Positions 1 to 64,000 of a stretch of 64,000 bases of DNA are shown in pieces; the first letter of the stretch is position 1; every line of letters begins with the position of its first letter. Origin of the DNA: Protoeuglena noctilucae (lineage: Eukaryota); NCBI GenBank assembly GCA_958009085.1, contig OY253668.1, positions 1,488,001 through 1,552,000 of the forward strand. Direction: 5' to 3'. Made by a program: the position numbers and the translations under genes. The notes under the pieces are model-generated. The model was not told the DNA's origin. It was given only the letters and a program-made list of their open reading frames with translations, and ran no database searches.

Positions 1-69
1 GTGACTATATATCAGGTTGCCTCGTAACACATGCAAGATTGCGAGCGCCCTCCCCCTGCCCTCCCCAGG

Positions 70-3000
70 AGCTTCACGACAAGTGCAAGAGCAGCAGTTT
101 CACGCCCGCCGAGGGCATCAAGTCCTACAGCGCCCTGACGCAAGACACCAAGGAGTGGGTGGAGCAGGAGGGGCAGCCCTGCAGCGGGGAGCGTCTGCTG
201 CTCATCTACGATCGGTGGCGCAAGCTGCACAAGGCGCTCTACCTTCCCAAGAAGGGGCTCTTCGACATCTCCAAGATCCCAGACATCTACGACATGGCCA
301 AGGTGACATGCTTGACGCTAGCATATGTGGCATGGCCAAGGTGACTTTGGGTGTGGGTGTGGGTGTGTGGGCGTGGGTGTGGGTGCGTGTAACTTCTGAC
401 ACAGGTGAGCAAGTTTACAGCTGGCGAGTTAACTGCGGATGTGCTATCGTGTGCCACCCCCGCAGTACGACGCCGTGCACAACAGCCACATGGGCCTCAC
501 CAGGCTCCACGACGTGTACGGTCTGTCCAAGGTCCTGGCCAACGCGGTGGTCCCCAACGAGTACGGCATCACCGACAAGCAGAAGCTGTCCATCGGATCC
601 AAGGCGAGTGAGATGGCTCATATTAGAAGCAAGAGTTGTTGATCAGATCCAAGGCGAGTGAGATGCGTGGTAGCCAATACCAAAGCAAGAGATGTCGATT
701 GGATTCAAGGGGAAGGGTAGCGTGAGTGAAGAAGGGAGCCCGCACATGAGTGGGGGCTGCCTGGGATCGCCAGTCATTGCCAGTCGAGTAACGGCAGACG
801 TGATAAGAGCTCACGAGGCCAAGTGACAGCCCCCCTCGCGTGCCGCAGATCGCGGAGCAGCTGCTGGCCAAGGTCCTGACGGACCTGGACAACACCAAGA
901 GCGAGAGCGTGAGCACGGCGGGGCAGGAGGGGTCGGCGGCGGGGATGACGGTGGAGGACTCCCGGGCGGCGCACCTGGCCCGGAGGTACGACGAGGAGGC
1001 CATAGAGCCGCCGGTACAGGTCAAGGGCGAGGTGCCGGAGGGGCTGTCGGACTCGGAGGTGGGTGCGGGGCGGGGTGGGGTGACATGGGTGGCGGGGGTC
1101 GTTGGGGTAACAGGGGTCCACCAAGTGCTACCGAGTGTTACTGAGTTCTTCCTTTCACCGGTACTCGCCATCTCACCCCCCTCGATGCTTCCCCCGCCCC
1201 CAGGAGTCCCGGGGCGATGAGCTGGAGTCGATGCACCGGCTGTGCCCCACGTACGCGGACGGGGTCAACACGCCCCTGCGCCACGTGCGCACGAGGATCT
1301 ACTTTACCTCGGAAAGCCACTTGCACTCCCTCGTCAACGTGCTGCGGTGAGGGACAGTCTCGGCGCATTAGACATGCTGCAGCACTCGTTCACTGTTTGC
1401 GACCCTCCAGCACCCACACACGCACACGCTCGCTGCTTTCGAGGTTCCTTCACCCGCACTCACTGATACGACCACTTGCCTACCTTCTGCAACTCCCCAC
1501 ACCTGCGCTTTCCATCACCATCGCCATCGCCATCGCCCATTCCTGCAGGTACGTGCACCTGGGCAGGGATGACCTCGGGGATAACGACCGCCTGGTGAGC
1601 GACCAGGCGCGGACCATCATGTCCGAGGAGGTGCAGGAGCTGGATTACCTGAGTCAGGTCGTCTTCTGCATGTACGAGAACAAGCGCGTCCCCATCGACG
1701 ATCCCCGGAGGTTCCGAGTAGAGATACTCTTCTCACCCGGTGAGCGGCGAGTGATGGAATGTATATTGATAGATTCCCTGGCACTGGCAGGTGCCGCGTC
1801 TTCACCAGTGCCGACATGCAACTAGCCTGTCGCAACTAGCCTGTCGTGGCTGTCGAGTCGCCCGTCAGTCACCCACCGACCCTACGCCACTCTATGGCCT
1901 CGCTCCGCACCCGCGACCCCCCTCAGGCGCCGCGTACAACCCCTACGAGTGCAAGCCCGCGGACCACGTGCTTCCCACGGCCGGGCGCATCCCGCTGCAC
2001 CCGGGTGCGGGTGTGACCCTCGACGACCTGCAGCGCCTGCTGGGCCCGATCGCCACGTCTGCCGCGTCCCCGAAGGACAAGGAGAAGGAATCGAAGGAGA
2101 AGGAGTCTAAAGAGAAGGACAGGGACACCCGGGAGGGGAGGGAGAGGGAGGTGGGGTCGACAAGGGCGTCGGACTCCGGGTGAGAACTTAGTCTACGCAT
2201 GGAGGGTGGTGAAGAGAGGGGTGATGCGGCTGTGGGTGAAGTTGGGGCGAGTGGGAGCCCCACTCCTTGCACCAGACCTATATGGGAAGGAATGACGGCG
2301 ACACGAGGAGGGGTAGTTGGGTACTGTCACCCACAGTACCAGTACGGTGTGCGAGCCTGCCAGTCGCGCCCACCTCTGCCTCGCCCCTCCTTGTGCTCTG
2401 CCTATTCCCAGGTGCACCGTGCCCGCCACGCCCACCCTCCCCATACGCGACGTCCCGCAGGCGCGCCAAGCTGCAGAGGGCGGTGACGACCATCATCGCC
2501 GCCCACCGCCTGCGCAACCTGGCCGCTTCTCGGTCCAACACGCCACGCCGGTCGGAGGCACAGATGGACGAGGCGGGGGAGCGAGAGGAGCGAAAGCTGG
2601 CCTCCGTGCGAAGGTGGGCATCGGCAGTGGCAGAGGAAGGCGGAGGGGTCGGGCACTTGGGAAACTGGTGGTGACGGAGCGTGCGCATGCAATTGATGGT
2701 CTCTTGTCAGCAGCCGCGCGCCCCAAGCGCCCATCAGCAGCTCCATTCTCGCTCGCCATTCCTCAGTTTGTCTGATGCCAAAGCATTGCCCCGCATGCTC
2801 CGTGCCCCCAGCGCGCCCATCGACACGATGGACGTCGTCCGGGCCCTGGGCGTCGTGGAGAGTGCGCCGAGGGACGCCGTGGAGGCCCCGCGCGCCGCCA
2901 GGGGAGGCTCCGAGGAGGAGATGGACGCGGACGCGCTGGCCCGGCTGCCGAGCGACCGGGGCGACCAGAGCGACGGCGACAGCGAGGGGGCGTCGCCACG

Positions 3001-3811
3001 CATGACCACCAAGGACCTCACGGCCGTCGCGGACCGCCTCCAGGCCGCCAGCCACGACCCGGGGCTCGGGACGGGGACGGTGCCGTCTCCCCAGGGGTGG
3101 GGCGTGCGAAGCCCCGTGCGGGCGCTGTCAGAGGTGAGCGGGGATGTTGGGTGCGGGGCCGGTGAGCGATGCGAATAGGGAGGGGTGAGCACTGGTGAAG
3201 GTGATTGGGGCAGCGACCAGTCGGTCCCTGTGTATGCGTCATTGCGTCGACGGCAGTTGCGCTTCCCTCGACGCCCGAAGGCCGCCCAGACCATTATAAA
3301 GCCGCCGACAACCAACAGGATGCCGCTCTCGTGACCACCGCAGCGCACGCGATCGAACGTGGAGCCGCGGGACGGCGACGAGGGCGGCCCGCAGGCACCG
3401 CAGGGCCCGCCGGACTTAGACGACTGGGGCGGGGATGCGCCGGAGGAGTTATCGCCCACCACCAAGCAGGCCCATGACATTGCGATCGAGCTGCAGGTGA
3501 GCGAGGGCCATGCATGGCCATGTGTGAGGTGTCCCGGCCCTATCCCATGCACCGTATCGACCGTGGCTTGTGTCATCGTGCAAACAACTCTTCGTTGTGC
3601 TTTTGTGATGAGAACCGCGCCCTCACGTTTCCGTTCCCACAATGTCATCGTCTGCCTCACGCGACCCTCGCAGCTGCGTCTGGCACGCCAGCACGACCTC
3701 CACTTGGCAAGGACCCCGGTCCGCTTATCACGAAATGAATCGGGCACGCACGTGACCGCCCCGAGCCGCACCACGTCGCAGTCCTCGCCCCGCGGGGCGT
3801 CGCCCAAGTGA
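70..3811 (+). CDS. VIP1: Inositol hexakisphosphate/diphosphoinositol-pentakisphosphate kinase (PPIP5K/VIP1/VIH): C-terminal histidine-acid-phosphatase-like region plus low-complexity tail; 5' part lies outside the window
   Basis: Spliced exons give [68 protein letters not shown] and [26 protein letters not shown]. Downstream exons (~2461-2613, 2768-3133, 3344-3496, 3674-3811) join in frame to TGA at 3809-3811. Confidence 0.92.
349..388. repeat. (GGGTGT)n-like microsatellite in an intron
   Basis: gggtgtgggtgtgggtgtgtgggcgtgggtgtgggtgcgt. Confidence 0.75.
596..715 (+). repeat. Degenerate ~50-bp tandem repeat spanning an exon/GC-donor junction
   Basis: gatccaaggcgagtgagatg at 596-615 and 646-665; aagcaagag also occurs twice; a third decayed start gattcaagggga near 702. 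Confidence 0.75.
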
Positions 3812-4242
3812 CAGTAACCCAGTTGAAAGCGAGGACGGGGCACGGCTGTGCTGGGCATGCGCGAGGCCCGTGTCGCTTCCAGCAGCAAGGAGAGTTCAAG
3901 TCTGTCGCTAGTGCGCGTGTGATAGTACGCGTGGAAGCGCCATGCGGCGCCGAGTCTCGTGAAGACACCCCAAGCTGACGGATGGGTGGGCGCAAAGGCG
4001 GCGCCACACAACGTGGCGCATCATTATTGGCCGGTGCTCCCGGATAGAACACACGCGTGAAACTTGAGAGGAATGAGCTGCGTCAGACAGGGCGGGACGT
4101 CGGCAGGGGGCATCAAGCAACGTCTCCTAAACCTGCGTCATGCCACGACAAGCAGACGAAGGGCGGTAGGCCATCACTCGCGGCCCCGCCTGGTAATCTT
4201 CATTCCTTGCAACACAACGGCGAGCTCGAACAGACTCCGAGC

Positions 4243-5561
4243 TCACGTCCGGGCCCGCTTGGCATCCCGCCCTCTCCGCGACCCATCGCCCCCGTCCTGC
4301 ACCCCACCCTCCGACTCCCGCGCACCCACACCCTTAGGCCCCACTCCCTGCGCCACCTCCTGCCCGGCGCTGTCCCCGCTGTCCGTGCCTTCCTCCGTGC
4401 TGCCCCCTTCCGCGGCCTCCCTGCCCAGCCCCGCCGCCGACGGCTGTGCGGAATCCCCAGCTCCGCCCTGGGACGGCGTCTGCGAGCGCGGGCGGGAGGC
4501 CATCGCGTGCGCATGCAGATGATGGATACGATCGAGGCACCTTGAGCATCGACAGCCACTGCCGCCATGACACAGACCCGTCCGGCACGTGTGCGCAACG
4601 CCAGACCCTCACCGCCTTCCCCGACCCCTTGGCCGCGCCCCTCTTGGCCTCGTTACCCTTGGCCTTGGCGGGGTCTTCGATCGGGATGGCCGAGCCGTCT
4701 CGCAGCACCGCCTCGTCCACCTGGGACGCGGGATCCCACCCCGTGCCGTGACGCGGGTGCGACCCTGCTGCCTCAAACACCCGGCGCTCCAGGGTGAAGA
4801 CGTACTGCAACACCTCCTCTAGGAACTTGGCCGTGTTGGCGCGCTCCGAGTGCGGCACGATCTCCCTGCGTGCGGGGCAAGTCACAGGCCGTGCCGCCAA
4901 GGGCGGTACGTGCTCTGCTCTGCCGAACCGCGCCGCGCTCAGCCGCGGTCGCTGCGCGAGCTGTCGCCGCATCGGCAGTGCCTCGGACTTCCCACAAGTG
5001 CGCGGTGCGCAATGCCCGAGTGCCGCTCGGGCCATGGCTGCCGTCGTGGCTGTGGCGTCACCTGAGCTTGTCGAGCCGTTCGTTGATCCTCGTCCGCCTC
5101 CGCTGCTCGGCCGCCTGGTGCCGGGACGCGTACATCGCGGATCCCTTGGTTTCCCCCGACCTTGCGGACCGGGCGGGCGCAGGGGCGCCGGAAGCCACCG
5201 GGGCTGCGGCGGACGGTGCGGCCCACGTCACTTGGCTCCCGCTCAGCGGCATGCTGGGCCCGGCGCTCCCCACCGTCGCGTCCCTGACCCTCGTTCCCCG
5301 GCTCTGCTCTTGCAACGTCTGCGGGCGCAGTGACGGGATCGCGTCACACTTGGGTCATTGCGCGACGGCATGGCGGGATGCGGCATAATGGCCCTGGCTG
5401 AAATCAGCAGGCACCTGGATGTGAGCGAGCGAGGTGGCTTGCCCGACGGGCGCGGAGCCGAGGCCGTGCTGCATCATGGCCAGCTGGCTAAGCATATCCA
5501 GGGGCGGGAAGGTCCCAGGAACCGGAAAAGGACGAGTGGCTGCCAGGCGCAAAGGGTCCAT
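4243..5561 (-). CDS. bHLH transcription factor (BIM-like)
   Basis: ATG 5561 (MDPLRLAA); basic-HLH YASRHQAAEQRRRTRINERLDKLR|EIVPHSERANTAKFLEEVLQYVFTLE; last exon TPSQGGAGD.. ends at TGA 4243. Confidence 0.85.
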
Positions 5562-6757
5562 TGAAGACACTGCAGCGGATTGATCGGGAGAGGGTCGTCG
5601 CAGACACGTGCGCGGAAGGGTGACGAGCGCGGCGAAGCGCGGAGCGGCGCGCACCGGATGAGGGGTGGAAGTGGTGCACCGGCGGAGCAGCGCTGTAAAG
5701 CATCGTTGCAGGATCTCTGACGTCTGCGAGCCGGCCGGGGGAGCGAGGGGCGTTGCGTGGCGCGCCGAGCGCATTTTCTAGGTGTCGAGAACGGCCGGCG
5801 GCGGCGGCGGCGGCGGGGGTGTCCGGTTGCATGGCAGCACGGACGTCCAGGGGAAGCATGCGATGGCGGCCCGGTCGAGGCGGCGAAAGGCCCCCCGCGA
5901 TGGCGCCATTGGGACATCAGGAAGGCAAGATCAATGCACAGCGGGCCCGCAAGGGCTTCCATGCTGTTCCTCCCTGAGGAATCCATGCCGTCCTCGCCAC
6001 AGGCCCACCCAGGCGGCGCTAACTCTCTTGCAAGGAAGCATGAAGGAGCGCACATGCCCGCGGCGTGGCGCTAGACAGTTAATCATCAAGAGCCGCCAAT
6101 GGGAGGCGATGGGATGGGTCATGTCCCAGCAATGGCCGCGACGGCGTGCCCGGGGGCCCCGGCAACCGTTCAGAATCGCAACCTCATGGCACCGACACAG
6201 CGACGACTCGCCCCAATGGGCGCCTCACCAAGGATAGGCTGCCCAGAGGTCACATTGGGGAACGGCGGTCCCGGAGGCCGAGAAGAGGGAGCCGCCATGC
6301 TGATCTAATGGATATATGACACGACGAGCATGAAAATGCGGGGACAGTGTGTTGGACGACGAGATCCGACCTCCCGGACCACGCCCCAGGGTCAAGCAGG
6401 GCAATGTAGGGAGTGGGGGACGCAGACGCGAAGAAGTGATCGCACACGAGGGCGAGGCCGCGAAACAGTTTTGGTGCGTTCTGACGGGAGGGCAAACCCA
6501 CCAGACTGGGCGAGCAGAAGCAGCACGCATCGAGCATGGCTGGCCCAGATTGCGCGGAACGCGACATCAGATTGCATGACTTCGTCTCGCACGACGCGGC
6601 TTCGTTGCTCCAAAGTGCCTTTCGAGCCAGTTTTCCTGTCCTGGCCATCCAGCTAGCTCTGTGACGGGCCGATAGTACAAGGACTGGCTCCTGGGGACGG
6701 AGGCGCTGGGCGAGGAGGTCACTACTCCCAGCGGGAGCGCAGGGCGTGGGGGGCACG

Positions 6758-8304
6758 ATGTCTGGGATAGGGACGGGGGTGAGATCCCGCCCGCGATGAA
6801 AATAACTCGGCTGTCATCAGGCACCCTCGCGCGTCAAGGCGCACTTGCGAGTCGCCAGGCACCCAGCTGGGGCTCGAAAGTCTTCACCGCGTGTGTCGTG
6901 CCTTTTCAGCGCAGCGAGCCCCCGCTTGGAAAAGGATAGGCGTCGCATAGCTAGCAAGCGCGACATGGATGCTATGATGCGCCGCTCGCCGCCCCTTTCG
7001 GCCCTGTGGTTTCGGGAGTTCGCGCGCAAGTGCTCCATGGCCTCCCTCGTCCACAGTACGACCTCTCCACGACGACCTACTCGCCGGACGGCAAGGTCTT
7101 TCAGATCGAATACGCGCAGAAGGCCGTGGACAACGCCGGGTGAGGCAGCGGGCACCGCGCCATGGTACGCTCTTCGCGTCCAGATCCCCGCCGGACGCCT
7201 CGAGATGCGCGCCCGCGGCCGCAGGACTGCCATCGGGCTGCGATGCCGCGACGGCGTGGTGGTCGCTTGCGAGCGCCTCGTGCAGAGCAAGATGCTGGTG
7301 GCCGGTTCGCAGCGTGCGGTGTACCCGGTGGACCTGCACGCGGGCTTGGTGGTGACGGGCCTCGCTCCGGACGGCCGACAGGTGCGAATCGACCGTTGGC
7401 CTGCATGGCGGGGCCGCATACCCCCCGGTCTGCTCGGCCGGCACCTCTCAGAACCTGACGGTGCTTTGCCGCAGATCGCCGACCGGGCGCAGGCCGAGTG
7501 CCGGCAGTGGAAGGAGTTTTACGGAAGCGAGATTTCGGGCAAGGTCCTCAGCGACCGGTTGGGGGCCTTCATGCACATTTACACCCTGGCGTGGTACTTG
7601 AGGCCTATCGGGGCCTCCTCGCTGCTCGCCGTGTACGGCAGGGACGGTCCTGAGGTGCGTGCGTTCACGGTCTCGTCATTCCCAACGCGGCTGCCCTTGT
7701 CAGCTCCTAACATAGGCCATGGGGGCGTGTGATGCCTGCTTGCGTGGCCCCGCGCAGCTTTACGTCGTGGAGCCTTCCGGGACGGCCTACCGCTTTTTCG
7801 GGGCGGTGGCCGGCAAGGGCAAGCAGGCGGCGAAGACCGAGATCGAGCGTCTCAACCTCAAGGAAATCACCTGCCGTGAGGCGGTCCGCGAGATTTGCAA
7901 GATCCTAAGGGGGCTGCGCGAGGAGGAGAAGGCGTACGAGATCGAGATGGGCTGGGTGTGCGACGAGACCAACCGGCGCTTCCAACGGGTACCCAAGGTG
8001 GGCAAATGGGCGGGCCTGAGGCGGAGGGGTGGGGCAATAAGGTGGGGCCCCGGGGTGGGCCGAGGAGGCTCAAAGTGGTCTTCCCAGAAGGGCCTGTCCC
8101 TGTGCTCCGGAACCTCTGTTTGCGGCACTAGGCCGGCCGAAGTGAGCAGGCTCAGCCCATGTGTTGGCACGTCGGACGGTCCAGCCATGTCGGGGCCATG
8201 ACGGTGCGGCTATGCAACGCAACATTCGGTGCTCCCAGGAGCTCGTAGACGAGGCAGATGCGGCGGCCAAGGCAGCCCTGGACTCGGACATGGAGGACGA
8301 TTGA
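6758..8304 (+). CDS. PSMA3: 20S proteasome subunit alpha type-3 (alpha7)
   Basis: Exons 6758-6778, 7057-7139, 7225-7381, 7475-7654, 7758-7997, 8239-8304: [67 protein letters not shown]. Confidence 0.95.
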
Positions 8305-8620
8305 AGGTGGGCAGGGCAGAGACAGCACGTGCCATGCGTCTAGAGGCTCGCGCGCGTTCGTTGCCACGCGCCGTTTCGCAAAGCAGCCCTTGAAGTTATA
8401 AGCTGTCGCGTCCGTTTCGGGGCCCCGCGCGGGCTTGTGACGTTCCGACTGGCGCGCCCTTCGGGGCCGTCAGGACAGCATTGCACGATGCGATCGGCGC
8501 ACGCGCAGCATCACCACTTATTGAGTGAGACGACGGCTCTCTCTAGAGGTGAACCCGTTCATTCGCTCGCGGAGGCGTCACTCGCGTGCTCGCGGGGCCG
8601 CACCGCACGTTCGGCAGCTC

Positions 8621-11600
8621 ATGGCTCAGGCGAGGGCGTGCGCTTTTGAGATCCGGAACTCGCTTCGCGTGGGATATTTGCGTGTTCACCTGTCGAGGCG
8701 TGCGTGGCTGAGCCTGGTGCACCCGTTGCGCCGTCCCACCGGGTCAATATCTGGATCTGTTCCGGTGGTGTCGCCCTTGCGGCAGCGGGGGACGTCCCCC
8801 GGGGCTCGTGACGTGACCGCGCTCCCTGGCATCGAAGCCGACGTCCCGTGCGCCGCGATCGCCGCAGACATCGGCGCAGTGTCCACCCCAGGGCCAGGCC
8901 TGGGCAGCCCCACGGCCACGAGCTCCGCGCGGGTTCTCCTGCACCGGCCGAGCACCGACGCCGCGGTCCGCGTCGAAGATGATTCGGGACGTGCGGCAGC
9001 ATGCGGGCTCGAAGAATGCGGCGTTCGATTTCGGAGGCGTGAAGGACCTGCGCCCCGGGTCGACGATGGCCCCCAGTTACGGCAGCCCGCCGCCGAATCC
9101 GGACAAAGGGCGTCGCGCTGGCATCGTGCTGCACCCCACGTCACTTCCGGGGCCTTACGGAACGGGCGACATGGGCCCGGACGCCCTCAAGTTCGTCGAT
9201 TGGCTGGCCGCAGCGGGGATGCAAGCGTGGCAGGTGGGCGCAGCGCCCGGCCGACGCCGATCACGCCGGAGGCGTCGAGCCGGCCATCAATCAGTCGCGC
9301 ACTGACCGTCCCCCCCCGCCCGCTCCCTCCCCTGGCCAGGTGCTGCCCCTCGTACCCCCGGAGCGCCAGTACTGGTCGCCTTACTCTGGGGAGGACGGCC
9401 TGTGCGGCAACACCCTGCTGATCAACTTAGAGCTCCTGGTCAAGGACGGCCTCTTGGCTGGATCCGACCTGCCCCCGGTGCGGTGCCCGACTGCGGCAGC
9501 CTAACAGCTGGGACACGGTGCAGACAGCTGGCCGTGCCATCAGCCATCTTCGCAGAGCCTCACGCGCCCGTAAGTGACTCCGTGAAGTCACCGGGCCCAC
9601 TTGCGTATCCCCACCCCTGATGGCTCACAGGCATTGCCGGAAGAGGACGCGTCTGGGCGTGCACTGAAGTGCGACTTCGAGGCAGCGGCGAAGATCAAGG
9701 ACCCGCTGCTGGCCAAGGCGGCCCGGAAGCTTGTGGACGGCGTTAACAAGGCGATGGCCAAGGACATGGCCGCATGGCGGAAGGCCAACGCCTGGGTGGA
9801 GGACAGCGCTGTCTTCCATGCCATCAGCACACAGGTGGGCCAGCATGGGACGATGGAATACGCCGTACTTGCCGCGCCAGCCGCGGTGCGCACCCTCCTG
9901 CCAGCGTGCTTGCGCTGGCTGCATGATGCGATGCGTGTGCGCGCTGTGTTCGCAGGAGCCGGAGTGCATTGGAAAGGACTGGTGGGACTGGGAGCCTGGG
10001 CTGCGGGACCGGAAGCCCGAGACGATGACGGCCGTGAAGTGAGTCCCACGCTTGGTCGTCACAGACTTGTCCTTGACTGCTGGTGCAGGTCAGATGGGAC
10101 GCTGGTGGGTCGCACTGGTTGCATTGCTTGCACTAAAGCACTGGCTCGCATACCCTTGCAGGGAGAAGTACCGGGGGCTGATTGACGAGTTCGTTGCCAA
10201 GCAGTTCCTCTTCTACCGCCAGTGGGCGCGCATCCGCCAGTACGCCAACAGCAAGGGCATCAAGATTATCGGGGACATGCCCATCTACGGTGAGCGGATT
10301 AGTTACGAGAGAATTACGAAGCGTACTCAAACCTGTCCGATGCTCTTGTGGAGACCCGCTGCCTTCCAGCCAGCTTCACGGCACGTTTGCTCCGCCGCCC
10401 ACCTTCCCGCCCCCGCTCCCTTGCCATGTCACCCGCTGTGCCACCCCCCCCAGCTGATTGCTTGACCTTCCCTGTTCCCTCTCGCCTAACAGTGGGCGGC
10501 AACAGCGCCGACGTGTGGGCGTACGCGGACCTCTTCGAGCTTGGCCCAGACCGCAAGCCTCTGCTTGTCTCCGGGGTGCCCCCGGACGCGTTCAGCGAGA
10601 CGGGGCAGCTGTGGGGGAGCCCGCTGTACGACTGGCAGGCTCACGACAAGGACGGATACCGCTGGTGGGTGCGGAGGATGCGGCAGAGCCTAGAGGCGTG
10701 CGACGAGTTACGCGTCGACCACTTCCGGGGGTTCGCGGGGTACTGGGCCGTGGAGGCGACGCGGGAGACGGCGATGATTGGGGAGTGGAAGGCGGGGCCG
10801 GGCACGAGGTGAGGCGGGGCCAGCGCTGGCGTCGGTGTAGGAGCGCCGGCCGTTGCCCCGTGCTGTTCTGAAGTCGCGACCCAACAGCATGTTGGCTCCG
10901 CAGGCTGTTTGAGGCGCTCAGGAGAGAGGTCGGGGAGGTGCCCATCCTGGCTGAGGATCTAGGCGTGATTACCCCGGACGTGCATGAGCTGCGGAACGCG
11001 ATCGGGGCTCCGGGGATGGTCGTGCTGCAGTTCGCATGGGGGGGTGGCCCGACCAACACGCACCTCCCGCACAACCACTACGAGAACTGCTTCGCCTACC
11101 CCGGGACGCACGACAACGGTGAGTGGTGCTCAACATGGCGCTGCATGGGTTAGTGCAATTGGTCACCAGGGCCGCAGTTGACAATCCTGCCTTCCGTCGG
11201 CGCAGACACGACGGTAGGCTGGTGGAAGCGCATCCCAGAGGCGGAGCGGATCATGCTGCGGCGCTACCTGGGGACGTCCGGGGACGACATCGCCTGGGAG
11301 CTGACGCAGGCGTGCTTCGCGAGCGTGGCGCGCACCGCCATCGTGTGCATGCAGGACGTGATGCGACTGGACAACGAGGAGGGGCGCATGAACACCCCCG
11401 GTACCAAGGAGGTGCGTGAGGCTGGCGGGTGCCCGGCCGCACGTTGACTGACCCATCGATTGCGACGCATGCGTGTGTCGGACTGTCTGTTAGGACAGGG
11501 TTTGCAATGGAGCTGACTACAGTTGGGTTCTCGCAGAACAACTGGCGGTGGCGCATGGGGTCCCGGAAGGTGCTCGATCGGCTGGCTCCCGAGGCGCGTG

Positions 11601-11734
11601 CGCTGCGGCGGCTGGCGTACCGATACGACCGACTGGCTCCCGGCACTCCGTCAGTGGCGGACGAGGGCCCGCTGGAGGCGAGCGTGCCCGTGAACGGCGG
11701 GGCGCGGACGGCGGCCGCGGCCGGACGGGGCTGA
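8621..11734 (+). CDS. DPE1: Plastid 4-alpha-glucanotransferase / disproportionating enzyme (GH77, amylomaltase)
   Basis: RRAGIVLHPTSLPG, GIKIIGDMPIY|VG.NSADVW, SGVPPDAFSETGQLWGSPLYDW, RVDHFRGF, ILAEDLG, YPGTHDN|DT, RMNTPG, NNWRWR. Start is tentative (MAQ|TSAQ.. transit-peptide-like). Confidence 0.93.
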
Positions 11735-12148
11735 GGCTCGCCCCGCTCGCGCAGCGTTGGCGGTGTTGGTGCTGTCGCGCCTGCATGGCCCAGGAAGACG
11801 CATCTGTGCCATGTGCAAGAGACACTCGGTTCGTCCAGAGCCTAGCTGGTTTGTTGTTTCAAAGGGATCCATCGCTTTCAAGTGCCGGGGACGCTCCAGT
11901 GGCCACGCCTGGGTACCAGGCAGCCGGGCCAGCTCTCTCAAAGCACAGCAAACATGGTCACGCCTGGATGCGCCTCTTTGTGTCCAGGACAGCAGCAGCT
12001 ACAGGCAGCGTCCTAGTGTGGTCCACGCCTACGCAAAGAGAGCCCTCGGGGCTCTGCAAGGTCCAACGCTGTAATATCCAAGCAGCATCGATGCCGATAC
12101 CAGCACTTCCTTCGGAGCCTCTCAGCGGGCGTCCTCATACGCGGCGCC

Positions 12149-14140
12149 TCAGTCGTTGTCGTCGTCGTCGAATGCATCGTCCGGGGTTTGGAATGACGCC
12201 ATGACGTCGTGCTTGCACACAGGGCACGCGCGGTTCTGCTCCAGCCAGCGATCGACGCACCCGGCGTGGAACTTGTGCATGCAGGGGAGCATCCGGACCT
12301 CCTCGCCGCCCTCGAACTCCCCCAGACACACCACGCAGACCTGGGAGACAAAGGGTAGGGCATGATGGTTCACGTGGTGCCTCCGCTGTCACTCTAACAC
12401 CCAACGCTCGCATGCGACGGTTCGCGTGCCGGCCTCTACGTCCCCCCGTCACGCCCTCGCACGCCCACTCCTCAGCGCCCCGCACCTGCTCATCCTCTTC
12501 CTCCGACGCCCTCTTCTCTCTCGCCCGGTGCGTCCACTTCGGCAGCGAGTCGATGAACCGGGCCGGGGTCCCGCGGGAACCGCCCATGAGCAGCTCCGTC
12601 AGCCGCCTCATCTCCTCCGCGGCTGACATCAGGCGCCCGCCCTCCCCAAACAGACCCCCGAAGTCATCGAGGACGGCGGGGTTCAGGGACCGGGGCTGAC
12701 CCCCTAACCCCGCCTGGTTGAAGTCCGAGAGCCCAGGCCTCTGCGTCCGGTACCCCACCATGCCGCGCGTGTTGGGGGCAGAGTCACCAAGGGACGACAG
12801 CCTGGAAAAGAATTCAATCAGTTGACCGATCGCCAGCGTCGGCGGTGTGGCTTGGGACCCGACGTCGGGCCTGTAAGGGTGCCTGGGTCCGGTGCGGGCC
12901 GCGCTTGGCCCCGCTGCACCCGTCGGGCTCCCCACCACGCCGGACGGACCGGGCGCCTCGTCCGCTGCGCCTGCCGCGGAGCCCTGGGCCGTAGCGCTGC
13001 GCAGCCGGAAGACGGGGTTCGAGGGCGTGAAGGGCGACGGCGTGAGGGGAAAGGAGGTGGAGAACGACGGGGGGCGGTCCGCAGAGCCCATATGGGAAGA
13101 CGACGCCGTGTCGGCCGCAGGTCGCGGCGCCGATGCGCCGCCCGGGGCCTGCGTCGTCGTCGCGCGGACCGTCATGGTCACGCCCTGGCTGCGCTGCTCG
13201 ACCTGAGGCGAAGGACAGGAAACATAGCGGGTCGGCGGATGGCTCATGCGTTTATCCCTGCAATCACGTGCGATGGCTCGCATGCACGGGCCGCCCATCA
13301 CACGTCAAGGTCTTGCACCTGGTACGTGCGCGTTCCGTCCGGAGCCGTAGCGACCGTCCCGACGGGCGCCCGGGGGACTGCGTCGCTCGAAGGCCCCGCA
13401 GCGGCACCGCCATTGCCAGGGGCGCCCACATCCCCAAGCAGGTGCTCCAGGAACGAAGAGATGAGGCCGCCGAGCGCCTCGACCGTCTGGTCGTCCCGGG
13501 GCGCCGGCCGGGAGGCCTGGCGGACGCCGGCGGGGGTGTCGAGCGTCGCTGGCGGCAGGGTGCGGACGGGCGGTGCGCGCACCGGCATGGCCGCGAGTCT
13601 CGGCGCGGGCGGGGGCGCGGGCCTGCCAGCTGTGGTACTGGTCGTGGAGACCTGCAAGAAAAGTGCTGAGAAGGCTCAATCAAGCAAGACTGTCCTGCTT
13701 GGAGTGCAGTGCAATCCTCCATTCCACGGCCCGATGCAGAACTTGCACAGTAAACAGCTTTCGCAAACCAGACGCACCGTGGGGGGGCCAGGGGGAGGCG
13801 GCCTGGCTTCTTGAATTGGAGGGAAGAGTGCGGGACGTGAGCTGGCCCTCTGCGTGCAAAGACAGGCCTTGCGGTGTCGGCGCGGGTCCCAAATGGGGTG
13901 TCCACAGCCAGCTTGTGAGTAAAGCGGCAATGTAGGCACCTGGCTCGGGGGCGGTGGGCGATCCACGGGCGCAGGGACTGAGGTTGGGGCGGACGGGGCT
14001 GCGGGTGCAGCGCTCTGCGACCGCTGGCGACGCCAGAGGCCACCGAAACCCCTGCGGCGCGTCTCCGAGGGCTCGCCGAAAGGCCCCGCTTGCCCGGCAT
14101 CCTCCCCGCGGCGCCGGAAAAGCTTGCCCAAGAAGCCCAT
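12149..14140 (-). CDS. RING-H2 E3 ubiquitin ligase with low-complexity N-terminus
   Basis: C-terminal CVVCLGEFEGGEEVRMLPCMHKFHAGCVDRWLEQNRACPVCK preceded by RGTPARFIDSLP; probable start MGFLGKLF at 14140. Confidence 0.85.
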
Positions 14141-14878
14141 GGGTTGGTCGGCACCCGCCCGGGCCCGAGCCGCGGCTAAGGCGGGAAGGATCCCAGGGCG
14201 AGGGTAAATATCCAGCGGAACGGACGCGTATCGACTTGAAGTTTGCGCCGGGACGAAGTCTGGTGGGGAAGGGCGCGGGGAAGGGCGCAAAGTGGACGGG
14301 CCTGCTACTGGTCCCTCTGCGTGTGGGGCAGGGACTAACGCTGTCGTAAACCTATTTGCTAAATGTCGATGTCCACATCCAGTTTTGCTTGCTTCGGGCG
14401 CGCGGGGCGAGCAGGCCAGGCCACCGTGCTACCGCACATCAGAGGGTGGCCGCTACGCTCACGCCACCACGCGTTGCTATCCGTGCAAAGCTTACCAGGT
14501 TCAGCAGAAGCAGGAACAATCTCAGGGTCCCTGAAAGGGGCGGGAGAGACGCGGCTCTGCCTGGGTTCTTGCCGAAGCGACCGCGCTCTCCACGCGCGGC
14601 GTCGGTCTTGCCGTACGCCAGTGCGTGGCCAGACAACCGGGGGAGGAGAAGAGGGAGCCCCGCCTGCTGCTGGTGGGAACCTAGTTGGCGCAACCGTTTG
14701 CTCTAAGGGTTCTTCTGCAGAGCGATGCATGCCCAGAGACAGATGTCAACAGTGGTCAGTACGCGTGCTGGAATAGATTGAAAGGCCACAGTCTCTCTTC
14801 TCGGCGTTCTCTCCTTGCAGCAGCCAGCTGCAGGCCGCCATGGTCAAACTGTCAGTTCTGGTTTCAAGCCTTTCAAAG

Positions 14879-16747
14879 CTAGGTGGCGACCGCAGGACCC
14901 CCTTGGTGCGATGCGTCCCCGTCGCCCGACCCGTCGCTCCTCTCCGTCATGGTCGGGAGCGGCGAGAAGCCGAGTGGGTCTCGCGGGGGAGTCCGCCCGA
15001 GCGGGGAAGGACCCCACCATTGCGAACTCCCCCCGCCCTTCCCACGCGCGCTCCCATTCGCCTCCCTGCCGTGTGCCGACAACCCGGGCTCTCCTTCCCC
15101 GCCACGCCCGCCCTCCGGCCCCCGGTCCCGCCGCCCGCTCCGCTCCCAGTCCGCCGACCCCCGCCACGCCCCCGGCCCGCCTGGGCCCCCCGCGACCCCT
15201 TCCGGGCGCCCGGCCCGCCCCTCCCGTGCCGGCGACCCGGGCGCGCTGCCGTCCCCGTTCGGCCGAGCCCCCGCCCCCGCCGCCATCAGGGCGCGCGCCT
15301 CCGCGAGCCCCTGCGCCAGCCGCGACCCGTGCGGCGCCGAGATGCCCAGCGACGACTTGACCTCGTGCACGCGCCGGAAGTGCTCCAGCTGCGTCTCCGG
15401 GACAATGTGCGCCACCAGCGCCGGCGTCAGCACCACCTCCGCGTCACCCACTGCGTGACCCGGGGCGGCACCCACGTCTCGCACTGCACACCCCACGCAT
15501 GAGCTCACGACAGCCGCCCACCAGCCGCCACGGCCTCTCGCCTGGGATGGTGATGGGCACGTGCACCTTGCCGTCCAGCGCGCCGTCGACGAGGCCGCGG
15601 CAGCACCCCGGGCAGAGCTTGCGCCCCCGCTCGAGCACCGCGGGCATGCCCCGGCGGAGCTCCTGGTAGCCCAGGCACAGGCGGCAGTAGTAGCCGACCT
15701 CGGCGACGATCGCGCCCATCGCTTCCAACTCGTCGAGCGAGTGATGCATGATACGGTACAAGTCCTCGTGCTCGTCGGGCTGCGGGGACAGCGCTGACAC
15801 ACGTATGAGCGTCTGGCAGCCTCGGGCTGTGTTTGGGACCATGCGGCCGGTGACGCGCGGAGATCGCTCGCCTGTGGTCCGAGGGCGCAGAGCTGCTTGA
15901 ACAACCACGTGTTGATCTCCGTGCTGGCTGCGGGGTCCCGGGACTGCTTGCGTGCCCGCGCCGTCTCCGCAAGGCGCATCGCGGCGCCGGACGCGAACGC
16001 GGACAGGGAGGCCTCGGAGATGGAGTGGTTGGCCGCGTTGCGCCCCACGCTGCTGCTGTTGGAGTTGGTGCGCTGCAGAAAGGCGATGGCCGTGCCCCTG
16101 CAGGCGAGCACCAGGGGCGCGGATATCGTTTGCAGAGAGGACTCGCGACGCAAGCGAGGTCCTCCGTAGCACGGCACCGCGCGCTCGCCTCGGGATGCCG
16201 GACAGCCTCCGCAGATGGATGTCCTGCTCGAGGCGCTGTAGCCCGGCCGCCCGGCGCGCCTCCATCAGCTGCTGCACCTTCTGCTGCAGCACATCCCGCT
16301 GCTGGCTCTGCGAGAGGAACGGCAGCGGGGGACGGTTGCGGGCGAGTCGCAAGTCGCAAGCGTGGAACGCCGCGGTCCCAGTGCACGCACCAGGGGGCGG
16401 ACGCGGTAGGCCTCCGTGACGACCGCATAGAGGCCGAGGGCCACCAGCAGCGACGTCTCCCATACGCCCCTTGCGGGGAAGAGCAGCCGCACGGCCCAGG
16501 TCAGCGTGGTGCAGAGCAGCACAAGCAAGGCCACGCGGAGGGCAGCACGCCTCAGGCGACTCCCCGCTTCATCCTGCGATGAAGGAACGGAACGATCGGC
16601 GATGCAGCGACCGGAACAGCGCGCGCGGCCCTCGGCTCGCGTTTCCTTTGCCGACTGCGTCGGTTTGCGGACCTTTTTTAACCCCCGAGGGTCGTTGTCC
16701 AGGAGACGCTGCTGCCAGCTGCGCGTGAAAATGGACACGCGTCCCAT
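14879..16747 (-). CDS. Hypothetical two-TM membrane protein with degenerate RING-like zinc motif
   Basis: Exons MGRVSIFTRSWQQRLL.., ALRVALLVLLCTTLTWAV..SLLVALGLYAVV (hydrophobic), coiled-coil-like QQKVQQLMEARR, YYCRLC..LCPGCC; 3' end uncertain. Confidence 0.6.
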
Positions 16748-17343
16748 CCTAGCGCCGGAAAGCTCGGGCGCAGACCTGCAGGGGCTCGCCGGTGACATGC
16801 ATTTAGCACCGGCCGCATGCGTTTTTCGGGCCCCCCGAAACCCCCACCAGCACGTCTGCGGCAGGGCAGGGACCCAACACAGCCCTTAAACCGCGGACGC
16901 ACCTCTCCCGCGGCCAGGAGCAGCCCCTGGCCCGGAGGGCCGGGTTCCTCCGAGAAAAGCCAACCAGCAGCGGTGCGGTTCGCGTAACCGGCCCTTTCTT
17001 TGTTCGTAAATCAATTGATCACTGCAACCACACGAGAAATTGCGCTTGAGAGACGGCTTTAAAATGTTTCTTGATTGCCCCCCGTCAGAGGGCTTTTGAG
17101 GGTGAATTGGCCCAGCAAAGGGGGCGTCTCCTGCACAATACGACGGCTGTCTTGCCGCTTGGCTCTTCCACTTCGTGCTGCTGCTGGAGTTTTTGTTGAG
17201 GGACCCGCGCAGTCCTGTGCGTGTGTGGAGAGGGCTCCTGCGAATCGCATAACTGATAGCACAAGAGAGCACATCAACGTCACTCACGCATCGCGCGGTG
17301 GATGTCCCTGGTTGCGTCGCGCATGGTGGCTGGGGGAGCCACC

Positions 17344-19022
17344 ATGCATTTGGCCCAGAAGGGCTGTCCATTCGCCGGTGGGGGGTTCCGGAAGCACGTG
17401 GGGTGAGGATATCTGCAGGATTAGTTGACACAGAGGCTCTGGGATCCGGCCTCGACGCGGTGCGCCTCGATGAGGTGGATAGCGGCCAACCCTCGCCCCT
17501 CGCCCGCCGGCGCCGCAGATGCAGCTATTTCCGACAACCTGTGCGTAACTCTCGCGGAGTGGGCTTCTTGGTGGAGGCGAAGAAGGGCCTGGCGGAGGTG
17601 GGCAGAGCGGAATTTGCGGCTGCCTGTTCCGCGCCCCCGTCCGCGGTCGCTCACGCCGATATCTCCCTGCCTGCAGCTGCTGAAGGTGCGAGGGGCCCAG
17701 CAGGAGAAGGGTCGGCTCAAGCCGGGGAAGGTCGGGCCGCCGCGACCTGTGCCGGACTCCATTCCCCGGCCGCCCTACGCCGCGACGGGTGAGGGCCCCC
17801 AGCGCCGCCGCATTCGTCCGCGGCAGTGCGGCGCGATGCAATCTTTCATTTTGAATTACCACGCAAGCTCCCCGGCCACAGGCGAGAACCCCCCGTTTGG
17901 CAAGGACCCCGAGGTCCACGACGCAGCAGGCATCGTCAAGATGCGGGCGTCGGGGCGGCTCACGGCGTCGGTCTTGCGCCGCGCAGGGGAGCTGGTCAAG
18001 CCGGGCGTGACGACGGACGCGATCGATGCCGCCGTGCACGGGTGGATTGTGGAGGCCGGCGCGTACCCATCGCCGCTCAACTACGGGCGCTTTCCAAAGG
18101 TGAAGGCTCCCTGTCCCTGGAGACGCCGGCAGCGGCACGCATCCGCGCCGGTCACTTTCCCGTCATCCGCGACCCCCTTTGCGCTCCCGCAGTCCGTGTG
18201 CACGTCGGTGAACGAGTGCCTGTGCCACGGGATCCCCGACAGCCGGCCCCTCGAGGAGGGCGACATCATCAACATCGACGTGACCGTCTATCTGGACGGC
18301 TACCACGGCGACTGCTCGAACATGTTTGTCGTGGGGAAGTGCTCGGCGGACGCACAAAGGCTCATTGATGCAAACAGGCGAGTGCGACTCGGGGGAGGCA
18401 AAGCTTGCAGGGGGTGCACGGGGTTCGACGTGCGCGTTTGAGCGAGCCGTGCGTGCGCGGGACACTGCCGCTCATGGGGACGCTGCCGCCACCCCTGCAA
18501 CCGACGCAGGGAGGCTCTGGATGAGGCGATCGCCAAGTGCGGGCCGGGGGTGCCCTTCCGGGAGATTGGGGCCGTGATCGAGACGGTGGCTCGGCGGCAT
18601 AAGGTCAACGTGTGCAAGGACTTCATCGGCCATGGCGTGGGCAAGGTGAGATGTGGCGACAGACCATAGGCATGGGTAGTGTTTCACGCCATCTCACAGG
18701 GGTCAGGAGAGGTTGCGGGGTCGCATGCGTGTGGATCACGTAGCGGAGCGCATGGTCACGCTCCAACCGAGCCTATGCGCTCTCCGCGCAGGCCTTCCAC
18801 GCCCCGCCGGCCGTGCTGCCCCATCGCAACAGCGAGCCGGGCAAGATGCAGCTGGGCCAGACCTTCACGATCGAGCCCATCTTCGTCCTCGGTTCCCCCC
18901 GCTTCCGCATTTGGAACGACCAGTGGACCGCCGTCACGCTGGATGGCAGCTGGGCCGCCCAGCACGAGCACACGGTCCTCATCACCCCCGACGGCTGCGA
19001 AATCCTGACCAAGGAAGACTAG
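17344..19022 (+). CDS. MAP1: Organellar methionine aminopeptidase type 1 (MAP1B/MAP1D-like)
   Basis: VPDSIPRPPYA, GAYPSPLNYGRFPK|SVCTSVNECLCHGIPD, NIDVTVYLDGYHGD, FIGHGVG, TFTIEP, AAQHEHTVLIT; TAG 19020-19022; start tentative. Confidence 0.93.
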
Positions 19023-19529
19023 ATCGTCTTTCAAAAACGAAGCAAAGTCCTGAAGGCCAGTGCTGAGTAGCAGCCACGTGGGGTGATAGGGGTGGCGCGG
19101 CGAACGGGGTTCGGATGGGAAAATGCGTCGCATGTCTGTCAACGAGCTGCCGCTGGCTCACACGTCTCGAAGGCTCGAGACGATGTGAAGGAACGAGAAG
19201 AGTCCCAGTCCTGCAAAGATCCAATGACGGTGCCTCCCGCCTGGTGCTATGAGAGATCGTGCTTTGCCTGCGCTGGAGGGGTCAGCCACCCGCAGCACAT
19301 GTCGCTCAGCCGACGCTCGGGGCGCACAGCAGCCCCACGAGTCGGTCGACGTCCGCGGTGAGGTCCAACTCCTCCATGTCCACGTCGCACCGCTCCTCAA
19401 TCGCCTGGAGCCACGTGATCTCCGCGGGGGTGCCCTAGGGCCAAGTTGGGGTACGTCGAGGTTAACACAACACGCGAGCGGCACTGCTGCAATCCTGCCG
19501 CTCCTCCGCATCCCCATCATGGACATGTT

Positions 19530-22500
19530 TCAGGTCCGTCTTAGGGGCTCCCCAAGCTCTCCTCGTAAGATCATGAATTGCTTTGCAAAGCCCTTTGCGC
19601 CGCGGCTCACCCCGGACAGGGTGACGATGCACCCCCGGTCCTGCACGAGCGCCGTGCGCTTGGCGTAGCTGTCGGGGGAAGGCACGTTGAAGTGCACCTC
19701 GACGGCCACGTTGGTCGCGTGCGTCTCCAGGAGTTGCGGGGCGTAGCCGACCCATGCGACTAGGACGGACGTCTTGCCCGCCGCCACGTGGGCGGGGATC
19801 CGGGCCCGGCCGTCCGTCGCGGCGCCTGGCTCCGCCACCATGTGCACGCCCCGGTACCCGCCCTTCCTGCGGATGCAATCGAACGCGGCGAGGGACATGT
19901 CACGACGTGCGCCATGGGCATAAGTGACACAGGGGCCATGGCATTGAGCGCCCGCCGGGTGTGACGCCCTGGCAAGCCCCACAAAGGGTCGGATTTCCCC
20001 GGACTGATGAGAACACGCACCTGAGGGCGTCGGCAACGCGCCCGGCCACATCCTTCATCTTGCACAGCACCAGCGTGGGTCGCGTGGCGTGCGTCTCCGG
20101 GTCTGCCGCCATCTTTAGGATGGACCGGAGCGCCTCGAGGCGCGCGGGCTCCTCCCCGGCCACGCGCAGCACGACGTGCGTTAGCCCCCGGCCGCAGCCG
20201 AGCTCAGGGAAGGACTGGCCGCGAGGCATGCCAAAGCCGACTTCCGAGCGCGGGATGCACGCCCCGGGGGACGAACCCAGGGGGCTCGGCGCCTCGTGAG
20301 ACGGCTCGGCGTGGGCCCCGTGCCTGGCGCCGTTGCCGTCCGCGGGCGCGGCGGGCAGCGTCCGCGGCAGCGACTGCGCTTGGGAGCACTGCCGCAGCCG
20401 CGACCCCACTGCGCCCGCCCCTGGCGAGGTCGCGGCGGCATCCGCGGGGTCCCACTCCACCACCAGACGCGCGGCATCCGCAGTGCCGGGTGGCGAGGGC
20501 TGCAGAGTCCCCAGGTCACCCAGCGCGGTGCTGTGAGCGGTGCGGACCACGGCTGGCTCCGACGGCCCCTCGACCGCACTCTCGCCCCGCGGGGCGAACG
20601 CCGAGAGGACCGCGCTGCGGACGCGCTGCAGCAGCCCCGTGTGCACGCTCGCCGCGCTCCCCTCCACCCCCGGCATCCCGCTCGCCCCCTCCTCCCGGTC
20701 CCCGAGACTCGTGGGGGTGACCCTGGCCGGCTTGCCCTCTTCCTCTGAGGACGACGAGTCGTGCACGATGCCCGCCGCGTCCACGGTCGCGTTGAAGTGC
20801 TCGAAGTTGAGGCGGACGCTCGTGGTCGGGTTAAGGCCCGGGGCGCCCGGGGAAAGGGACCTCCAGGCCAGGGTGACCACGTGGGCGAACTGGTGGCCGA
20901 AGCGGATAGACGACGGGCCGAACGACTTGCGCGCCTGGATGCTCCTGGACGTCGCCGGGTCGACGCCGTCCTGCGGGTGAGGAGGGATTGCACGTGAGCT
21001 CTTACTGTGCATGCGGCAGGAGGGGCGTCGACAGCCTCGTGCCCCGCTTCGCCGGCTCGCAGCTGCGCTCCTCACCAGAATTACCATCACCTCCAAGCCC
21101 ATCCTGGCGATGTCGTCCCTGTCGAGCCCGAACAGCGGGCTGCTCTCATCGATGACATGCGTCTGCAGGCACGCATACACAGCGTCAGGCATCACCAGGC
21201 TCGCTATGGATGGAAAGGCCCGCTCCCAGCCCCTCGCCACCGCCCGACACGCACCAGCGTCGCAGGCAGCCCCAGCGTCAGGTACAGGAGGCTCTCCTGC
21301 GTGTTCTCCACGGCCAGCATCTGCACGCCCACGTGTGGCGCCGCCGACCCCGCGTCACTGCGTCCGCGCGTCATCTGCGGCGCAGGTGGGGTCGAGAGCT
21401 GCATTCCCAGCCTAACAATGCTGCCCTGCCGGGCGCGGGCAGAGGCGGTGGGTCAGGGCCCTCACCGCCGTGTCCCGGAGCAGCGGGCCTCCTCCGTCCC
21501 GCGCGTCCTCGTCCACGTCCATCACGCCCGACAGGGCAGCCCTCCGGGCCAGGTCCCGCCGCTCTCGCTGCAGGTCCTCCACCAAGAGCGACGTGACGAG
21601 CTGCGTGGGGCGGCGGGCGCGTCCGCATCCGCACGGGCGTCGCGGCGAGCGCAAATCGACGCGTAGCCATGCCTCATCGCCCCCTGCGCAAGTCACCATT
21701 CGGATCTGTGGGTTGAGGATGCCGTGCGCTTTGAGGTTGGCCACGCGGCAGGACAGGCACATGCGGCCGCCCGACGCGTGCATGGTGAGGCTGCTGGAGA
21801 ACTTGATCGTCTGCGAGCGGTGCATGGGCGACGAGAAGCGGGCGAACACGACGCCCATCATGCTCGTGTTGATGAGGACAGCCGTGATGGCCTGGATCGT
21901 CACGGCGAGGTTGATAAAGAAGCAGTCGGGGTTCGGGGACATCTCCCCTCCGTACCCTGCGACGGCACCCACGAGGCGACGCGATGGGAAGAGGCTGCGG
22001 GGGCCGTGCGTTCGGAGGAATCGCCCTGCAAGGTGCCTCACCGATCGTTGCGGCCGACTGCACCGAGAACCACACCGCGTGGTCGAAGGATTGAATGCCC
22101 ATGATGCAGTCATCGGCTTGAAGGTAATAGATGACGGCGAAGCTGACGTAGAGGAGACTGCAGGCGAAACCACCAAGGACGGGCCAGCTGTCTCGGTTGC
22201 GCTCCGGCGCGTCGCGGCAGGGGGAAACGCCGGACTCCAGGGCCACACGAGGGTCATGAAATCGAAGACGAGCAAGGTGGGCCCCGGGAAAGCCCGAGAG
22301 GACCGCAGGAGCAGCGCACGAGACCCCGAACAGAGCCACGTCTGCAGGCTGCACGCACGTGTAGCTGCTGAAGAAGAAGACCATGAACTTCCACAAGGGC
22401 ATGTCAAGGAGGCTCTGGAACACGTCTGAGAAGGCGACGTCCCACAGAGACAGCCCCGTGCGCTTGATATTGAGCTTGAACGGGAGGCGCCGGTGGAGGA

Positions 22501-22552
22501 TTTTCGAGTAGCTGCTCGCCGGCAGCAGCGGCTCCCGCGCCCCCGCCGGCAT
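19530..22552 (-). CDS. Inward-rectifier potassium channel (Kir/IRK) with long C-terminal extension ending in a helicase-C-like domain
   Basis: SDVFQSLLDMPLW slide helix, M1, pore AVWFSVQSAATIG|YG, M2 GVVFARFSSP, IKFS, CLSCRVAN, HVIDESSPLFG, DGVDPATSRSIQARKS, VRLNFEHF. N-terminus may extend further upstream. Confidence 0.9.
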
Positions 22553-22699
22553 GGCGATCCCGAGCGCAGCGCAAGGCGCCGGCCCGGGCTCCCGGATGCC
22601 CCCCGAGGACGCAGCTCGGGTGTCTCGGGGAGTGGCTTGACCCCACCAGCGACCCCGGTACTCGCAGGATGTGCAGGCAGCCAATCACACGTGTATCTT

Positions 22700-23530
22700 T
22701 GCGCGGATTCCCGTGGCGGCCCGCGAGGAAGCCGACTCTGGGGTGTCAGAACGCGGCCGCGCTGGTGCAATGACAGGAAGCGCGGCGACCAGGGCGGTCG
22801 AGTTGACGAGACCACGGCGGTAGCTCCGGGCATCCTTGGAGACACGCAGACCCCGCGGAGTTCAAACTCACACAACGTCGCCCGCGTTTTCGGCTGAAGC
22901 TGACCCAGTGGGCATGGTGCCCTGACGCTGGCCCCTACGCCGCTCATGGAAGGGGCTTTGGATGTCCTTCCCGGCGGGGCGGGGCGCGCGCTCATGGCCG
23001 CGAGCGCCAAGCGCGTGGCCGGGGTGGGCCCTGCCCTGTTCGCTCTCATCTTCATAGGGTGAGCTGCGCGCACCACGCGCTTCACCTGCTTGATGACGTG
23101 GTCCACAGACCATGCTGCGGATGGGCCAGGCTCCAGATAGCCTCTGCCAGCCGTAGCCGGACGGGAGAAGAGATGCGCACGGGCGCAGGTCCTCACACCT
23201 CGTCCTCGTCTCCTCGCAGGTCCTTTTGTATGCTCCTCGTCGTCATCGGAGTACGCTCGCCCATCCCAATGTGAGCTGCCTCATGCAGGCTGACCGGTGC
23301 CACCCTCACGCGCCCCACCGGTGCTGAACGGTATGCCGCTTGTGCTTCGACACCCACAGAGCCTTCATCGCCCCCGCCATCGTCATCTTCGGCGTCGCCG
23401 CGGCCATCATCTTCACTGCGCCTCGCGGCACCGTCAAGAGCGACTACGGGACGTCGACGCAGCTGGTCGCGGCCGGCTCCGTCCTGACCGTCATGGGTGT
23501 GTGACAAGCGGCGGGGCCCCGCGACTCCTG
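22700..23530 (-). CDS. Possible low-complexity upstream exons (Kir N-terminus or a small separate gene)
   Basis: Acidic open frame ..RSEDDGRGDAEDDDGGGDEG..LRGDEDE followed by a GT donor near 23198; I could not resolve its splicing. Confidence 0.3.
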
Positions 23531-23771
23531 CGCTTGCCGATCACGCCGCGACATTCTCCCACGGAGCTGCGCGTGTTCATAATCAATCCACCCTCCCCCT
23601 GCAGGGCTCTTCAGCCTCCTGGCCCTCGTCATGCTCATGATCCACTCGTGTATCACCAAGGTCGAGGCCCGCGCCCTCAATTACCGACGGGACGTCCTCA
23701 AGCCAATCTAATGAATGCTCTAATCGTGACTTGGGGTACTAGGGAGGGCCACAAAGGGACATGTCGCCACG

Positions 23772-24732
23772 TTAGGGTGTGAAGGTGGCCCCGATGGGTG
23801 AGTTGGGCTCGGTCGTGTCCACGGAAGCGTCGCCAGATCCCCGTTTCATGACGCCGCCCCGCACCCCGAGACTCTGCGAGAACGCTTGAGTTGCATCCAG
23901 ATGTGACAAGCCCAGTGCCCTTGGCGTCAGCCCCGGCGCCGCCCCACGGCACAGCGGGCTTCGCATCACGCATGCGCACCTTTTGCCGGGTCATGGGCGG
24001 CTCCTTAGTCAGGCTGTTGGTCCTCCTCCATCGTGTGCCGCACGCGTTGCAGAGAACGGGCTTTTCGGGGGGACCTCTCCTCCACTGGGGCGACTTGGTG
24101 ACCTCACAGTTGTCGCACGGGCCGCCGGGGCGCATGGAGGACGTGGGCATCTGCGGGCGGGGTGCCTTCCCTACTCAGGTCGCGCCCGCAGGCGCACACC
24201 GACGCGCTCACTCGGGCCACTTGCGGGTGCCGCTGGCGCTCACCAGCGGCTTGGGATGCACCACGAATGGCCCGTGGCTCCTGAGATGGATGGCCGGCGT
24301 GGATGGGAGCCAAGATTCCTTGGCTCTTGCCGACAAGAGCCGGCTGAGCTCCGTCACGTCGTCCTCGGTTGCAGGTATCAGTTGCCCAGTCGTCGGGCAC
24401 CGCACATGCAGCACGTAGTCCACCTTGGTCCGCCCCAGGTAACGCCCCGCGTCGGTCGCGTCCCTTTCTGCGACCCAGAGAGGCCACGACGGGCGTCGCG
24501 CAGTGCTCGCGGCGCACCCTCACGAGCATCCGCTGAGCCCAGGCATCCCACCGTTCTCCTGGCCCGTCCCCTCGCCAGAGCCGTTGGACACGGTGCACTC
24601 GCTCAGTGGCGGGGTGCCCCCCCGCGAGAACGACATGGTGTACGGGGCCAAGGAAGCCAGGCCGGGCGTGGTTGGATTGCCAGGATCCGCTCCTGTGGAA
24701 GAGTCGATGACCTGCTTGCAAGGGGGTTCCAT
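23772..24732 (-). CDS. GATA zinc-finger transcription factor (GATA26/27-type finger)
   Basis: [34 protein letters not shown] is C-X2-C-X18-C-X2-C; start tentative. Confidence 0.85.
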
Positions 24733-25329
24733 CGGACTTGACAACCCCCCACGAAGGGGCGAGTTTGCGTGGGGTGGGGTGGTTAATCCGATTCCTGAGA
24801 CGAACGCGGGAGCTGGCGGCCTCCCCGGCGAGGGGTTCCTAAAATTAGTGGCAGACGTGCGACCAGGGGTCGGGGCGGCTCCTTCGCGCCACCCAGATGC
24901 CCCAAACGCGCAGACGGCCCCAGCCCGCCTTCGGCAGGGCTCGGCGGCTCAGGAAAACATCTCTGCAAGTTTTCTAGTCAATTACTTTGCCATCGCGCCC
25001 CCAAGCGGGCGGCCATCGCGAACGGGGAGCATCTTTTCGCACCTTTCCGTTCCCCCAGCCCCTGGCTCCACGCACGCGCCGATGCCGCCACTCCAGCCAC
25101 CTTTGTACCACAACCGAGTCACAGCGTGCGCGGGGGGCACATCAGTGCGCGCTGATGCTTGTCAGAGGGGCAGCTTCGTGCGCGTCAGTGTCAAAAAATT
25201 GCGCGCCGCCGCTGCGCCCTCCTCACTCCGCTTGCACACACTAACGTAACGAGAACCCTTTCAACATGCTCTGTTGCCTGGGCTTTGCAACCCCTCCACA
25301 GAGAATTCTCCTGTCCAGTCCCCAGTCGC

Positions 25330-26311
25330 TCAGTTGAAGGGCTCGACGGCCAGCTTCTTACCCCTCAGGTCGCGCATCAAGTTCGCCATCCCGATGGCTG
25401 CGGCGGATGAGAGCGGCGGCGGTGATTGTGATGACAAGAGCGCCTTGGTGCGCATGCACAGCGTCCCTGCGCGATCGGCGGCCTTCTTACCCGTGACCCC
25501 TGCCTCGAAACCCTTGTTCCCGACCTTGCCCCCGGCGCGGTCCTGGGCTTGCTCCATCGTCTCTGTCGTGATGACGCCGAAGATGGTCGGGACCCCCGTG
25601 GAAGCGCCGACGCCCTGGATGCCGGACGTGGCCGCCGAGCACACCTCGTCGTAATGAGTCGTCGCACCGCGCACCACGGCGCCGATGCACACGATGGCGT
25701 CATACTGCGCGGGGAGGGCGCACGACACCCGGTTCGCTTCGCCAGCAGGCGATGGCCGACGCGCCATGCAGCCGCGTCGACACAGAGACGTGGTGCTCGC
25801 ACCTTGCCCGTCTTGGCCATGCACTTGGCCACCACGGGCAGCTCGAAGGAACCCGGCACCCACGCGACCTCCACGTCTTGGCGCACATTGCAGCCGTGGC
25901 GGTCGAACGCTGCGGGCGTGTTCCGGGCAGGCGCCCTAACGACGAGGCCACGCGCGTGCGGCATCGCAGCCGCTGCCTGCGCCTCGGAGCTCTCACCAGA
26001 AAGGCATCCGTCCAGGAGGCGGTCCGTCACGAGGTCATTGAAGCGCCCGACCACGACCCCAAACTTGAGACCCTCTGCCCGGAGGCTGCCAACGTGCATA
26101 CTGACCTGGATGTAGTCGATTGCGACGACGTAATGTTGCAAGAACAAAGCGGCAAAGCTCAGCCAACGCAGGGCCGCGCAGGCATTCAGCACCGGCCCGG
26201 CACCTCATCCCTCAGCGCACGGGCCGCTTGGAGTCGGCCGCGGTGCAGCCCCGACGACCTCTTCCCGACCAGAGACACGGCGCTCCTAGAGCATGGCAAA
26301 GCGGCAGCCAT
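25330..26311 (-). CDS. ribH: Plastid 6,7-dimethyl-8-ribityllumazine synthase
   Basis: Transit [10 protein letters not shown].. then [66 protein letters not shown]. Confidence 0.95.
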
Positions 26312-26718
26312 GTTACCACGCGCGGCCTGGACGGATCAACAAAGCGCACAGCAGCCTTTGTGGGCAGCGAGCAGCTCTCGTTTCCCAACCAAACGTCACG
26401 TCCAGGTGACACAAAGTATTGTCCTTTTCGATGTGTTGCTTTGCATCGACGACGCGAGGACCCGAGTGCGCGTGGGTCAGCGGTATCTGGCTCTGGCGCC
26501 GACGGCCGGCGACTGGCGCCATCAGGATCGATCGTATGCGCCTCATCTCAGTCATTCACTCGTCTCGCAAGTGACTTGCGCAAGCACTCCACGATCAGAC
26601 TCCCAGAGGGTGCAGCTCGGGCACACACACATCGTCATCCATCTCAGCCCAGGCGCTCGGCCAAGCCCTGCCCTAGAGCCATCCCCCGTTAGACATTTCA
26701 CGCAAACGGTACCGTTGG

Positions 26719-27444
26719 ATGAGGGCAATTGCGCTGGGAGGACCGTCGCTGGCCCCGTGCCGGCGATGTCGCTTGTCCGCGACTGTGATGGTATGCTCGA
26801 AGGGCTTTGGGAAGGAGGATGCGCCGGTTCCTAGTGGACCGGCCTTAAACAAGCGCGGCAAGGTGTCCAGCAGGCCAGGGATTCCTCCTCGGGAAATGAT
26901 GGGGGCCCAGGAGGTGCCGGTGGCGCAGGAGGCGATGGGACAGGAGGAGGAGGAGAGGACGGAGCTGCCGCAGGTAAGGGCCTATGGACGACGCTCAAAT
27001 CAAAAATGCGGGGCCTGATGCATGCCAGAACGCCAGCAGCCGAGCAATGCTGGGCTTCCCGCGTCTCTCTGCAGGTCGTGGGGGACCGCATGCTGCGCCG
27101 CATGGCTATCTTCGCGGGCATCCCCTTCGCCGGCTCTCTCCTCTTCTTCCCCGCGTTCTATTACGTCAAGGTGACGGTCCTGCCTGCCCCGCACCATCGC
27201 TTTGCTGAGCTACCAAAGGCAGAGCGCACGGTTGCCCGGTCTCGTGCAGGTGGTGCTGGGCGTGGACGTGCCAAGCTTCGTCGTCTACGCCATCTCGGTC
27301 GCGGGGCTCGGCGGCTCCCTCCTGGGCATCAGCTACGGGGTGCTGTCCACCTCATGGGACCCACGGCGTGAGGGGACGTTCCTCGGCGCCGCAGAGTTTC
27401 GTTCAAACCTCCCTGCGCTGATGCAGAGGCTGGGGCGCAAGTGA
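26719..27444 (+). CDS. PAM68: PAM68 thylakoid photosystem II assembly factor
   Basis: Three exons: transit..KGFG..ELPQ|VVGDRMLRRMAIFAGIP..|..GISYGVLSTSWDPRREGTFLG. Confidence 0.9.
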
Positions 27445-27548
27445 CGCAGAAAGGACGACTGCTCGTCTGGCAAGCGGGTGGGGGCGTGCTTGGGTGTGGG
27501 AACTGATGACAGGTTGAATGCATGAAGACTACCAGCACTCCACTGGCG

Positions 27549-28493
27549 TCATCGGATGATCTCCGCGTCGATCGTGTCGCCCCTGCCGCCGCCCTTGCCG
27601 CCCCGACCGCCGCCCACGGGCACGTTGATGGAGCGACCGCCGGGAAGCATCACCACAGCGCTGCGAGCACCGCGCCACACACCGACCCTGCCACGTGCGG
27701 CCCGCAAGCAAAGTGTGGTGCGCTGCAGTGCCCTCGTCACCTGGTAGTCCTGGGGATACCGCGGCCCTCGGACGACGCGATCGATGCCTGGGCCGACCCT
27801 CGGGGACCCGACACAGCGACGACCATGTTGAGCTGCGAGGAAGTCACGCCGTTTACGCTGCTCTTGCTCATGCTCTGGCTCAGGGGCCCTGACACTTGGA
27901 CGGGCGTCCCCAGCGCCTCCTGGACGCGGCGATCTGCTTGTATCGCGTCCGACGCCTCCTCGAGAGCCCCCCGCGCCTCAGCCTGGGCCTCTTGCAGCGC
28001 CCCCGCGACACCCTGTGAAGCAGCGAGGCTCGCTTCGACACCTGTATGCAAAACGCGTGAAGTTGGCACCTGCGGAAGGGTGTCGCACCTGGATCGCGGT
28101 CCCGACAAGCCCGCCAATGGCCCGGCCGAGCAAGCCGCCCCCGAAGAGAGGCGCGAGGGACTTGGCATCCGGGGACGAAGGCCGCTCCCACTGCGCCTCC
28201 ACACGGTCCACCCGGCGGCCTGAAGGGGCCGGCCCATCGGCCCTCCGAGCCACTAGGCCGCGGACCGAGTCCGTGGCCTTCCTCGCCACCTCCCTGGCCA
28301 GGCCCGCGGCCTCCTTCCCGATCTCTTTCCACGAACGACCCTTCGCCTCACCGTCGCTATCGCGGCCCTCCCGGCGCGCCGCGCAGGCCACCGAGCTCCG
28401 TGTCATTCGCGCGTGCTTAGGGAGGCCGCCGGGGACACGGTAGACTACCGAGCGCCCGGCCGTTCGGCACTGTAACGACGTCATCGCTCTCAT
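27549..28493 (-). CDS. Conserved plastid-targeted protein of unknown function
   Basis: Transit-like MRAMTSLQCR.., GGGLLGRAIGG, IQADRRVQEALGTPVQVSGPLSQSMSKSSVNG, VSGPRGSA, C-terminal DTIDAEIIR*. Confidence 0.7.
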
Positions 28494-28675
28494 CGGTGCT
28501 GCAAGCGACTCGGGAGATGTCCCTCCAGCTCTGCTAGAGCTCAACCGTGCTGCCCTCGTTCACAAGGTCTGCTCGCGGGCGCGGTGACGATTCGGCGCCT
28601 CTACTCCACACGATGACAATACTTGTTTTCAGCTCGAAGTGATTTCAACGGACAAACGCTCAAGATCGGTGCCAG

Positions 28676-31600
28676 TCAAGGACTCTGGCGCGGCGCTGCC
28701 GACAGCGACGCCCACACGCCCTCCTCCGCGACCGCCGCCGCCCATCCGACGGCCTGCGCGGCGGTCCATGTCTCGGGCGGCCCGAACGCCTCTGCCGCAG
28801 CGGCGAGGAGGGCCGCTGCGTGGGGTGCTGACCCATCCGTCGGCGCGTCCCTCCACGCCCGGCAGGCAGCCCGCAGCACCGCCGGCACGTCCCGCGCCGC
28901 ACGCATCCCCGCCCGCAGCGCCGCCATCGCCAGCGCCCGGGCGTCCACCGGTAGCGCGGCCGTGCCCAAGAGCCTCAGGAGCTCGGACGCCACCTCCTGG
29001 GACTTGCTGGAAGCACAAGGGTAGGCAGATGAGCGTCGTGTAGCCACTGCATGGCCGTGCGACGAGACGCAGATTATCTGCTTATCCGAATTGTGCCAAC
29101 GGACATCCACACACCACCCTTGACGCTCACGCGACACACGGTCCCCCTCCCTCGCACCTGATGTACGCGCCCACCCCAGGGTGGTCCAAGAGGTGCGCTG
29201 TCACGTGGCACGCGGCCAATAGCACCCGCGCCGAGGGGCTGGAGAGGGCCCCTGCCGCGACCGACAGCGACTGGGCCAGGAGCGCCCCGTCTCGGTCCTC
29301 GTGCCCGTCCTCTGCCCTCGCGAGACCTTCCAAAGAGGCTAACGGACCGGACCCTCCCCGAGTCCCTGCCTTCCCCTGCTCCGCTCTCACAGCCGCAAGC
29401 ACCGCGCACAGGGCGTGCAGCCCATACGGCTGCACTTTGTCGGACACGTCCCTGCCCAGCTCCAGCGCCGTGGGCCACAGCACGCGCGCCATAGCGGCGC
29501 CGCCCGCCTCGCACAGAGCCCGGGCCGTGTCCGCCGCGGCACCCCGCGCCCCCACGCCTCCGCTCGACGCCACGGCCCGCACCGCGTTGGCGATGTCCTT
29601 GAGGGTCGGCCCGTGCGCCGGCGCTGCGAGGTCATCCCAGCGCCGGGCCACCTGTGCCAGCACGCGGCACGCCGCCGCTGCCGGCAGGCCCCGCCGTTCC
29701 CCAGCGTCCGAGCCCCCATGGCCCCCCCGGGCCGCCTCCCGCAGCACCGCCAGCGCGGCGGTCAGCAGGGCCTCGACGGCCTCCCCGCGAGCCATCCACA
29801 GACAGGCGTCCGACGTGGCTGCGGCCGTGAGCGCTGCGACGCGCACCGCGGCGACCGGGTGCGCCAGCCCCGCCACGATGCCACGCTCCAAGGCAGGCTG
29901 GGCATCGCGGCTCGCTCCGCCGACCCCCGCTGCGGCCGCTCCAGCCAGCTGCAGGCACTGCGCCGCGGCCCGCCCCCACCCCTCGTCCTCTCGCGCTGCC
30001 GACATGAGTGCCTCGGCCAGCGCTGCGACGTCTGCCGCTGATGCCGGAGCGAGGCCCCCAAACGCATCGACCAGGCCCCTCAGGGCCGTCAACGAATCCT
30101 GCAGAAGCTTCTTGCTGGCGCGCGACCGCGCCTGCGCCATTAGCGTATCCGCGAGCGGCGCCACGGGTCGTGCATCCAGAGGCACCTTGGACCCCACCGC
30201 CTGCGCCACCGCCTGCACCACTGCCTCCTGCACGCACAACAGGCACGTGCGGATGAGGCGCACCGGGAGACAGCCCCATCAGGCATGCCGTGTCGACTAC
30301 ATGTGACTCCACCACGCTGCTCCACTAGCTAAGCCACCTAGCAGCCGTGGCTCACCTGAAGGGGCAAGTGCGCATCAGCCGCCGCAGGGCCCGCCGGCAC
30401 GCGCTCGAGAGCCTCCATCGCCACGCGCAACACGCACAAAAGCACGGCCTCTGGCAGGCTCGCGTACGGCGTGATGGCCGTCAGAGACGCCAGCACTTGG
30501 GCTGCAGCAAGGGCCTCCAGCCACATCCCTGAAGCGGCCGCCCGCCGGAGGGCCACGAGCGTCCCCTCGTGCAGCCGGAGCGCCATCTGCCCCGCACGCT
30601 CCGACGCCGGCGTGAACCCACGCCGCGCGCCCCAGCTCCCGCGCCGCGCCATGGCCATCGCCATGTGCCGCCGCGCGTCGGCCGGCGCAAGCAGGGCACG
30701 CAGGGCGGACGCGGCCGCCACACGCAGCCCCTCGTCGCGCCCCCTGGCCGCCAGCCACGCCAGCCACTCACAGAGGCGCAAGGCGCCCCCCGCACCCGCT
30801 GGCCCGGGCGTGACGAGCGTCACGGCGCCCCCCACGCTCATCTCCAACACCGCATCCAGCACTGCCCCCGCCGCCGCACCACGCGACCCCGCATTGCCGC
30901 TGTCCCGCTCCTCGCTCGTCGAGCCCCCCTCCCGCACGGGCGGCCCTTCACGGACCACGCTCTCGGGCGATGCATGCACCTCAACATCCACGGCGGCAGC
31001 CAAGGCAGACACGAGCGTCCCCGCGGTCTCCAGAGCGCAGCCACCCCGTGCCGTACAGAGGCGGTTGGCGGCGTGCGCCAGCCCGACCCAGAGGAGGCCG
31101 ACGTCCTCAGTCGGAGATGCGAGCGAACGAGGTGCCTCTGCGCGCCCACAAGGCGGCCCAGACTCCATCGTGAGCCCGCCGGCAGCCGCGGTGGCGGCGG
31201 CGCGTGCGAGGGCAGAGACGGCGTCAGCACACTCTGTCGCCGAGAGCTGCGCGCCGTCGGGCAGCGTCGCGGACACGTGGGCGATGACAGCTCCGCACAG
31301 CGCGAGCGAAGGGCGGATGGCTGGCCCAGGGGCTGCGTCCTTCGCCCCCGACTCCGCCAGCCATGCCGCGTGCCTGGCCGTGCACTGGATTGCCGTCAGA
31401 GCGTGGGCCACGTCGCCAGGCCCACATGTCCCCGGACTGCGACGGAAACGAGCCGGGGCAGACGTGATGGCGCCTGCAGGGACGCTCCCAGGCGACCGTA
31501 GCTGGCCCTCGCTTAAGCGTGCTCACCAGGCTGCCAAGAGCACCGGGATGGGTTCCAGAGCGGATGGTCTTCCGAGGAGCAGAGCGTGTTGCGAGAGGCT

Positions 31601-32150
31601 GGCGGCCAAGCCCACACACCCGGGCACCCCCAGCACCTGCGACAGCGTCCGGACCAGACCGCCCAAGGCACCCTCCGCAGCGTCCAGCTCCCGCTGTGCT
31701 GCGGACCGCGCGGCCCCGGCGCGGCCCGCGAAGCTCTCCGCGCCCCGGTCCCAGCAACCAGCCATGCGGATGTAGAGCGCCTGACTCAGCGCCCTGAGGA
31801 GCTGGCGGGCCTCCATCGACGCCGCATGCTGGGCCCAGGTGTTGGGCTCCGGGGACGACGGGCCGCCGACCGCCACGAGCACATCGGAGAGGCCGAGCAG
31901 GATGGGCTCCAGTGGGGCGGATGTGGGTGCCGGAGAGGGCTCGGACGATAGGATCGCATCGGACGCGAGCTGCGAGGGCCGGCACGTTGCAACTCCCTGG
32001 TGCTGCAGGGCCAGGCGACCAGAGCCCGGCGTGGGCGTGATGCAGCTTACCAGGGTATTCGCAAGCGTGCCGAGGAAAGCGTGTGCATCCTCCATCGCCC
32101 CGTCTACGAGCGTCAACCAGTGCTGGGAGTGCAACGTCCCTTCCCAATGC
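28676..32150 (-). CDS. HEAT-repeat protein, HEATR6/DUF4042-like
   Basis: Long Ala/Leu-rich helical exons; GFTPASERAGQMALRLHEGTL..LTAITPYASLP and RDVSDKV resemble HEATR6; first exon unresolved. Confidence 0.7.
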
Positions 32151-32370
32151 TAAAGAGAGCCCAGCGAGAGACCCCATGAGTCCCACCCCCGCTCTCGTCC
32201 AGTTGCACGCGCGCGCACACACAAAGGGCGAGAGCAATCGACACGTCGCGTTTGAAACTTATTTAACCACGCCACCGCCGTCTGCGCCCCTGGGCCGCGC
32301 ATGCAGTCTTTGTTTTCATCCCGTCGTTGCGATCGACTACGACCTCATGCGGTCGTCCACGTGGTGAAGA

Positions 32371-34849
32371 ATGTCCTCGCTGACCCACTGGACGGTGGAG
32401 GTGAGCAGCAGGCCGACTGTCACGGTGGTCTTTTTATCGTATAGACGACGGCGCAGCGCGCGGAACCCTCTCCCCGCGGGGTGTGTTGCCCTGGGCCGCG
32501 GCCCCTCCCTGCCTCTCCGACCCGCCTGCTCCTCGGGCCTGTGCCGCAGGAGGACGAGAAGCTCCGTCAACTCGTGGCCCAGCTCGGACCTAAGCGCTGG
32601 TCGGACATCGCGAAGGAGCTGGGCAGCAAGGGGCCCAAACAGGTGCGTCCCCGCTCGAGTGCGAGGGAGGGGCGGCCGCAGCTCCCCGTTGCGCAGCGCA
32701 GCGAGTATCCAGGACCTGATGCGCCTGTGGTGTTTGTTCCTCGCATCGTCCGGGGGCCAGTGTCGTCCCATGGCACCCTCGAAGGGGCGGTTCCTATGGC
32801 AGCTCCCGCGCTTTCCCGGGACTCTCATTTGCGCCAGGCCGCCGTCTCCTCGTCCCCCGTGTTCACGAGGAGCCGTGCGCGTGTCCCGGCCGCGCATATA
32901 GGCGAAGTCCCCGTCGCATGCAGTGTCGACGTCGATGGAAGAACTACCTTGACGCGGAGCTCAAGCAGGGCGCCTGGACCGAGGAGGAGGACAGGAAGCT
33001 GTTGGAAGCGCACGATACGCTGGGGAACAAGTGGACGGACATCGCCAAGGTCGTGGGCGGGAGGACGGACAATGCGGTGAAGAACCGCTTTGCGGCGCTC
33101 CAGAAGCGTATCAAGGCGTCGGGAGGCTCGCGCCGCAAGCGGCCACGCTACACCCAGGACGGCTCGATCCTCGGGCTCAACGTCGAGACCGCGCCTGTCG
33201 GCATGGGCTTCCCTAGCACGTCCGGAGGCATGGGCACGCTGGCTAGCCCCGTGGGGATGGCCCTGAGCTCCGGCATGATGCCCCCATCCCACAAGGAGCG
33301 TGCGACGCTGCGATTGAGCCCTTGCGGCGTGCGGAATCGCAAGCGGATTGCGCGGGAGCCGCTGCTGCCAGGTCAAGACCGGCCGCCTCCCCGCCCACCC
33401 GCCGCAGGCCAGCCTGCAGATCCCTGGCCTGAGCATGCCGTCGCCCGTCCTGACGCCGACGGGCACGACCGGCCTCACGCCGCTCGGGAACTCCCTCTTC
33501 CCGAGCCTGACCACGACCATGACGATGGGCTTCGGCGCCAGCACGAGCCTCCCCATGCCTACGATGAACAGCCCCCTGGGCCTCGGGTCGGAAGGGGGCC
33601 TCAGCTCCAGCCGGTCCCTCGGCCTCTCCGTGGCGATCCCCAACGACCCTTCCGCCCCGCCCATGGCCGGTGAGGCGACGCGCGCGGCTGGCCCTCTGAA
33701 TGTCGTCGGTCGCATCTGCGCTGCCCCTCGCGTGCACGCGGCCGGAGAGCCAGTTCGTGGATTCAGAGGGTGTGACCTGCTCCGCCGCCCGCGGCCCCTC
33801 GCGCAGGCGACACCAGCCAGCTGGGGGTCGTGACGGCGCACGTGACGCGCGAGAGCCTCACCGCGGCCGAGCTGAGCCTGATCCCGGACATCAACGCGTC
33901 CACGCCGTTCAATATCCTCGTGGAGGACCAGCCCATCACGATGCAGCGGGCAGACGAGCTGTCCCGCCAGTACTCTGCCCGGGGCAATGGGCGACTGGTG
34001 AGCGCAGCGGGCGTGTCGCTGCTCGGCGGGCCCCGACTGCGCCAGGGCGCGGCGTAGTGCGCTGCATCTGGGAGTTGGCTGCCCACATGACATGTGGCGT
34101 GCGTCTCGTGCCGCAGGCAGACGTGCAGGATGTGCTGGCCTGGTTCTCCACACCGCGCGCGGGGGCCAGGGCGAGCGTGGACGCAAACGACGCGTCGACG
34201 TCGGCACCTGGGAACGGCTCCGACCTCGTCCCTATGAAGCAGGAGCACAGGTGTGGGTCCCCGCGTATTGCATACCCCGGCAGCATGCCGCGGGGGTCCT
34301 GTTAGGGAGGTTCCGGCGTGCGCTGACATGCGCTGCGATTCTTTTGGCCGTCGCAGAAGCGTGCTGGCGCGGGTGGTGCAGATCTCGCAGCACCAGCGGG
34401 AGGTCGCGCGGCAGGCGCAAGCGACCAAAGAGCGCGCGAGGCAGGAGGCCGCCGCCGCCGCCCAGCGGGCGCTGTCTGAGGCGAGGGAGAGCCTACGGGC
34501 GCAGGGAGGGGGGCAGGGAGGGGCACAAGTGGGGAAAGGGGCGGAGCCGGGGGCGGGCGACGGGGGGGGTGGGCAGGGGGGTGCACCAGACCCGGGGGTG
34601 TCGGGGGCGGCGGCAGCGGGGGACATGGGGAACGGGGCGGACGCCGCGCAGAGCTTCGACCTCAGCCGGGGGCTCTTCGAGGACGACAGCCTGCAGCTGA
34701 GCGGGGTGCTGCCGTCGCTGGACGACGAGGAGATGCGGCTGCTGAGCCGCGTGCTGCAGGACACCTCGGTGCCGCTCGGGACGCCCGGGTCGTTACCATC
34801 CTTCAACATCTTCCGCAGCCCGCGGAGGAAGAGCCGGCATCGGCGCTGA
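32371..34849 (+). CDS. R2R3-MYB transcription factor (FOUR LIPS/MYB88-like)
   Basis: MSSLTHWTVE|EDEKLRQLV..WSDIA..KQ|CRRRWKNYL..WTEEED..GNKWTDIAKVVGGRTDNAVKNRF; TGA at 34849. Confidence 0.88.
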
Positions 34850-35749
34850 GACGCGCCGAGTGTGCGCCGAGTGCGCTCATGTGGAGCTGTGGCGGCTTGC
34901 ACGCGCCTGCAGGCGCTGTGCGCTCCTTTTTGCCTGTTCTATTATTGTTTGTGGGTGTGCTTGCATGCGTTAGCCAGCCATGGGCACTAGGCCTGTCAAC
35001 ACGTGTGCCAGAGTGAATGGAACGGCCAGTACAGATGCGGCCCCGGACACGCGTCGTGGACAGACCTTTGCGGCATGCGCAGTACACCCGTGTGGACAGC
35101 TGAAGGTGGGGAGCTAGCTCCGACTCACGTCTGGGCCCTTTGCGTGGGACATTGCGCACCGCGCCGCTGTGGAGGATGCCTACTTTACTTTATATGCTGG
35201 TGGAAATGGTCTCGTCCTCTTAGAGGCTTGTTGCGGAGCGGCGCGGGCCTCGGATGCCTGCCGAGATGTGCCGTCGGTCCCCGCTGCCCATGCCTCTGGA
35301 GGCCCTTCCTTTGCGAGCGGCTTGTTTCGTTACTCCTCGCGAGGTCGGCGTGGGGTGCTGCCCGCATCCAACGTCCATTGGCAGCCTCCAGACTGCCAGC
35401 GAGGGCGGGGCTCATGTCACGGGGCTTCCCACGCCACCGTCGCATAGCCACGCCGTCCGAGCCGTGCGGCGCAAGCATGTTTACGATGTTCATTTGACTG
35501 CCATGTCAAACCGTCCCCCGGATGGCCCTTTCAGCCTGGGCTGCCACCTGCGCATGCGGCGCTTGTCGCGGTCTTTCGCGCGGTGGCCGGGTCCCCGACC
35601 TCAAACTGTGGTCACATGAGCTGCGTTATACGCGCCTGCTCCTCAACGATGTGACACCCGCGCCCCTCGCAGGTAGAGGCGTTCAGCCAGGTGGGCACGG
35701 TCACCACGCCCACTTCCGCCCCCGGCGCGCGGGAGCCGGCGCGTGAAAG

Positions 35750-37612
35750 ATGGGAGGCGAGGGCAAGACGACCAAGATTAAGGCGCCGAAGTGCGCCGAG
35801 GTCATGCCGAAGGTGACGGCCGGCGCTCGCCAGCCATCTAGCCGAGGTCCAGCTGCGGCCCTCTCAACTCGCCTTTGCCGTCGCCCGCAGCGAGAGCTGA
35901 AGCCCATCTCGGAAGCAGAGAAGAAGGAGATTCGTCGCAAGGAGGCTCTCTTGCTCGGCACGTTCTCCGCGCCCAGCTACATCGACGTCTACGATGGCAA
36001 GACGCCCGTCCCGTACGGCTTCCGGGCCCCGGACCGCTCCAACTTCCGCGATCTGCCGCCGATCAAGAAGGGCGAGGAGGACATCAAGCCGGAGCAGTGG
36101 TGCGGGGCCCGCGCCTGCCGTGCCTGTGACGGTCTATAGCCCACCCGCCAGCCATGCGCGCGCCTGGGACAAGGGACCTGCGCGTTCGCGACGGCACAAC
36201 GGCGCTCCGTCTGCCCCTCCTCTGCAGGGAGAAAACCAACCCGGGCAAGCTAGGCAAGACGCCCGACGTCCTGTTCCAGCACGGCCTGCACCTGGAGGAG
36301 CTCAAGCGGAGGGGCAAGGACGACTCGGACAGAGACAAGGACGCGTGGAAGAAGGAGTACGTGAAGACGCACGACGCGTACCAGGCGAGGCGCACGCGTC
36401 GGGGGCGGAGGGGTCGGTGGGGCTCCGCGCCGATCACCGGCCCTTGGGACATCGATGCTAACGCCCGGCCCGCGCCGCCCGTTCCCGCAGGACAAGGTGG
36501 CGTACAACAAGGACGCCCTGACGCAGGTTTTGAAAAAGGAGGGCGGCGACGGCGTGGGCCTTCAGGAGGTGTTCCATGGGGGCGACCGCACCACGGTGGG
36601 TGGCGGGCTCATCTCACGCGCTCGTCACGGCCCGAGTCGGATGGGAGGGGGTGGCAAAGCTGACAGCCGCTTGCATTCGTACTCGCAGTACCAAATGAAG
36701 ATGAAGCAGTTCAAGGGGCAGAAGCAGAAGGTCGGGGACGACCTCCAGCCCGTCATGGGGTCGCTGCGGTGAGCGAGGGAGTGCCCGGGAGTGACCGGGG
36801 TTGCCCATCGCGTGCACCTGTGGCATGGGTCACGAGACCTGCGCGGAGACCCTACGCGGCGACCCCGGCAGTGCAGCGTCGCCGCGGCTGAGGTTGACGC
36901 CACCCCTGCGCCTCCCGATGCACGCAGAGGCTTCCTGTCCTCAGACTTCGCCAAGCGCGACGAGTTCACACTCACCTTCCGCACCGAGCAATACCGCGAG
37001 CAGCTGACGCAGGAGGACAAGTTCGCGAAGCGCGGCATTGAGCTCATGGCGTCTCTTGGCAACGGGCCCTCCGAGGTGCGCCGCGGAGCGATTGCGTCGC
37101 CGCCGCCCGGTCGAGCCCGCTCTCGCGCCTGCTCTGACCGTCCTCTGGTCGCCTGACGCTCCATCTCGCCCTTGGTGGCCCGCAGGAGGACCTGGCGGTG
37201 GCCCGGGAGAGCATGCGCAAGGACCCGCCCCCGCTCCTGTTCGACTTGGTGTTTGAGAAGCCCGAGCTGACCAAGTCGGCGCGCGACTCGTGGACCCGCG
37301 TCAAGCGGGACACGCTCAACCCCACCCAGCTGTCCCGGGGGCGCACGTGGGGCACGTACAAGACCACGGTGCGGGCCGCTGGCGTGGGGTGGCTGTCCAG
37401 CCGTCGCTTGCTTTCACAAGGACCCAGCGGGCGTCGCGCCAGGGTCTGACACTTGCTCGACTCCTACGCGCATGCAGAGCTTGCAGCACTTCCAGCCCCC
37501 GCCGGACCACGACAAGCCCGAGTTTGGTCGCAAGCCCATCATCCGCGACACGTTCTACCGCAAAACGAACATCTTCTTCCCCAAGGGCGCCACGAGCGAG
37601 CCCCGGAACTGA
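35750..37612 (+). CDS. Basic hydrophilic protein, probable flagellar-associated protein
   Basis: About 8 exons with strong GC3 bias; GFLSSDFAKRDEFT..RTEQYREQL, RDTLNPTQLS, KPEFGRKPIIRDTFYRKTNIFFP. Coding status is solid; the flagellar assignment is from recollection only. Confidence 0.6.
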
Positions 37613-37702
37613 GAACACCACACCCCCGGCATGCGCAGGGCACAGGCCTTCAGGGTCTGGCTCGCCCTTTGCGCCAGCCCCGCGTCGGTGGGGTGTCCTG
37701 CC

Positions 37703-38686
37703 TTAGGCCAGAGCTGGGAGGATGCCCCAGCGCGTGAGGGGCAGGAACTTGATGGGTAGCATGATGTAAAGGGCGACGGCGATGCCCGTGGCCCAGGGTC
37801 GGGACGAGTAGAGGATCGCGACGATGAGGGGAGGGACGACGGCGAGGAGCAAGTTGATGGGGATGACGATCTGCGGAGAGTTTGTCGCCGCTGCTCATAA
37901 ATGCTGCTCAGCGAGGTTTGAATGGGGACAGCCGGAACCGCGCCAGGCGCACCTGGTAGATGCATGTGAGGCAGAAGAGCCAGACGTTGACCATGATGCC
38001 GAACCAGATCTTGGACTCTTCCTGGTACCGCTTCTCCCACCGCCATTTCCTCTTGGTCTCTTCCCCGCTGCGGGGTGCAGCGGAGGCGGTGGTTTGGTGA
38101 CGACGAGCGCCCCTGCGCACGCCCGCGACAGGACCGGCGAGGAGCTCACCAAAAGTCGTAATAATCCATCTTGATCTCTCTCAGCTTGTTCGCCACGCCC
38201 GCGAAGAAGGCCGCGACGGCGGCGAGCAACGGGACGCTGGCCTTGGCCGCCGCCCAGCGCTGCTCGGCCCCGCTCTGCAGCTCGCGGCGCGCGGGCGGCG
38301 TGTCGCGACGGCGAAGAGCCGTTGCATAGGTACGAGCTGCCGCAGGGCGAGGGAAAGCGGGGACGCGCCGCCATCGCTCGCCTGCAATTTGCGCATCGTC
38401 CACAGCCAGCTCCTCCCCCGCGGCACTTTTCGCCGAGGACCCGGCGCCCCGCTCTTCGGGGCGGGCTTAGAGCTTCCACCAACCGGTCCGGGCTTGGCCC
38501 CGTTGTACCCCGCCTGCGTGGGCTGGCCAGCCTTGTTCTCGACGCACTCTTGAGCCATTGGCAACCCTCCCAGCTGACGGCGCCACGCCTCACCGCAACC
38601 ACGACGAGGGGAGCCTGCCGTTGGGGGCGCGCTCGCCACGCGGGCCTCGCCAGCGGACCCCGCAGGGGGTAGGATGTCGATGCCAT
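37703..38686 (-). CDS. Hypothetical plastid-targeted membrane protein
   Basis: Transit-like MASTSYPLRGPLARP..; hydrophobic exons IWFGIMVNVWLFCLTCIYQ|IVIPINLLLAVVPPLIVAIL..; TAA 37703. Confidence 0.65.
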
Positions 38687-39007
38687 GGCAGGACTGTCCA
38701 TCCTGGCCCCCTCCCGATGACCGCTCGCTGCCCGCGCTAATACACGAGTGCTGCGAGGTGGAGAGGCCCCTTAACGCCGTAAATAAAGATGTCAGACTGG
38801 AACTCGTGTCAGACTGGGGACGGGCGAGCGAAAGCGAGCGCGAGAAGTCGTCGCGCCGGCACATTCGCACGTTGCGTTATTCCAGCGCTGAGCGCACAGC
38901 GTGGCAAGGTCCGCGGCCGAGAAGCGGCCTTGCGCGCGTGCCGGCGGATCCCCTCGCTTCCTGGACCGCCGCATAGCGCATTCTCCATCTTAGGAGTGGG
39001 AGGCTGC

Positions 39008-40464
39008 ATGGCGAGCAGCCTGCAGTCGGCGGCCCTGGCGGGGGGCCTTCTCGCCCAGAGGTCGGAGGGTCCCCGCGCGTCCCACGTGTCGCGAGCGGCG
39101 ACGACACCGTCTCGGTCATGTCGGACCGCGGCGATGTCCCCCAAAGTCGGGGCAACGAGCGTGGCCACGCCGCTGGAGGAGTGGACGGTTCTGTACCCCC
39201 CCTCGCTCGTCAGGACGCCTCAGCAGCAGGTGACATACGCTCGCGACCGTCACGGCTGTCGAAGCTGCTGGCTTGCTGACCCTGCATGGGTCGTCCCGCT
39301 CGGGACGGGCCGCTGCGGTGGTTTGCTGTTTGCGAGCACGCAAGCGGCGTGGCGCCGGCGCGGAGGGGCGCTTGTTCGCAGATCCGCAAGCACGGGTGGC
39401 CTCGTTAGTCTCGTGGCGCGCTGCTCGCCGGAAGACGCCGCGAAATCCGGCCGCAAACCGCGCGTGCTCGGCCTCCGCAGGTTCCGGCCCCACCCCAGGC
39501 CCGCGTGAGCGCGTTGGAGCTGGAGCCGCCGTCGTGCCCGTACTTCGGACCGATCGACGCGCTGGACGTCGTGTCTTTGGAGCGGCTCTACATCAGGTGC
39601 GCGCGGGACACGGTGCTTGCGGTGCGGTGGGGGAGCTTGCGATGTTTGGCAGCGTTGTGACCCCCCCGCGCCCCCTCCCACCCACTCTTGTGCAGGGCTA
39701 AGGAGCTTTACTACGACGGCCAGCCGATCATGGCGGACAACGTCTTCGACGAGCTGGAGCTGCGGCTACGGCAGGCGGGGTCGGAGGTGGTGCGCAAGTA
39801 CCCGCGCTGCTCGCTCCGGCGGTCGCGGACGATGTACGCGGACGCGGACGAGGACCTGACGCAGGAGGCGACGCTCGGGGTGCTCTGGCGGGTGCTGGCG
39901 GTGGGCGGGCTGGTGGCCACGACCCTGCCCGTGCTGGGGGCCGTGCAGGCGTACCTCACATCGGAGCCCGCCACGGTCGGGGCGCCGGCGGGGACGCTCA
40001 TGGCGGCGGGGTCGCTCCTGGGCCTCGTGGCGGGGTGGCCGTTGGTGTCGACGTGCCTGGAGGGCGCGGGGAAGCTCCGGCGCATGCACACGCACGCACT
40101 GCGCGGGCACTGCCCCCACTGCGCCGCGGAGGTCTACCAGTTCGTCAGCAGCGAGGGCGTCCCGCCGCGCGACGCGGACGGCAAGACGTTCTTGAGGGAG
40201 GAGTCGGAGTGCCACGTGTGCGGCACGCCCATCGAGTTCCGAGCGTTCGTGGCCGACAGGCGAGTTACACACGCGGCGGCGCTTGTTACGGCGCCGAGCT
40301 TCTGCTTTCCCGGCGCGCTTCATCGCAGCGCCGCCCGCCCTCGCAGGGACAACCACCTGGTGCGCGTCGTGGGGGAGGGGCCGTTGCGCACGCTGGGCAA
40401 GACGAAGTGGGTGTACGGTCGCGTGTACGCACGGGTCACCGTTCACGATTTGGCGCCCAAGTGA
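39008..40464 (+). CDS. PGRL2: PGRL1-family thylakoid protein, PGRL2-like
   Basis: PSCPYFGPID..LERLYIR|AKELYYDGQPIMADNVFDELELRLR..KYPRCSLRR..YADADED, two TMs, GHCPHC, ECHVC. Confidence 0.8.
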
Positions 40465-40630
40465 CACTTTGCGGGAGTGTCGTTCTTTTCCTATCGGCGT
40501 CCCCTCGCGCCCTCGTTTTTGTCTCTAGCACGGACCTGCTGTCGTGTACACAGCCTTTTCCGGCCATGCTGGCCATTTTCTAAAGCACCTCCTCTCACCC
40601 CCGAGGAAGTTGAACACACAAACGCGAGCG

Positions 40631-43378
40631 CTAGATCTTGAGGGCGAGGAACGTGTTGGCGAACGTCTTGCAGACGAGAACGTAGCGTATGACGCGCTTG
40701 TCGTTGAGGAGCTTGCGCAGGTACACGAGGGGTGGCCCCAGGGGCCCCAGGTAGGGAGGGAGGGTGCGGAGCAGGTTGAAGTGGACGGATCGTGCTATGA
40801 CGGGGATGAGAGAGATGGACTTGGCCCGGAACGCCATAGAGCACGCGCGCGAGAATTTCTTGAACTGCGCACTCATCGTCATCCCCTGCGAGCCGGCACG
40901 AAAGGATGCTGTCGTACAGACCAGGAGGAAGCTACCGTCTTGTCGCTGTGCGAGAGAAAGCCTCTCATAGCCGCAGGACGCTGCCGGGGTTTGCCAGGGA
41001 CTGCCCCTTGCCTTGGTCTTGCCCACGGCTTGAATCAGCGCCGTCACGTCGGAGCCCTCCTCCTCCACCACGACCAGGATCCTGGCGGCGAGCTCTCGCA
41101 AAGCCATGCGTTTGTTCCACGACGCCCTCACCGTCATGATAGCCCCCACGGCGTTGATGAGGTCGAGTTGCAAAACCTGGACCGGCAGAGGCGAGCGGCA
41201 CGTCGCGGGCGCTCCCAGCACATGCCTGCGCGTGTGCCTGTGCCTGCGCCCACCCCAACGCCTCCCTCGCCTGAACAAGCACGTTCAGTGCCCCCGTCAT
41301 GCCTATCAACGAGTAGCCGGCCTCCGCGCGCCGCAGGTTGCCGATCAGCTCTTTGAAAAAGCGCTCTTGGTCTTTGCTGAACTCAAACTCCTGTTGCTCC
41401 TGCGTCACCTGCGTACGCGAGACAGGCAAAGGCCAGCATGCCTCGACCGAGGCCAGCGTAATGGACCAAGGCTCTCTGTCACCAAAGGCCGCTGCGCCCT
41501 TGCCTTCTCCAGCCACCCCTCGATGAGCTGCGAGTCGCCGTCCGATAACGGCGGCGCGCCCTGTGGAGCACGGGGGTGCCGGGGATGGCCGTCATGCCTG
41601 CGCATGAAGCTTTGCGTACACCTGCCATGACTTTTCGAATCTCTCACCTTCACACCCAGTGCCGGCGAGCCTTGCGATGCCTGGGAGCTCTCTCGCGTGC
41701 GTCTCGCGCGGTCCCCCGCCTCCTGGCCGTCAGGGCCGGCGGTCCCCGCGACCCCCATGCTGCTGCTGCCCTCCCGGCTGGCACCCGGGGGTGCCCCCGC
41801 GGCCAGAACTCCGCCCCTGCCCTCCCCCGCACCAGGTGCCGCCCTGGCTGCCTTGATCCTCTCCACGATCGCCGACAGCTCCGACGCGGAGGGGTCGTCC
41901 GTCAGCGCGAAGTTGGCCTGGATGATGCGAAGGGGCTCCAACGCGCGGCGCAAGAGGGAAGCCCGGGTGGACGAGCCCTCGAGGTTGGGGGCGCCAACGA
42001 CAATGTCCAGAACACGCAGCAGGGCGAGGAGCGCCAGGAGGACTGCGAGCGGAGGGAGATGGGGCGGTGCTGGCATGGACAGCGCCATGAGAGGAACGGA
42101 GTGGGCAAGGGGGTCGGCCAGTGGAGCACAGACCGTGTTTGCATGTCCACCCGCATCCATCTCTCGCCTGAGACGACCATGCCCATGTTGGCCCACGTGG
42201 CCGCCGTGGTGGTCAGCGACACGATGGCCTTGACCACGAGCACGCCCCCCAGCTGCTGGTACAGCACTGAGACGTCGGACATGCCCGCGAGGAGGTACTC
42301 CATGTCGGATCCCGACGACTCGCTGATTCGCTGGAAATTGCGAGACCCTGCATGAGTCACACCCACGGGCCGCTCCCCTGTGCTTGGCTCAGCCGGCTGG
42401 GCTGATGGCGCAGGCGGGTTTGCGACGCTCACCTCCGTAGATGAGCATTGCCAGCACATAGTCGTTGAGGCCGTCGGCCAGCGCCCGCAGCCACGGCCCC
42501 ACGCGGACCTCCCTGGTCCACAGCAGAACGGCCCCAGTTGCGATCGCGTGCGCTACGAGCCACAGGTACCCAGTGGCTGCCTCGTCCATCGACTTGGCCA
42601 ACTCCCCAAACGCCTCCTCCTCCTCCCCCGAGAACTCATAGCACTTGCCTGCAATCAGTGCGCGAGGGATGGCACGATGTGCAACGAGCGCACCCAAGGA
42701 CTGATAAGGAGCCCGTGTGACGCTAGGAATGCGCACCAGCGGCCGCCTTGGCCAAGTTGTTGGACTTTTGTTGGCTCAAATGCCTTGAGGCTTGGGGAAG
42801 GAGCAATCGCAAGGGTTTCCCGCTCTGCGAGGTATGTTGCGTGTCGCATTTTATTGCCTTCCATCGCGTCGCTGTCGCTGCCGGTGGATGAGTGAGCCAG
42901 GATCCGCGCTCGGGGGGGACAAGGAGGGACAACCGTGTTTTGCAGCAAGCGGCTCGCCTTTTGGTATTTCCTCAACGCTTGCTGCAAGGTCGTGAGGTCG
43001 TTAAACATGGTAAGTCCGTCAGGATGTCCTCCAGCTGCTCTGCGAACACCACGAATGCAACGAACTTTATTGAGGTACGGACGCAGCACACGCCGATGCC
43101 GCAGCGCACGGTCTACCAACAGCTTGGTGCACTGCTTGTCTTTCCCATGAAACTGGATTGCCGTCGAGCCTCGTCTCTTCCGGTGAGTTATGGCCTGAAG
43201 AAGGTAATGCCCTTGCCATCCTGCATGTTTCTCGTCTATATTTCCTTCCTCTTCTCTCCTTCACTCGTCAGCACCCATACCCAGCGCTCTCTACGCTCTC
43301 TCCCGCAGATAGTCGCCGCGTGCCACTGCGTCGCGGTAATGCGGGCGGCAGCGCTCTCGCAGCTGACCGAGACAACAT
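40631..43378 (-). CDS. Hypothetical multi-pass membrane protein with an internally duplicated domain
   Basis: Unit 1 YEFSGEEEEAFGELAKSM..FQRISESSGSDMEYLLAGM; unit 2 FEFSKDQERFFKELIGNL..ILVVVEEEGSDVTALIQAV; start uncertain. Confidence 0.65.
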
Positions 43379-43701
43379 CACTGCGCTTCCTGGGTGGCGA
43401 TTGCGCTGAGCTTCTTCGTTTGGTCGACTTGATCCCGATAGGCTCTCGACGCGCCGCGTCGGATCGCGCGCAGGCGCAGGCAGTGGAGCGCGCACCCGCG
43501 CCGGCAGCTGACCTGGCCAGCCCGCCCGTGGCAAGCATGTCTACGTCAGCAGTCACGACGGAGGCCGGACACGTCGCGGAACGGGGGCCTTCGAGGTGCG
43601 CGCGACCCTGCAGACCTACGTCGCAGGATAGAGCGTTGCGGCGCCCTCCGTGCAACCCTCCGTTGCCAACGAAGAATGTCTGCATGTATAGTATGGGCTG
43701 A

Positions 43702-45204
43702 ATGGATTCTGGACGTCGCGGTGCCCGCAGCAAGGACCGGGAGGCGACGGTGGGGGCATGCCCTGACCATCACGTGCCAAAGCCCTCGTGGCTAGGGCCC
43801 AGGTTCCGCAACCCATGGCCCACGTTTAGGTTCCCGACGTTCTCCGACATGCGGAAGCTGTTTTCGTCCAACGGCGACAGCCCAGACGCGCCACGCAAGA
43901 CGGTGCTGTCGCGCATGGTCACGGATACCAACGGGGCGTGGCTGCTGAACAACGCGCGGCCGACACTACGGGACATCGCCGCGCGTTTCCCGGTCGTCTC
44001 GTCGCCGGACTTCGACGCTCTGGCGAATCCCCCCCAGGACGCCGTCCAGGCCATGTGGGTCGGGCACGCGACCTGCCTGGTGCAGATGGAGGGTGCCACG
44101 TTCATCACAGACCCGGTCTTCTCCGAGCGCGCCTCCCCCGTGCGATGGGCCGGGCCCAAGCGCCTCGTGCCGGTCCCCTTCGAGATCGAGGACCCCCGCG
44201 TCCCAGACATCGACTTCGTTCTCCTCTCGCACGCGCATTACGGCGAGTCGGCCGCCATGTGACATGACAATGTCAAAGCTTTGTTATTACAAGTGACTGT
44301 TCCAACTGCTACCCTTTGTGTATGTTCAGACCACCTGGACGTGGGCAGCGTGCAGCGCATCCACGCCCGCTGGGGTGACGACGTGCGGTGGTACGTGCCG
44401 CTCGGCCTGCGCCCGTGGTTCAAGGCGCGCGGCGTCTCCAACGTCGTCGAGATGGACTGGTGGGAGGAGGTCAAGGACCCGAAGACGGGTCTGACAGTCA
44501 TCATGACCCCGGCACAGCACTGGAGCAATCGGTACGGGTTCTTCGACTTCAACTGGTGGCTGTGGGGCGGCTTCGCTGTGCGTGGGGAGCGCCTGCGTTT
44601 CTGGTTCGCTGGGGATACGGGGTACTGCGAGGTCTTTGAGGAAATTGGGCAGCGGCTGGGGCCTTTCGACTTGGCGGCCGTTCCCATCGGAGCGTACGGT
44701 GAGCCCTTGGGGTGGGCTTGGTGGGAAGAGAGGGAGCACGGAGGTGCTGGAGGCGAGACTGATGATCCTGAAGTCTGTCGTGCACGCAGACCCGCGCTGG
44801 TTCATGCGCAGCCAGCACTGCGACCCCGGGGAGGCGGTGCTGATTCACAGGGACGTGCGGGCACGGATGAGCATCCCGATCCACTGGGGCACGTTCGGTG
44901 AGTGCGGCAGAGCACGTCTGCACTTGCGCCGTGCGTGGGGCCACTTGCTGGTCAAACAAAGGCAAGGGCTCTGCAAGACCCCCACAACCAGAAGAGCTTT
45001 CGTTCTCGCGCAGTTCTGACGACGGAGGCGCTAGACGAGCCGCCCCTCAAGCTGGAGGAGGCATGCCGGGAGTACGGGGTCGACCAGCGCACTTTCCGGC
45101 CACTCCAACACGGGGAGCTCGTCAAGGTGGCGCAGAAGGAGCCGGGGGCATTCGATGCCGTGCGCAAAATGGCTGCGGCCGCGACGGGCGCCTTTGCGGG
45201 GTAG
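43702..45204 (+). CDS. NAPEPLD: N-acyl-phosphatidylethanolamine-hydrolysing phospholipase D (metallo-beta-lactamase fold)
   Basis: [59 protein letters not shown]. Confidence 0.92.
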
Positions 45205-45374
45205 CAGGACCTGTACAGACTGCCCCTCTCCGTCAGCGCCCGTCTTACTGATCCAACGCGCAACGCCTCTATTCAACTTAAACACCAGCGTCGGAACGAG
45301 CCCAGCCACCAGAGCCTGCCAGACAAACACGGTTCCACTCATTTGCCGCAACGCCGCCTTTCCTATGCCGAGCC

Positions 45375-48300
45375 TCAGGCAGCAGCCTGCTCTCCGCCCT
45401 CCACCGCCGCTTCTCGCTCTTCCAGCCTCAGGCCACGAATGATGTCCTCATAGTACAACCCAGACGCCTCGACCGACGCCCGGGCCACCTTCAGGACCAC
45501 CGCCGCCACCGCCTCGGCCTCTGGGCGGAGGATCTCGGCACCAACGCTCCGCAGCGTCAGCGCGCAACCGTCCGGCTGGTCCTTGCGCATGCTGTTCGCG
45601 CGCAGCAGGGCCCCCGGAGAGCCCTGCATGTCGCTCCCGGACCTCGCGCCTGCGAGGTCGCCCTCCGTGCCCCGTTGCGGCGACCCCCCCGGCCCATCCT
45701 CCACCCCCGCCTCCGCGCCCAGTGTAGCCGCCGCGGCCCTCACGCGCTGCGCCGTCACCGCACTCGACTCGACCGTCGGCCCCAGCGCCCCCGCCATGAC
45801 CGCCTCGGGGTCTTGCAGGATGGGCTGCAGCACCAGCTGAGCCACGGCCGCCGCCGTCTGTCGGAGGAACTTGGAGAGCACGGTGCTGCCCGGACTGAGC
45901 TCCTTGCGCAGGAAGACTGCGACGTGGCGGTCGTCTTGCCGGCCTGCGCGCGAGACACCGGCAGGCGACGACCAGTTTCCTCAGTGTGATTGGGACACGG
46001 TCGCCACTATAAGCAATCGTATCAATGCATGAGAGACGCTCTATGTGGTTCCACGCGCAGGTCCCGCCGCGTCTCACCGTCGTCATCGCCGCCGTCCTCG
46101 ATGTCTGGGGCCCGGACGGACGCGGGCGGCATCTGCCCTGGGTTCGGCGACCCATCCCACGTCTTGCCGCGCGACCTGACGTGCATCGCCATCAAGTTGC
46201 TGCAAGCAGTCGGGGAGAGAGGGGTGATGGCAGCGCGAGGTGATGCCTGACGACCAAGCGGAGCTGCAGCGGAGGCGGACAGCTGCACGAGAGCAGACGC
46301 GCGTCTTGGCGTTGAGGCAAGCTAAGGCAGTGTCCGGTTCAGCGTGGGGCTCACCAGGCCTCCGCAATGATGAAGTCAAGCGTGGTGGGGGAATCGAGGA
46401 GAACCGAGAAGCGCGATACCAGGCGGTCCATGAAGTCGAGGTCGGGAGGGCATCCCTTGGCGACCAGGAAGTTTCTGGCGGTGAGCATCAGGAAGGCCGT
46501 GACGGCGAGGGACTGGGCCTGGTTCTGGAGCCACACCAGGGCGTCCACATCCAGCACCTGCGAGTAGCAGAGAGGAATGTGCAGGGTTCGCGCACAGCGT
46601 TGCGCATGGCGCAGGGGCATTGCATGCTAGTTGCATACTAGGCATGCAACGGTTGCATATAAGCATTCACGCACCAGCGTCTCCGGGACGGAGAGGGCCC
46701 CCACCGGGGCCGGCCGCTGCATGATCTCGAGGACCCCCGCCGTGGCAAGGAAGAGCACGCGGGCGGGCGAGCCACTCGGCAGCCCCCGCACGCCCCCGAC
46801 GCCGCCCGGCCCCAGCGCCGCGTCCGCCGCGTCGGAGAGCCACTTGACGCACCGCGGGAACACCTCGGCGGGCGTCTTGTCCCCGATGAGCCGATCGAAG
46901 AATCGGCGCTCGTACGCCGCACCGCCGCCGTCCTCCTCGACGCTCCGCTGCAGCAAGTGCATCTGCGGGGACGGGCGAGACCGGAACATCGCAGCTGCGA
47001 TGTCCGAGGAAGCGCTGCCAGATGTGCAAGCATCGACTGGCCGGCCTGAGGCATGCTATGCTGCTGGTCTCTCAAGGACCACCACAGCTGTAGGCCTGGA
47101 AACCTTGAAATGGCCCCTAGCAACATTCGTTCCCCCGCTTACGTGGAACTTGAAAGTGTCTGACTGAAGCTGCTTCAGGATGCGGCGGACGAGCCATGCT
47201 GCCTCTGTCATCGAAGCCGCCAGGGGGGTCACTGCGACGATTTTCGAATGTTGCATGGAGTGACTCTACAAGTCAATCAACAGATCACACAGCAGGGTCA
47301 TGTTGCAACTCAAGACTCGATGCCCAGTCACACTCCGGCACCTGTGCGCAAGCTGCGAGTGCCCCGCTCCCGCCACCCCGCTCACCCGCCACCTCCTCCT
47401 CCCCATCCTTCACCGTCACCCCCACGATCCTCCGCCCCTCGGCCTCCTCCGCCCCCGCCTCCCCCCGCAGCCTCCGCAGCAGCCCAGAGAAATCCGCACG
47501 GATTTGATCCTCCCGGGCAGGGCTGCCCATCCTGACCACCACGTCCACCACGAACTCCAAAAGCTGGGAAAGGTACTCCAGATCCGCGGGCATGTCCACG
47601 ATTCTGCAGCGGAGCGGGCGGCGGATCCCACTCAACGAATCGACCACGCCGCGCCAGTCCATGCGCATCGCTCGTCGGCACATGACACAGGGCAATGGCC
47701 ACAGAGAGGGATGGGAAGCAAAGGTCACTTGTGACGCATGTAATCTTCCTCCAGCCGCGCGGCAATCTGGTCGGCCAGCTGCGCCCGAGTGCCCTCCAGC
47801 CCACTGCCCGTCCCGGGCCCGAGCAGCCCGCTCATCCCATGCAGCTGCCTCAGGAGGGTGTCGCGCACATCGAGGAACAGCGTCAGGACGTGCGACATGT
47901 CCGGAGGGTTGCGCGAGAGGCCGAGCGCCAGGGTGTCCAAGAAAGCACGTTCGGCCGTCTTCTGAATCTGCGGGCGCCCCTCGAGTGCGAGTGGTGAAAG
48001 GGGGGTCGACACCGCAGCGCGCGGGCGTGGAACGGGCGTTCAGCACTGCAGGCAACGTCCGAACGCGCCTGCTTCTTCACGGTCGTGAACGGGTCCCCGT
48101 CGCTGCCCGCGTCGTCGGCATCGTCCGATCCCATCTGCAGCCCCCACGTTTCCAAGAAGTTGTCGCCCTCCATGCGAAGCTTGTGAACCAGCTGCAGGGT
48201 TTGCGGCACCCTGTGAAGATGGAAGAGGGCGGGGCGCTCGTGCGAGAAGTGGAGAAAGGCGGGCAGGAGCGCACAGCGAACCTCCGCGACGCACTCACCG

Positions 48301-48652
48301 CACGAGCTGCTTGTCCGTTGCAGACAGGCGTTCCAGAGCCGCCCGCACGCGCTCCTCGTACTGCGCAGCTGTCGCAGCCACGTCGCGCTCCCTTGGAGGC
48401 GTCCGGCCCCGCGCTGCTCCCGGCGCGCCCTTGCCCAAGAACCCCGGCTTCAGCCCTTTGGCCGGCGCGGGTCCTCCGTCACCCGCACCGACACGCGGAG
48501 GTGCAGGTGCCGCTTCATCGGGCCGCTTCCCGTCCTCGTCGTCCACGCGGCGCGACAGGTAGTACGCTGCGCGGAAGCAATGGGTGTTCTGCCCAACCGA
48601 CGAACCAAAGCCCATCCTCGCGACTCCAGACCGCACATGACATCTCAACCAT
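45375..48652 (-). CDS. T-complex protein 11 (TCP11/SOK1) family protein
   Basis: IQKTAERAFLD, MGSPARED, GAAYERRFF, VPETL|VLDVDAL, C-terminal GLYYEDII; start tentative. Confidence 0.75.
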
Positions 48653-49200
48653 GTTGTGGACTACTGCATGGGATGCATAGAATGGACGCGCGGGCCAGCG
48701 GGGGCCAGCAAAGTCCACTTTTAGCCAGCTCGCGCGCGCGCTGTTGACTCACCGAGAAGTCCCAGAGACGCCACCGATGCCACGACGACAGCTACCTGCC
48801 ACGCTTTCATGGTCTCGACAGGCAGCGCACCCTAGCAGGACATCGCGGGGGCGCGCAGAGTTCAACCGAGACAGAGCCAGATCCCGTCGATTCTTCAACA
48901 GCGATGGCGCAAGGAGTTGACGACTCGCGATATCGCGGTCCTCAGGCAACAAGGATCGCGGGCGGGGGGAGGGGCAGGGGCTGGCGTGGGCGCGCCAGAA
49001 GCGATGGGGTCGCATCGCCCAGGGCCACACTGCCTGTGAGCTGAGTTTCGGCGCCGGAGACCTAGGTCACAATACTCTCCCCTGCCGAGACTGAAACGTC
49101 CTTTGCGTCATCGGGGGAGGCCGTCCATCCTACATGTCGGGGCGGAGACGGCCCGTCTGAGCCGAGCTCGCCGCCGGCCACGCGGCACCGGCAGCTCGTC

Positions 49201-52200
49201 ATGGAAAGGGAGCAGGAGGGGGCGCTGGCCCCGCCAGGCACCACTCCCCACACGGCGGTAATGGCCCTGAGCGTCCGGTGCGTGGAGCGCCTGCAGCAGC
49301 GTGCACTCGCACCGCAAGCACGCAAAGTGCATCTTGCCGTGCTCCCATGATGGACCTGGATCGGCAAGGTTGCGAGGGATCGCCAGGTGCGCGCGCCGGG
49401 CAGGAGTGGAGCACTCCGCCCTCGCAGGCAACCGTGGGCGTCGTTGATTGTCCACGGCATCCGCACGTTGGAGACGCGGGGCTTCGTGCCGTCCTACCGA
49501 GGTTATATCTGGATTCATGCCACGTCCGCTGAGCCCGAAGTCGACGTGAGATGACTGGAGCCCATGCCTTGTGCTGCCATGTTGCGCTACGCTGGTGTCG
49601 GCGAGGCAGGGTCCTCCCTCGCGCTTACTTGCAGATGATCATCGACGTGCAAGATTTTTATAAGCGTTTGCACGAATCTGAGGGGAGAAATATCAGGCTC
49701 CCTCGCTCCTATCCAACCGGGTGTCTCGGTGGGTGTCACGGCGTGGCAGGCTGGCGACCATGCGGAGTCGTGGAGCGCCCGTGCAAGCTCGCGCCCTCCC
49801 CGCCCGCAGTGGGATGCGTGCGACTGGTGGCCGTGCTCGACCGGCAGAGCTTCGACAACTGGCCCAACCTGCCCCGATCCATCACGTCCGACGCCGGCAA
49901 TTCCAACCTCAACGTCTGGCTCCTCCAGGATCCTTACTTCTTCCCGGGTCGCGACTTCCGCATCCGCATCCACGCGGCTCGCAAGCGCCTCTTCGCCATC
50001 GACCCCGTGGCAGCGGCCGCTGCAGCCGCGCGACTCCGGCCCCCGAACGACAAGTGGGTGCGTGGGACGCCCCTGGTGCAATTCACCAGCATCCCAAACA
50101 TGCCCAGGTGCGACGCAACGCGACGGTGGGCGCCCATGGCTCTTCGCCCTGGCAAGAACCGAAGCTGTAGAGGAACGCGTTTTGGCGTCGCCGGGGAGGT
50201 GCTGGTCGGATGGGCTGATACCGTGGCGGCGGTCGCAGGCAGGCGCGTGCGGATGGCGAGCCGGACGACGAGGACCACAGCCACGATGGGGAGATCAAGG
50301 ACCCGTTGCGCAGGGCTCGCTTCATCGTATCGCAAGACGTCACGGTCCTCACCTCCCTCGCCCACGGCGACTCCCTCCCGGAGGGTGCAGGTGCGGCCGC
50401 CGCCGAGCGCACGGCGTGGATGTGGTCAGCGGAACCCATCTGCCACACGCTCTCCGGTAACGTTGATTGAGGGGCTGCGTCGACCACAGAGCGCCAGGCA
50501 AGCCTCCCGGTGGCCGTACCGCAGAGCCCATGCCGTCCCGCCCTTCGTTCGTGTTCAACCTCGGACACGCGGGCCCGCGCGTGCCGGACGGCATCACCAA
50601 GCGCGCCGTCGCGGATCTCAAGCCGCTCCTGCACAAGTTCCCATCCCTGGGGTCCAACCTCGAGGTGAGGCCGTGGGCGCAGGGCCAGCTCTCCCGGCGT
50701 CAACTGTGCCCAAGACACCCAACGCACCTGGCAAATGTGAATGGTCTCCTCGGTGCGAGTAACGTTCTCCGGCGCAACATCGTGGTCCTCGCACAGCACG
50801 CTCACATGTTTAGAACCCCCCCTGCTCTTGCTTGCCAGGAGTTCACGCACAAGGTCGGGATCGCTGGCGACAGGGATGACCAGCAGCGGCGCGGATGGGT
50901 GCAGGAGGTGGCGCGAATGACGCCGGTGAGAGCGCAGGATGAGGCCTTGTCGTGGCGGGGGCGGCGTCCCGAGACACAGCCCCCCTGGCATGGGCGCAGC
51001 TCCACCTGTTGCGGTCGTGTAAAACTCGCAGGAGGAGCGCCGGGACCGCTTGCTGCAGCTGCAGCGGCTGGCGGCGGCGGAGCGTGACCCGCGCGTCAAG
51101 GAGGTGCTCCTGGTCCAGGCCCGGCAGGTCAAGATGGTCATCCAGATGCAAAACGAGGGCGGGGTGCGCCTGGTGAGCCGCGCCCGGAGGGCCCCAGGCT
51201 GAGAAGCTTCCCTCGCTCTGCAAACGCACGAGACTTTGCCGTGACCGTGCGACCGCAGACGGAGGACGTCATTTCCAAAATCATGGCGGGCGTCGGTCGC
51301 ATGGACGACCAGCCGGTGCCGGGCACCCCTCTAGGCAGCGTGGTGAGCGCATGGATGGCGCAGCGGTGGCCCAGATGCCCGTGCGCCAACATGGCTCTCC
51401 TGGCTGCATTTATCAGCTGAGCGTGACAGTGACGCGCATGACTCTCTGCAGTTCTCCTCGACGTCGGAGATGCACCGCGGAGAGGGAGTGCTGGGGAGCC
51501 GCGTCTCGCACCTCCGCGTGGCCAACGTGGTGGCATCGCAGCGGCGCATGGGCCCGCCGCCGGACGAGCCACACGCCTCCGCCCCGCACTCCGCATCTAA
51601 GACGAGATGGGACGCGATGGTCCAGGCGAGTCGCTTGCCTCACGTCGACGCACAGGGACGAGGGTCATGACACACACGCATCCCCATGCTCATCATGTCG
51701 CCCCCTCTTCACGAGTGCGAGTTGTCAGCAGGTGGACCTCGCCCGCTCATCGTCCGCAGGAGGTGAAGCAGCGAGAAGAGCTGCGCGCATCGAGCACCCT
51801 CCTCTCCTCCCCCGCCGTCGACTCAGGGCAGGCCCCCAAGCACTCCATCCGGGCCATCATACGCAGTGAGACTTGCCCCGCCTCGGCCAGAGCTACGCTA
51901 TCATCCAGCGTCTTGCAAACTGATGCTAAATCTTGTTACGCGGACCACGAACCCGACCACTTCCCGCCGCAGGCGTGAGCGCCGTGATGTCTGAAACACG
52001 GTCGGCGACCTCGGAGCCCGCCACCGCCCTGGCCACGGCGCCCGACGCGGGCTTGCCGTCCGTCCGCTCCTCCACGCGCCTCGACACCTTGACGTCCGCC
52101 CAGGCAGGGCATAAGCTACAGGACCTGTGCCCGCCACCGGAGACGATCCGAGTGAGCGCGGCGGTCAAGCTGCCCGAGATCGGGAGGCAGAACCTGACCG

Positions 52201-53122
52201 GGGCCAGCTCGTCCTTGTTCGACGCGCGGGACGAGACCCCGCTGGGGGCGCGGAGCGCGGGGTCGGCCAGCCCTGAGCCCGGGGCTGGGGTGTGGCCCTG
52301 GGGTGGCGATGGGGACTTTGGGCATGCCTGGCAGGAATCGGGGCCGTTGCTGCCGGGGCTGTATGAGGTGCGAGGCGCCGCGCGTGGCATGCGGGATGCG
52401 TGCCTGGGCGAGGTTTGCAGGGGCGACGCTCTCGCCGCATGCTGCGCCTGCAGCAGTTTGCAATTGGGCAGGCTTCAGTTGATGAGACAGCTTCCACGCC
52501 GCCAGCGGCTTGCTTGTGCACCAACCATCATGCTTTGACAGTCCCTGACGTTGTCCCTAACCTCTATGGCCCTGACCGTGACCACCCTGGCCTCCCCACC
52601 CCGCAGCGTCGGCTTCGGGAGGTCTTCCATGCGCACCGGCACCACAGCATGCCTGAGGAGGTGCAGGACGTGCTGCTGAGTGAACCGAGGGAGGAGGCCG
52701 AGGAGAGAGAGACCTCCGCGATGCGGTCGTCCCGGCGAGGGGCCGCCAGCGCCAGGAGCTGGCACTCGCTGTCTGGCGTCAGGAGGGCCGCCGGCGACCG
52801 CTCCCCGCGCGCCGAGGCCGAGCAATTCTTGGCCGAGGGTCCCTGGGGCCCCCGAGCGCTGCGGTGAGGGAGCGCTGCCCGTAGCTCTGCAAGGCGCGCA
52901 TCATGGCGGGCGACCGATGACGAGCAGTTGCCACGCGGTGTCCCTTCATTGTTTCCGAGCCCGGTGCTGCACCCCAGGTCCCCCCGCATGCGGCAGTTCG
53001 CGGATCGGCTGGTGGAGGCTTTCAAGGCTGCCTCTCCCGAGAGGAGACGCCCGGGGAGGTCAGCCAAGGATGCGAGACTGGGTGAGGAAGTCGAGCCTGG
53101 GTTGCGTTTGTCGTCATCATGA
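49201..53122 (+). CDS. ASCH (PUA-like) domain protein with long low-complexity C-terminal region
   Basis: MALSVR|QPWASLIVHGIRTLETRGFVPSYRGYIWIHAT..YPTGCL|VGCV. Downstream exons can be joined in frame to TGA 53122, but may be a second gene. Confidence 0.7.
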
Positions 53123-53514
53123 AGAGACAGGGGTCTCGACACTGTTGGTAAGGCAAGCACTGCTACCCACGTCGCGCTCCGGACGATCGCGCCCGCAGTG
53201 TATGGCGAGGGGTGGCAGGGCCGCAACCTGACAGCAGACGGGCCGTCGACGGGGCGGGCGCCCAAACTCCGCAATCTGTGACGCACTTGACTCAGACTCA
53301 CCGCCGCGAGCGCCTTTTCGTAGCACAGCCTGCAAGCTCCCTAGCCCTGCCTTGCGTCGGACAGTAGCATTCCGACGCCCTGTGCGGCACCACCAGTGCG
53401 CACGCAGTCCATCCACCTAGCCGCACTCAGACGATTGCTGGCTTCAAATCACATAACACGCAGCCGTCGCTGCCTGCGGGGTCCTCGCCGCAATCGCACC
53501 TGCCGGCGCCCCAG

Positions 53515-55464
53515 CTAGCAAGCCGCCTCTGCCACACGTGACGAGTGCGCGTCCAGCATCGCCTCCATCAGCGCCTCGTCCGTGTCGTCCAGCACCTGCG
53601 GCAGAGCTACCGCGCCGCCGTCGCAGTCCGCCGCCTCCAACTCGCTATCGCCCGCCGCGGTGCGCCCCGTCGAGCCCAGCCGGGCCAGTCGTTCGTCCGT
53701 GGGCCAGTCGGCCTGCTCGGCCTCGACCTCATTGCTGGCGATTCCGGACGCCCACCGCCGGCTGAAGGGAGCCCGGGGAAGGGGCGCCGGGGCGCCAGGC
53801 GCGGCCGGGTCGTGGGCGCGGTTGGACAAGGAGCGCAGCGGCATGGGCGGCAGGCGAGCGCCCCCTGCAGGTGCGGCCGGCCTCGCCCTGGGCCGGTCCT
53901 CGGGGAGCGCCGACCGCGGTGCGGGCGCGGCGTCCGCGGGGACGACCGTCGGCAGTCGCAGCTGCGCGTCGACCTCTCGCATACGCTTGAGCACTGCGCG
54001 GCGCAGGGCCGGGTTGAGGTCCCGCGTAAGCCCCGCCACGTCGCCGAAAGCCACGTTCGCGACACGGGCGTCCCGGTACAGCAGCACCGCCAGCCGGCCC
54101 CCTGCGCGCCGCAACTTGTCGTCCTGGTGCACCAGGCCGTCCCGAGCGATGGCCAGCGCGCCGTCGCGCACGGCGTCTGCAAGGGGCCCTTGCTCGTCGG
54201 AAGAATGCTGCCGCACGAGCGCCGCGATGGCCTCCAGTCGCCCGGTCTGCGCATCGGGGCCGAGGCGAGGTCAGCTCAGGTACACCGCTGCTCGAAAGTC
54301 GCAGTGGCAGGCGTGGCATTCGGCCGGGGCTCTCACCAGTTGCGCCGCGGAGAGTTTGCCTTTGCCTTTGTGGTCGAGGAGCTGCTGCAGGACGTAGTCG
54401 CAGCCGAGGCCGCGGCCGAGCGCGCAGAGGGCGGCAATGGTGTCGCCCCTGACACGCGCGCTGATGTTGCCAGCACGCGCGACCAGCGCGGGCGTGATGC
54501 GCCGGAGGTCGTCGCGCGCCGTGTCTTCTCCGACGATGCGGCAGCAGCGGCCCACGGCCGTTTGCAGCGCGGAAAGCGAGGCGAGGAACACCGGCGTCAG
54601 CTTGTCCCGGACCATCTCGTCCAAAACGACGACCGCCGACGCCCACTGCGCCCCGAGGTCCTCCTCTGGGCACGACTTCATCTCCTGCTCGAGCTTCTCG
54701 AGGGCAGACACTCGCGCAACCCAGTCGTCTTGGGGCGCAGGGGCGTCATCGGGGGAGTTGCTGTGGGGGGCAAGGAGGCAGGTGCTGCTGTCGGCGCGGC
54801 ACACGATTCGGACCGTTTCAGGCCTGATGAAATGCTTGTCAACTAACCTGGTCCTTTTCACCGCCCATCGCTCCTCTGGCGCCCCTTCCGCGAGGGTCAG
54901 CACCTCGTCCCGGCTAGGGGGTGTCGCGCCGCCCTCCCTCGCGAGCGGAGGCGATGCAGCCGGCTGGACCGCTGATGTGGGTCTCGGAGCCTCGGTTCGG
55001 GAAGAGGGACGCTTCGCCGCCGCGCTGGAGGCCGGTCGCGCGACAGCCTGCGGGCCCACATGTGACGCACAACTTTACGACCAGCGCGGGGTCGTGGACA
55101 GCCGATGATACGTCGTGCAGCCTCATATACAGCAATTTTACAGGCCGCGCTTAAGAAGAGAACGTTTGCGAGCACGCGACGGTGGGCTAAAGATGGGCGC
55201 TGACAATGAGAAAATGTCAATGACAATTGAGGCTCCTCCGTCCCCCACCTGCGCAGTCTTCGCACTCTGCTGCCCGTCCGCAAGAGCCTCCGTGTTGCAC
55301 GAGGTCACGAAGCCGGCGACGCTCCCTCCAGGAGTCGGGGAGCGATTGGTAACCTCGCTCCCCGACTCTTTCGCAAGCTTGCCCGCGGATGGCGACCGCG
55401 CTACCGGCTGAGCGTCATCGTCGCCGGCGTGCACGACGACCTTTGCGCTAGCACAGTTTCCCAT
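53515..55464 (-). CDS. TOG/HEAT-domain protein (CEP104/CLASP-like) with N-terminal MGNC acylation motif
   Basis: MGNCASAK start; DDWVARVSALEKL..VRDKLTPVFLASL..PALVARAGNISARVR..GLVHQDDKLRRAG. Confidence 0.7.
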
Positions 55465-55718
55465 CTCCCTCGGTCCCCTTTCCACACGGCACACTGCAAT
55501 GAGCAACACAAATATATCAGAGCGCGAGCGGGATGGACGAGATGGACCGCATGCTAAGGAGATGGACGCCGAAGTGTTAACGCATGCGATGCTGGTCGAG
55601 CTCAGCGGAGCCCTAGCCCTATGCCAGATCACATGCTTCAAGGGTGAGGTAGAAATGGCGACCCGTGAAAAGCAAAGCACGCGCGACGCATCGCCCGTAG
55701 CGCACGTCGTTCCATGGC

Positions 55719-58700
55719 CTATGCGTCTTCGGCGCCCTTGGTCCCCGCGGCGCCCTTCTTGGCCACCGCCTCCGCGGCCTTGCCGGCAACGTCGACCACC
55801 TTGCCCGTCGCGCCCGCCACCTTGCCGGTGGCGTCCGACATCGCCGTCGCCACGCCCCGCGCCGTCCTCCACGCCTTCACGACGTCGTCGATGAACTCCT
55901 GCGAGTTGTTGTACTCGGAGAGCCGCTTGACGATCGAGAGCTGGATCCCCAGGACCCCGACGAACTGCAGCGTCGACTTCCAGTCGTACAGAAGCAGCGC
56001 CGAGGCACCCAGGCCCCCGACGATGCCCGCCACGCGCCAGGGGTCGCTCAGCAGCACCCGCGCCTCCTCCGCCACGTACTCGACTGCGGGGCGCCGAGGA
56101 CGGGCACGCAACGCTGAGAGGGCCACGCGAAAGCACCCCGACCCCCCTGTTCTTACCATTCCATGGCTTTGCTTTTACACTACCCGTGACCTGGCGAGGC
56201 CACCCCGCCCCAGTCATGAAAGCATCGTGGCCGGCTGCTGCACGGCCAGGCACCCACCGTCGTCTGCGATGACTCGGATGGTCCCTCCCTCGTACGCCGT
56301 GGTGCCGTCCAGAACCTCGAGCTTGTCTCCCTTCCAACCCCGGAACCCCCCGTCCAGCACGTACGGCTGGCGCACCCCCATGCGACGCAGCGTCCGGGCC
56401 AGGGCAATCATGTTGGACTCGGAAGGGCCCATCACGACGATCGACATGTCCTCGCTGCGAGGAGAGAGCGGCGCCCCGAGCGGCGCGTCGCTGCGAGCCC
56501 AGCAACGAGGCTGCAGCGGCCCCCGAAGGCCCTCTCGCTCGCGTAGCTGACCGCGCTGCTCGGCTCACCTGAGCCCCTTGAGGCCGAGGATGCGCACAGC
56601 GTGGATGTCGAGCTCGAGCTGCCCCGGCGTCCGCACCAGCCTCGCGAGCTCTGACTCCAGAGGCTCCCCAGGAACCGCCACCGCCATCTGCCGCGCACGC
56701 CGCCTCAGCTTGGGGATGCCCTCCCTGCGATCCAAGGGGGCGCGTGAGTAATAAAAGCACCGCATGTCGAAGAAAACCCGGATAGCGAAGGCAAACGCCG
56801 CAGGTCCGTCACATAGCCATGCGCCCCGCACCTGGCCCGCACTCGCTCATCCCGCGTGTCGATGAGGACAGCCCGGCCCTTGCTCATCAGCTGCAGGCAC
56901 TTGGTGGCCCCCATCTTCCCCGAGTAGCCCCCGAACTCCTTGTCGTACCACAGGTAGATGGGCAGGCCCACGGCTGTGCCGACCAGGATGAAGTCGCCGT
57001 ATGGCAGCGCACGGACGAGCTCGACCGAGGCGCCGATCAGGGACGTCACAAACTTGGCCACACCCTGGAGCGGGGGCGACACGAATGACGTGGGATAGGC
57101 GACGCACTGCCCCATGCTGCGGCAACAGAGCAAGCGCAGCCACTGCTGCCACCGCTGCCACCCGTCGTCGACTCGCCTGCGTCGGCTGCGGCAGCGTGTC
57201 CACCCCCTGGGCAATCGCCACCTCGGCTTTGGTGATGACCAGCGCCAGCTTGGCCTGGGTCTCTCCCAGGGCCCCCGCCACCGCGTCCTCAATCGCCTTC
57301 TCAATCGCAGAGATCTGGTCTGCCACCTTCCCGACCACTCCGCCCGTCATCGAGTCCACTTGGCTCGCGACCCCCCCGAACCCCTCCTCAATGTCCTCCC
57401 GCACAATGTCGATGTCCTCCTTGACCACCCCCAGCACCCCTGCGTGCGCGTGAGCAGGTGCAGGTCAGCGCTCGGTGGGCTACGTGCCTTTGCGTGGCGC
57501 TTCTCGCTCAGCGGAGGCTGCCAGCTCTGCTTTAGAGCCTGAAGCAGCGCGGACGTCTGGGCCCAGGCGCGTGTCCTGCCAGGTGCGCACCTGAGAATGC
57601 CTCCTGGACCGAGCTGGTCACGCCCGACACGGCACCCGACAGGGACTCCTCGACGCCGTTGATGGCCTTGGCGATGCCGCTGCTCTCGGCAGGGGCATCC
57701 GCGTTCGGAAGCGCGTCTGCTATGGACGCAGGCGGCACCGACTCCGGCGCAGGCACGGCAGGCTCGGGCGTGGCCGGCGCAGAGGCTGCGGAAGTCTGCG
57801 GGCATGTAACACACCACTGAGCTGGTCAGTCACACCCGCAGTCCCTTGCAGGCAGCCAGGCAGTGGAGCTTAGACGAGCATCGCCACGCGGCGTCACCTC
57901 CGGGGCCGACGCGGCTGCTGGCTCGGCCGGCGCAGACGAGGCCTCCGCCGCCGGTGGTTCGGGTGCGGCGGCCGGCGCATCCTTGACAGGCGCCTCCGCC
58001 TTCACGGCAGGCTCTGCCTCCTTCACTGGTGCTGGTGCCTCCTTGGCGGTCGTCGCTGCCTCCTTCGCAGGCGCCTCCACCTCGGCTGCCTTCGTGGTCA
58101 CCTCCGCAGCGGCGGACGACGCACTCGGCGCCGACTCCTCCGCCGCCTGGGGCGCGGGCGCAGGGGCCGGGGCGGCAGGGGCGTCATCCTTGGGTGCCTC
58201 CGAAGCGCCGCCGAACTTGGGCAGATCCAGCTTGGGCATGTCGAGGCTCGGCATGCTGAACTTGGGCATGTCAAGCTTGGGCATGTCCACGTCGGGCATG
58301 CTGAACTTGGGCATCCCCAGCTTGGAGACGTCCACCTCCGGGAGGTCGAGCTTGGGGGCCTCCAGGTCAGGGAGCGCCGCCGAGGTCGCCTCTCCCTCCG
58401 CCGCCCCGCCCTGCGGCAAGCTCCCTTCGGGCGCGCTGACCTCGGGCAGGTCGAGCTTGGGCATGTCGAGCTTGGGCATGTCGAGCTTCGGCATCCCGAA
58501 CTTGGGCATGTCGAACTTGGGCATGTCCTCGAATTTCGGCATGTCGAACTTGGGCAGGTCCACGTCCGGCAGCTCCAGCTTGGGCGCGTCGGCCTTGGGC
58601 AAGTCCACGGCAGGCACGTCCGGCTTGGGCGCCTCGACCGGCTGCGGCACCTCCACGGGCCTCTCGGGAGCCGCGGGGGGCGCCTTCGCCGACGGAGCTT

Positions 58701-59458
58701 CGGCTGGGAGTTCCAGGTCTACCTTGGGGAGCTCCAGCTTGAGCCCGCCCGCCTGCTCCGAGGACGCAGGAGGTGCCGCCTCCTGCGTCTCACGGAACTT
58801 GTCCAAAAGCGACGGTGCTGAGGCCTCCTCGGTCGCTCCGGATGCGTTCTCGTTCTTGCTCATGAAACTGCAGGACGAGGGGACGGAGAGCGGTCGCTGC
58901 GACGCGGCGGGGAAGACGCGGGGGCGCAGCAGCACCTGCATCCGCCCGCACACCGGTCCAGAAGGGACGGGCCGGGGGCCTCCTTTGGCGCGAGCTTCCC
59001 CGAAGTCTTCGTGGCCCTTTCGTACAGCGAGAGGGCGTCCGATGATAGCCTCGGCAGCGACTCGGTGTCGGTCGCGTGGGCAACCGTCCGTGAGCGCACA
59101 TGCTGCGGGGGGAGGGCCATCTCCGTCGTTGGCGCCGCGCGCGGGGCCCCGCAGCAAGAAAGGGCTGTCATCGTCGACCGCATCCCTGCCTCACCTTGGC
59201 AGCGCGAGACGACGTGCCCGCGGACGGCAGGGGCCGCCTCGCGGTTTCCTCCGACGTGAGACTGTGGAACCTGCAGGACACGGAGCAGCGGGCGGCATGG
59301 GCGGCGCGGACAGACGCACGAAACCAAGGAGCACCGAACGCAGCGGGCGCAAAGCGCAGAAGTCCCGGATCCGAGCCGCGGAAGTCTGGCCTTGTGGCGT
59401 GCCCGCAGACACCCCTTCGCGGCGCCGCTCGCCTCCCAGACGCTGCCCGGGACAGCAT
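55719..59458 (-). CDS. Thylakoid rhodanese-like protein of the CAS (calcium sensor)-like group with repetitive N-terminal region
   Basis: TM then GGYSG..AVLIDTR..EGIPKLRR..IALARTLRRMGVRQPYVLDGGFRGW; C-terminal TLQFVGVLG..KRLSEY; start tentative. Confidence 0.8.
58213..58630 (-). repeat. Coding 15-bp repeat (CTTGGGCATGTCGAG on +) encoding P-K-[LF]-[DSG]-[ML]
   Basis: LPKFDMPKFEDMPKFDMPKFGMPKLDMPKLDMPKLDLP..MPKFSMPDVDMPKLDMPKFSMPSLDMPKLDLPKF. Confidence 0.9.
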
Positions 59459-59861
59459 GCCGGCGTGAATACTAGGACCCATTGTTGCCGCTAGGTCAGA
59501 CGCGGCTCAGACGTCGTGGGGGTCCCAGAACGGCGGGGATATGGACGTGTGCCGGGGCGATCCTCCCGACACCGGCGAATCGGGACGCCACTGGCGGGTC
59601 AGCGCAGAGACTTTATTTCGCTGGACAAGCCGAGCCTCGCTAAAGTGCCATCGGGGCCCACGATGCGACGCAATCGGCGCTGCCCGAGTCGTGGTTTCTG
59701 ACTGGCCTGCCCATGGGGTTCGCGTTGTCCGGTGCAGCTCAGTCGGTCGGGGAGACTTGCAGGCAGCAGCGGCTTCCTACCCACGCCGACCCTCAGGTGT
59801 GCGCACGCCCTCGACAGCATTGCCAAGCCCTGGCGGACAGGGAGGGACTGGCAGGGGTGGC

Positions 59862-61018
59862 ATGGCTGAGACCGTAAGGCCAAGCAAGCCACTGGACGTG
59901 TCTGGGGCGTCACGGGATGCGTGGTTGATCAAGGTGGGGCACGCGAAGCACAACCAAAGCAAGCGGCGCATTTGTGCGGATGTCGCGACCGATTCGCCGG
60001 TGGTTCCGCCACGCAGGTCCCTCATCAGTTGGGGAAGAAGCTCCAGGCCGTCTGCGAGCGGTCAGCGCAGGGTCACCGCGCACAGGTGGGGCGAACAACC
60101 GGGCTGCCTTGTGATGCGTCTCGCCACGCTTTCCTGGACGTGTCGCAGCAAAACTGGGCCTCTCTCGTGTGCAGGGTGACCTTATAGGTGCCGTCATTGT
60201 CCAAGAGGGCCAGAACAAAGGCCCGGCTCGTGCCGTACTTCGGTTTTCAGGGCTGGACGGGGTTTCCGAGGAATGGGAGGTGGGTGGGCGCCAGGTCTTC
60301 CTCGCTTACCGCCTCACTCTTCCATCCACGTCGCTGCACGCGCGATCAGCCAGGGCCCAGGGAAGCTCTGGCTGACTGGGTCCCCACCCGCTCCGTGGGC
60401 TCTGGGCCACCTGTGCATGCCACCGCGTCCACGCAGACGGTGCCTGATGCCGGGGGCCCCTCGCTGTACGTGATGACGGAGACCGACAAGGGGCTGGGGG
60501 TGTCGGGGCGGGTGGCGCAGAAGGTCATGCTGCGTCCCCGGAAGCGTGCAGCGGATGCCGCGAGCGAGAGCGCGGCCAGGCCCGTAGCGCAGCGACCGAA
60601 GACGGAAGCGGCGGCGCCGATGCTGCACATGGGCTCCCTGGACGAGGGGCCGACGGTCACCAACACGCACATCTTTGCCCAGCGTGGCTGGTACGAGAGG
60701 CACAAGCAGGCGATGGCCGAGGCGATGGAGGAGAAGGAGCAGGCGCAGAAGCTGGATCGGCCGGCCCTGGAGCGCGCCGTGTTCGCGGCATTCACGCGGC
60801 AGCGCTTTTGGAAGATGGTCCAGCTCTCGTCGTACCTCAAGCAGCCCGTGAACGAGGTGCGCGATCGCCGGCTGTCGCGGATGCGGTGTCGCGCCTGGGT
60901 GCGGCTCTCCCATCGCCCGTCTCCGCGCCCGCAGGTCCTTCGAGAGGTGGCGGTCAGGCACACGGTGGGGCCGCACGCGGGGGAGTGGGAGCTGAAACCG
61001 GAGTTCCGCGCTCGATGA
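59862..61018 (+). CDS. GTF2F2: General transcription factor IIF subunit beta (RAP30)
   Basis: LDVSGASRDAWLIK|VP N-terminus; C-terminal winged helix LDRPALERAVFAAF..W..KQP..LREVA..GPHAGEWELKPEF. Confidence 0.88.
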
Positions 61019-62049
61019 CCGCGCTGCCGTCGCTGGGGCTAACGAGGGTCGACGCGGCTCGGATCGGGCAAGGCAAGCCAGAAACCCTAGCAACCCCGCG
61101 CCTCCGCCCAAAGCGCGGGCCACGGGCGCGCCGCAACCTCCCCTCTTCGCCGAATTTTGAAAAAGGAGGCGTTGGCTGTCGGGCGAGGCGGGGAGGCTGG
61201 GGATCGGGGTCGCGGGAGAGGGCATCGTCGGCTAGCGAAGCCCAGCGGGTGAGGAGAGGACGGCGATGAGTTGTGTATGCGCAATTAGACTCGCTGAGGA
61301 GGCCTTGGCTCCCCGAAGTGACGCTTGGCGCCATCTCGCGGGGCCGCCTTCGAGGCGAGGTTAGGGCGCCGAGCTCGGCGCCCAGGGGGCCGATGGTCCA
61401 ATACAGCCATGTGGTGTTCCCTTTTTCTCAAAGGATGCTCACCGTGTGTCCGGGAACCCCGTCTGCGGTCCGGATGCTCGGGGCTTGTCTGTGACCCCAG
61501 GAGGGCCAGACTCGCCGCGCTGCACCCTGACGTGCGAGCCACCGTGCGCATGTTTAGAGCTGGACCAGAGATGCTGACACGCGATTGCCCCAACATGCCC
61601 CGCGGAGGATCGTGGAGGCCCTGCGCAACCCCGTTCCAGAAGCGGCGGGGTGCCCGCCGTTTCGTTCCTGGCGTCCTTCCGCGTCGTTTCCGCATCCCAA
61701 GCTATCCGTCATGTGCTCCGGCGCAGCTGGAGGGCTTCCACGCGACCCCCCACAGCGGCGCGGCCGGCGCTGCGACGCTTTTTCAAACGCATCCTCGTCC
61801 GCGCGCCCCGCCTCCGTCGACTCAGTGCCTCCGCCTATCCTCGCAGACCGGGGGCCATATCGTGGCGGAGGCGGGGTCCCAGCGCAGCAGCCCTCCAACC
61901 GTGCCATCCACGTGGCCTGGCATGTCGGGGGTGGATGTGTTAGGCTCCGCAGCGACACCCGCTGGCAGGAGCGAGCCGTGCGCGGAGGGAGCTGAGCGGC
62001 CCGGGAAGGCAGACAGGCCAGCGCCGGCCGGTGGATCCGCGCAGGTGCA

Positions 62050-64000
62050 GCCCTAGGCGTCCCTTGTGCCCCGCTGATCGCGTGCCGGCCTCGCCCTGCC
62101 CTCCCTGACGACTCTTCCATCCTGGCCGCGTCCCCCACTCTCCGCAGAGCCAGGGTGGCGAGTCGCGCCTCAGGCGCAAGCGCGTCTCGCCTGCTGGCAG
62201 TCGGGGTGGGTCTGCCTTGGTGCGTGGTGGGGACGCTGGGGCTGCTGAAATGGGTGGCGACGCGGTGACGGAGCCAGGAGATGAGGGTCTTGATGACGGC
62301 CTTCTCGCCGACCGGGTTCCGGGGGAGGATAGGGCCCCCGGGGCCCGTGGGGTGGGCGGCGCGAGTGGGGTGGCTGAATATGGGGCGGTCGAGGGCGCGG
62401 AGATGGCTCCGCGTGGCTTGGCGGGGGAGGGTCTGGGCTTTCGCCGTCGAGAGGGGGCCTGGGTTGCGGAGGGCGGCAAGGGAATGGGTGGCATGGAGGC
62501 CCAGGGGCCCTACGAGGGGTCGCCCCAGTCCGCGGTGGCGACGATGCAGTCTGGGGTCACGGAGGAGCTTGGGGGGTGCGTGGGGGTGGCGTGTGCGGAG
62601 CCGGGCGAGTGCGAGGCGAACGAGGATGGGTCGGGTGTGTCGGTGCACGGGGCGGGCGTGGGGCCTCGCCACATTCCGGGGTCGGGGGACGGGAGGGGCG
62701 AGGAGGGTGCGGGGGCGTTGGAGCTGGGCGGTAAGGGGGACGGCAAGGCGGGGACAGGCGCCCGCAGGGCGGCGGGGACGAGCGAGGCGACCGCGGACGA
62801 GGGCACTGGGGTTCTGCCGGTGAGTGCGTCTGTGAGGGTCGGATGAGAGGATCGCTGTCAGGATGCTGTCGCTACGAGCAGTGCGTTGCACATCGCGTAG
62901 GATGCGCCACCTGCAACCGATTCTTGCCAGCCCACCGCTTGTGGCGGGTCCCGCTGGCCCGCTGCGGGCTCCATCGTTTTGCCACCCTACCCTGGCCGTC
63001 GTCCCCGGTTCCCGCAGCGCCAGCGCAAGAACCGCAGCACCCGGCGCGACATGGCCAACATGACCAACGCGCACGTGGTGAAGCAGAAGTGGACGGAGGA
63101 GGAGGTGCGGGCACTCAAGATGGGCGTGAAGCGTTTCGGGGTGGGGCGCTGGCGGCACATCCAGAACGACCCGGTGCTCGGGGAGATCCTGGCGTGCCGC
63201 AGGTGAGCGGCGGGTTTCGATTGTGCGGCCGGGGTCGCGCCGGACAGGCTCAGCACGAGCGTCTTGTTTAAGACGCTTGTTTAAGACGCCATGAGAACCC
63301 AGGCCGCTCTCGCTTCGCCGCAGCAACGTGGATTTAAAGGACAAGTGGCGCAACCTCACGAGCGTCCCACAAGTGAAGCGGAGGCGCCAGTGGGCGGCGT
63401 CCGCGGAGGCCGGGGGCAGCGTCGGCGTCCCACCGACGCCGGGGCCGCTCCCGCTCTTGACGGGGTTTCGGCCCCCGCTCCCGCCCTGCTCGCTGCCGCC
63501 GCTCCCGCCGGGTCTCCTCGGCTCGCAACTGCTCAAGGGCATCGAGCTGCCCGCACTGGACCTGTCGGCGCTCACGATCCCCCCGGAGCTCTCTGCGGGA
63601 GGGCTCCCGAGCGGCCCGGCGTCTGCCGAGTGGCCCATGGCCGTGCTGCCGCCCGCGCCCGCCGACCCCTCGCCCGTCGACTCGACGCCGCACAGTGCGG
63701 GGAGAGGCGCGGGGCGCGGCGGGCGCTCCCGCGGGCGCGGGCGTGGGGCGGGCGTGCGCCGCGCCTCCCGTGCCGCCTCTGCGCCCTCGACGGCGGGCCG
63801 CACCGCCCGGAGTAGTGACGGCGCCGGGGCTGGCAGCGACCGGGACGACCTCTCGGAGGGCCTCGTCCTCGCGGCCATGATGGAGCTGGGCCGGGGGGGC
63901 TCGGAGGCGTGCGGGGACGCGCCCGTGTCTGGGCTGGGCCCCTCACGCCCGAGCAAGGCGGACACCGAGGTGCGCGGCGCGTCCGTCAGCGTCCACGGCG
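62050..64000 (+). CDS. Single-MYB telobox (telomere-repeat-binding, TRB/TRFL-like) protein; partial, runs off the window
   Basis: KQKWTEEEVRALKMGVKRFGVGRWRHI..ACR|SNVDLKDKWRNL; acidic Gly-rich upstream exon; start unresolved. Confidence 0.82.
63260..63288. repeat. 13-bp direct duplication with a small hairpin in an intron
   Basis: cttgtttaagacg twice (63263-63288); cgtctt-gttt-aagacg inverted repeat. Confidence 0.7.

Follow-up and report, generated by a model that had tools for sequence, protein, structure and literature searches.

GC-AG introns in a 64-kb stretch of a GC-rich marine green alga fall largely into one donor class

The baseline of ~1% for introns that begin with GC derives from animals and land plants (PMC3167603, PMC6310983, PMC11732430). 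In animals and plants, GC donors are spliced by the U2 machinery and the rest of the donor consensus is stronger, a known form of compensation (PMC3167603); cooperative contacts with U5 and U6 have been proposed to make up for +2C (PMC11732430). The introns described here resemble the animal and plant U2-type class in their GC..AG ends, stronger-than-average donor remainder, fixed -1G and +5G, and lack of a U12 motif. They differ in being about ten times commoner, in having mostly G at +3, and in that C exceeds T within AG/GYRAG donors (the slash marks the exon-intron boundary).

Similar or higher rates are known, since GC-AG shares of 5-60% have already been published for GC-rich microalgae. 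High shares in GC-rich Emiliania and pelagophytes were ascribed to GC content (PMC4028052; bioRxiv 10.1101/2024.10.30.620910). The pelagophytes Aureococcus anophagefferens (14-17%) and Pelagomonas calceolata (~14%) are GC-rich marine microalgae with a share of the same order and similar intron lengths (100-180 nt), but they are stramenopiles with fewer than one intron per gene, compared with ~5 here, and the accessible part of the preprint gives no donor-class rule for them (bioRxiv 10.1101/2024.10.30.620910). Emiliania huxleyi, in which 56% of 241 curated junctions are GC, is likewise GC-rich, with RNA-verified GC introns that GT-biased gene finders mis-annotate; there GC is the majority donor and GA donors occur (PMC4028052), whereas here GC is a minority within one class and no GA donor is found among the 15 of 54 RNA joints listed. 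Raised shares in green algae are 7.0% in Micractinium conductrix, 5.7% in Chlorella sorokiniana and 5.6% in Micromonas pusilla, figures that are annotation-based and pool GC-AG with AT-AC introns (PMC6310983). The present alga is probably of another lineage, and its share is up to twice as high. Donors of the form AG/GC(A/G)AG also occur in a chlorophyte contig, L052. The Chlamydomonas genome is ~64% GC. Its GC-AG share is only 2.1% (532 of 25,592 EST introns; PMC2846911), so the share depends on more than GC content, although BLAST-based EST counts may under-call GC donors. A literature search with most subscription journals outside its reach returned no report of GC-AG introns in pedinophytes, and the accessible part of the preprint on strain YPF-701 holds no passage with the word 'splice'.

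Roughly one intron in 8-10 of this alga begins with GC instead of GT. In the window, the whole 64-kb stretch of DNA analysed, 19 of 137 curated introns are GC-AG (13.9%, CI 8.6-20.8; Table 1), in a set that rests mostly on gene-model runs and curation by eye, from which weak GC donors could escape. The set omits one MYB intron ending at 33407, whose donor is ambiguous, and introns truncated at the window ends or lying within ambiguous 5' regions. RNA or homology backs 14 of the 137 (10.2%), a confirmed excess over a 1.2% baseline (p=1.5e-9). The original prediction of about 12 GC-AG introns among roughly 100-130 was right about the high share, which is 10-14%, and slightly low in its count. 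All 12 of its sites carry the donors claimed for them (11 AG/GCGAG and one CG/GCGAG) and none is refuted: four have RNA joints, two indirect RNA, four colinear homologues and two a gene model only. It had overlooked three RNA-confirmed introns (donors at 42957, 41503 and 41011), one supported by homology (16188) and three known from gene models only (38381, 59432 and 48068), of which 59432 lies outside the range 604..57176 that it covered. At least one GC donor is present in 12 of the 26 genes in the window, and these genes are unrelated. The motif AGGCRAG occurs 42 times in the window, against 26.8 +/- 5.3 over 100 shuffles, none of which reached 42, and 17 of the 42 occurrences are curated GC donors.

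Table 1. GC-AG introns of the curated set. Coordinates are window positions; on the minus strand the donor lies at the higher coordinate. "New" marks introns that the original prediction lacked.
Coordinates	Strand	Feature	Donor	Gene	New	Evidence
604..848	+	GC-AG intron	AAG/GCGAGT	PPIP5K		colinear with 12/12 homologues at IGSK/I
8630..8867	+	GC-AG intron	CAG/GCGAGG	DPE1 (4-alpha-glucanotransferase), intron 1		gene model and open frame only
15451..15541	-	GC-AG intron	CAG/GCGAGA	gene 14879-16747		colinear, 10/10 homologue rows reaching the site
15780..15871	-	GC-AG intron	CAG/GCGAGC	gene 14879-16747		colinear with 12/12 homologues
16098..16188	-	GC-AG intron	GAG/GCGAGC	gene 14879-16747	new	open frame and homology
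18378..18509	+	GC-AG intron	CAG/GCGAGT	methionine aminopeptidase		flanking exons are consecutive residues of PDB 8khm
36385..36490	+	GC-AG intron	CAG/GCGAGG	gene 35750-37612		RNA joint X1, X2, X3; absent from DNA run X7
38275..38381	-	probable GC-AG intron	CAG/GCGAGC	small membrane-protein-like gene	new	gene model and open frame only
40260..40346	+	GC-AG intron	CAG/GCGAGT	gene 39008-40464		RNA joint, 3/3 RNA runs
40886..41011	-	GC-AG intron	AAG/GCAAGG	gene 40631-43008	new	RNA joint, 3/3 RNA runs
41177..41270	-	GC-AG intron	CAG/GCGAGG	gene 40631-43008		RNA joint, 3/3 RNA runs
41409..41503	-	GC-AG intron	AAG/GCAAGG	gene 40631-43008	new	RNA joint, 3/3 RNA runs
42043..42167	-	GC-AG intron	CAG/GCGAGA	gene 40631-43008		RNA joint, 3/3 RNA runs
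42825..42957	-	GC-AG intron	AAG/GCGAGC	gene 40631-43008	new	RNA joint, 3/3 RNA runs
44243..44329	+	GC-AG intron	ACG/GCGAGT	metallo-beta-lactamase-fold gene (originally called NAPE-PLD)		indirect RNA
47968..48068	-	possible GC-AG intron	CAG/GCGCGT	gene 45375-48810		gene model only; weak, outside GCRAG class
51626..51759	+	GC-AG intron	CAG/GCGAGT	gene 50530-53262		indirect RNA
57065..57176	-	probable GC-AG intron	CAG/GCGAGT	gene 55719-59458		gene model only
59271..59432	-	possible GC-AG first intron	GAG/GCGAGC	gene 55719-59458	new	gene model and open frame only

The RNA evidence consists of contigs from three metatranscriptome runs of a single study (X1, X2 and X3), with DNA run X7 as control, over the stretch 35650-55600, picked for holding six of the original candidates; outside it, 8 of 85 curated introns are GC-AG (9.4%, CI 4.2-17.7). 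Among the 15 of 54 RNA joints listed, to which all joint counts refer, seven are GC-AG, and none of these is present in the DNA run. At each of the seven, GC..AG is the sole reading compatible with GT, GC or AT donors. Four of the seven, at 36385, 40260, 41270 and 42167, are sites of the original prediction. Each run gives one contig form at each listed joint, although contigs drop rare forms and give no measure of retention or of minor GT use. The protein of gene 40631-43008 had no usable match in Pfam or Atlas searches.

Three of the introns, at 604, 18378 and 44243, had been described as forced by conserved protein. In-frame GT donors near 604 run into stops, and the PPIP5K homologues align across the junction. 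The methionine aminopeptidase exons adjoin on PDB 8khm residues 188/189/190. The intron at 44243 interrupts the HAHYDH metal motif, with PF12706 on both exons and no in-frame GT within 60 nt; contig pieces from different runs abut its junction, stopping at 44241 (X1/X2) and beginning at 44329 (X3). No in-frame GT lies within 60 nt of 15871 either. For 51626, the 15-letter loose end of a single X1 contig equals the next exon. At the 16188 junction the homologues have no insertion and the alignment is looser. The DPE1 intron sits in a non-conserved N-terminal extension, and a matrix trained on GT donors finds it only when the GC penalty is removed, a change that adds 8 further weak GC candidates in the window. 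The donor at 48068 has a weak in-frame GT 12 nt upstream; the intron with donor 57176 has several weak in-frame GT alternatives and an uncertain acceptor (57065 or 57117). Other GC calls were dropped. A GT donor at 16672 yields an open frame in place of the GC donor at 16789, and those at 27386, 28719, 28790-28897, 31240/31254, 33242/33350, 33428, 42857, 42982, 48468, 49601, 53959, 57993 and 14980-15111 were false or unsupported.

The donor had been described as a fixed G/GCGAG. The true pattern is AG/GC(G/A)AG, seen in 17 of the 19. By class, GC accounts for 17 of 30 AG/GYRAG donors, 1 of 37 BG/GYRAG, 1 of 20 AG/GYGCG and 0 of the remaining 50, that is, 17/30 against 2/107 elsewhere. Among the listed RNA joints alone (15 of 54) the split is 7/8 against 0/7 (Fisher p=0.0014). 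Within AG/GYRAG the share of C at +2 (0.57; n=30, interval 0.37-0.75) does not differ from C/(C+T) in intron bodies (0.62, p=0.58). All 19 GC donors have -1G and +5G. Over the seven remaining positions, the mean match to the U1-complementary consensus is 5.9 for GC and 4.6 for GT donors (Mann-Whitney p=1e-8; 19 GC and 114 GT donors, before seven coordinate fixes), and a matrix built from GT donors alone still finds 17 of the 19 when GC is given a prior of 1%. Across the 118 GT donors, -2A is negatively associated with +4A (OR 0.27, p=0.0014), whereas 17 of the 19 GC donors have both. GC and GT introns are alike in length, GC content and acceptor (GCAG in 16/19 and 98/118). Four AG/GCRAG motifs, two of them within RNA-covered exons, are left unspliced in sense exons, as against no AG/GTRAG, and a GC donor is therefore still weaker than GT. 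The L052 contig, from an unrelated green alga, has 3 GC-AG introns among 15, with GC in 3/4 AG/GYRAG donors and 0/11 others (p=0.009). No GC (0/19) or GT (0/118) donor has ATCCT after its first two bases, which removes a U12-type reading.

These features make it probable that the U2 spliceosome accepts +2C where the exon- and intron-side contacts are intact, and that GC-biased drift fills the class. A donor in this alga would get by with about one weak contact. As a rule, GT donors would keep either -2A, facing U1 and the loop 1 side of U5, or +4A, facing U1 and the ACAGA side of U6. An AG/GYRAG donor, having both, would withstand loss of +2U; position +2 would then be nearly neutral and drift from GT toward background composition, mostly C in a 67% GC genome, perhaps through GC-biased mutation or gene conversion. 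With ~22% of donors in the class and ~60% C, a share of 12-14% follows. GC-biased drift of donors had been put forward originally, and it survives in a sharper form: C and T at +2 stand at background only inside AG/GYRAG. The sharp class gate and the background +2 turn the GC-content account into a quantitative, testable rule linked with the two-class 5' splice-site model. The lineage-specific relaxed U1/U6 recognition proposed as the alternative to drift is not needed for the observed donors, because they are tightly constrained elsewhere and the same rule holds in L052.

A stronger version, in which a lineage-specific change in donor recognition leaves +2 wholly unselected once both flanking contacts are intact, appears doubtful. 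If it were true, the GC-AG share would be the product of the AG/GYRAG donor share, the background C fraction and a species-specific tolerance, which would be ~1 in this alga and low in Chlamydomonas, with a widened permissive class in Emiliania; such species would form a graded natural series for locating the spliceosome parts that read +2U. More generally, the spliceosome of the lineage may have changed (in U1/U6 sequence or modification, Prp8, U1C, Luc7 or SNRNP27K) so as to discriminate less against +2C than in other green algae. We consider this rather unlikely. The share exceeds that in the Chlamydomonas ESTs ~5-7-fold and is as much as double the Micractinium value, the highest of 10 annotated green-alga rows with counts; the background +2 in the best class implies almost no selection there; and at 41503 the GC donor is preferred to an in-frame GT 21 nt downstream. 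But GC is restricted to a single strong class, as in humans, the unrelated L052 obeys the same class rule, and a share counted from the 14 best-supported sites does not significantly exceed 7% (p=0.10). Annotated shares elsewhere are also probably too low, to judge from 0.7% in Chlorella variabilis against 5.7% in C. sorokiniana. An Rfam search of the 64-kb window gave no match.

GC introns might instead have been born with GC donors, as lineage-specific gains through an introner-type transposon or duplication of exonic AGGC. The PPIP5K intron positions examined are not common to other green-algal loci, at 604 the exon end and GC donor are tandemly duplicated into the intron, and GC introns cluster by gene (5/8 and 3/5, permutation p=0.016). 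This origin is nonetheless improbable. The unshared PPIP5K positions include three GT introns, and the clustering tracks how many AG/GYRAG donors a gene has (7 of 8 donors in gene 40631-43008). All-against-all BLAST of the 137 introns returned only matches of 13-18 letters; an introner family was rejected on this lack of common sequence among introns of one window, in which old or rare families could escape BLAST. Junctions show no target-site duplication beyond the ordinary AG/G overlap, microhomology being 3.26 for GC and 3.30 for AG-preceded GT introns. Selection for GC donors as tunable weak sites for regulated retention or alternative splicing, as enrichment of human GC donors in alternatively spliced introns (PMC3167603) and pervasive intronic reads in Emiliania (PMC4028052) might suggest, is very improbable given the neutral expectation matched by +2C, the spread of GC donors over unrelated genes, and the single contig form per run, even though contigs drop rare forms.

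The alga probably belongs with Pedinophyceae, as judged from a one-gene tree: in a quickly built 39-row tree, the DPE1 sequence clusters with Pedinophyceae sp. YPF-701 plus one further row (SH-aLRT 99), with long branches, 56% identity and no row named as a prasinophyte. No close relative was found, hence no GT-to-GC change was observed. All four PPIP5K positions (one GC, three GT) are absent from every fetched, motif-readable locus, the relatives all being distant. Homology-guided donor calling covered 17 related loci, with L052 alone read by hand. Six near-alike Trebouxia-like loci, mutually non-independent and 49-52% GC, have no GC donors (0/18, 0/15, 0/10, 0/6, 0/6, 0/4), nor does a seventh (0/2). 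Apparent GC calls in L003, L012, L023, L027-L031, L033 and L034 were rejected, having no donor consensus and resembling in-frame protein insertions, so the set offers no clean control of high GC content.

Gene models for this genome and for its relatives need to allow GC donors. As originally foreseen for GT-only gene finders, a GT-only model run broke or trimmed several genes: PPIP5K was split, the methionine aminopeptidase exon lost 13 codons, and junctions were displaced in the NAPE-PLD-like and 40631-43008 genes.

GC-AG introns are unusually frequent in the window, as the original prediction had held. Across 26 genes, a simple gene model that was then curated by hand yielded 137 introns, and 19 of these are GC introns (13.9%, CI 8.6-20.8). 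Omitting the two weakest leaves 17 (12.4%), and 14 have RNA or homology support (10.2%, CI 5.7-16.6). The share is 11/52 within positions 35650-55600 and 8/85 outside. Independently of gene models, AGGCRAG occurs 42 times in the window against 26.8 in shuffles, an excess of about 15. As a check on circularity, GC sites were scored by a matrix trained solely on GT donors; with a coding model that had seen these exons, 17 of the 19 were recovered under a 1% GC prior, and all 19, plus 8 further weak candidates, with no penalty. A GT-only model run gets the genes concerned wrong, the error anticipated for such gene finders.

Between 54 and 60% of the words of 35700-45600 were found in four marine metatranscriptome runs, all of one study. 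Contigs of three of these RNA runs and of one DNA run were compared with 35650-55600, picked because six candidate GC donors fall there; no differing letters were listed among the compared contigs. The best-supported 15 of 54 joints each recur in all three RNA runs and are absent from the DNA run; with all equivalent cuts resolved, they comprise eight GT..AG and seven GC..AG introns. Even if the remaining 39 are all counted as GT, 7/54 exceeds the mean GC-AG share of 1.2% given for plants in the available text of PMC6310983 (p=4e-6). All 12 GC donors first listed are present in the sequence, and RNA joints or homology bear out several of them. The claim of a fixed GCGAG donor holds for those 12, but the RNA-confirmed donors 41503 and 41011 have GCAAG.

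Positions and support of GC donors and other features in the window
Feature	Position	Strand	Evidence or description
GC donor, PPIP5K	604	+	fixed by homology, 12/12 homologues
GC donor, MetAP	18378	+	flanking exons are consecutive residues of PDB 8khm
GC donors	15871, 15541	-	fixed by homology
GC donor	16188		homology, looser than at 15871 and 15541
GC donors	36385, 40260	+	RNA joints
GC donors	41270, 42167	-	RNA joints
GC donors, not in original prediction	42957, 41503, 41011		RNA joints
GC donor	44243	+	indirect RNA support, contig piece ends at junction
GC donor	51626	+	indirect RNA support, one 15-letter loose end
Predicted GC introns	8630, 57176, 38381, 59432, 48068		gene model
Tandem copies at PPIP5K GC intron 604	577-721	+	exon end and donor tandemly copied into intron, three copies, 50-56 nt spacing
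Second intact AAG|GCGAGT in that intron	654	+	out of frame
Tandem copies at PPIP5K GT intron 303	284-345	+	exon end and donor likewise duplicated, two copies
Gene, protein of ~480 residues	40631-43008	-	7/8 donors in AG|GYRAG (window average 22%), 5 GC; exons tried had no match in Pfam or Atlas
Convergent pair	35750-37612 / 37703-38396		RNA contigs cross 3' ends (37477-37870)
Convergent pair	39008-40464 / 40631-43008		RNA contigs cross 3' ends (40344-40884)
GT-AG intron, 5' untranslated region	35106-35672	+	567 nt, 5x median length; shown by a single RNA contig through its loose end
Gene with paired cysteine motifs	14879-16747	-	16 relatives in 50%-identity library
Repeat array in gene 55719-59458	58180-58640	-	short K-[LF]-[DG]-[ML]-P repeats forming a long array, N-terminal part

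GC is restricted by donor context and is not evenly distributed over donors. Among the 137 curated introns it occurs in 17/30 AG|GYRAG donors, 1/37 BG|GYRAG donors (B, any base but A), 1/20 AG|GYGCG donors and 0/50 of all other classes. The 15 best-supported RNA joints alone show the same split (7/8 vs 0/7, p=0.0014). The C share within AG|GYRAG, 0.57 (CI 0.37-0.75), agrees with the value of 0.62 for C/(C+T) in intron bodies. In GT donors, -2A and +4A stand in for one another (28 have both, 38 and 38 one alone, 14 neither; OR 0.27), and both are present in 17/19 GC donors. This pattern fits the two-class 5' splice-site model (AG//GU and //GURAG) and the suggestion that +2C is offset by cooperative U5 and U6 contacts, both from the accessible part of PMC11732430, and also the compensation by the rest of the donor known for human GC donors (PMC3167603, in part). 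The GC donor is still weaker than GT: in the gene models four AG|GCRAG in sense exons are unused vs no AG|GTRAG, and 53 exonic BG|GCRAG motifs are ignored. Separately, +6T is found in 7/19 GC donors vs 0/13 AG|GTRAG donors, and a YTRAY branch-point-like motif lies in the last 70 nt of 1/19 GC vs 31/118 GT introns (p=0.045 by Fisher's test, among several comparisons made).

The splicing of GC..AG introns, the gating by donor class and the agreement with background composition are direct observations. A standard U2 spliceosome probably tolerates about one weak donor contact; +2 would then be nearly neutral wherever both flanking contacts are intact, and GC-biased mutation or conversion would fill it with C. 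The direction, GT to GC, is presumed, the PPIP5K comparison having given no shared intron: at positions 303, 604, 1347 and 1740 no motif-readable locus has an intron (80 loci examined, most distant or intron-free). The four tested PPIP5K introns (303-1926, +) are shared with none of the green-algal loci L003, L006-L016, L027-L034 and L052, hinting at extensive intron turnover in the lineage. Through such duplication of exon ends and donors, as seen in PPIP5K, donors might slide or introns might grow.

A changed spliceosome in this lineage is an improbable alternative, kept in play by the low share in Chlamydomonas, 2.1% from EST data (PMC2846911, in part). Against it, PPIP5K on L052 (208-4736, +), a chlorophyte metagenome contig of another lineage with 60% GC, obeys the same rule: 3/15 donors are GC, all AG|GC(A/G)AG, 3/4 inside the AG|GYRAG class vs 0/11 outside. 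Trebouxia-like PPIP5K loci, about 50% GC, have no GC donors (0/18 at L006). Introner origin is less probable still: GC introns do cluster by gene (p=0.016), but this tracks the number of AG|GYRAG donors per gene, and neither a sequence common to the 137 introns nor an extra junction repeat at GC introns was found. The U12 reading is rejected, no curated donor having the ATCCT motif.

The supplementary-table figures seen of PMC6310983, annotation-based and pooling GC-AG with AT-AC, are 7.0% for Micractinium, 5.7% for Chlorella sorokiniana, 5.6% for Micromonas pusilla, 3.2% for Tetrabaena and <2% for six other algal rows. The window share is at or above the top of these green-algal values; compared with Micractinium, the 19-site count is higher (p=0.003), the 14-site count not significantly so (p=0.10). 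Available portions of other reports give up to 14-17% in pelagophytes (bioRxiv 10.1101/2024.10.30.620910) and 56% of 241 curated junctions in Emiliania (PMC4028052). The literature search found no report of GC-AG introns in pedinophytes. The window is a real and well-supported further GC-AG-rich intron set of the kind already known in GC-rich microalgae, and what it adds is an explicit donor-class rule.

The window is 67% GC and gene-dense, with ~5 curated introns per gene and a median intron length near 110 nt. PPIP5K homologues found by search come from core chlorophytes. In a quick one-gene tree of 39 rows, the spliced DPE1 protein clusters with Pedinophyceae sp. YPF-701 (56% identity) and one further protein (SH-aLRT 99). 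The source organism is likely, though not established, to be a marine pedinophyte-like green alga.

Searches support the identities of PPIP5K, DPE1, MetAP and the lactamase fold; the TFIIF beta gene matches Pfam below its cut-off. Other genes we take, from their translations, to be PSA7, RING, Kir, RibH, PAM68, MYB, TCP11, ASCH and CAS. The contigs across both convergent pairs, which cannot show single transcripts, suggest overlapping 3' UTRs. P0190, a relative of the paired-cysteine gene, is a mis-predicted fragment with introns read through.

What the first reader, a model, noticed from the sequence alone, without database searches (positions are those of the whole stretch)
19530..20190. Kir potassium channel fused to a degenerate DEAD-box helicase C-terminal (RecA2) domain
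Seen: after the Kir cytoplasmic domain and a ~200-aa disordered linker, one open exon continues into THVVLRVAGEEPARLEALRSIL..PTLVLCKMKDVAGRVADALR. A canonical phase-2 intron (20020-19867) joins this to KGGYRGVHMV..RARIPAHVAAGKTSVLVAWVG..VEVHFNVPSPDSYAKRT..GCIVTLS. Knowledge: this order matches SF2 helicase-C (K..L..LL; motif IV LVFC.TK; G..A..HG; GK..VLVATD; V.NYD.P..Y.HR.GRT; G.A.T). Motif V (ARGLD) and motif VI (HRxGRxGR) are eroded. Inference: a catalytically dead RecA-fold module attached to a Kir channel, possibly a nucleotide, RNA or protein sensor for gating. I do not know this architecture from characterised Kir channels.
Basis: partly seen in the sequence, partly recalled or inferred. 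Interest (0 to 1): 0.85.

Follow-up and report, generated by a model that had tools for sequence, protein, structure and literature searches.

The report
Kir channel with dead helicase tail
A marine green alga makes a potassium channel of the inward-rectifier type whose inner end carries a leftover half of an RNA-helicase motor that can no longer burn ATP, an attachment not described for this channel family and kept in at least one related alga.

Summary
The reading frame therefore does not stop at 19530. It runs into a ninth exon (19434-19309) and gives a 748-residue protein. That protein has a Kir channel (about residues 1-379), a 185-residue low-complexity linker and a tail of about 184 residues.

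A related alga encodes the same layout, from pore to tail, in one uninterrupted exon. The fusion is therefore real and conserved.

The tail is probably derived from the C-terminal RecA2 domain of a DEAD-box (eIF4A-like) helicase.
- A DEAD-box RecA2 profile built here scores it 16.2 bits; 0 of 10,000 shuffles reach that.
- hhalign gives 89.7% probability.
- The reverse search puts four of five E. coli DEAD-box proteins at ranks 1-4 of 490.
- The ESM Atlas returns eIF4A/Helicase_C clusters.
- NCBIfam's only hit is DbpA (E 0.1).

Pfam Helicase_C does not hit, and the fold could not be modelled (pLDDT 36). No RecA1 domain is present and motifs V and VI are replaced, so the tail cannot be an ATPase. 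Its function is unknown. A tethered partner-binding or regulatory module is my best guess.

The parts
22359..22552 (-). Coding exon 1. The ATG is at 22552-22550. Encodes the N-terminus and the start of TM1 (residues 1-64).
   Evidence: RNA joint 22157/22359. Frame and in-frame upstream stop. 59% identical to L006 5295-5498.
22042..22157 (-). Exon 2: TM1 and pore helix, up to the first part of the selectivity filter.
   Evidence: Joints. Translation. 62% identical to L006 5677-5793.
21697..21956 (-). Exon 3: the rest of the selectivity filter (T-I-G-Y-G spans the exon 2/3 junction), TM2 and the start of the cytoplasmic domain.
   Evidence: The matching part of P0003 aligns to Kir6.1 residues 141-229.
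21466..21600 (-). Exon 4: a lineage-specific insert in the cytoplasmic domain.
   Evidence: Joints. P0003 residues 120-186 are not matched by solved Kir chains.
21255..21374 (-). Exon 5: cytoplasmic domain.
21076..21162 (-). Exon 6: IRK_C core.
   Evidence: Pfam IRK_C hit, E 2.5e-8, on ORF 19903-21354.
20746..20970 (-). First part of exon 7: end of the Kir cytoplasmic domain (to about residue 379).
   Evidence: Pfam IRK_C. tblastn match of residues 104-379 at 55% identity.
20191..20745 (-). Linker, residues 380-564 (185 aa). A, G, P and S make up 95 of the 185 residues. There is no splice joint inside it.
   Evidence: Composition. Not alignable to the relative, whose linker is shorter. RNA-library contigs cover it without joints.
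20021..20190 (-). Tail part A (end of exon 7): first strand, first helix and the strand equivalent to motif IV of the RecA2-like domain.
   Evidence: Aligned to profile positions from 24 of the DEAD-box RecA2 profile.
19867..20020 (-). Intron 7, 154 nt, phase 2, GT..AG.
   Evidence: Skipped in contigs of X8 and X11. Ends shown.
19611..19866 (-). Exon 8, tail part B (85 complete codons). It holds the most conserved stretch of the tail family and the replaced motif V and VI positions.
   Evidence: 57% identical to P0002 and 39% to P0003. Invariant columns.
19435..19610 (-). Intron 8, 176 nt, phase 0, GT..AG.
   Evidence: Skipped in contigs of X8 and X11. Ends shown.
19306..19434 (-). Exon 9 coding part, tail part C (42 residues, C-terminal helices), plus the stop codon at 19308-19306.
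   Evidence: Conserved in P0003 / L006 up to 7591.

Best explanation
One nine-exon gene on the minus strand (ATG at 22552, stop at 19308-19306) encodes a 748-residue subunit of an inward-rectifier-type (Kir) potassium channel. After the usual two-helix pore and cytoplasmic domain comes a flexible low-complexity linker of about 185 residues. It is followed by a folded domain of about 184 residues that descends from the C-terminal RecA2 domain of a DEAD-box (eIF4A-like) RNA helicase.

Only this half of the helicase core is present. There is no RecA1 domain with the ATP-binding loop, and the RecA2 motifs that touch ATP and RNA (V and VI) are replaced. The tail therefore cannot hydrolyse ATP or unwind RNA.

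What the tail family keeps are the structural core positions of RecA2. It also keeps a new, strongly conserved stretch of its own where motif V used to be.

Since Kir channels are tetramers, a channel would carry four such tails on long tethers under the cytoplasmic pore.

Inference only: in real helicases RecA2 is the surface that cofactors dock on. I therefore think the tail most likely serves as a docking or regulatory module that binds a partner protein, or the channel's own cytoplasmic domain, and so controls gating, assembly or placement of the channel.

Shown: gene structure, fusion, conservation, loss of motifs. Probable: helicase origin. Inferred: function.
For: Gene structure.
- Eight GT..AG joints appear in RNA contigs: 8 of 8 in X8 and 6 of 8 in X11. 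The contigs match the window without a differing letter, except one A>G at 20870 in an X11 contig.
- The spliced frame is open for 748 codons.

Fusion.
- In the relative, L007 5825-7615 is one stop-free frame of 596 codons running from the pore to the end of the tail.
- The relative's two upstream exons match window residues 1-64 and 66-104.

Kir identity.
- The T-I-G-Y-G filter is present.
- Pfam IRK_C hits at E 2.5e-8 (window ORF) and 8.4e-23 (P0003).
- 59 solved Kir chains match at E<=0.01, the best being Kir6.1 at 3.5e-20.

Tail conservation.
- 3 of 1,835,955,588 representative proteins hit exon 8 at E<=0.001: the window's own ORF, P0002 (57% identity) and P0003 (39%).
- The whole tail is 35% identical to the relative's locus, E 7e-26.
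- Between two strains of the relative, all 4 nonsynonymous differences lie at residues 270-384 of P0003 (one in the lineage-specific insert, three in the linker). None lies in the tail.

Helicase origin.
- DEAD-box RecA2 profile: 16.2 bits for the window tail and 11.9 bits for P0003, both co-linear.
- 0 of 10,000 shuffles of each reach those scores (maxima 9.9 and 11.1). The best of 410 window ORF decoys scores 6.5 bits.
- Tail profile against 490 E. coli ORFs: ranks 1-4 are SrmB, RhlE, DbpA and DeaD, each aligned to its RecA2 part.
- hhalign: 89.7% probability, E 1.9e-6, 88 columns.
- hhalign against each of the 490 ORFs: ranks 1-3 are DEAD-box proteins and DeaD is rank 7.
- ESM Atlas, named clusters: 23 of 30 hits fall in the first set (Helicase_C / eIF4A). 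Utp25_C, a known pseudohelicase family, also appears. Top score 0.90.
- NCBIfam: 1 family at E<=10 out of 18,950, DbpA, profile positions 224-298 of 460.

Loss of activity.
- The RecA1 profile finds nothing in the linker (2.4 bits, and that match lies on the tail).
- The positions aligned to motifs V and VI are substituted in all three tail sequences.
Against: - Pfam Helicase_C gives no hit at E<=10 on the window exons, on P0003 or on the contiguous tail of L007.
- A profile of the tail against all solved structures gives 6 hits at E<=10, none a helicase.
- Exon 8 alone finds nothing relevant in the PDB or in the ESM Atlas.
- The AlphaFold model of the relative's tail has mean pLDDT 35.7. Foldseek on it gives no match at E<=0.001, only assorted alpha/beta folds. 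The RecA fold is therefore not shown.
- RhlB, the fifth E. coli DEAD-box protein, ranks 146 of 490.
- The Atlas score of 0.90 is reached by 4 to 10 in 100 shuffled proteins.
Multiplying my profile's E-value by the size of Pfam (24,736 models) would give about 0.01 for the window tail and about 0.2 for P0003.
- No single RNA contig joins a Kir splice junction to a tail splice junction.
- Nothing here tests any function.
Confidence: 0.7

Rival explanations
1. The tail is a lineage-specific alpha/beta domain unrelated to helicases. On this view the resemblance to DEAD-box RecA2 is convergence of a generic strand-helix pattern plus composition.
For: No Pfam Helicase_C hit. No helicase among the 6 PDB profile hits. 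The fold model is unusable and Foldseek lists many different alpha/beta folds. All positive scores are below database-wide significance or come from targeted tests.
Against: Four kinds of search that share no method point to DEAD-box proteins and to nothing else.
- Profile in both directions, with shuffle and decoy controls.
- hhalign.
- Language-model features searched across all named Atlas clusters.
- NCBIfam's only hit.

Other P-loop and SF1/SF2 helicases in the 490-ORF control set (DinG, Rep, UvrB fragment) do not rank with them: the Rep ORF is rank 8 by hhalign, on its N-terminal part, and the others are not in the top 12. The alignment is co-linear over about 90 to 100 residues in every case.
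Confidence: 0.13
2. The tail is mainly or also made as a separate small protein from an internal start within exon 7, so the Kir-tail fusion is not the (only) functional product.
For: The listed RNA contigs break inside the linker in X8 (at 20385-20406 and 20699-20702). The tail contig has a higher mean depth (22.3) than the Kir contigs (about 7). Methionine codons lie in the linker shortly before the tail.
Against: The tool states that contig depth cannot rank parts of a gene. The deep contig also runs on into the convergent neighbouring gene. The frame is open from Kir to tail in two species whose linkers differ in length and cannot be aligned. Contigs of RNA libraries cover the whole linker.
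Confidence: 0.07
3. The tail still binds a nucleotide or RNA and acts as a ligand sensor that gates the pore.
For: The arginine aligned to the Q-x-x-R position of DEAD-box proteins is invariant in the three tails. From textbook knowledge, not tested here: K-ATP channels show that Kir pores can be ruled by nucleotide-binding domains.
Against: In DEAD-box proteins the ATP site lies mainly in RecA1 (established knowledge of the family), and RecA1 is absent here. The motif V and VI positions are replaced. No binding test was possible.
Confidence: 0.1

Closest known systems
Inward-rectifier potassium channels (Kir / KirBac; Pfam IRK and IRK_C)
   Same: Two transmembrane helices around a pore helix with a T-I-G-Y-G filter, followed by the IRK_C cytoplasmic domain. 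59 solved Kir chains match the relative.
   Different: A lineage-specific insert sits in the cytoplasmic domain: P0003 residues 120-186 are unmatched. A linker and extra domain of about 370 residues follow IRK_C. My literature searches found no described Kir with a helicase-like domain: one search returned 1 irrelevant paper, and searches returned nothing on this.
DEAD-box RNA helicases, C-terminal RecA2 domain (Pfam Helicase_C; eIF4A, DbpA, SrmB, RhlE)
   Same: Co-linear profile similarity over about 90 to 100 residues, from the motif IV strand to the start of motif VI. The conserved structural positions are shared: glycines, the V-L-V-A strand, the P and Y..R around motif VI. Atlas hits name eIF4A-type clusters.
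   Different: No RecA1 domain. Motifs V and VI are replaced. The tail is below Pfam's threshold. It is attached to a membrane channel.
Pseudohelicases such as Utp25/Def
   Same: A helicase-derived domain that has lost catalytic motifs and serves as a structural part. Utp25_C clusters appear among the Atlas hits. The paper 'The SSU Processome Component Utp25p is a Pseudohelicase' (PMC9539457) was seen only in the search listing, as title and start of abstract.
   Different: Utp25 keeps both RecA-like halves and works in ribosome assembly. Here a single half is fused to a channel.
K-ATP channels (Kir6.x with SUR)
   Same: A Kir pore governed by separate nucleotide-binding-fold domains. This is recalled textbook knowledge. 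Kir6.1 is the best solved match of the Kir part.
   Different: In K-ATP channels the regulatory domains are active ABC-type ATP-binding domains on another polypeptide. Here a single inactive helicase half is fused in cis. This is an analogy of layout only.

Membership tests
Kir (inward-rectifier) potassium channel | Pore with a T-x-G-Y-G selectivity filter between two transmembrane helices | tested here: met
   The spliced translation shows T-I-G-Y-G flanked by two hydrophobic helices. P0003 residues 30-119 align to Kir6.1 residues 141-229. Pfam IRK on P0003 gives only E 0.011, 16 bits, below its cut-off of 22.7.
Kir (inward-rectifier) potassium channel | IRK_C cytoplasmic domain after TM2 | tested here: met
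   Pfam IRK_C scores 34.2 bits on the window ORF and 81.3 bits on P0003 (cut-off 22.5).
Kir (inward-rectifier) potassium channel | Potassium-selective, inwardly rectifying current | not testable with these tools
   Needs electrophysiology.
DEAD-box helicase (SF2) / Pfam Helicase_C | Helicase_C profile match above Pfam's gathering score | tested here: not met
   No hit at E<=10 for the window exons, P0003 or L007 7001-7612.
DEAD-box helicase (SF2) / Pfam Helicase_C | RecA1 domain with ATP-binding motifs I and II (D-E-A-D) | tested here: not met
   The RecA1 profile of five E. coli DEAD-box proteins scores 2.4 bits on the 748-residue protein, and that match lies on the tail, not the linker.
DEAD-box helicase (SF2) / Pfam Helicase_C | Motif V (T/S-D-x-x-A-R-G-x-D) and motif VI (H-R-x-G-R-x-G-R). 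The consensus is recalled, and it is visible in the E. coli alignment. | tested here: not met
   The aligned positions are substituted in the window tail, P0003 and P0002. Only the arginine after the H of motif VI is kept.
DEAD-box helicase (SF2) / Pfam Helicase_C | Co-linear sequence-profile similarity to the RecA2 domain (descent, not membership as an enzyme) | tested here: met
   16.2 bits with 0 of 10,000 shuffles reaching it. hhalign 89.7%. DEAD-box proteins at ranks 1-4 of 490 and at ranks 1-3 and 7 of 490. Atlas: 23 of 30 hits. NCBIfam DbpA at E 0.1.
DEAD-box helicase (SF2) / Pfam Helicase_C | RecA-like alpha/beta fold | tested here: inconclusive
   The AlphaFold2 model has mean pLDDT 35.7. 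Its strands and helices alternate in the expected order, but the model is too poor to compare. Foldseek gives no match at E<=0.001.

The most novel reading that the evidence does not exclude
The four tethered, catalytically dead RecA2 domains form a gating sensor. By binding RNA or a helicase cofactor (for example a MIF4G-type protein of the translation or mRNA-decay machinery), they would couple membrane potassium conductance to the cell's RNA or translation state. That would be a cis-fused counterpart of the way SUR governs Kir6 in K-ATP channels, and a new class of Kir regulation.
Probability: 0.1. Interest if true: 0.85.

Novelty: new variant of a known kind. Interest (0 to 1): 0.55.

Why it matters
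Kir channels are among the best-studied ion channels. Their known regulation comes from lipids, G proteins, nucleotides acting on the cytoplasmic domain, and separate SUR subunits.

A Kir subunit with an extra folded domain derived from an RNA-helicase half is an architecture I could not find described. It is conserved between at least two algae at 35% identity in the tail, while the linker is free to vary. That pattern argues for a function.

The finding offers two things. It is a natural case of a helicase half being reused as a non-enzymatic module. It is also a compact system for asking how an added cytoplasmic domain can control a Kir pore.

It may equally turn out to be a lineage-restricted scaffold of only local interest. 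Only three sequence clusters in 1.84 billion representatives carry the tail.

Tried and rejected
Single exons of the tail found nothing useful.
- Pfam at E<=10 on exon pieces.
- phmmer of exon 8 against the PDB: one unrelated hit at E 0.12.
- ESM Atlas on exon 8: carboxypeptidase-regulatory-like clusters at 0.82-0.86, below the level that counts.
- Word-indexed protein search of the exon 8 ORF among longer proteins: none.
- First metagenome scan with exon 8: 507 pattern matches, none confirmed.

Whole-genome routes were closed, because no genome is held for this window. I therefore could not look for the parent helicase gene, a separate RecA1-only partner, or paralogues. No DEAD-box gene lies in the window itself: the best of 410 ORFs scores 6.5 bits, and the Pfam scans of 244 ORFs show none.

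Structure. AlphaFold2 on the relative's tail with a 3-row alignment gave pLDDT 35.7, and Foldseek on that model was uninformative. MAFFT misplaced window exon pieces A and C in a first alignment (A1), so they were left out of A2. I did not fold the tail with DEAD-box rows in the alignment, because that would be circular.

The profile of A2 against all PDB sequences gave 6 weak hits, none a helicase.

Searches for more fusion proteins.
- The tail region of P0003 found only itself.
- The Kir region of P0003 found only P0004, a 402-residue fragment without a visible tail.
- The second metagenome scan found only three contigs of the P0003 organism.

RNA coverage.
- The gaps between the listed X8 contigs in the linker, and the depth difference between tail and Kir contigs, are not evidence either way.
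- X9 and X12 hold intron-containing contigs, so their cover of the linker may be DNA or unspliced RNA.

Complex prediction was not used. I claim no specific binding, and the tail has too few relatives for a meaningful run. The look-up of earlier findings of this scan returned nothing.
Full report
WHAT IS THERE

The window is GC-rich (67%) eukaryotic DNA. Its genes are typical of a green alga: PAM68, GH77 disproportionating enzyme, GATA and Myb factors, a CEP104-like TOG domain. Marine metagenome and metatranscriptome runs hold the stretch.

The finding lies on the minus strand.

GENE MODEL FROM RNA

I laid the contigs of four metatranscriptome runs of one study on 18900-22900. They show eight joints, and all have GT..AG ends on the minus strand. 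The introns are:
- 22158-22358
- 21957-22041
- 21601-21696
- 21375-21465
- 21163-21254
- 20971-21075
- 19867-20020
- 19435-19610

Run X8 shows 8 of the 8 joints, X11 shows 6 of 8, and X9 and X12 show none. X9 holds contigs that run through or lie inside introns, and one X12 contig starts 11 bases inside an intron. X9 and X12 may therefore contain DNA or unspliced RNA.

Joining the exons in a script gives one open frame of 748 codons, from the ATG at 22552 to a stop at 19308-19306, with an in-frame stop upstream of the ATG.

It lies inside a further intron (19435-19610) that the same contigs remove, and the frame continues for 42 more residues in a ninth exon.

One contig in X8 (2,249 nt) and one in X11 (2,063 nt) carry both tail junctions together with the last 365 or 233 bases of exon 7. 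Both contigs run on into the convergent neighbouring methionine-aminopeptidase gene.

No single listed contig joins a Kir junction to a tail junction. In X8 the listed contigs leave 20385-20406 and 20699-20702 uncovered. Other RNA-library contigs cover all of the linker, and none shows a joint inside it.

THE FUSION IS CONSERVED

A search of exon 8 against 1.84 billion representative proteins gave 3 hits at E<=0.001:
- the window's own unspliced ORF;
- P0002, a 106-residue fragment, 57% identical;
- P0003, a 579-residue protein, 39% identical at its residues 446-528.

P0003 carries Pfam IRK_C (E 8.4e-23). 59 solved Kir chains match it at E<=0.01, the best being Kir6.1 at 3.5e-20.

Its DNA was found on three metagenome contigs (L006-L008). 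In L007 a single stop-free frame of 596 codons (5825-7615) runs from the pore sequence through TM2, the cytoplasmic domain and a shorter linker into the tail and its stop.

The window protein matches that locus as follows:

| Window residues | Locus position | Identity |
|---|---|---|
| 1-64 | 5295-5498 | 59% |
| 66-104 | 5677-5793 | 62% |
| 104-379 | 5966-6844 | 55% |
| 557-748 | 7001-7591 | 35% (E 7e-26) |

The relative therefore has the same architecture. Its two introns sit at the places of the window's first two, and it has none in the tail.

The linker does not align and differs in length. In the window, A, G, P and S make up 95 of its 185 residues.

Two strains of the relative differ at 6 codons. 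The 4 nonsynonymous changes all lie at residues 270-384 of P0003, one in the lineage-specific insert and three in the linker. None lies in the tail. A third contig adds one synonymous change in the tail. The numbers are small, but the direction is what a constrained tail and a free linker would give.

IS THE TAIL A HELICASE RecA2 DOMAIN?

Searches with single exons found nothing, and Pfam Helicase_C never hits, not even on the relative's contiguous tail.

Spliced sequence cannot be handed to the remote tools, so I tested the hypothesis locally. I took the five DEAD-box proteins of E. coli K-12 (RhlE, DeaD, RhlB, SrmB, DbpA), aligned them and built a profile of their RecA2 domains.
- The spliced window tail scores 16.2 bits (E 3.5e-7 for one target) and P0003's tail scores 11.9 bits. 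Both align co-linearly from the motif IV strand onward.
- None of 10,000 shuffles of either tail reaches its score (maxima 9.9 and 11.1). The best of 410 window ORFs of 100 or more residues scores 6.5 bits.
- In reverse, a profile of the three tails was searched against 490 six-frame ORFs of the five E. coli regions. It ranks SrmB, RhlE, DbpA and DeaD first to fourth (E 0.008 to 0.34), each aligned to its RecA2 part. RhlB is rank 146.
- hhalign of the tail alignment against the RecA2 alignment gives 89.7% probability, E 1.9e-6, 88 columns, 27% identity.
- hhalign against each of the 490 ORFs singly puts SrmB, RhlE and DbpA first to third and DeaD seventh.

Two searches that were not aimed at helicases agree.
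- The ESM Atlas was queried with residues 390-579 of P0003 among named clusters. It returns clusters labelled eIF4A or carrying Helicase_C on top (score 0.90), and 23 of 30 hits fall in that set. Further hits are Utp25_C, a pseudohelicase family, and bacterial Helicase_C clusters.
- NCBIfam gives exactly one family at E<=10 out of 18,950 models. It is DbpA, E 0.1, profile positions 224-298 of 460, which is the start of RecA2.

Against this:
- A profile search of all PDB sequences gave 6 weak hits, none a helicase.
- The AlphaFold model is unusable (mean pLDDT 35.7), so Foldseek says nothing.
- The Atlas score of 0.90 is reached by 4 to 10 in 100 shuffled proteins.
- The targeted tests followed a visual match. 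A correction for the size of Pfam brings my best E-value to about 0.01.

Taking all lines together, I put the helicase origin at about 85%.

WHAT IS KEPT AND WHAT IS LOST

The invariant columns of the three tails are listed. They fall on positions that are also conserved in DEAD-box RecA2 for structural reasons:
- the glycines after the second and third helices;
- the arginine at the Q-x-x-R position;
- the V-x-V-A strand;
- the P and the Y..R around motif VI.

The residues that make motif V and most of motif VI are replaced in all three tails. In their place is a stretch that is itself nearly invariant within the tail family. A RecA1 profile finds nothing in the linker. The protein therefore has one inactive half of a helicase core.

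HOW IT LIKELY WORKS

Shown:
- a Kir-type subunit with an appended, conserved domain on a long flexible tether.

Follows from established knowledge of DEAD-box proteins:
- without RecA1 and without motifs V and VI there is no ATP hydrolysis or unwinding.

Inferred:
- RecA2 of eIF4A-type helicases is the usual docking surface for cofactors (recalled knowledge). Kir gating is controlled through the cytoplasmic domain. The tail is therefore most likely a docking or regulatory module, four per tetramer.
- It would bind a partner protein or the channel's own cytoplasmic domain and affect gating, assembly or localisation.
- I give this functional reading about 40%. RNA or nucleotide sensing gets about 10%. 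A merely structural or clustering role takes most of the rest.

COMPARISON AND NOVELTY

The channel part is a member of the Kir family. The filter and IRK_C are present, and the current is untested.

The tail is not a member of the DEAD-box helicases as enzymes, since three defining features were tested and not met. It most probably descends from them. In that respect it is like pseudohelicases such as Utp25 (PMC9539457, seen only in the search listing).

Full-text searches gave no paper on such an architecture:
- 'inward rectifier' + 'helicase C-terminal' + 'fusion': 1 irrelevant paper.
- 'Kir-like' + 'algae' + 'potassium channel': 10 papers hold all three terms and 9 are listed. I read passages of PMC3694395, which concern plant KCO3 only.
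- 'inward rectifier' / Ostreococcus / Micromonas.

I rate the finding a new variant of a known kind.

LIMITS

- The genome is not held, so the parent gene, partners and paralogues could not be sought.
- The fold is not shown.
- No experiment bears on function.
- Only one study's RNA supports the splice sites.

Noticed in passing
window 17425-19022 (+) and 18900-19434: A methionine aminopeptidase gene (Pfam Peptidase_M24, E 3.3e-22) converges on the channel gene. The two stop codons lie about 290 nt apart. Single RNA contigs (X8 record 11, X11 record 1) run from the channel's tail exons on past 18900 into the neighbour. Either the 3' untranslated regions overlap or the assembler merged the two transcripts.
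   Followed up: partly
L006/L007 5295-7615 versus window 19306-22552: The relative's orthologue has only two introns, at the positions of the window's first two (after residues 64 and 103-104). The window gene has eight. Six introns, including both in the tail, were gained in one lineage or lost in the other.
   Followed up: partly
window 21255-21600 (exons 4-5); P0003 residues 120-186: The Kir cytoplasmic domain carries a charged insert that solved Kir chains do not match. The insert is partly conserved between the two algae.
   Followed up: no
window 19930-20113, 20851-21231, 22179-22354: Contigs of the 'RNA' run X9 run through or lie wholly inside introns, and an X12 contig starts 11 bases inside intron 7. 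These libraries therefore hold DNA or unspliced RNA, and their cover is weak evidence of mature transcript.
   Followed up: no
window 20870: One X11 contig reads G where the window has A (depth 3.5, one contig). This is probably a strain difference.
   Followed up: no
window 6806-8198, 8817-10809, 23701-24174, 25333-26204, 26835-27368, 32445-33670, 44263-44898, 54274-55074, 60188-61015: Other genes recognised by Pfam on raw ORFs: proteasome subunit, GH77 4-alpha-glucanotransferase, GATA factor, lumazine synthase, PAM68-like DUF3464, Myb factor, metallo-beta-lactamase fold, CEP104-like TOG and TFIIF beta. No DEAD-box gene is in the window.
   Followed up: no
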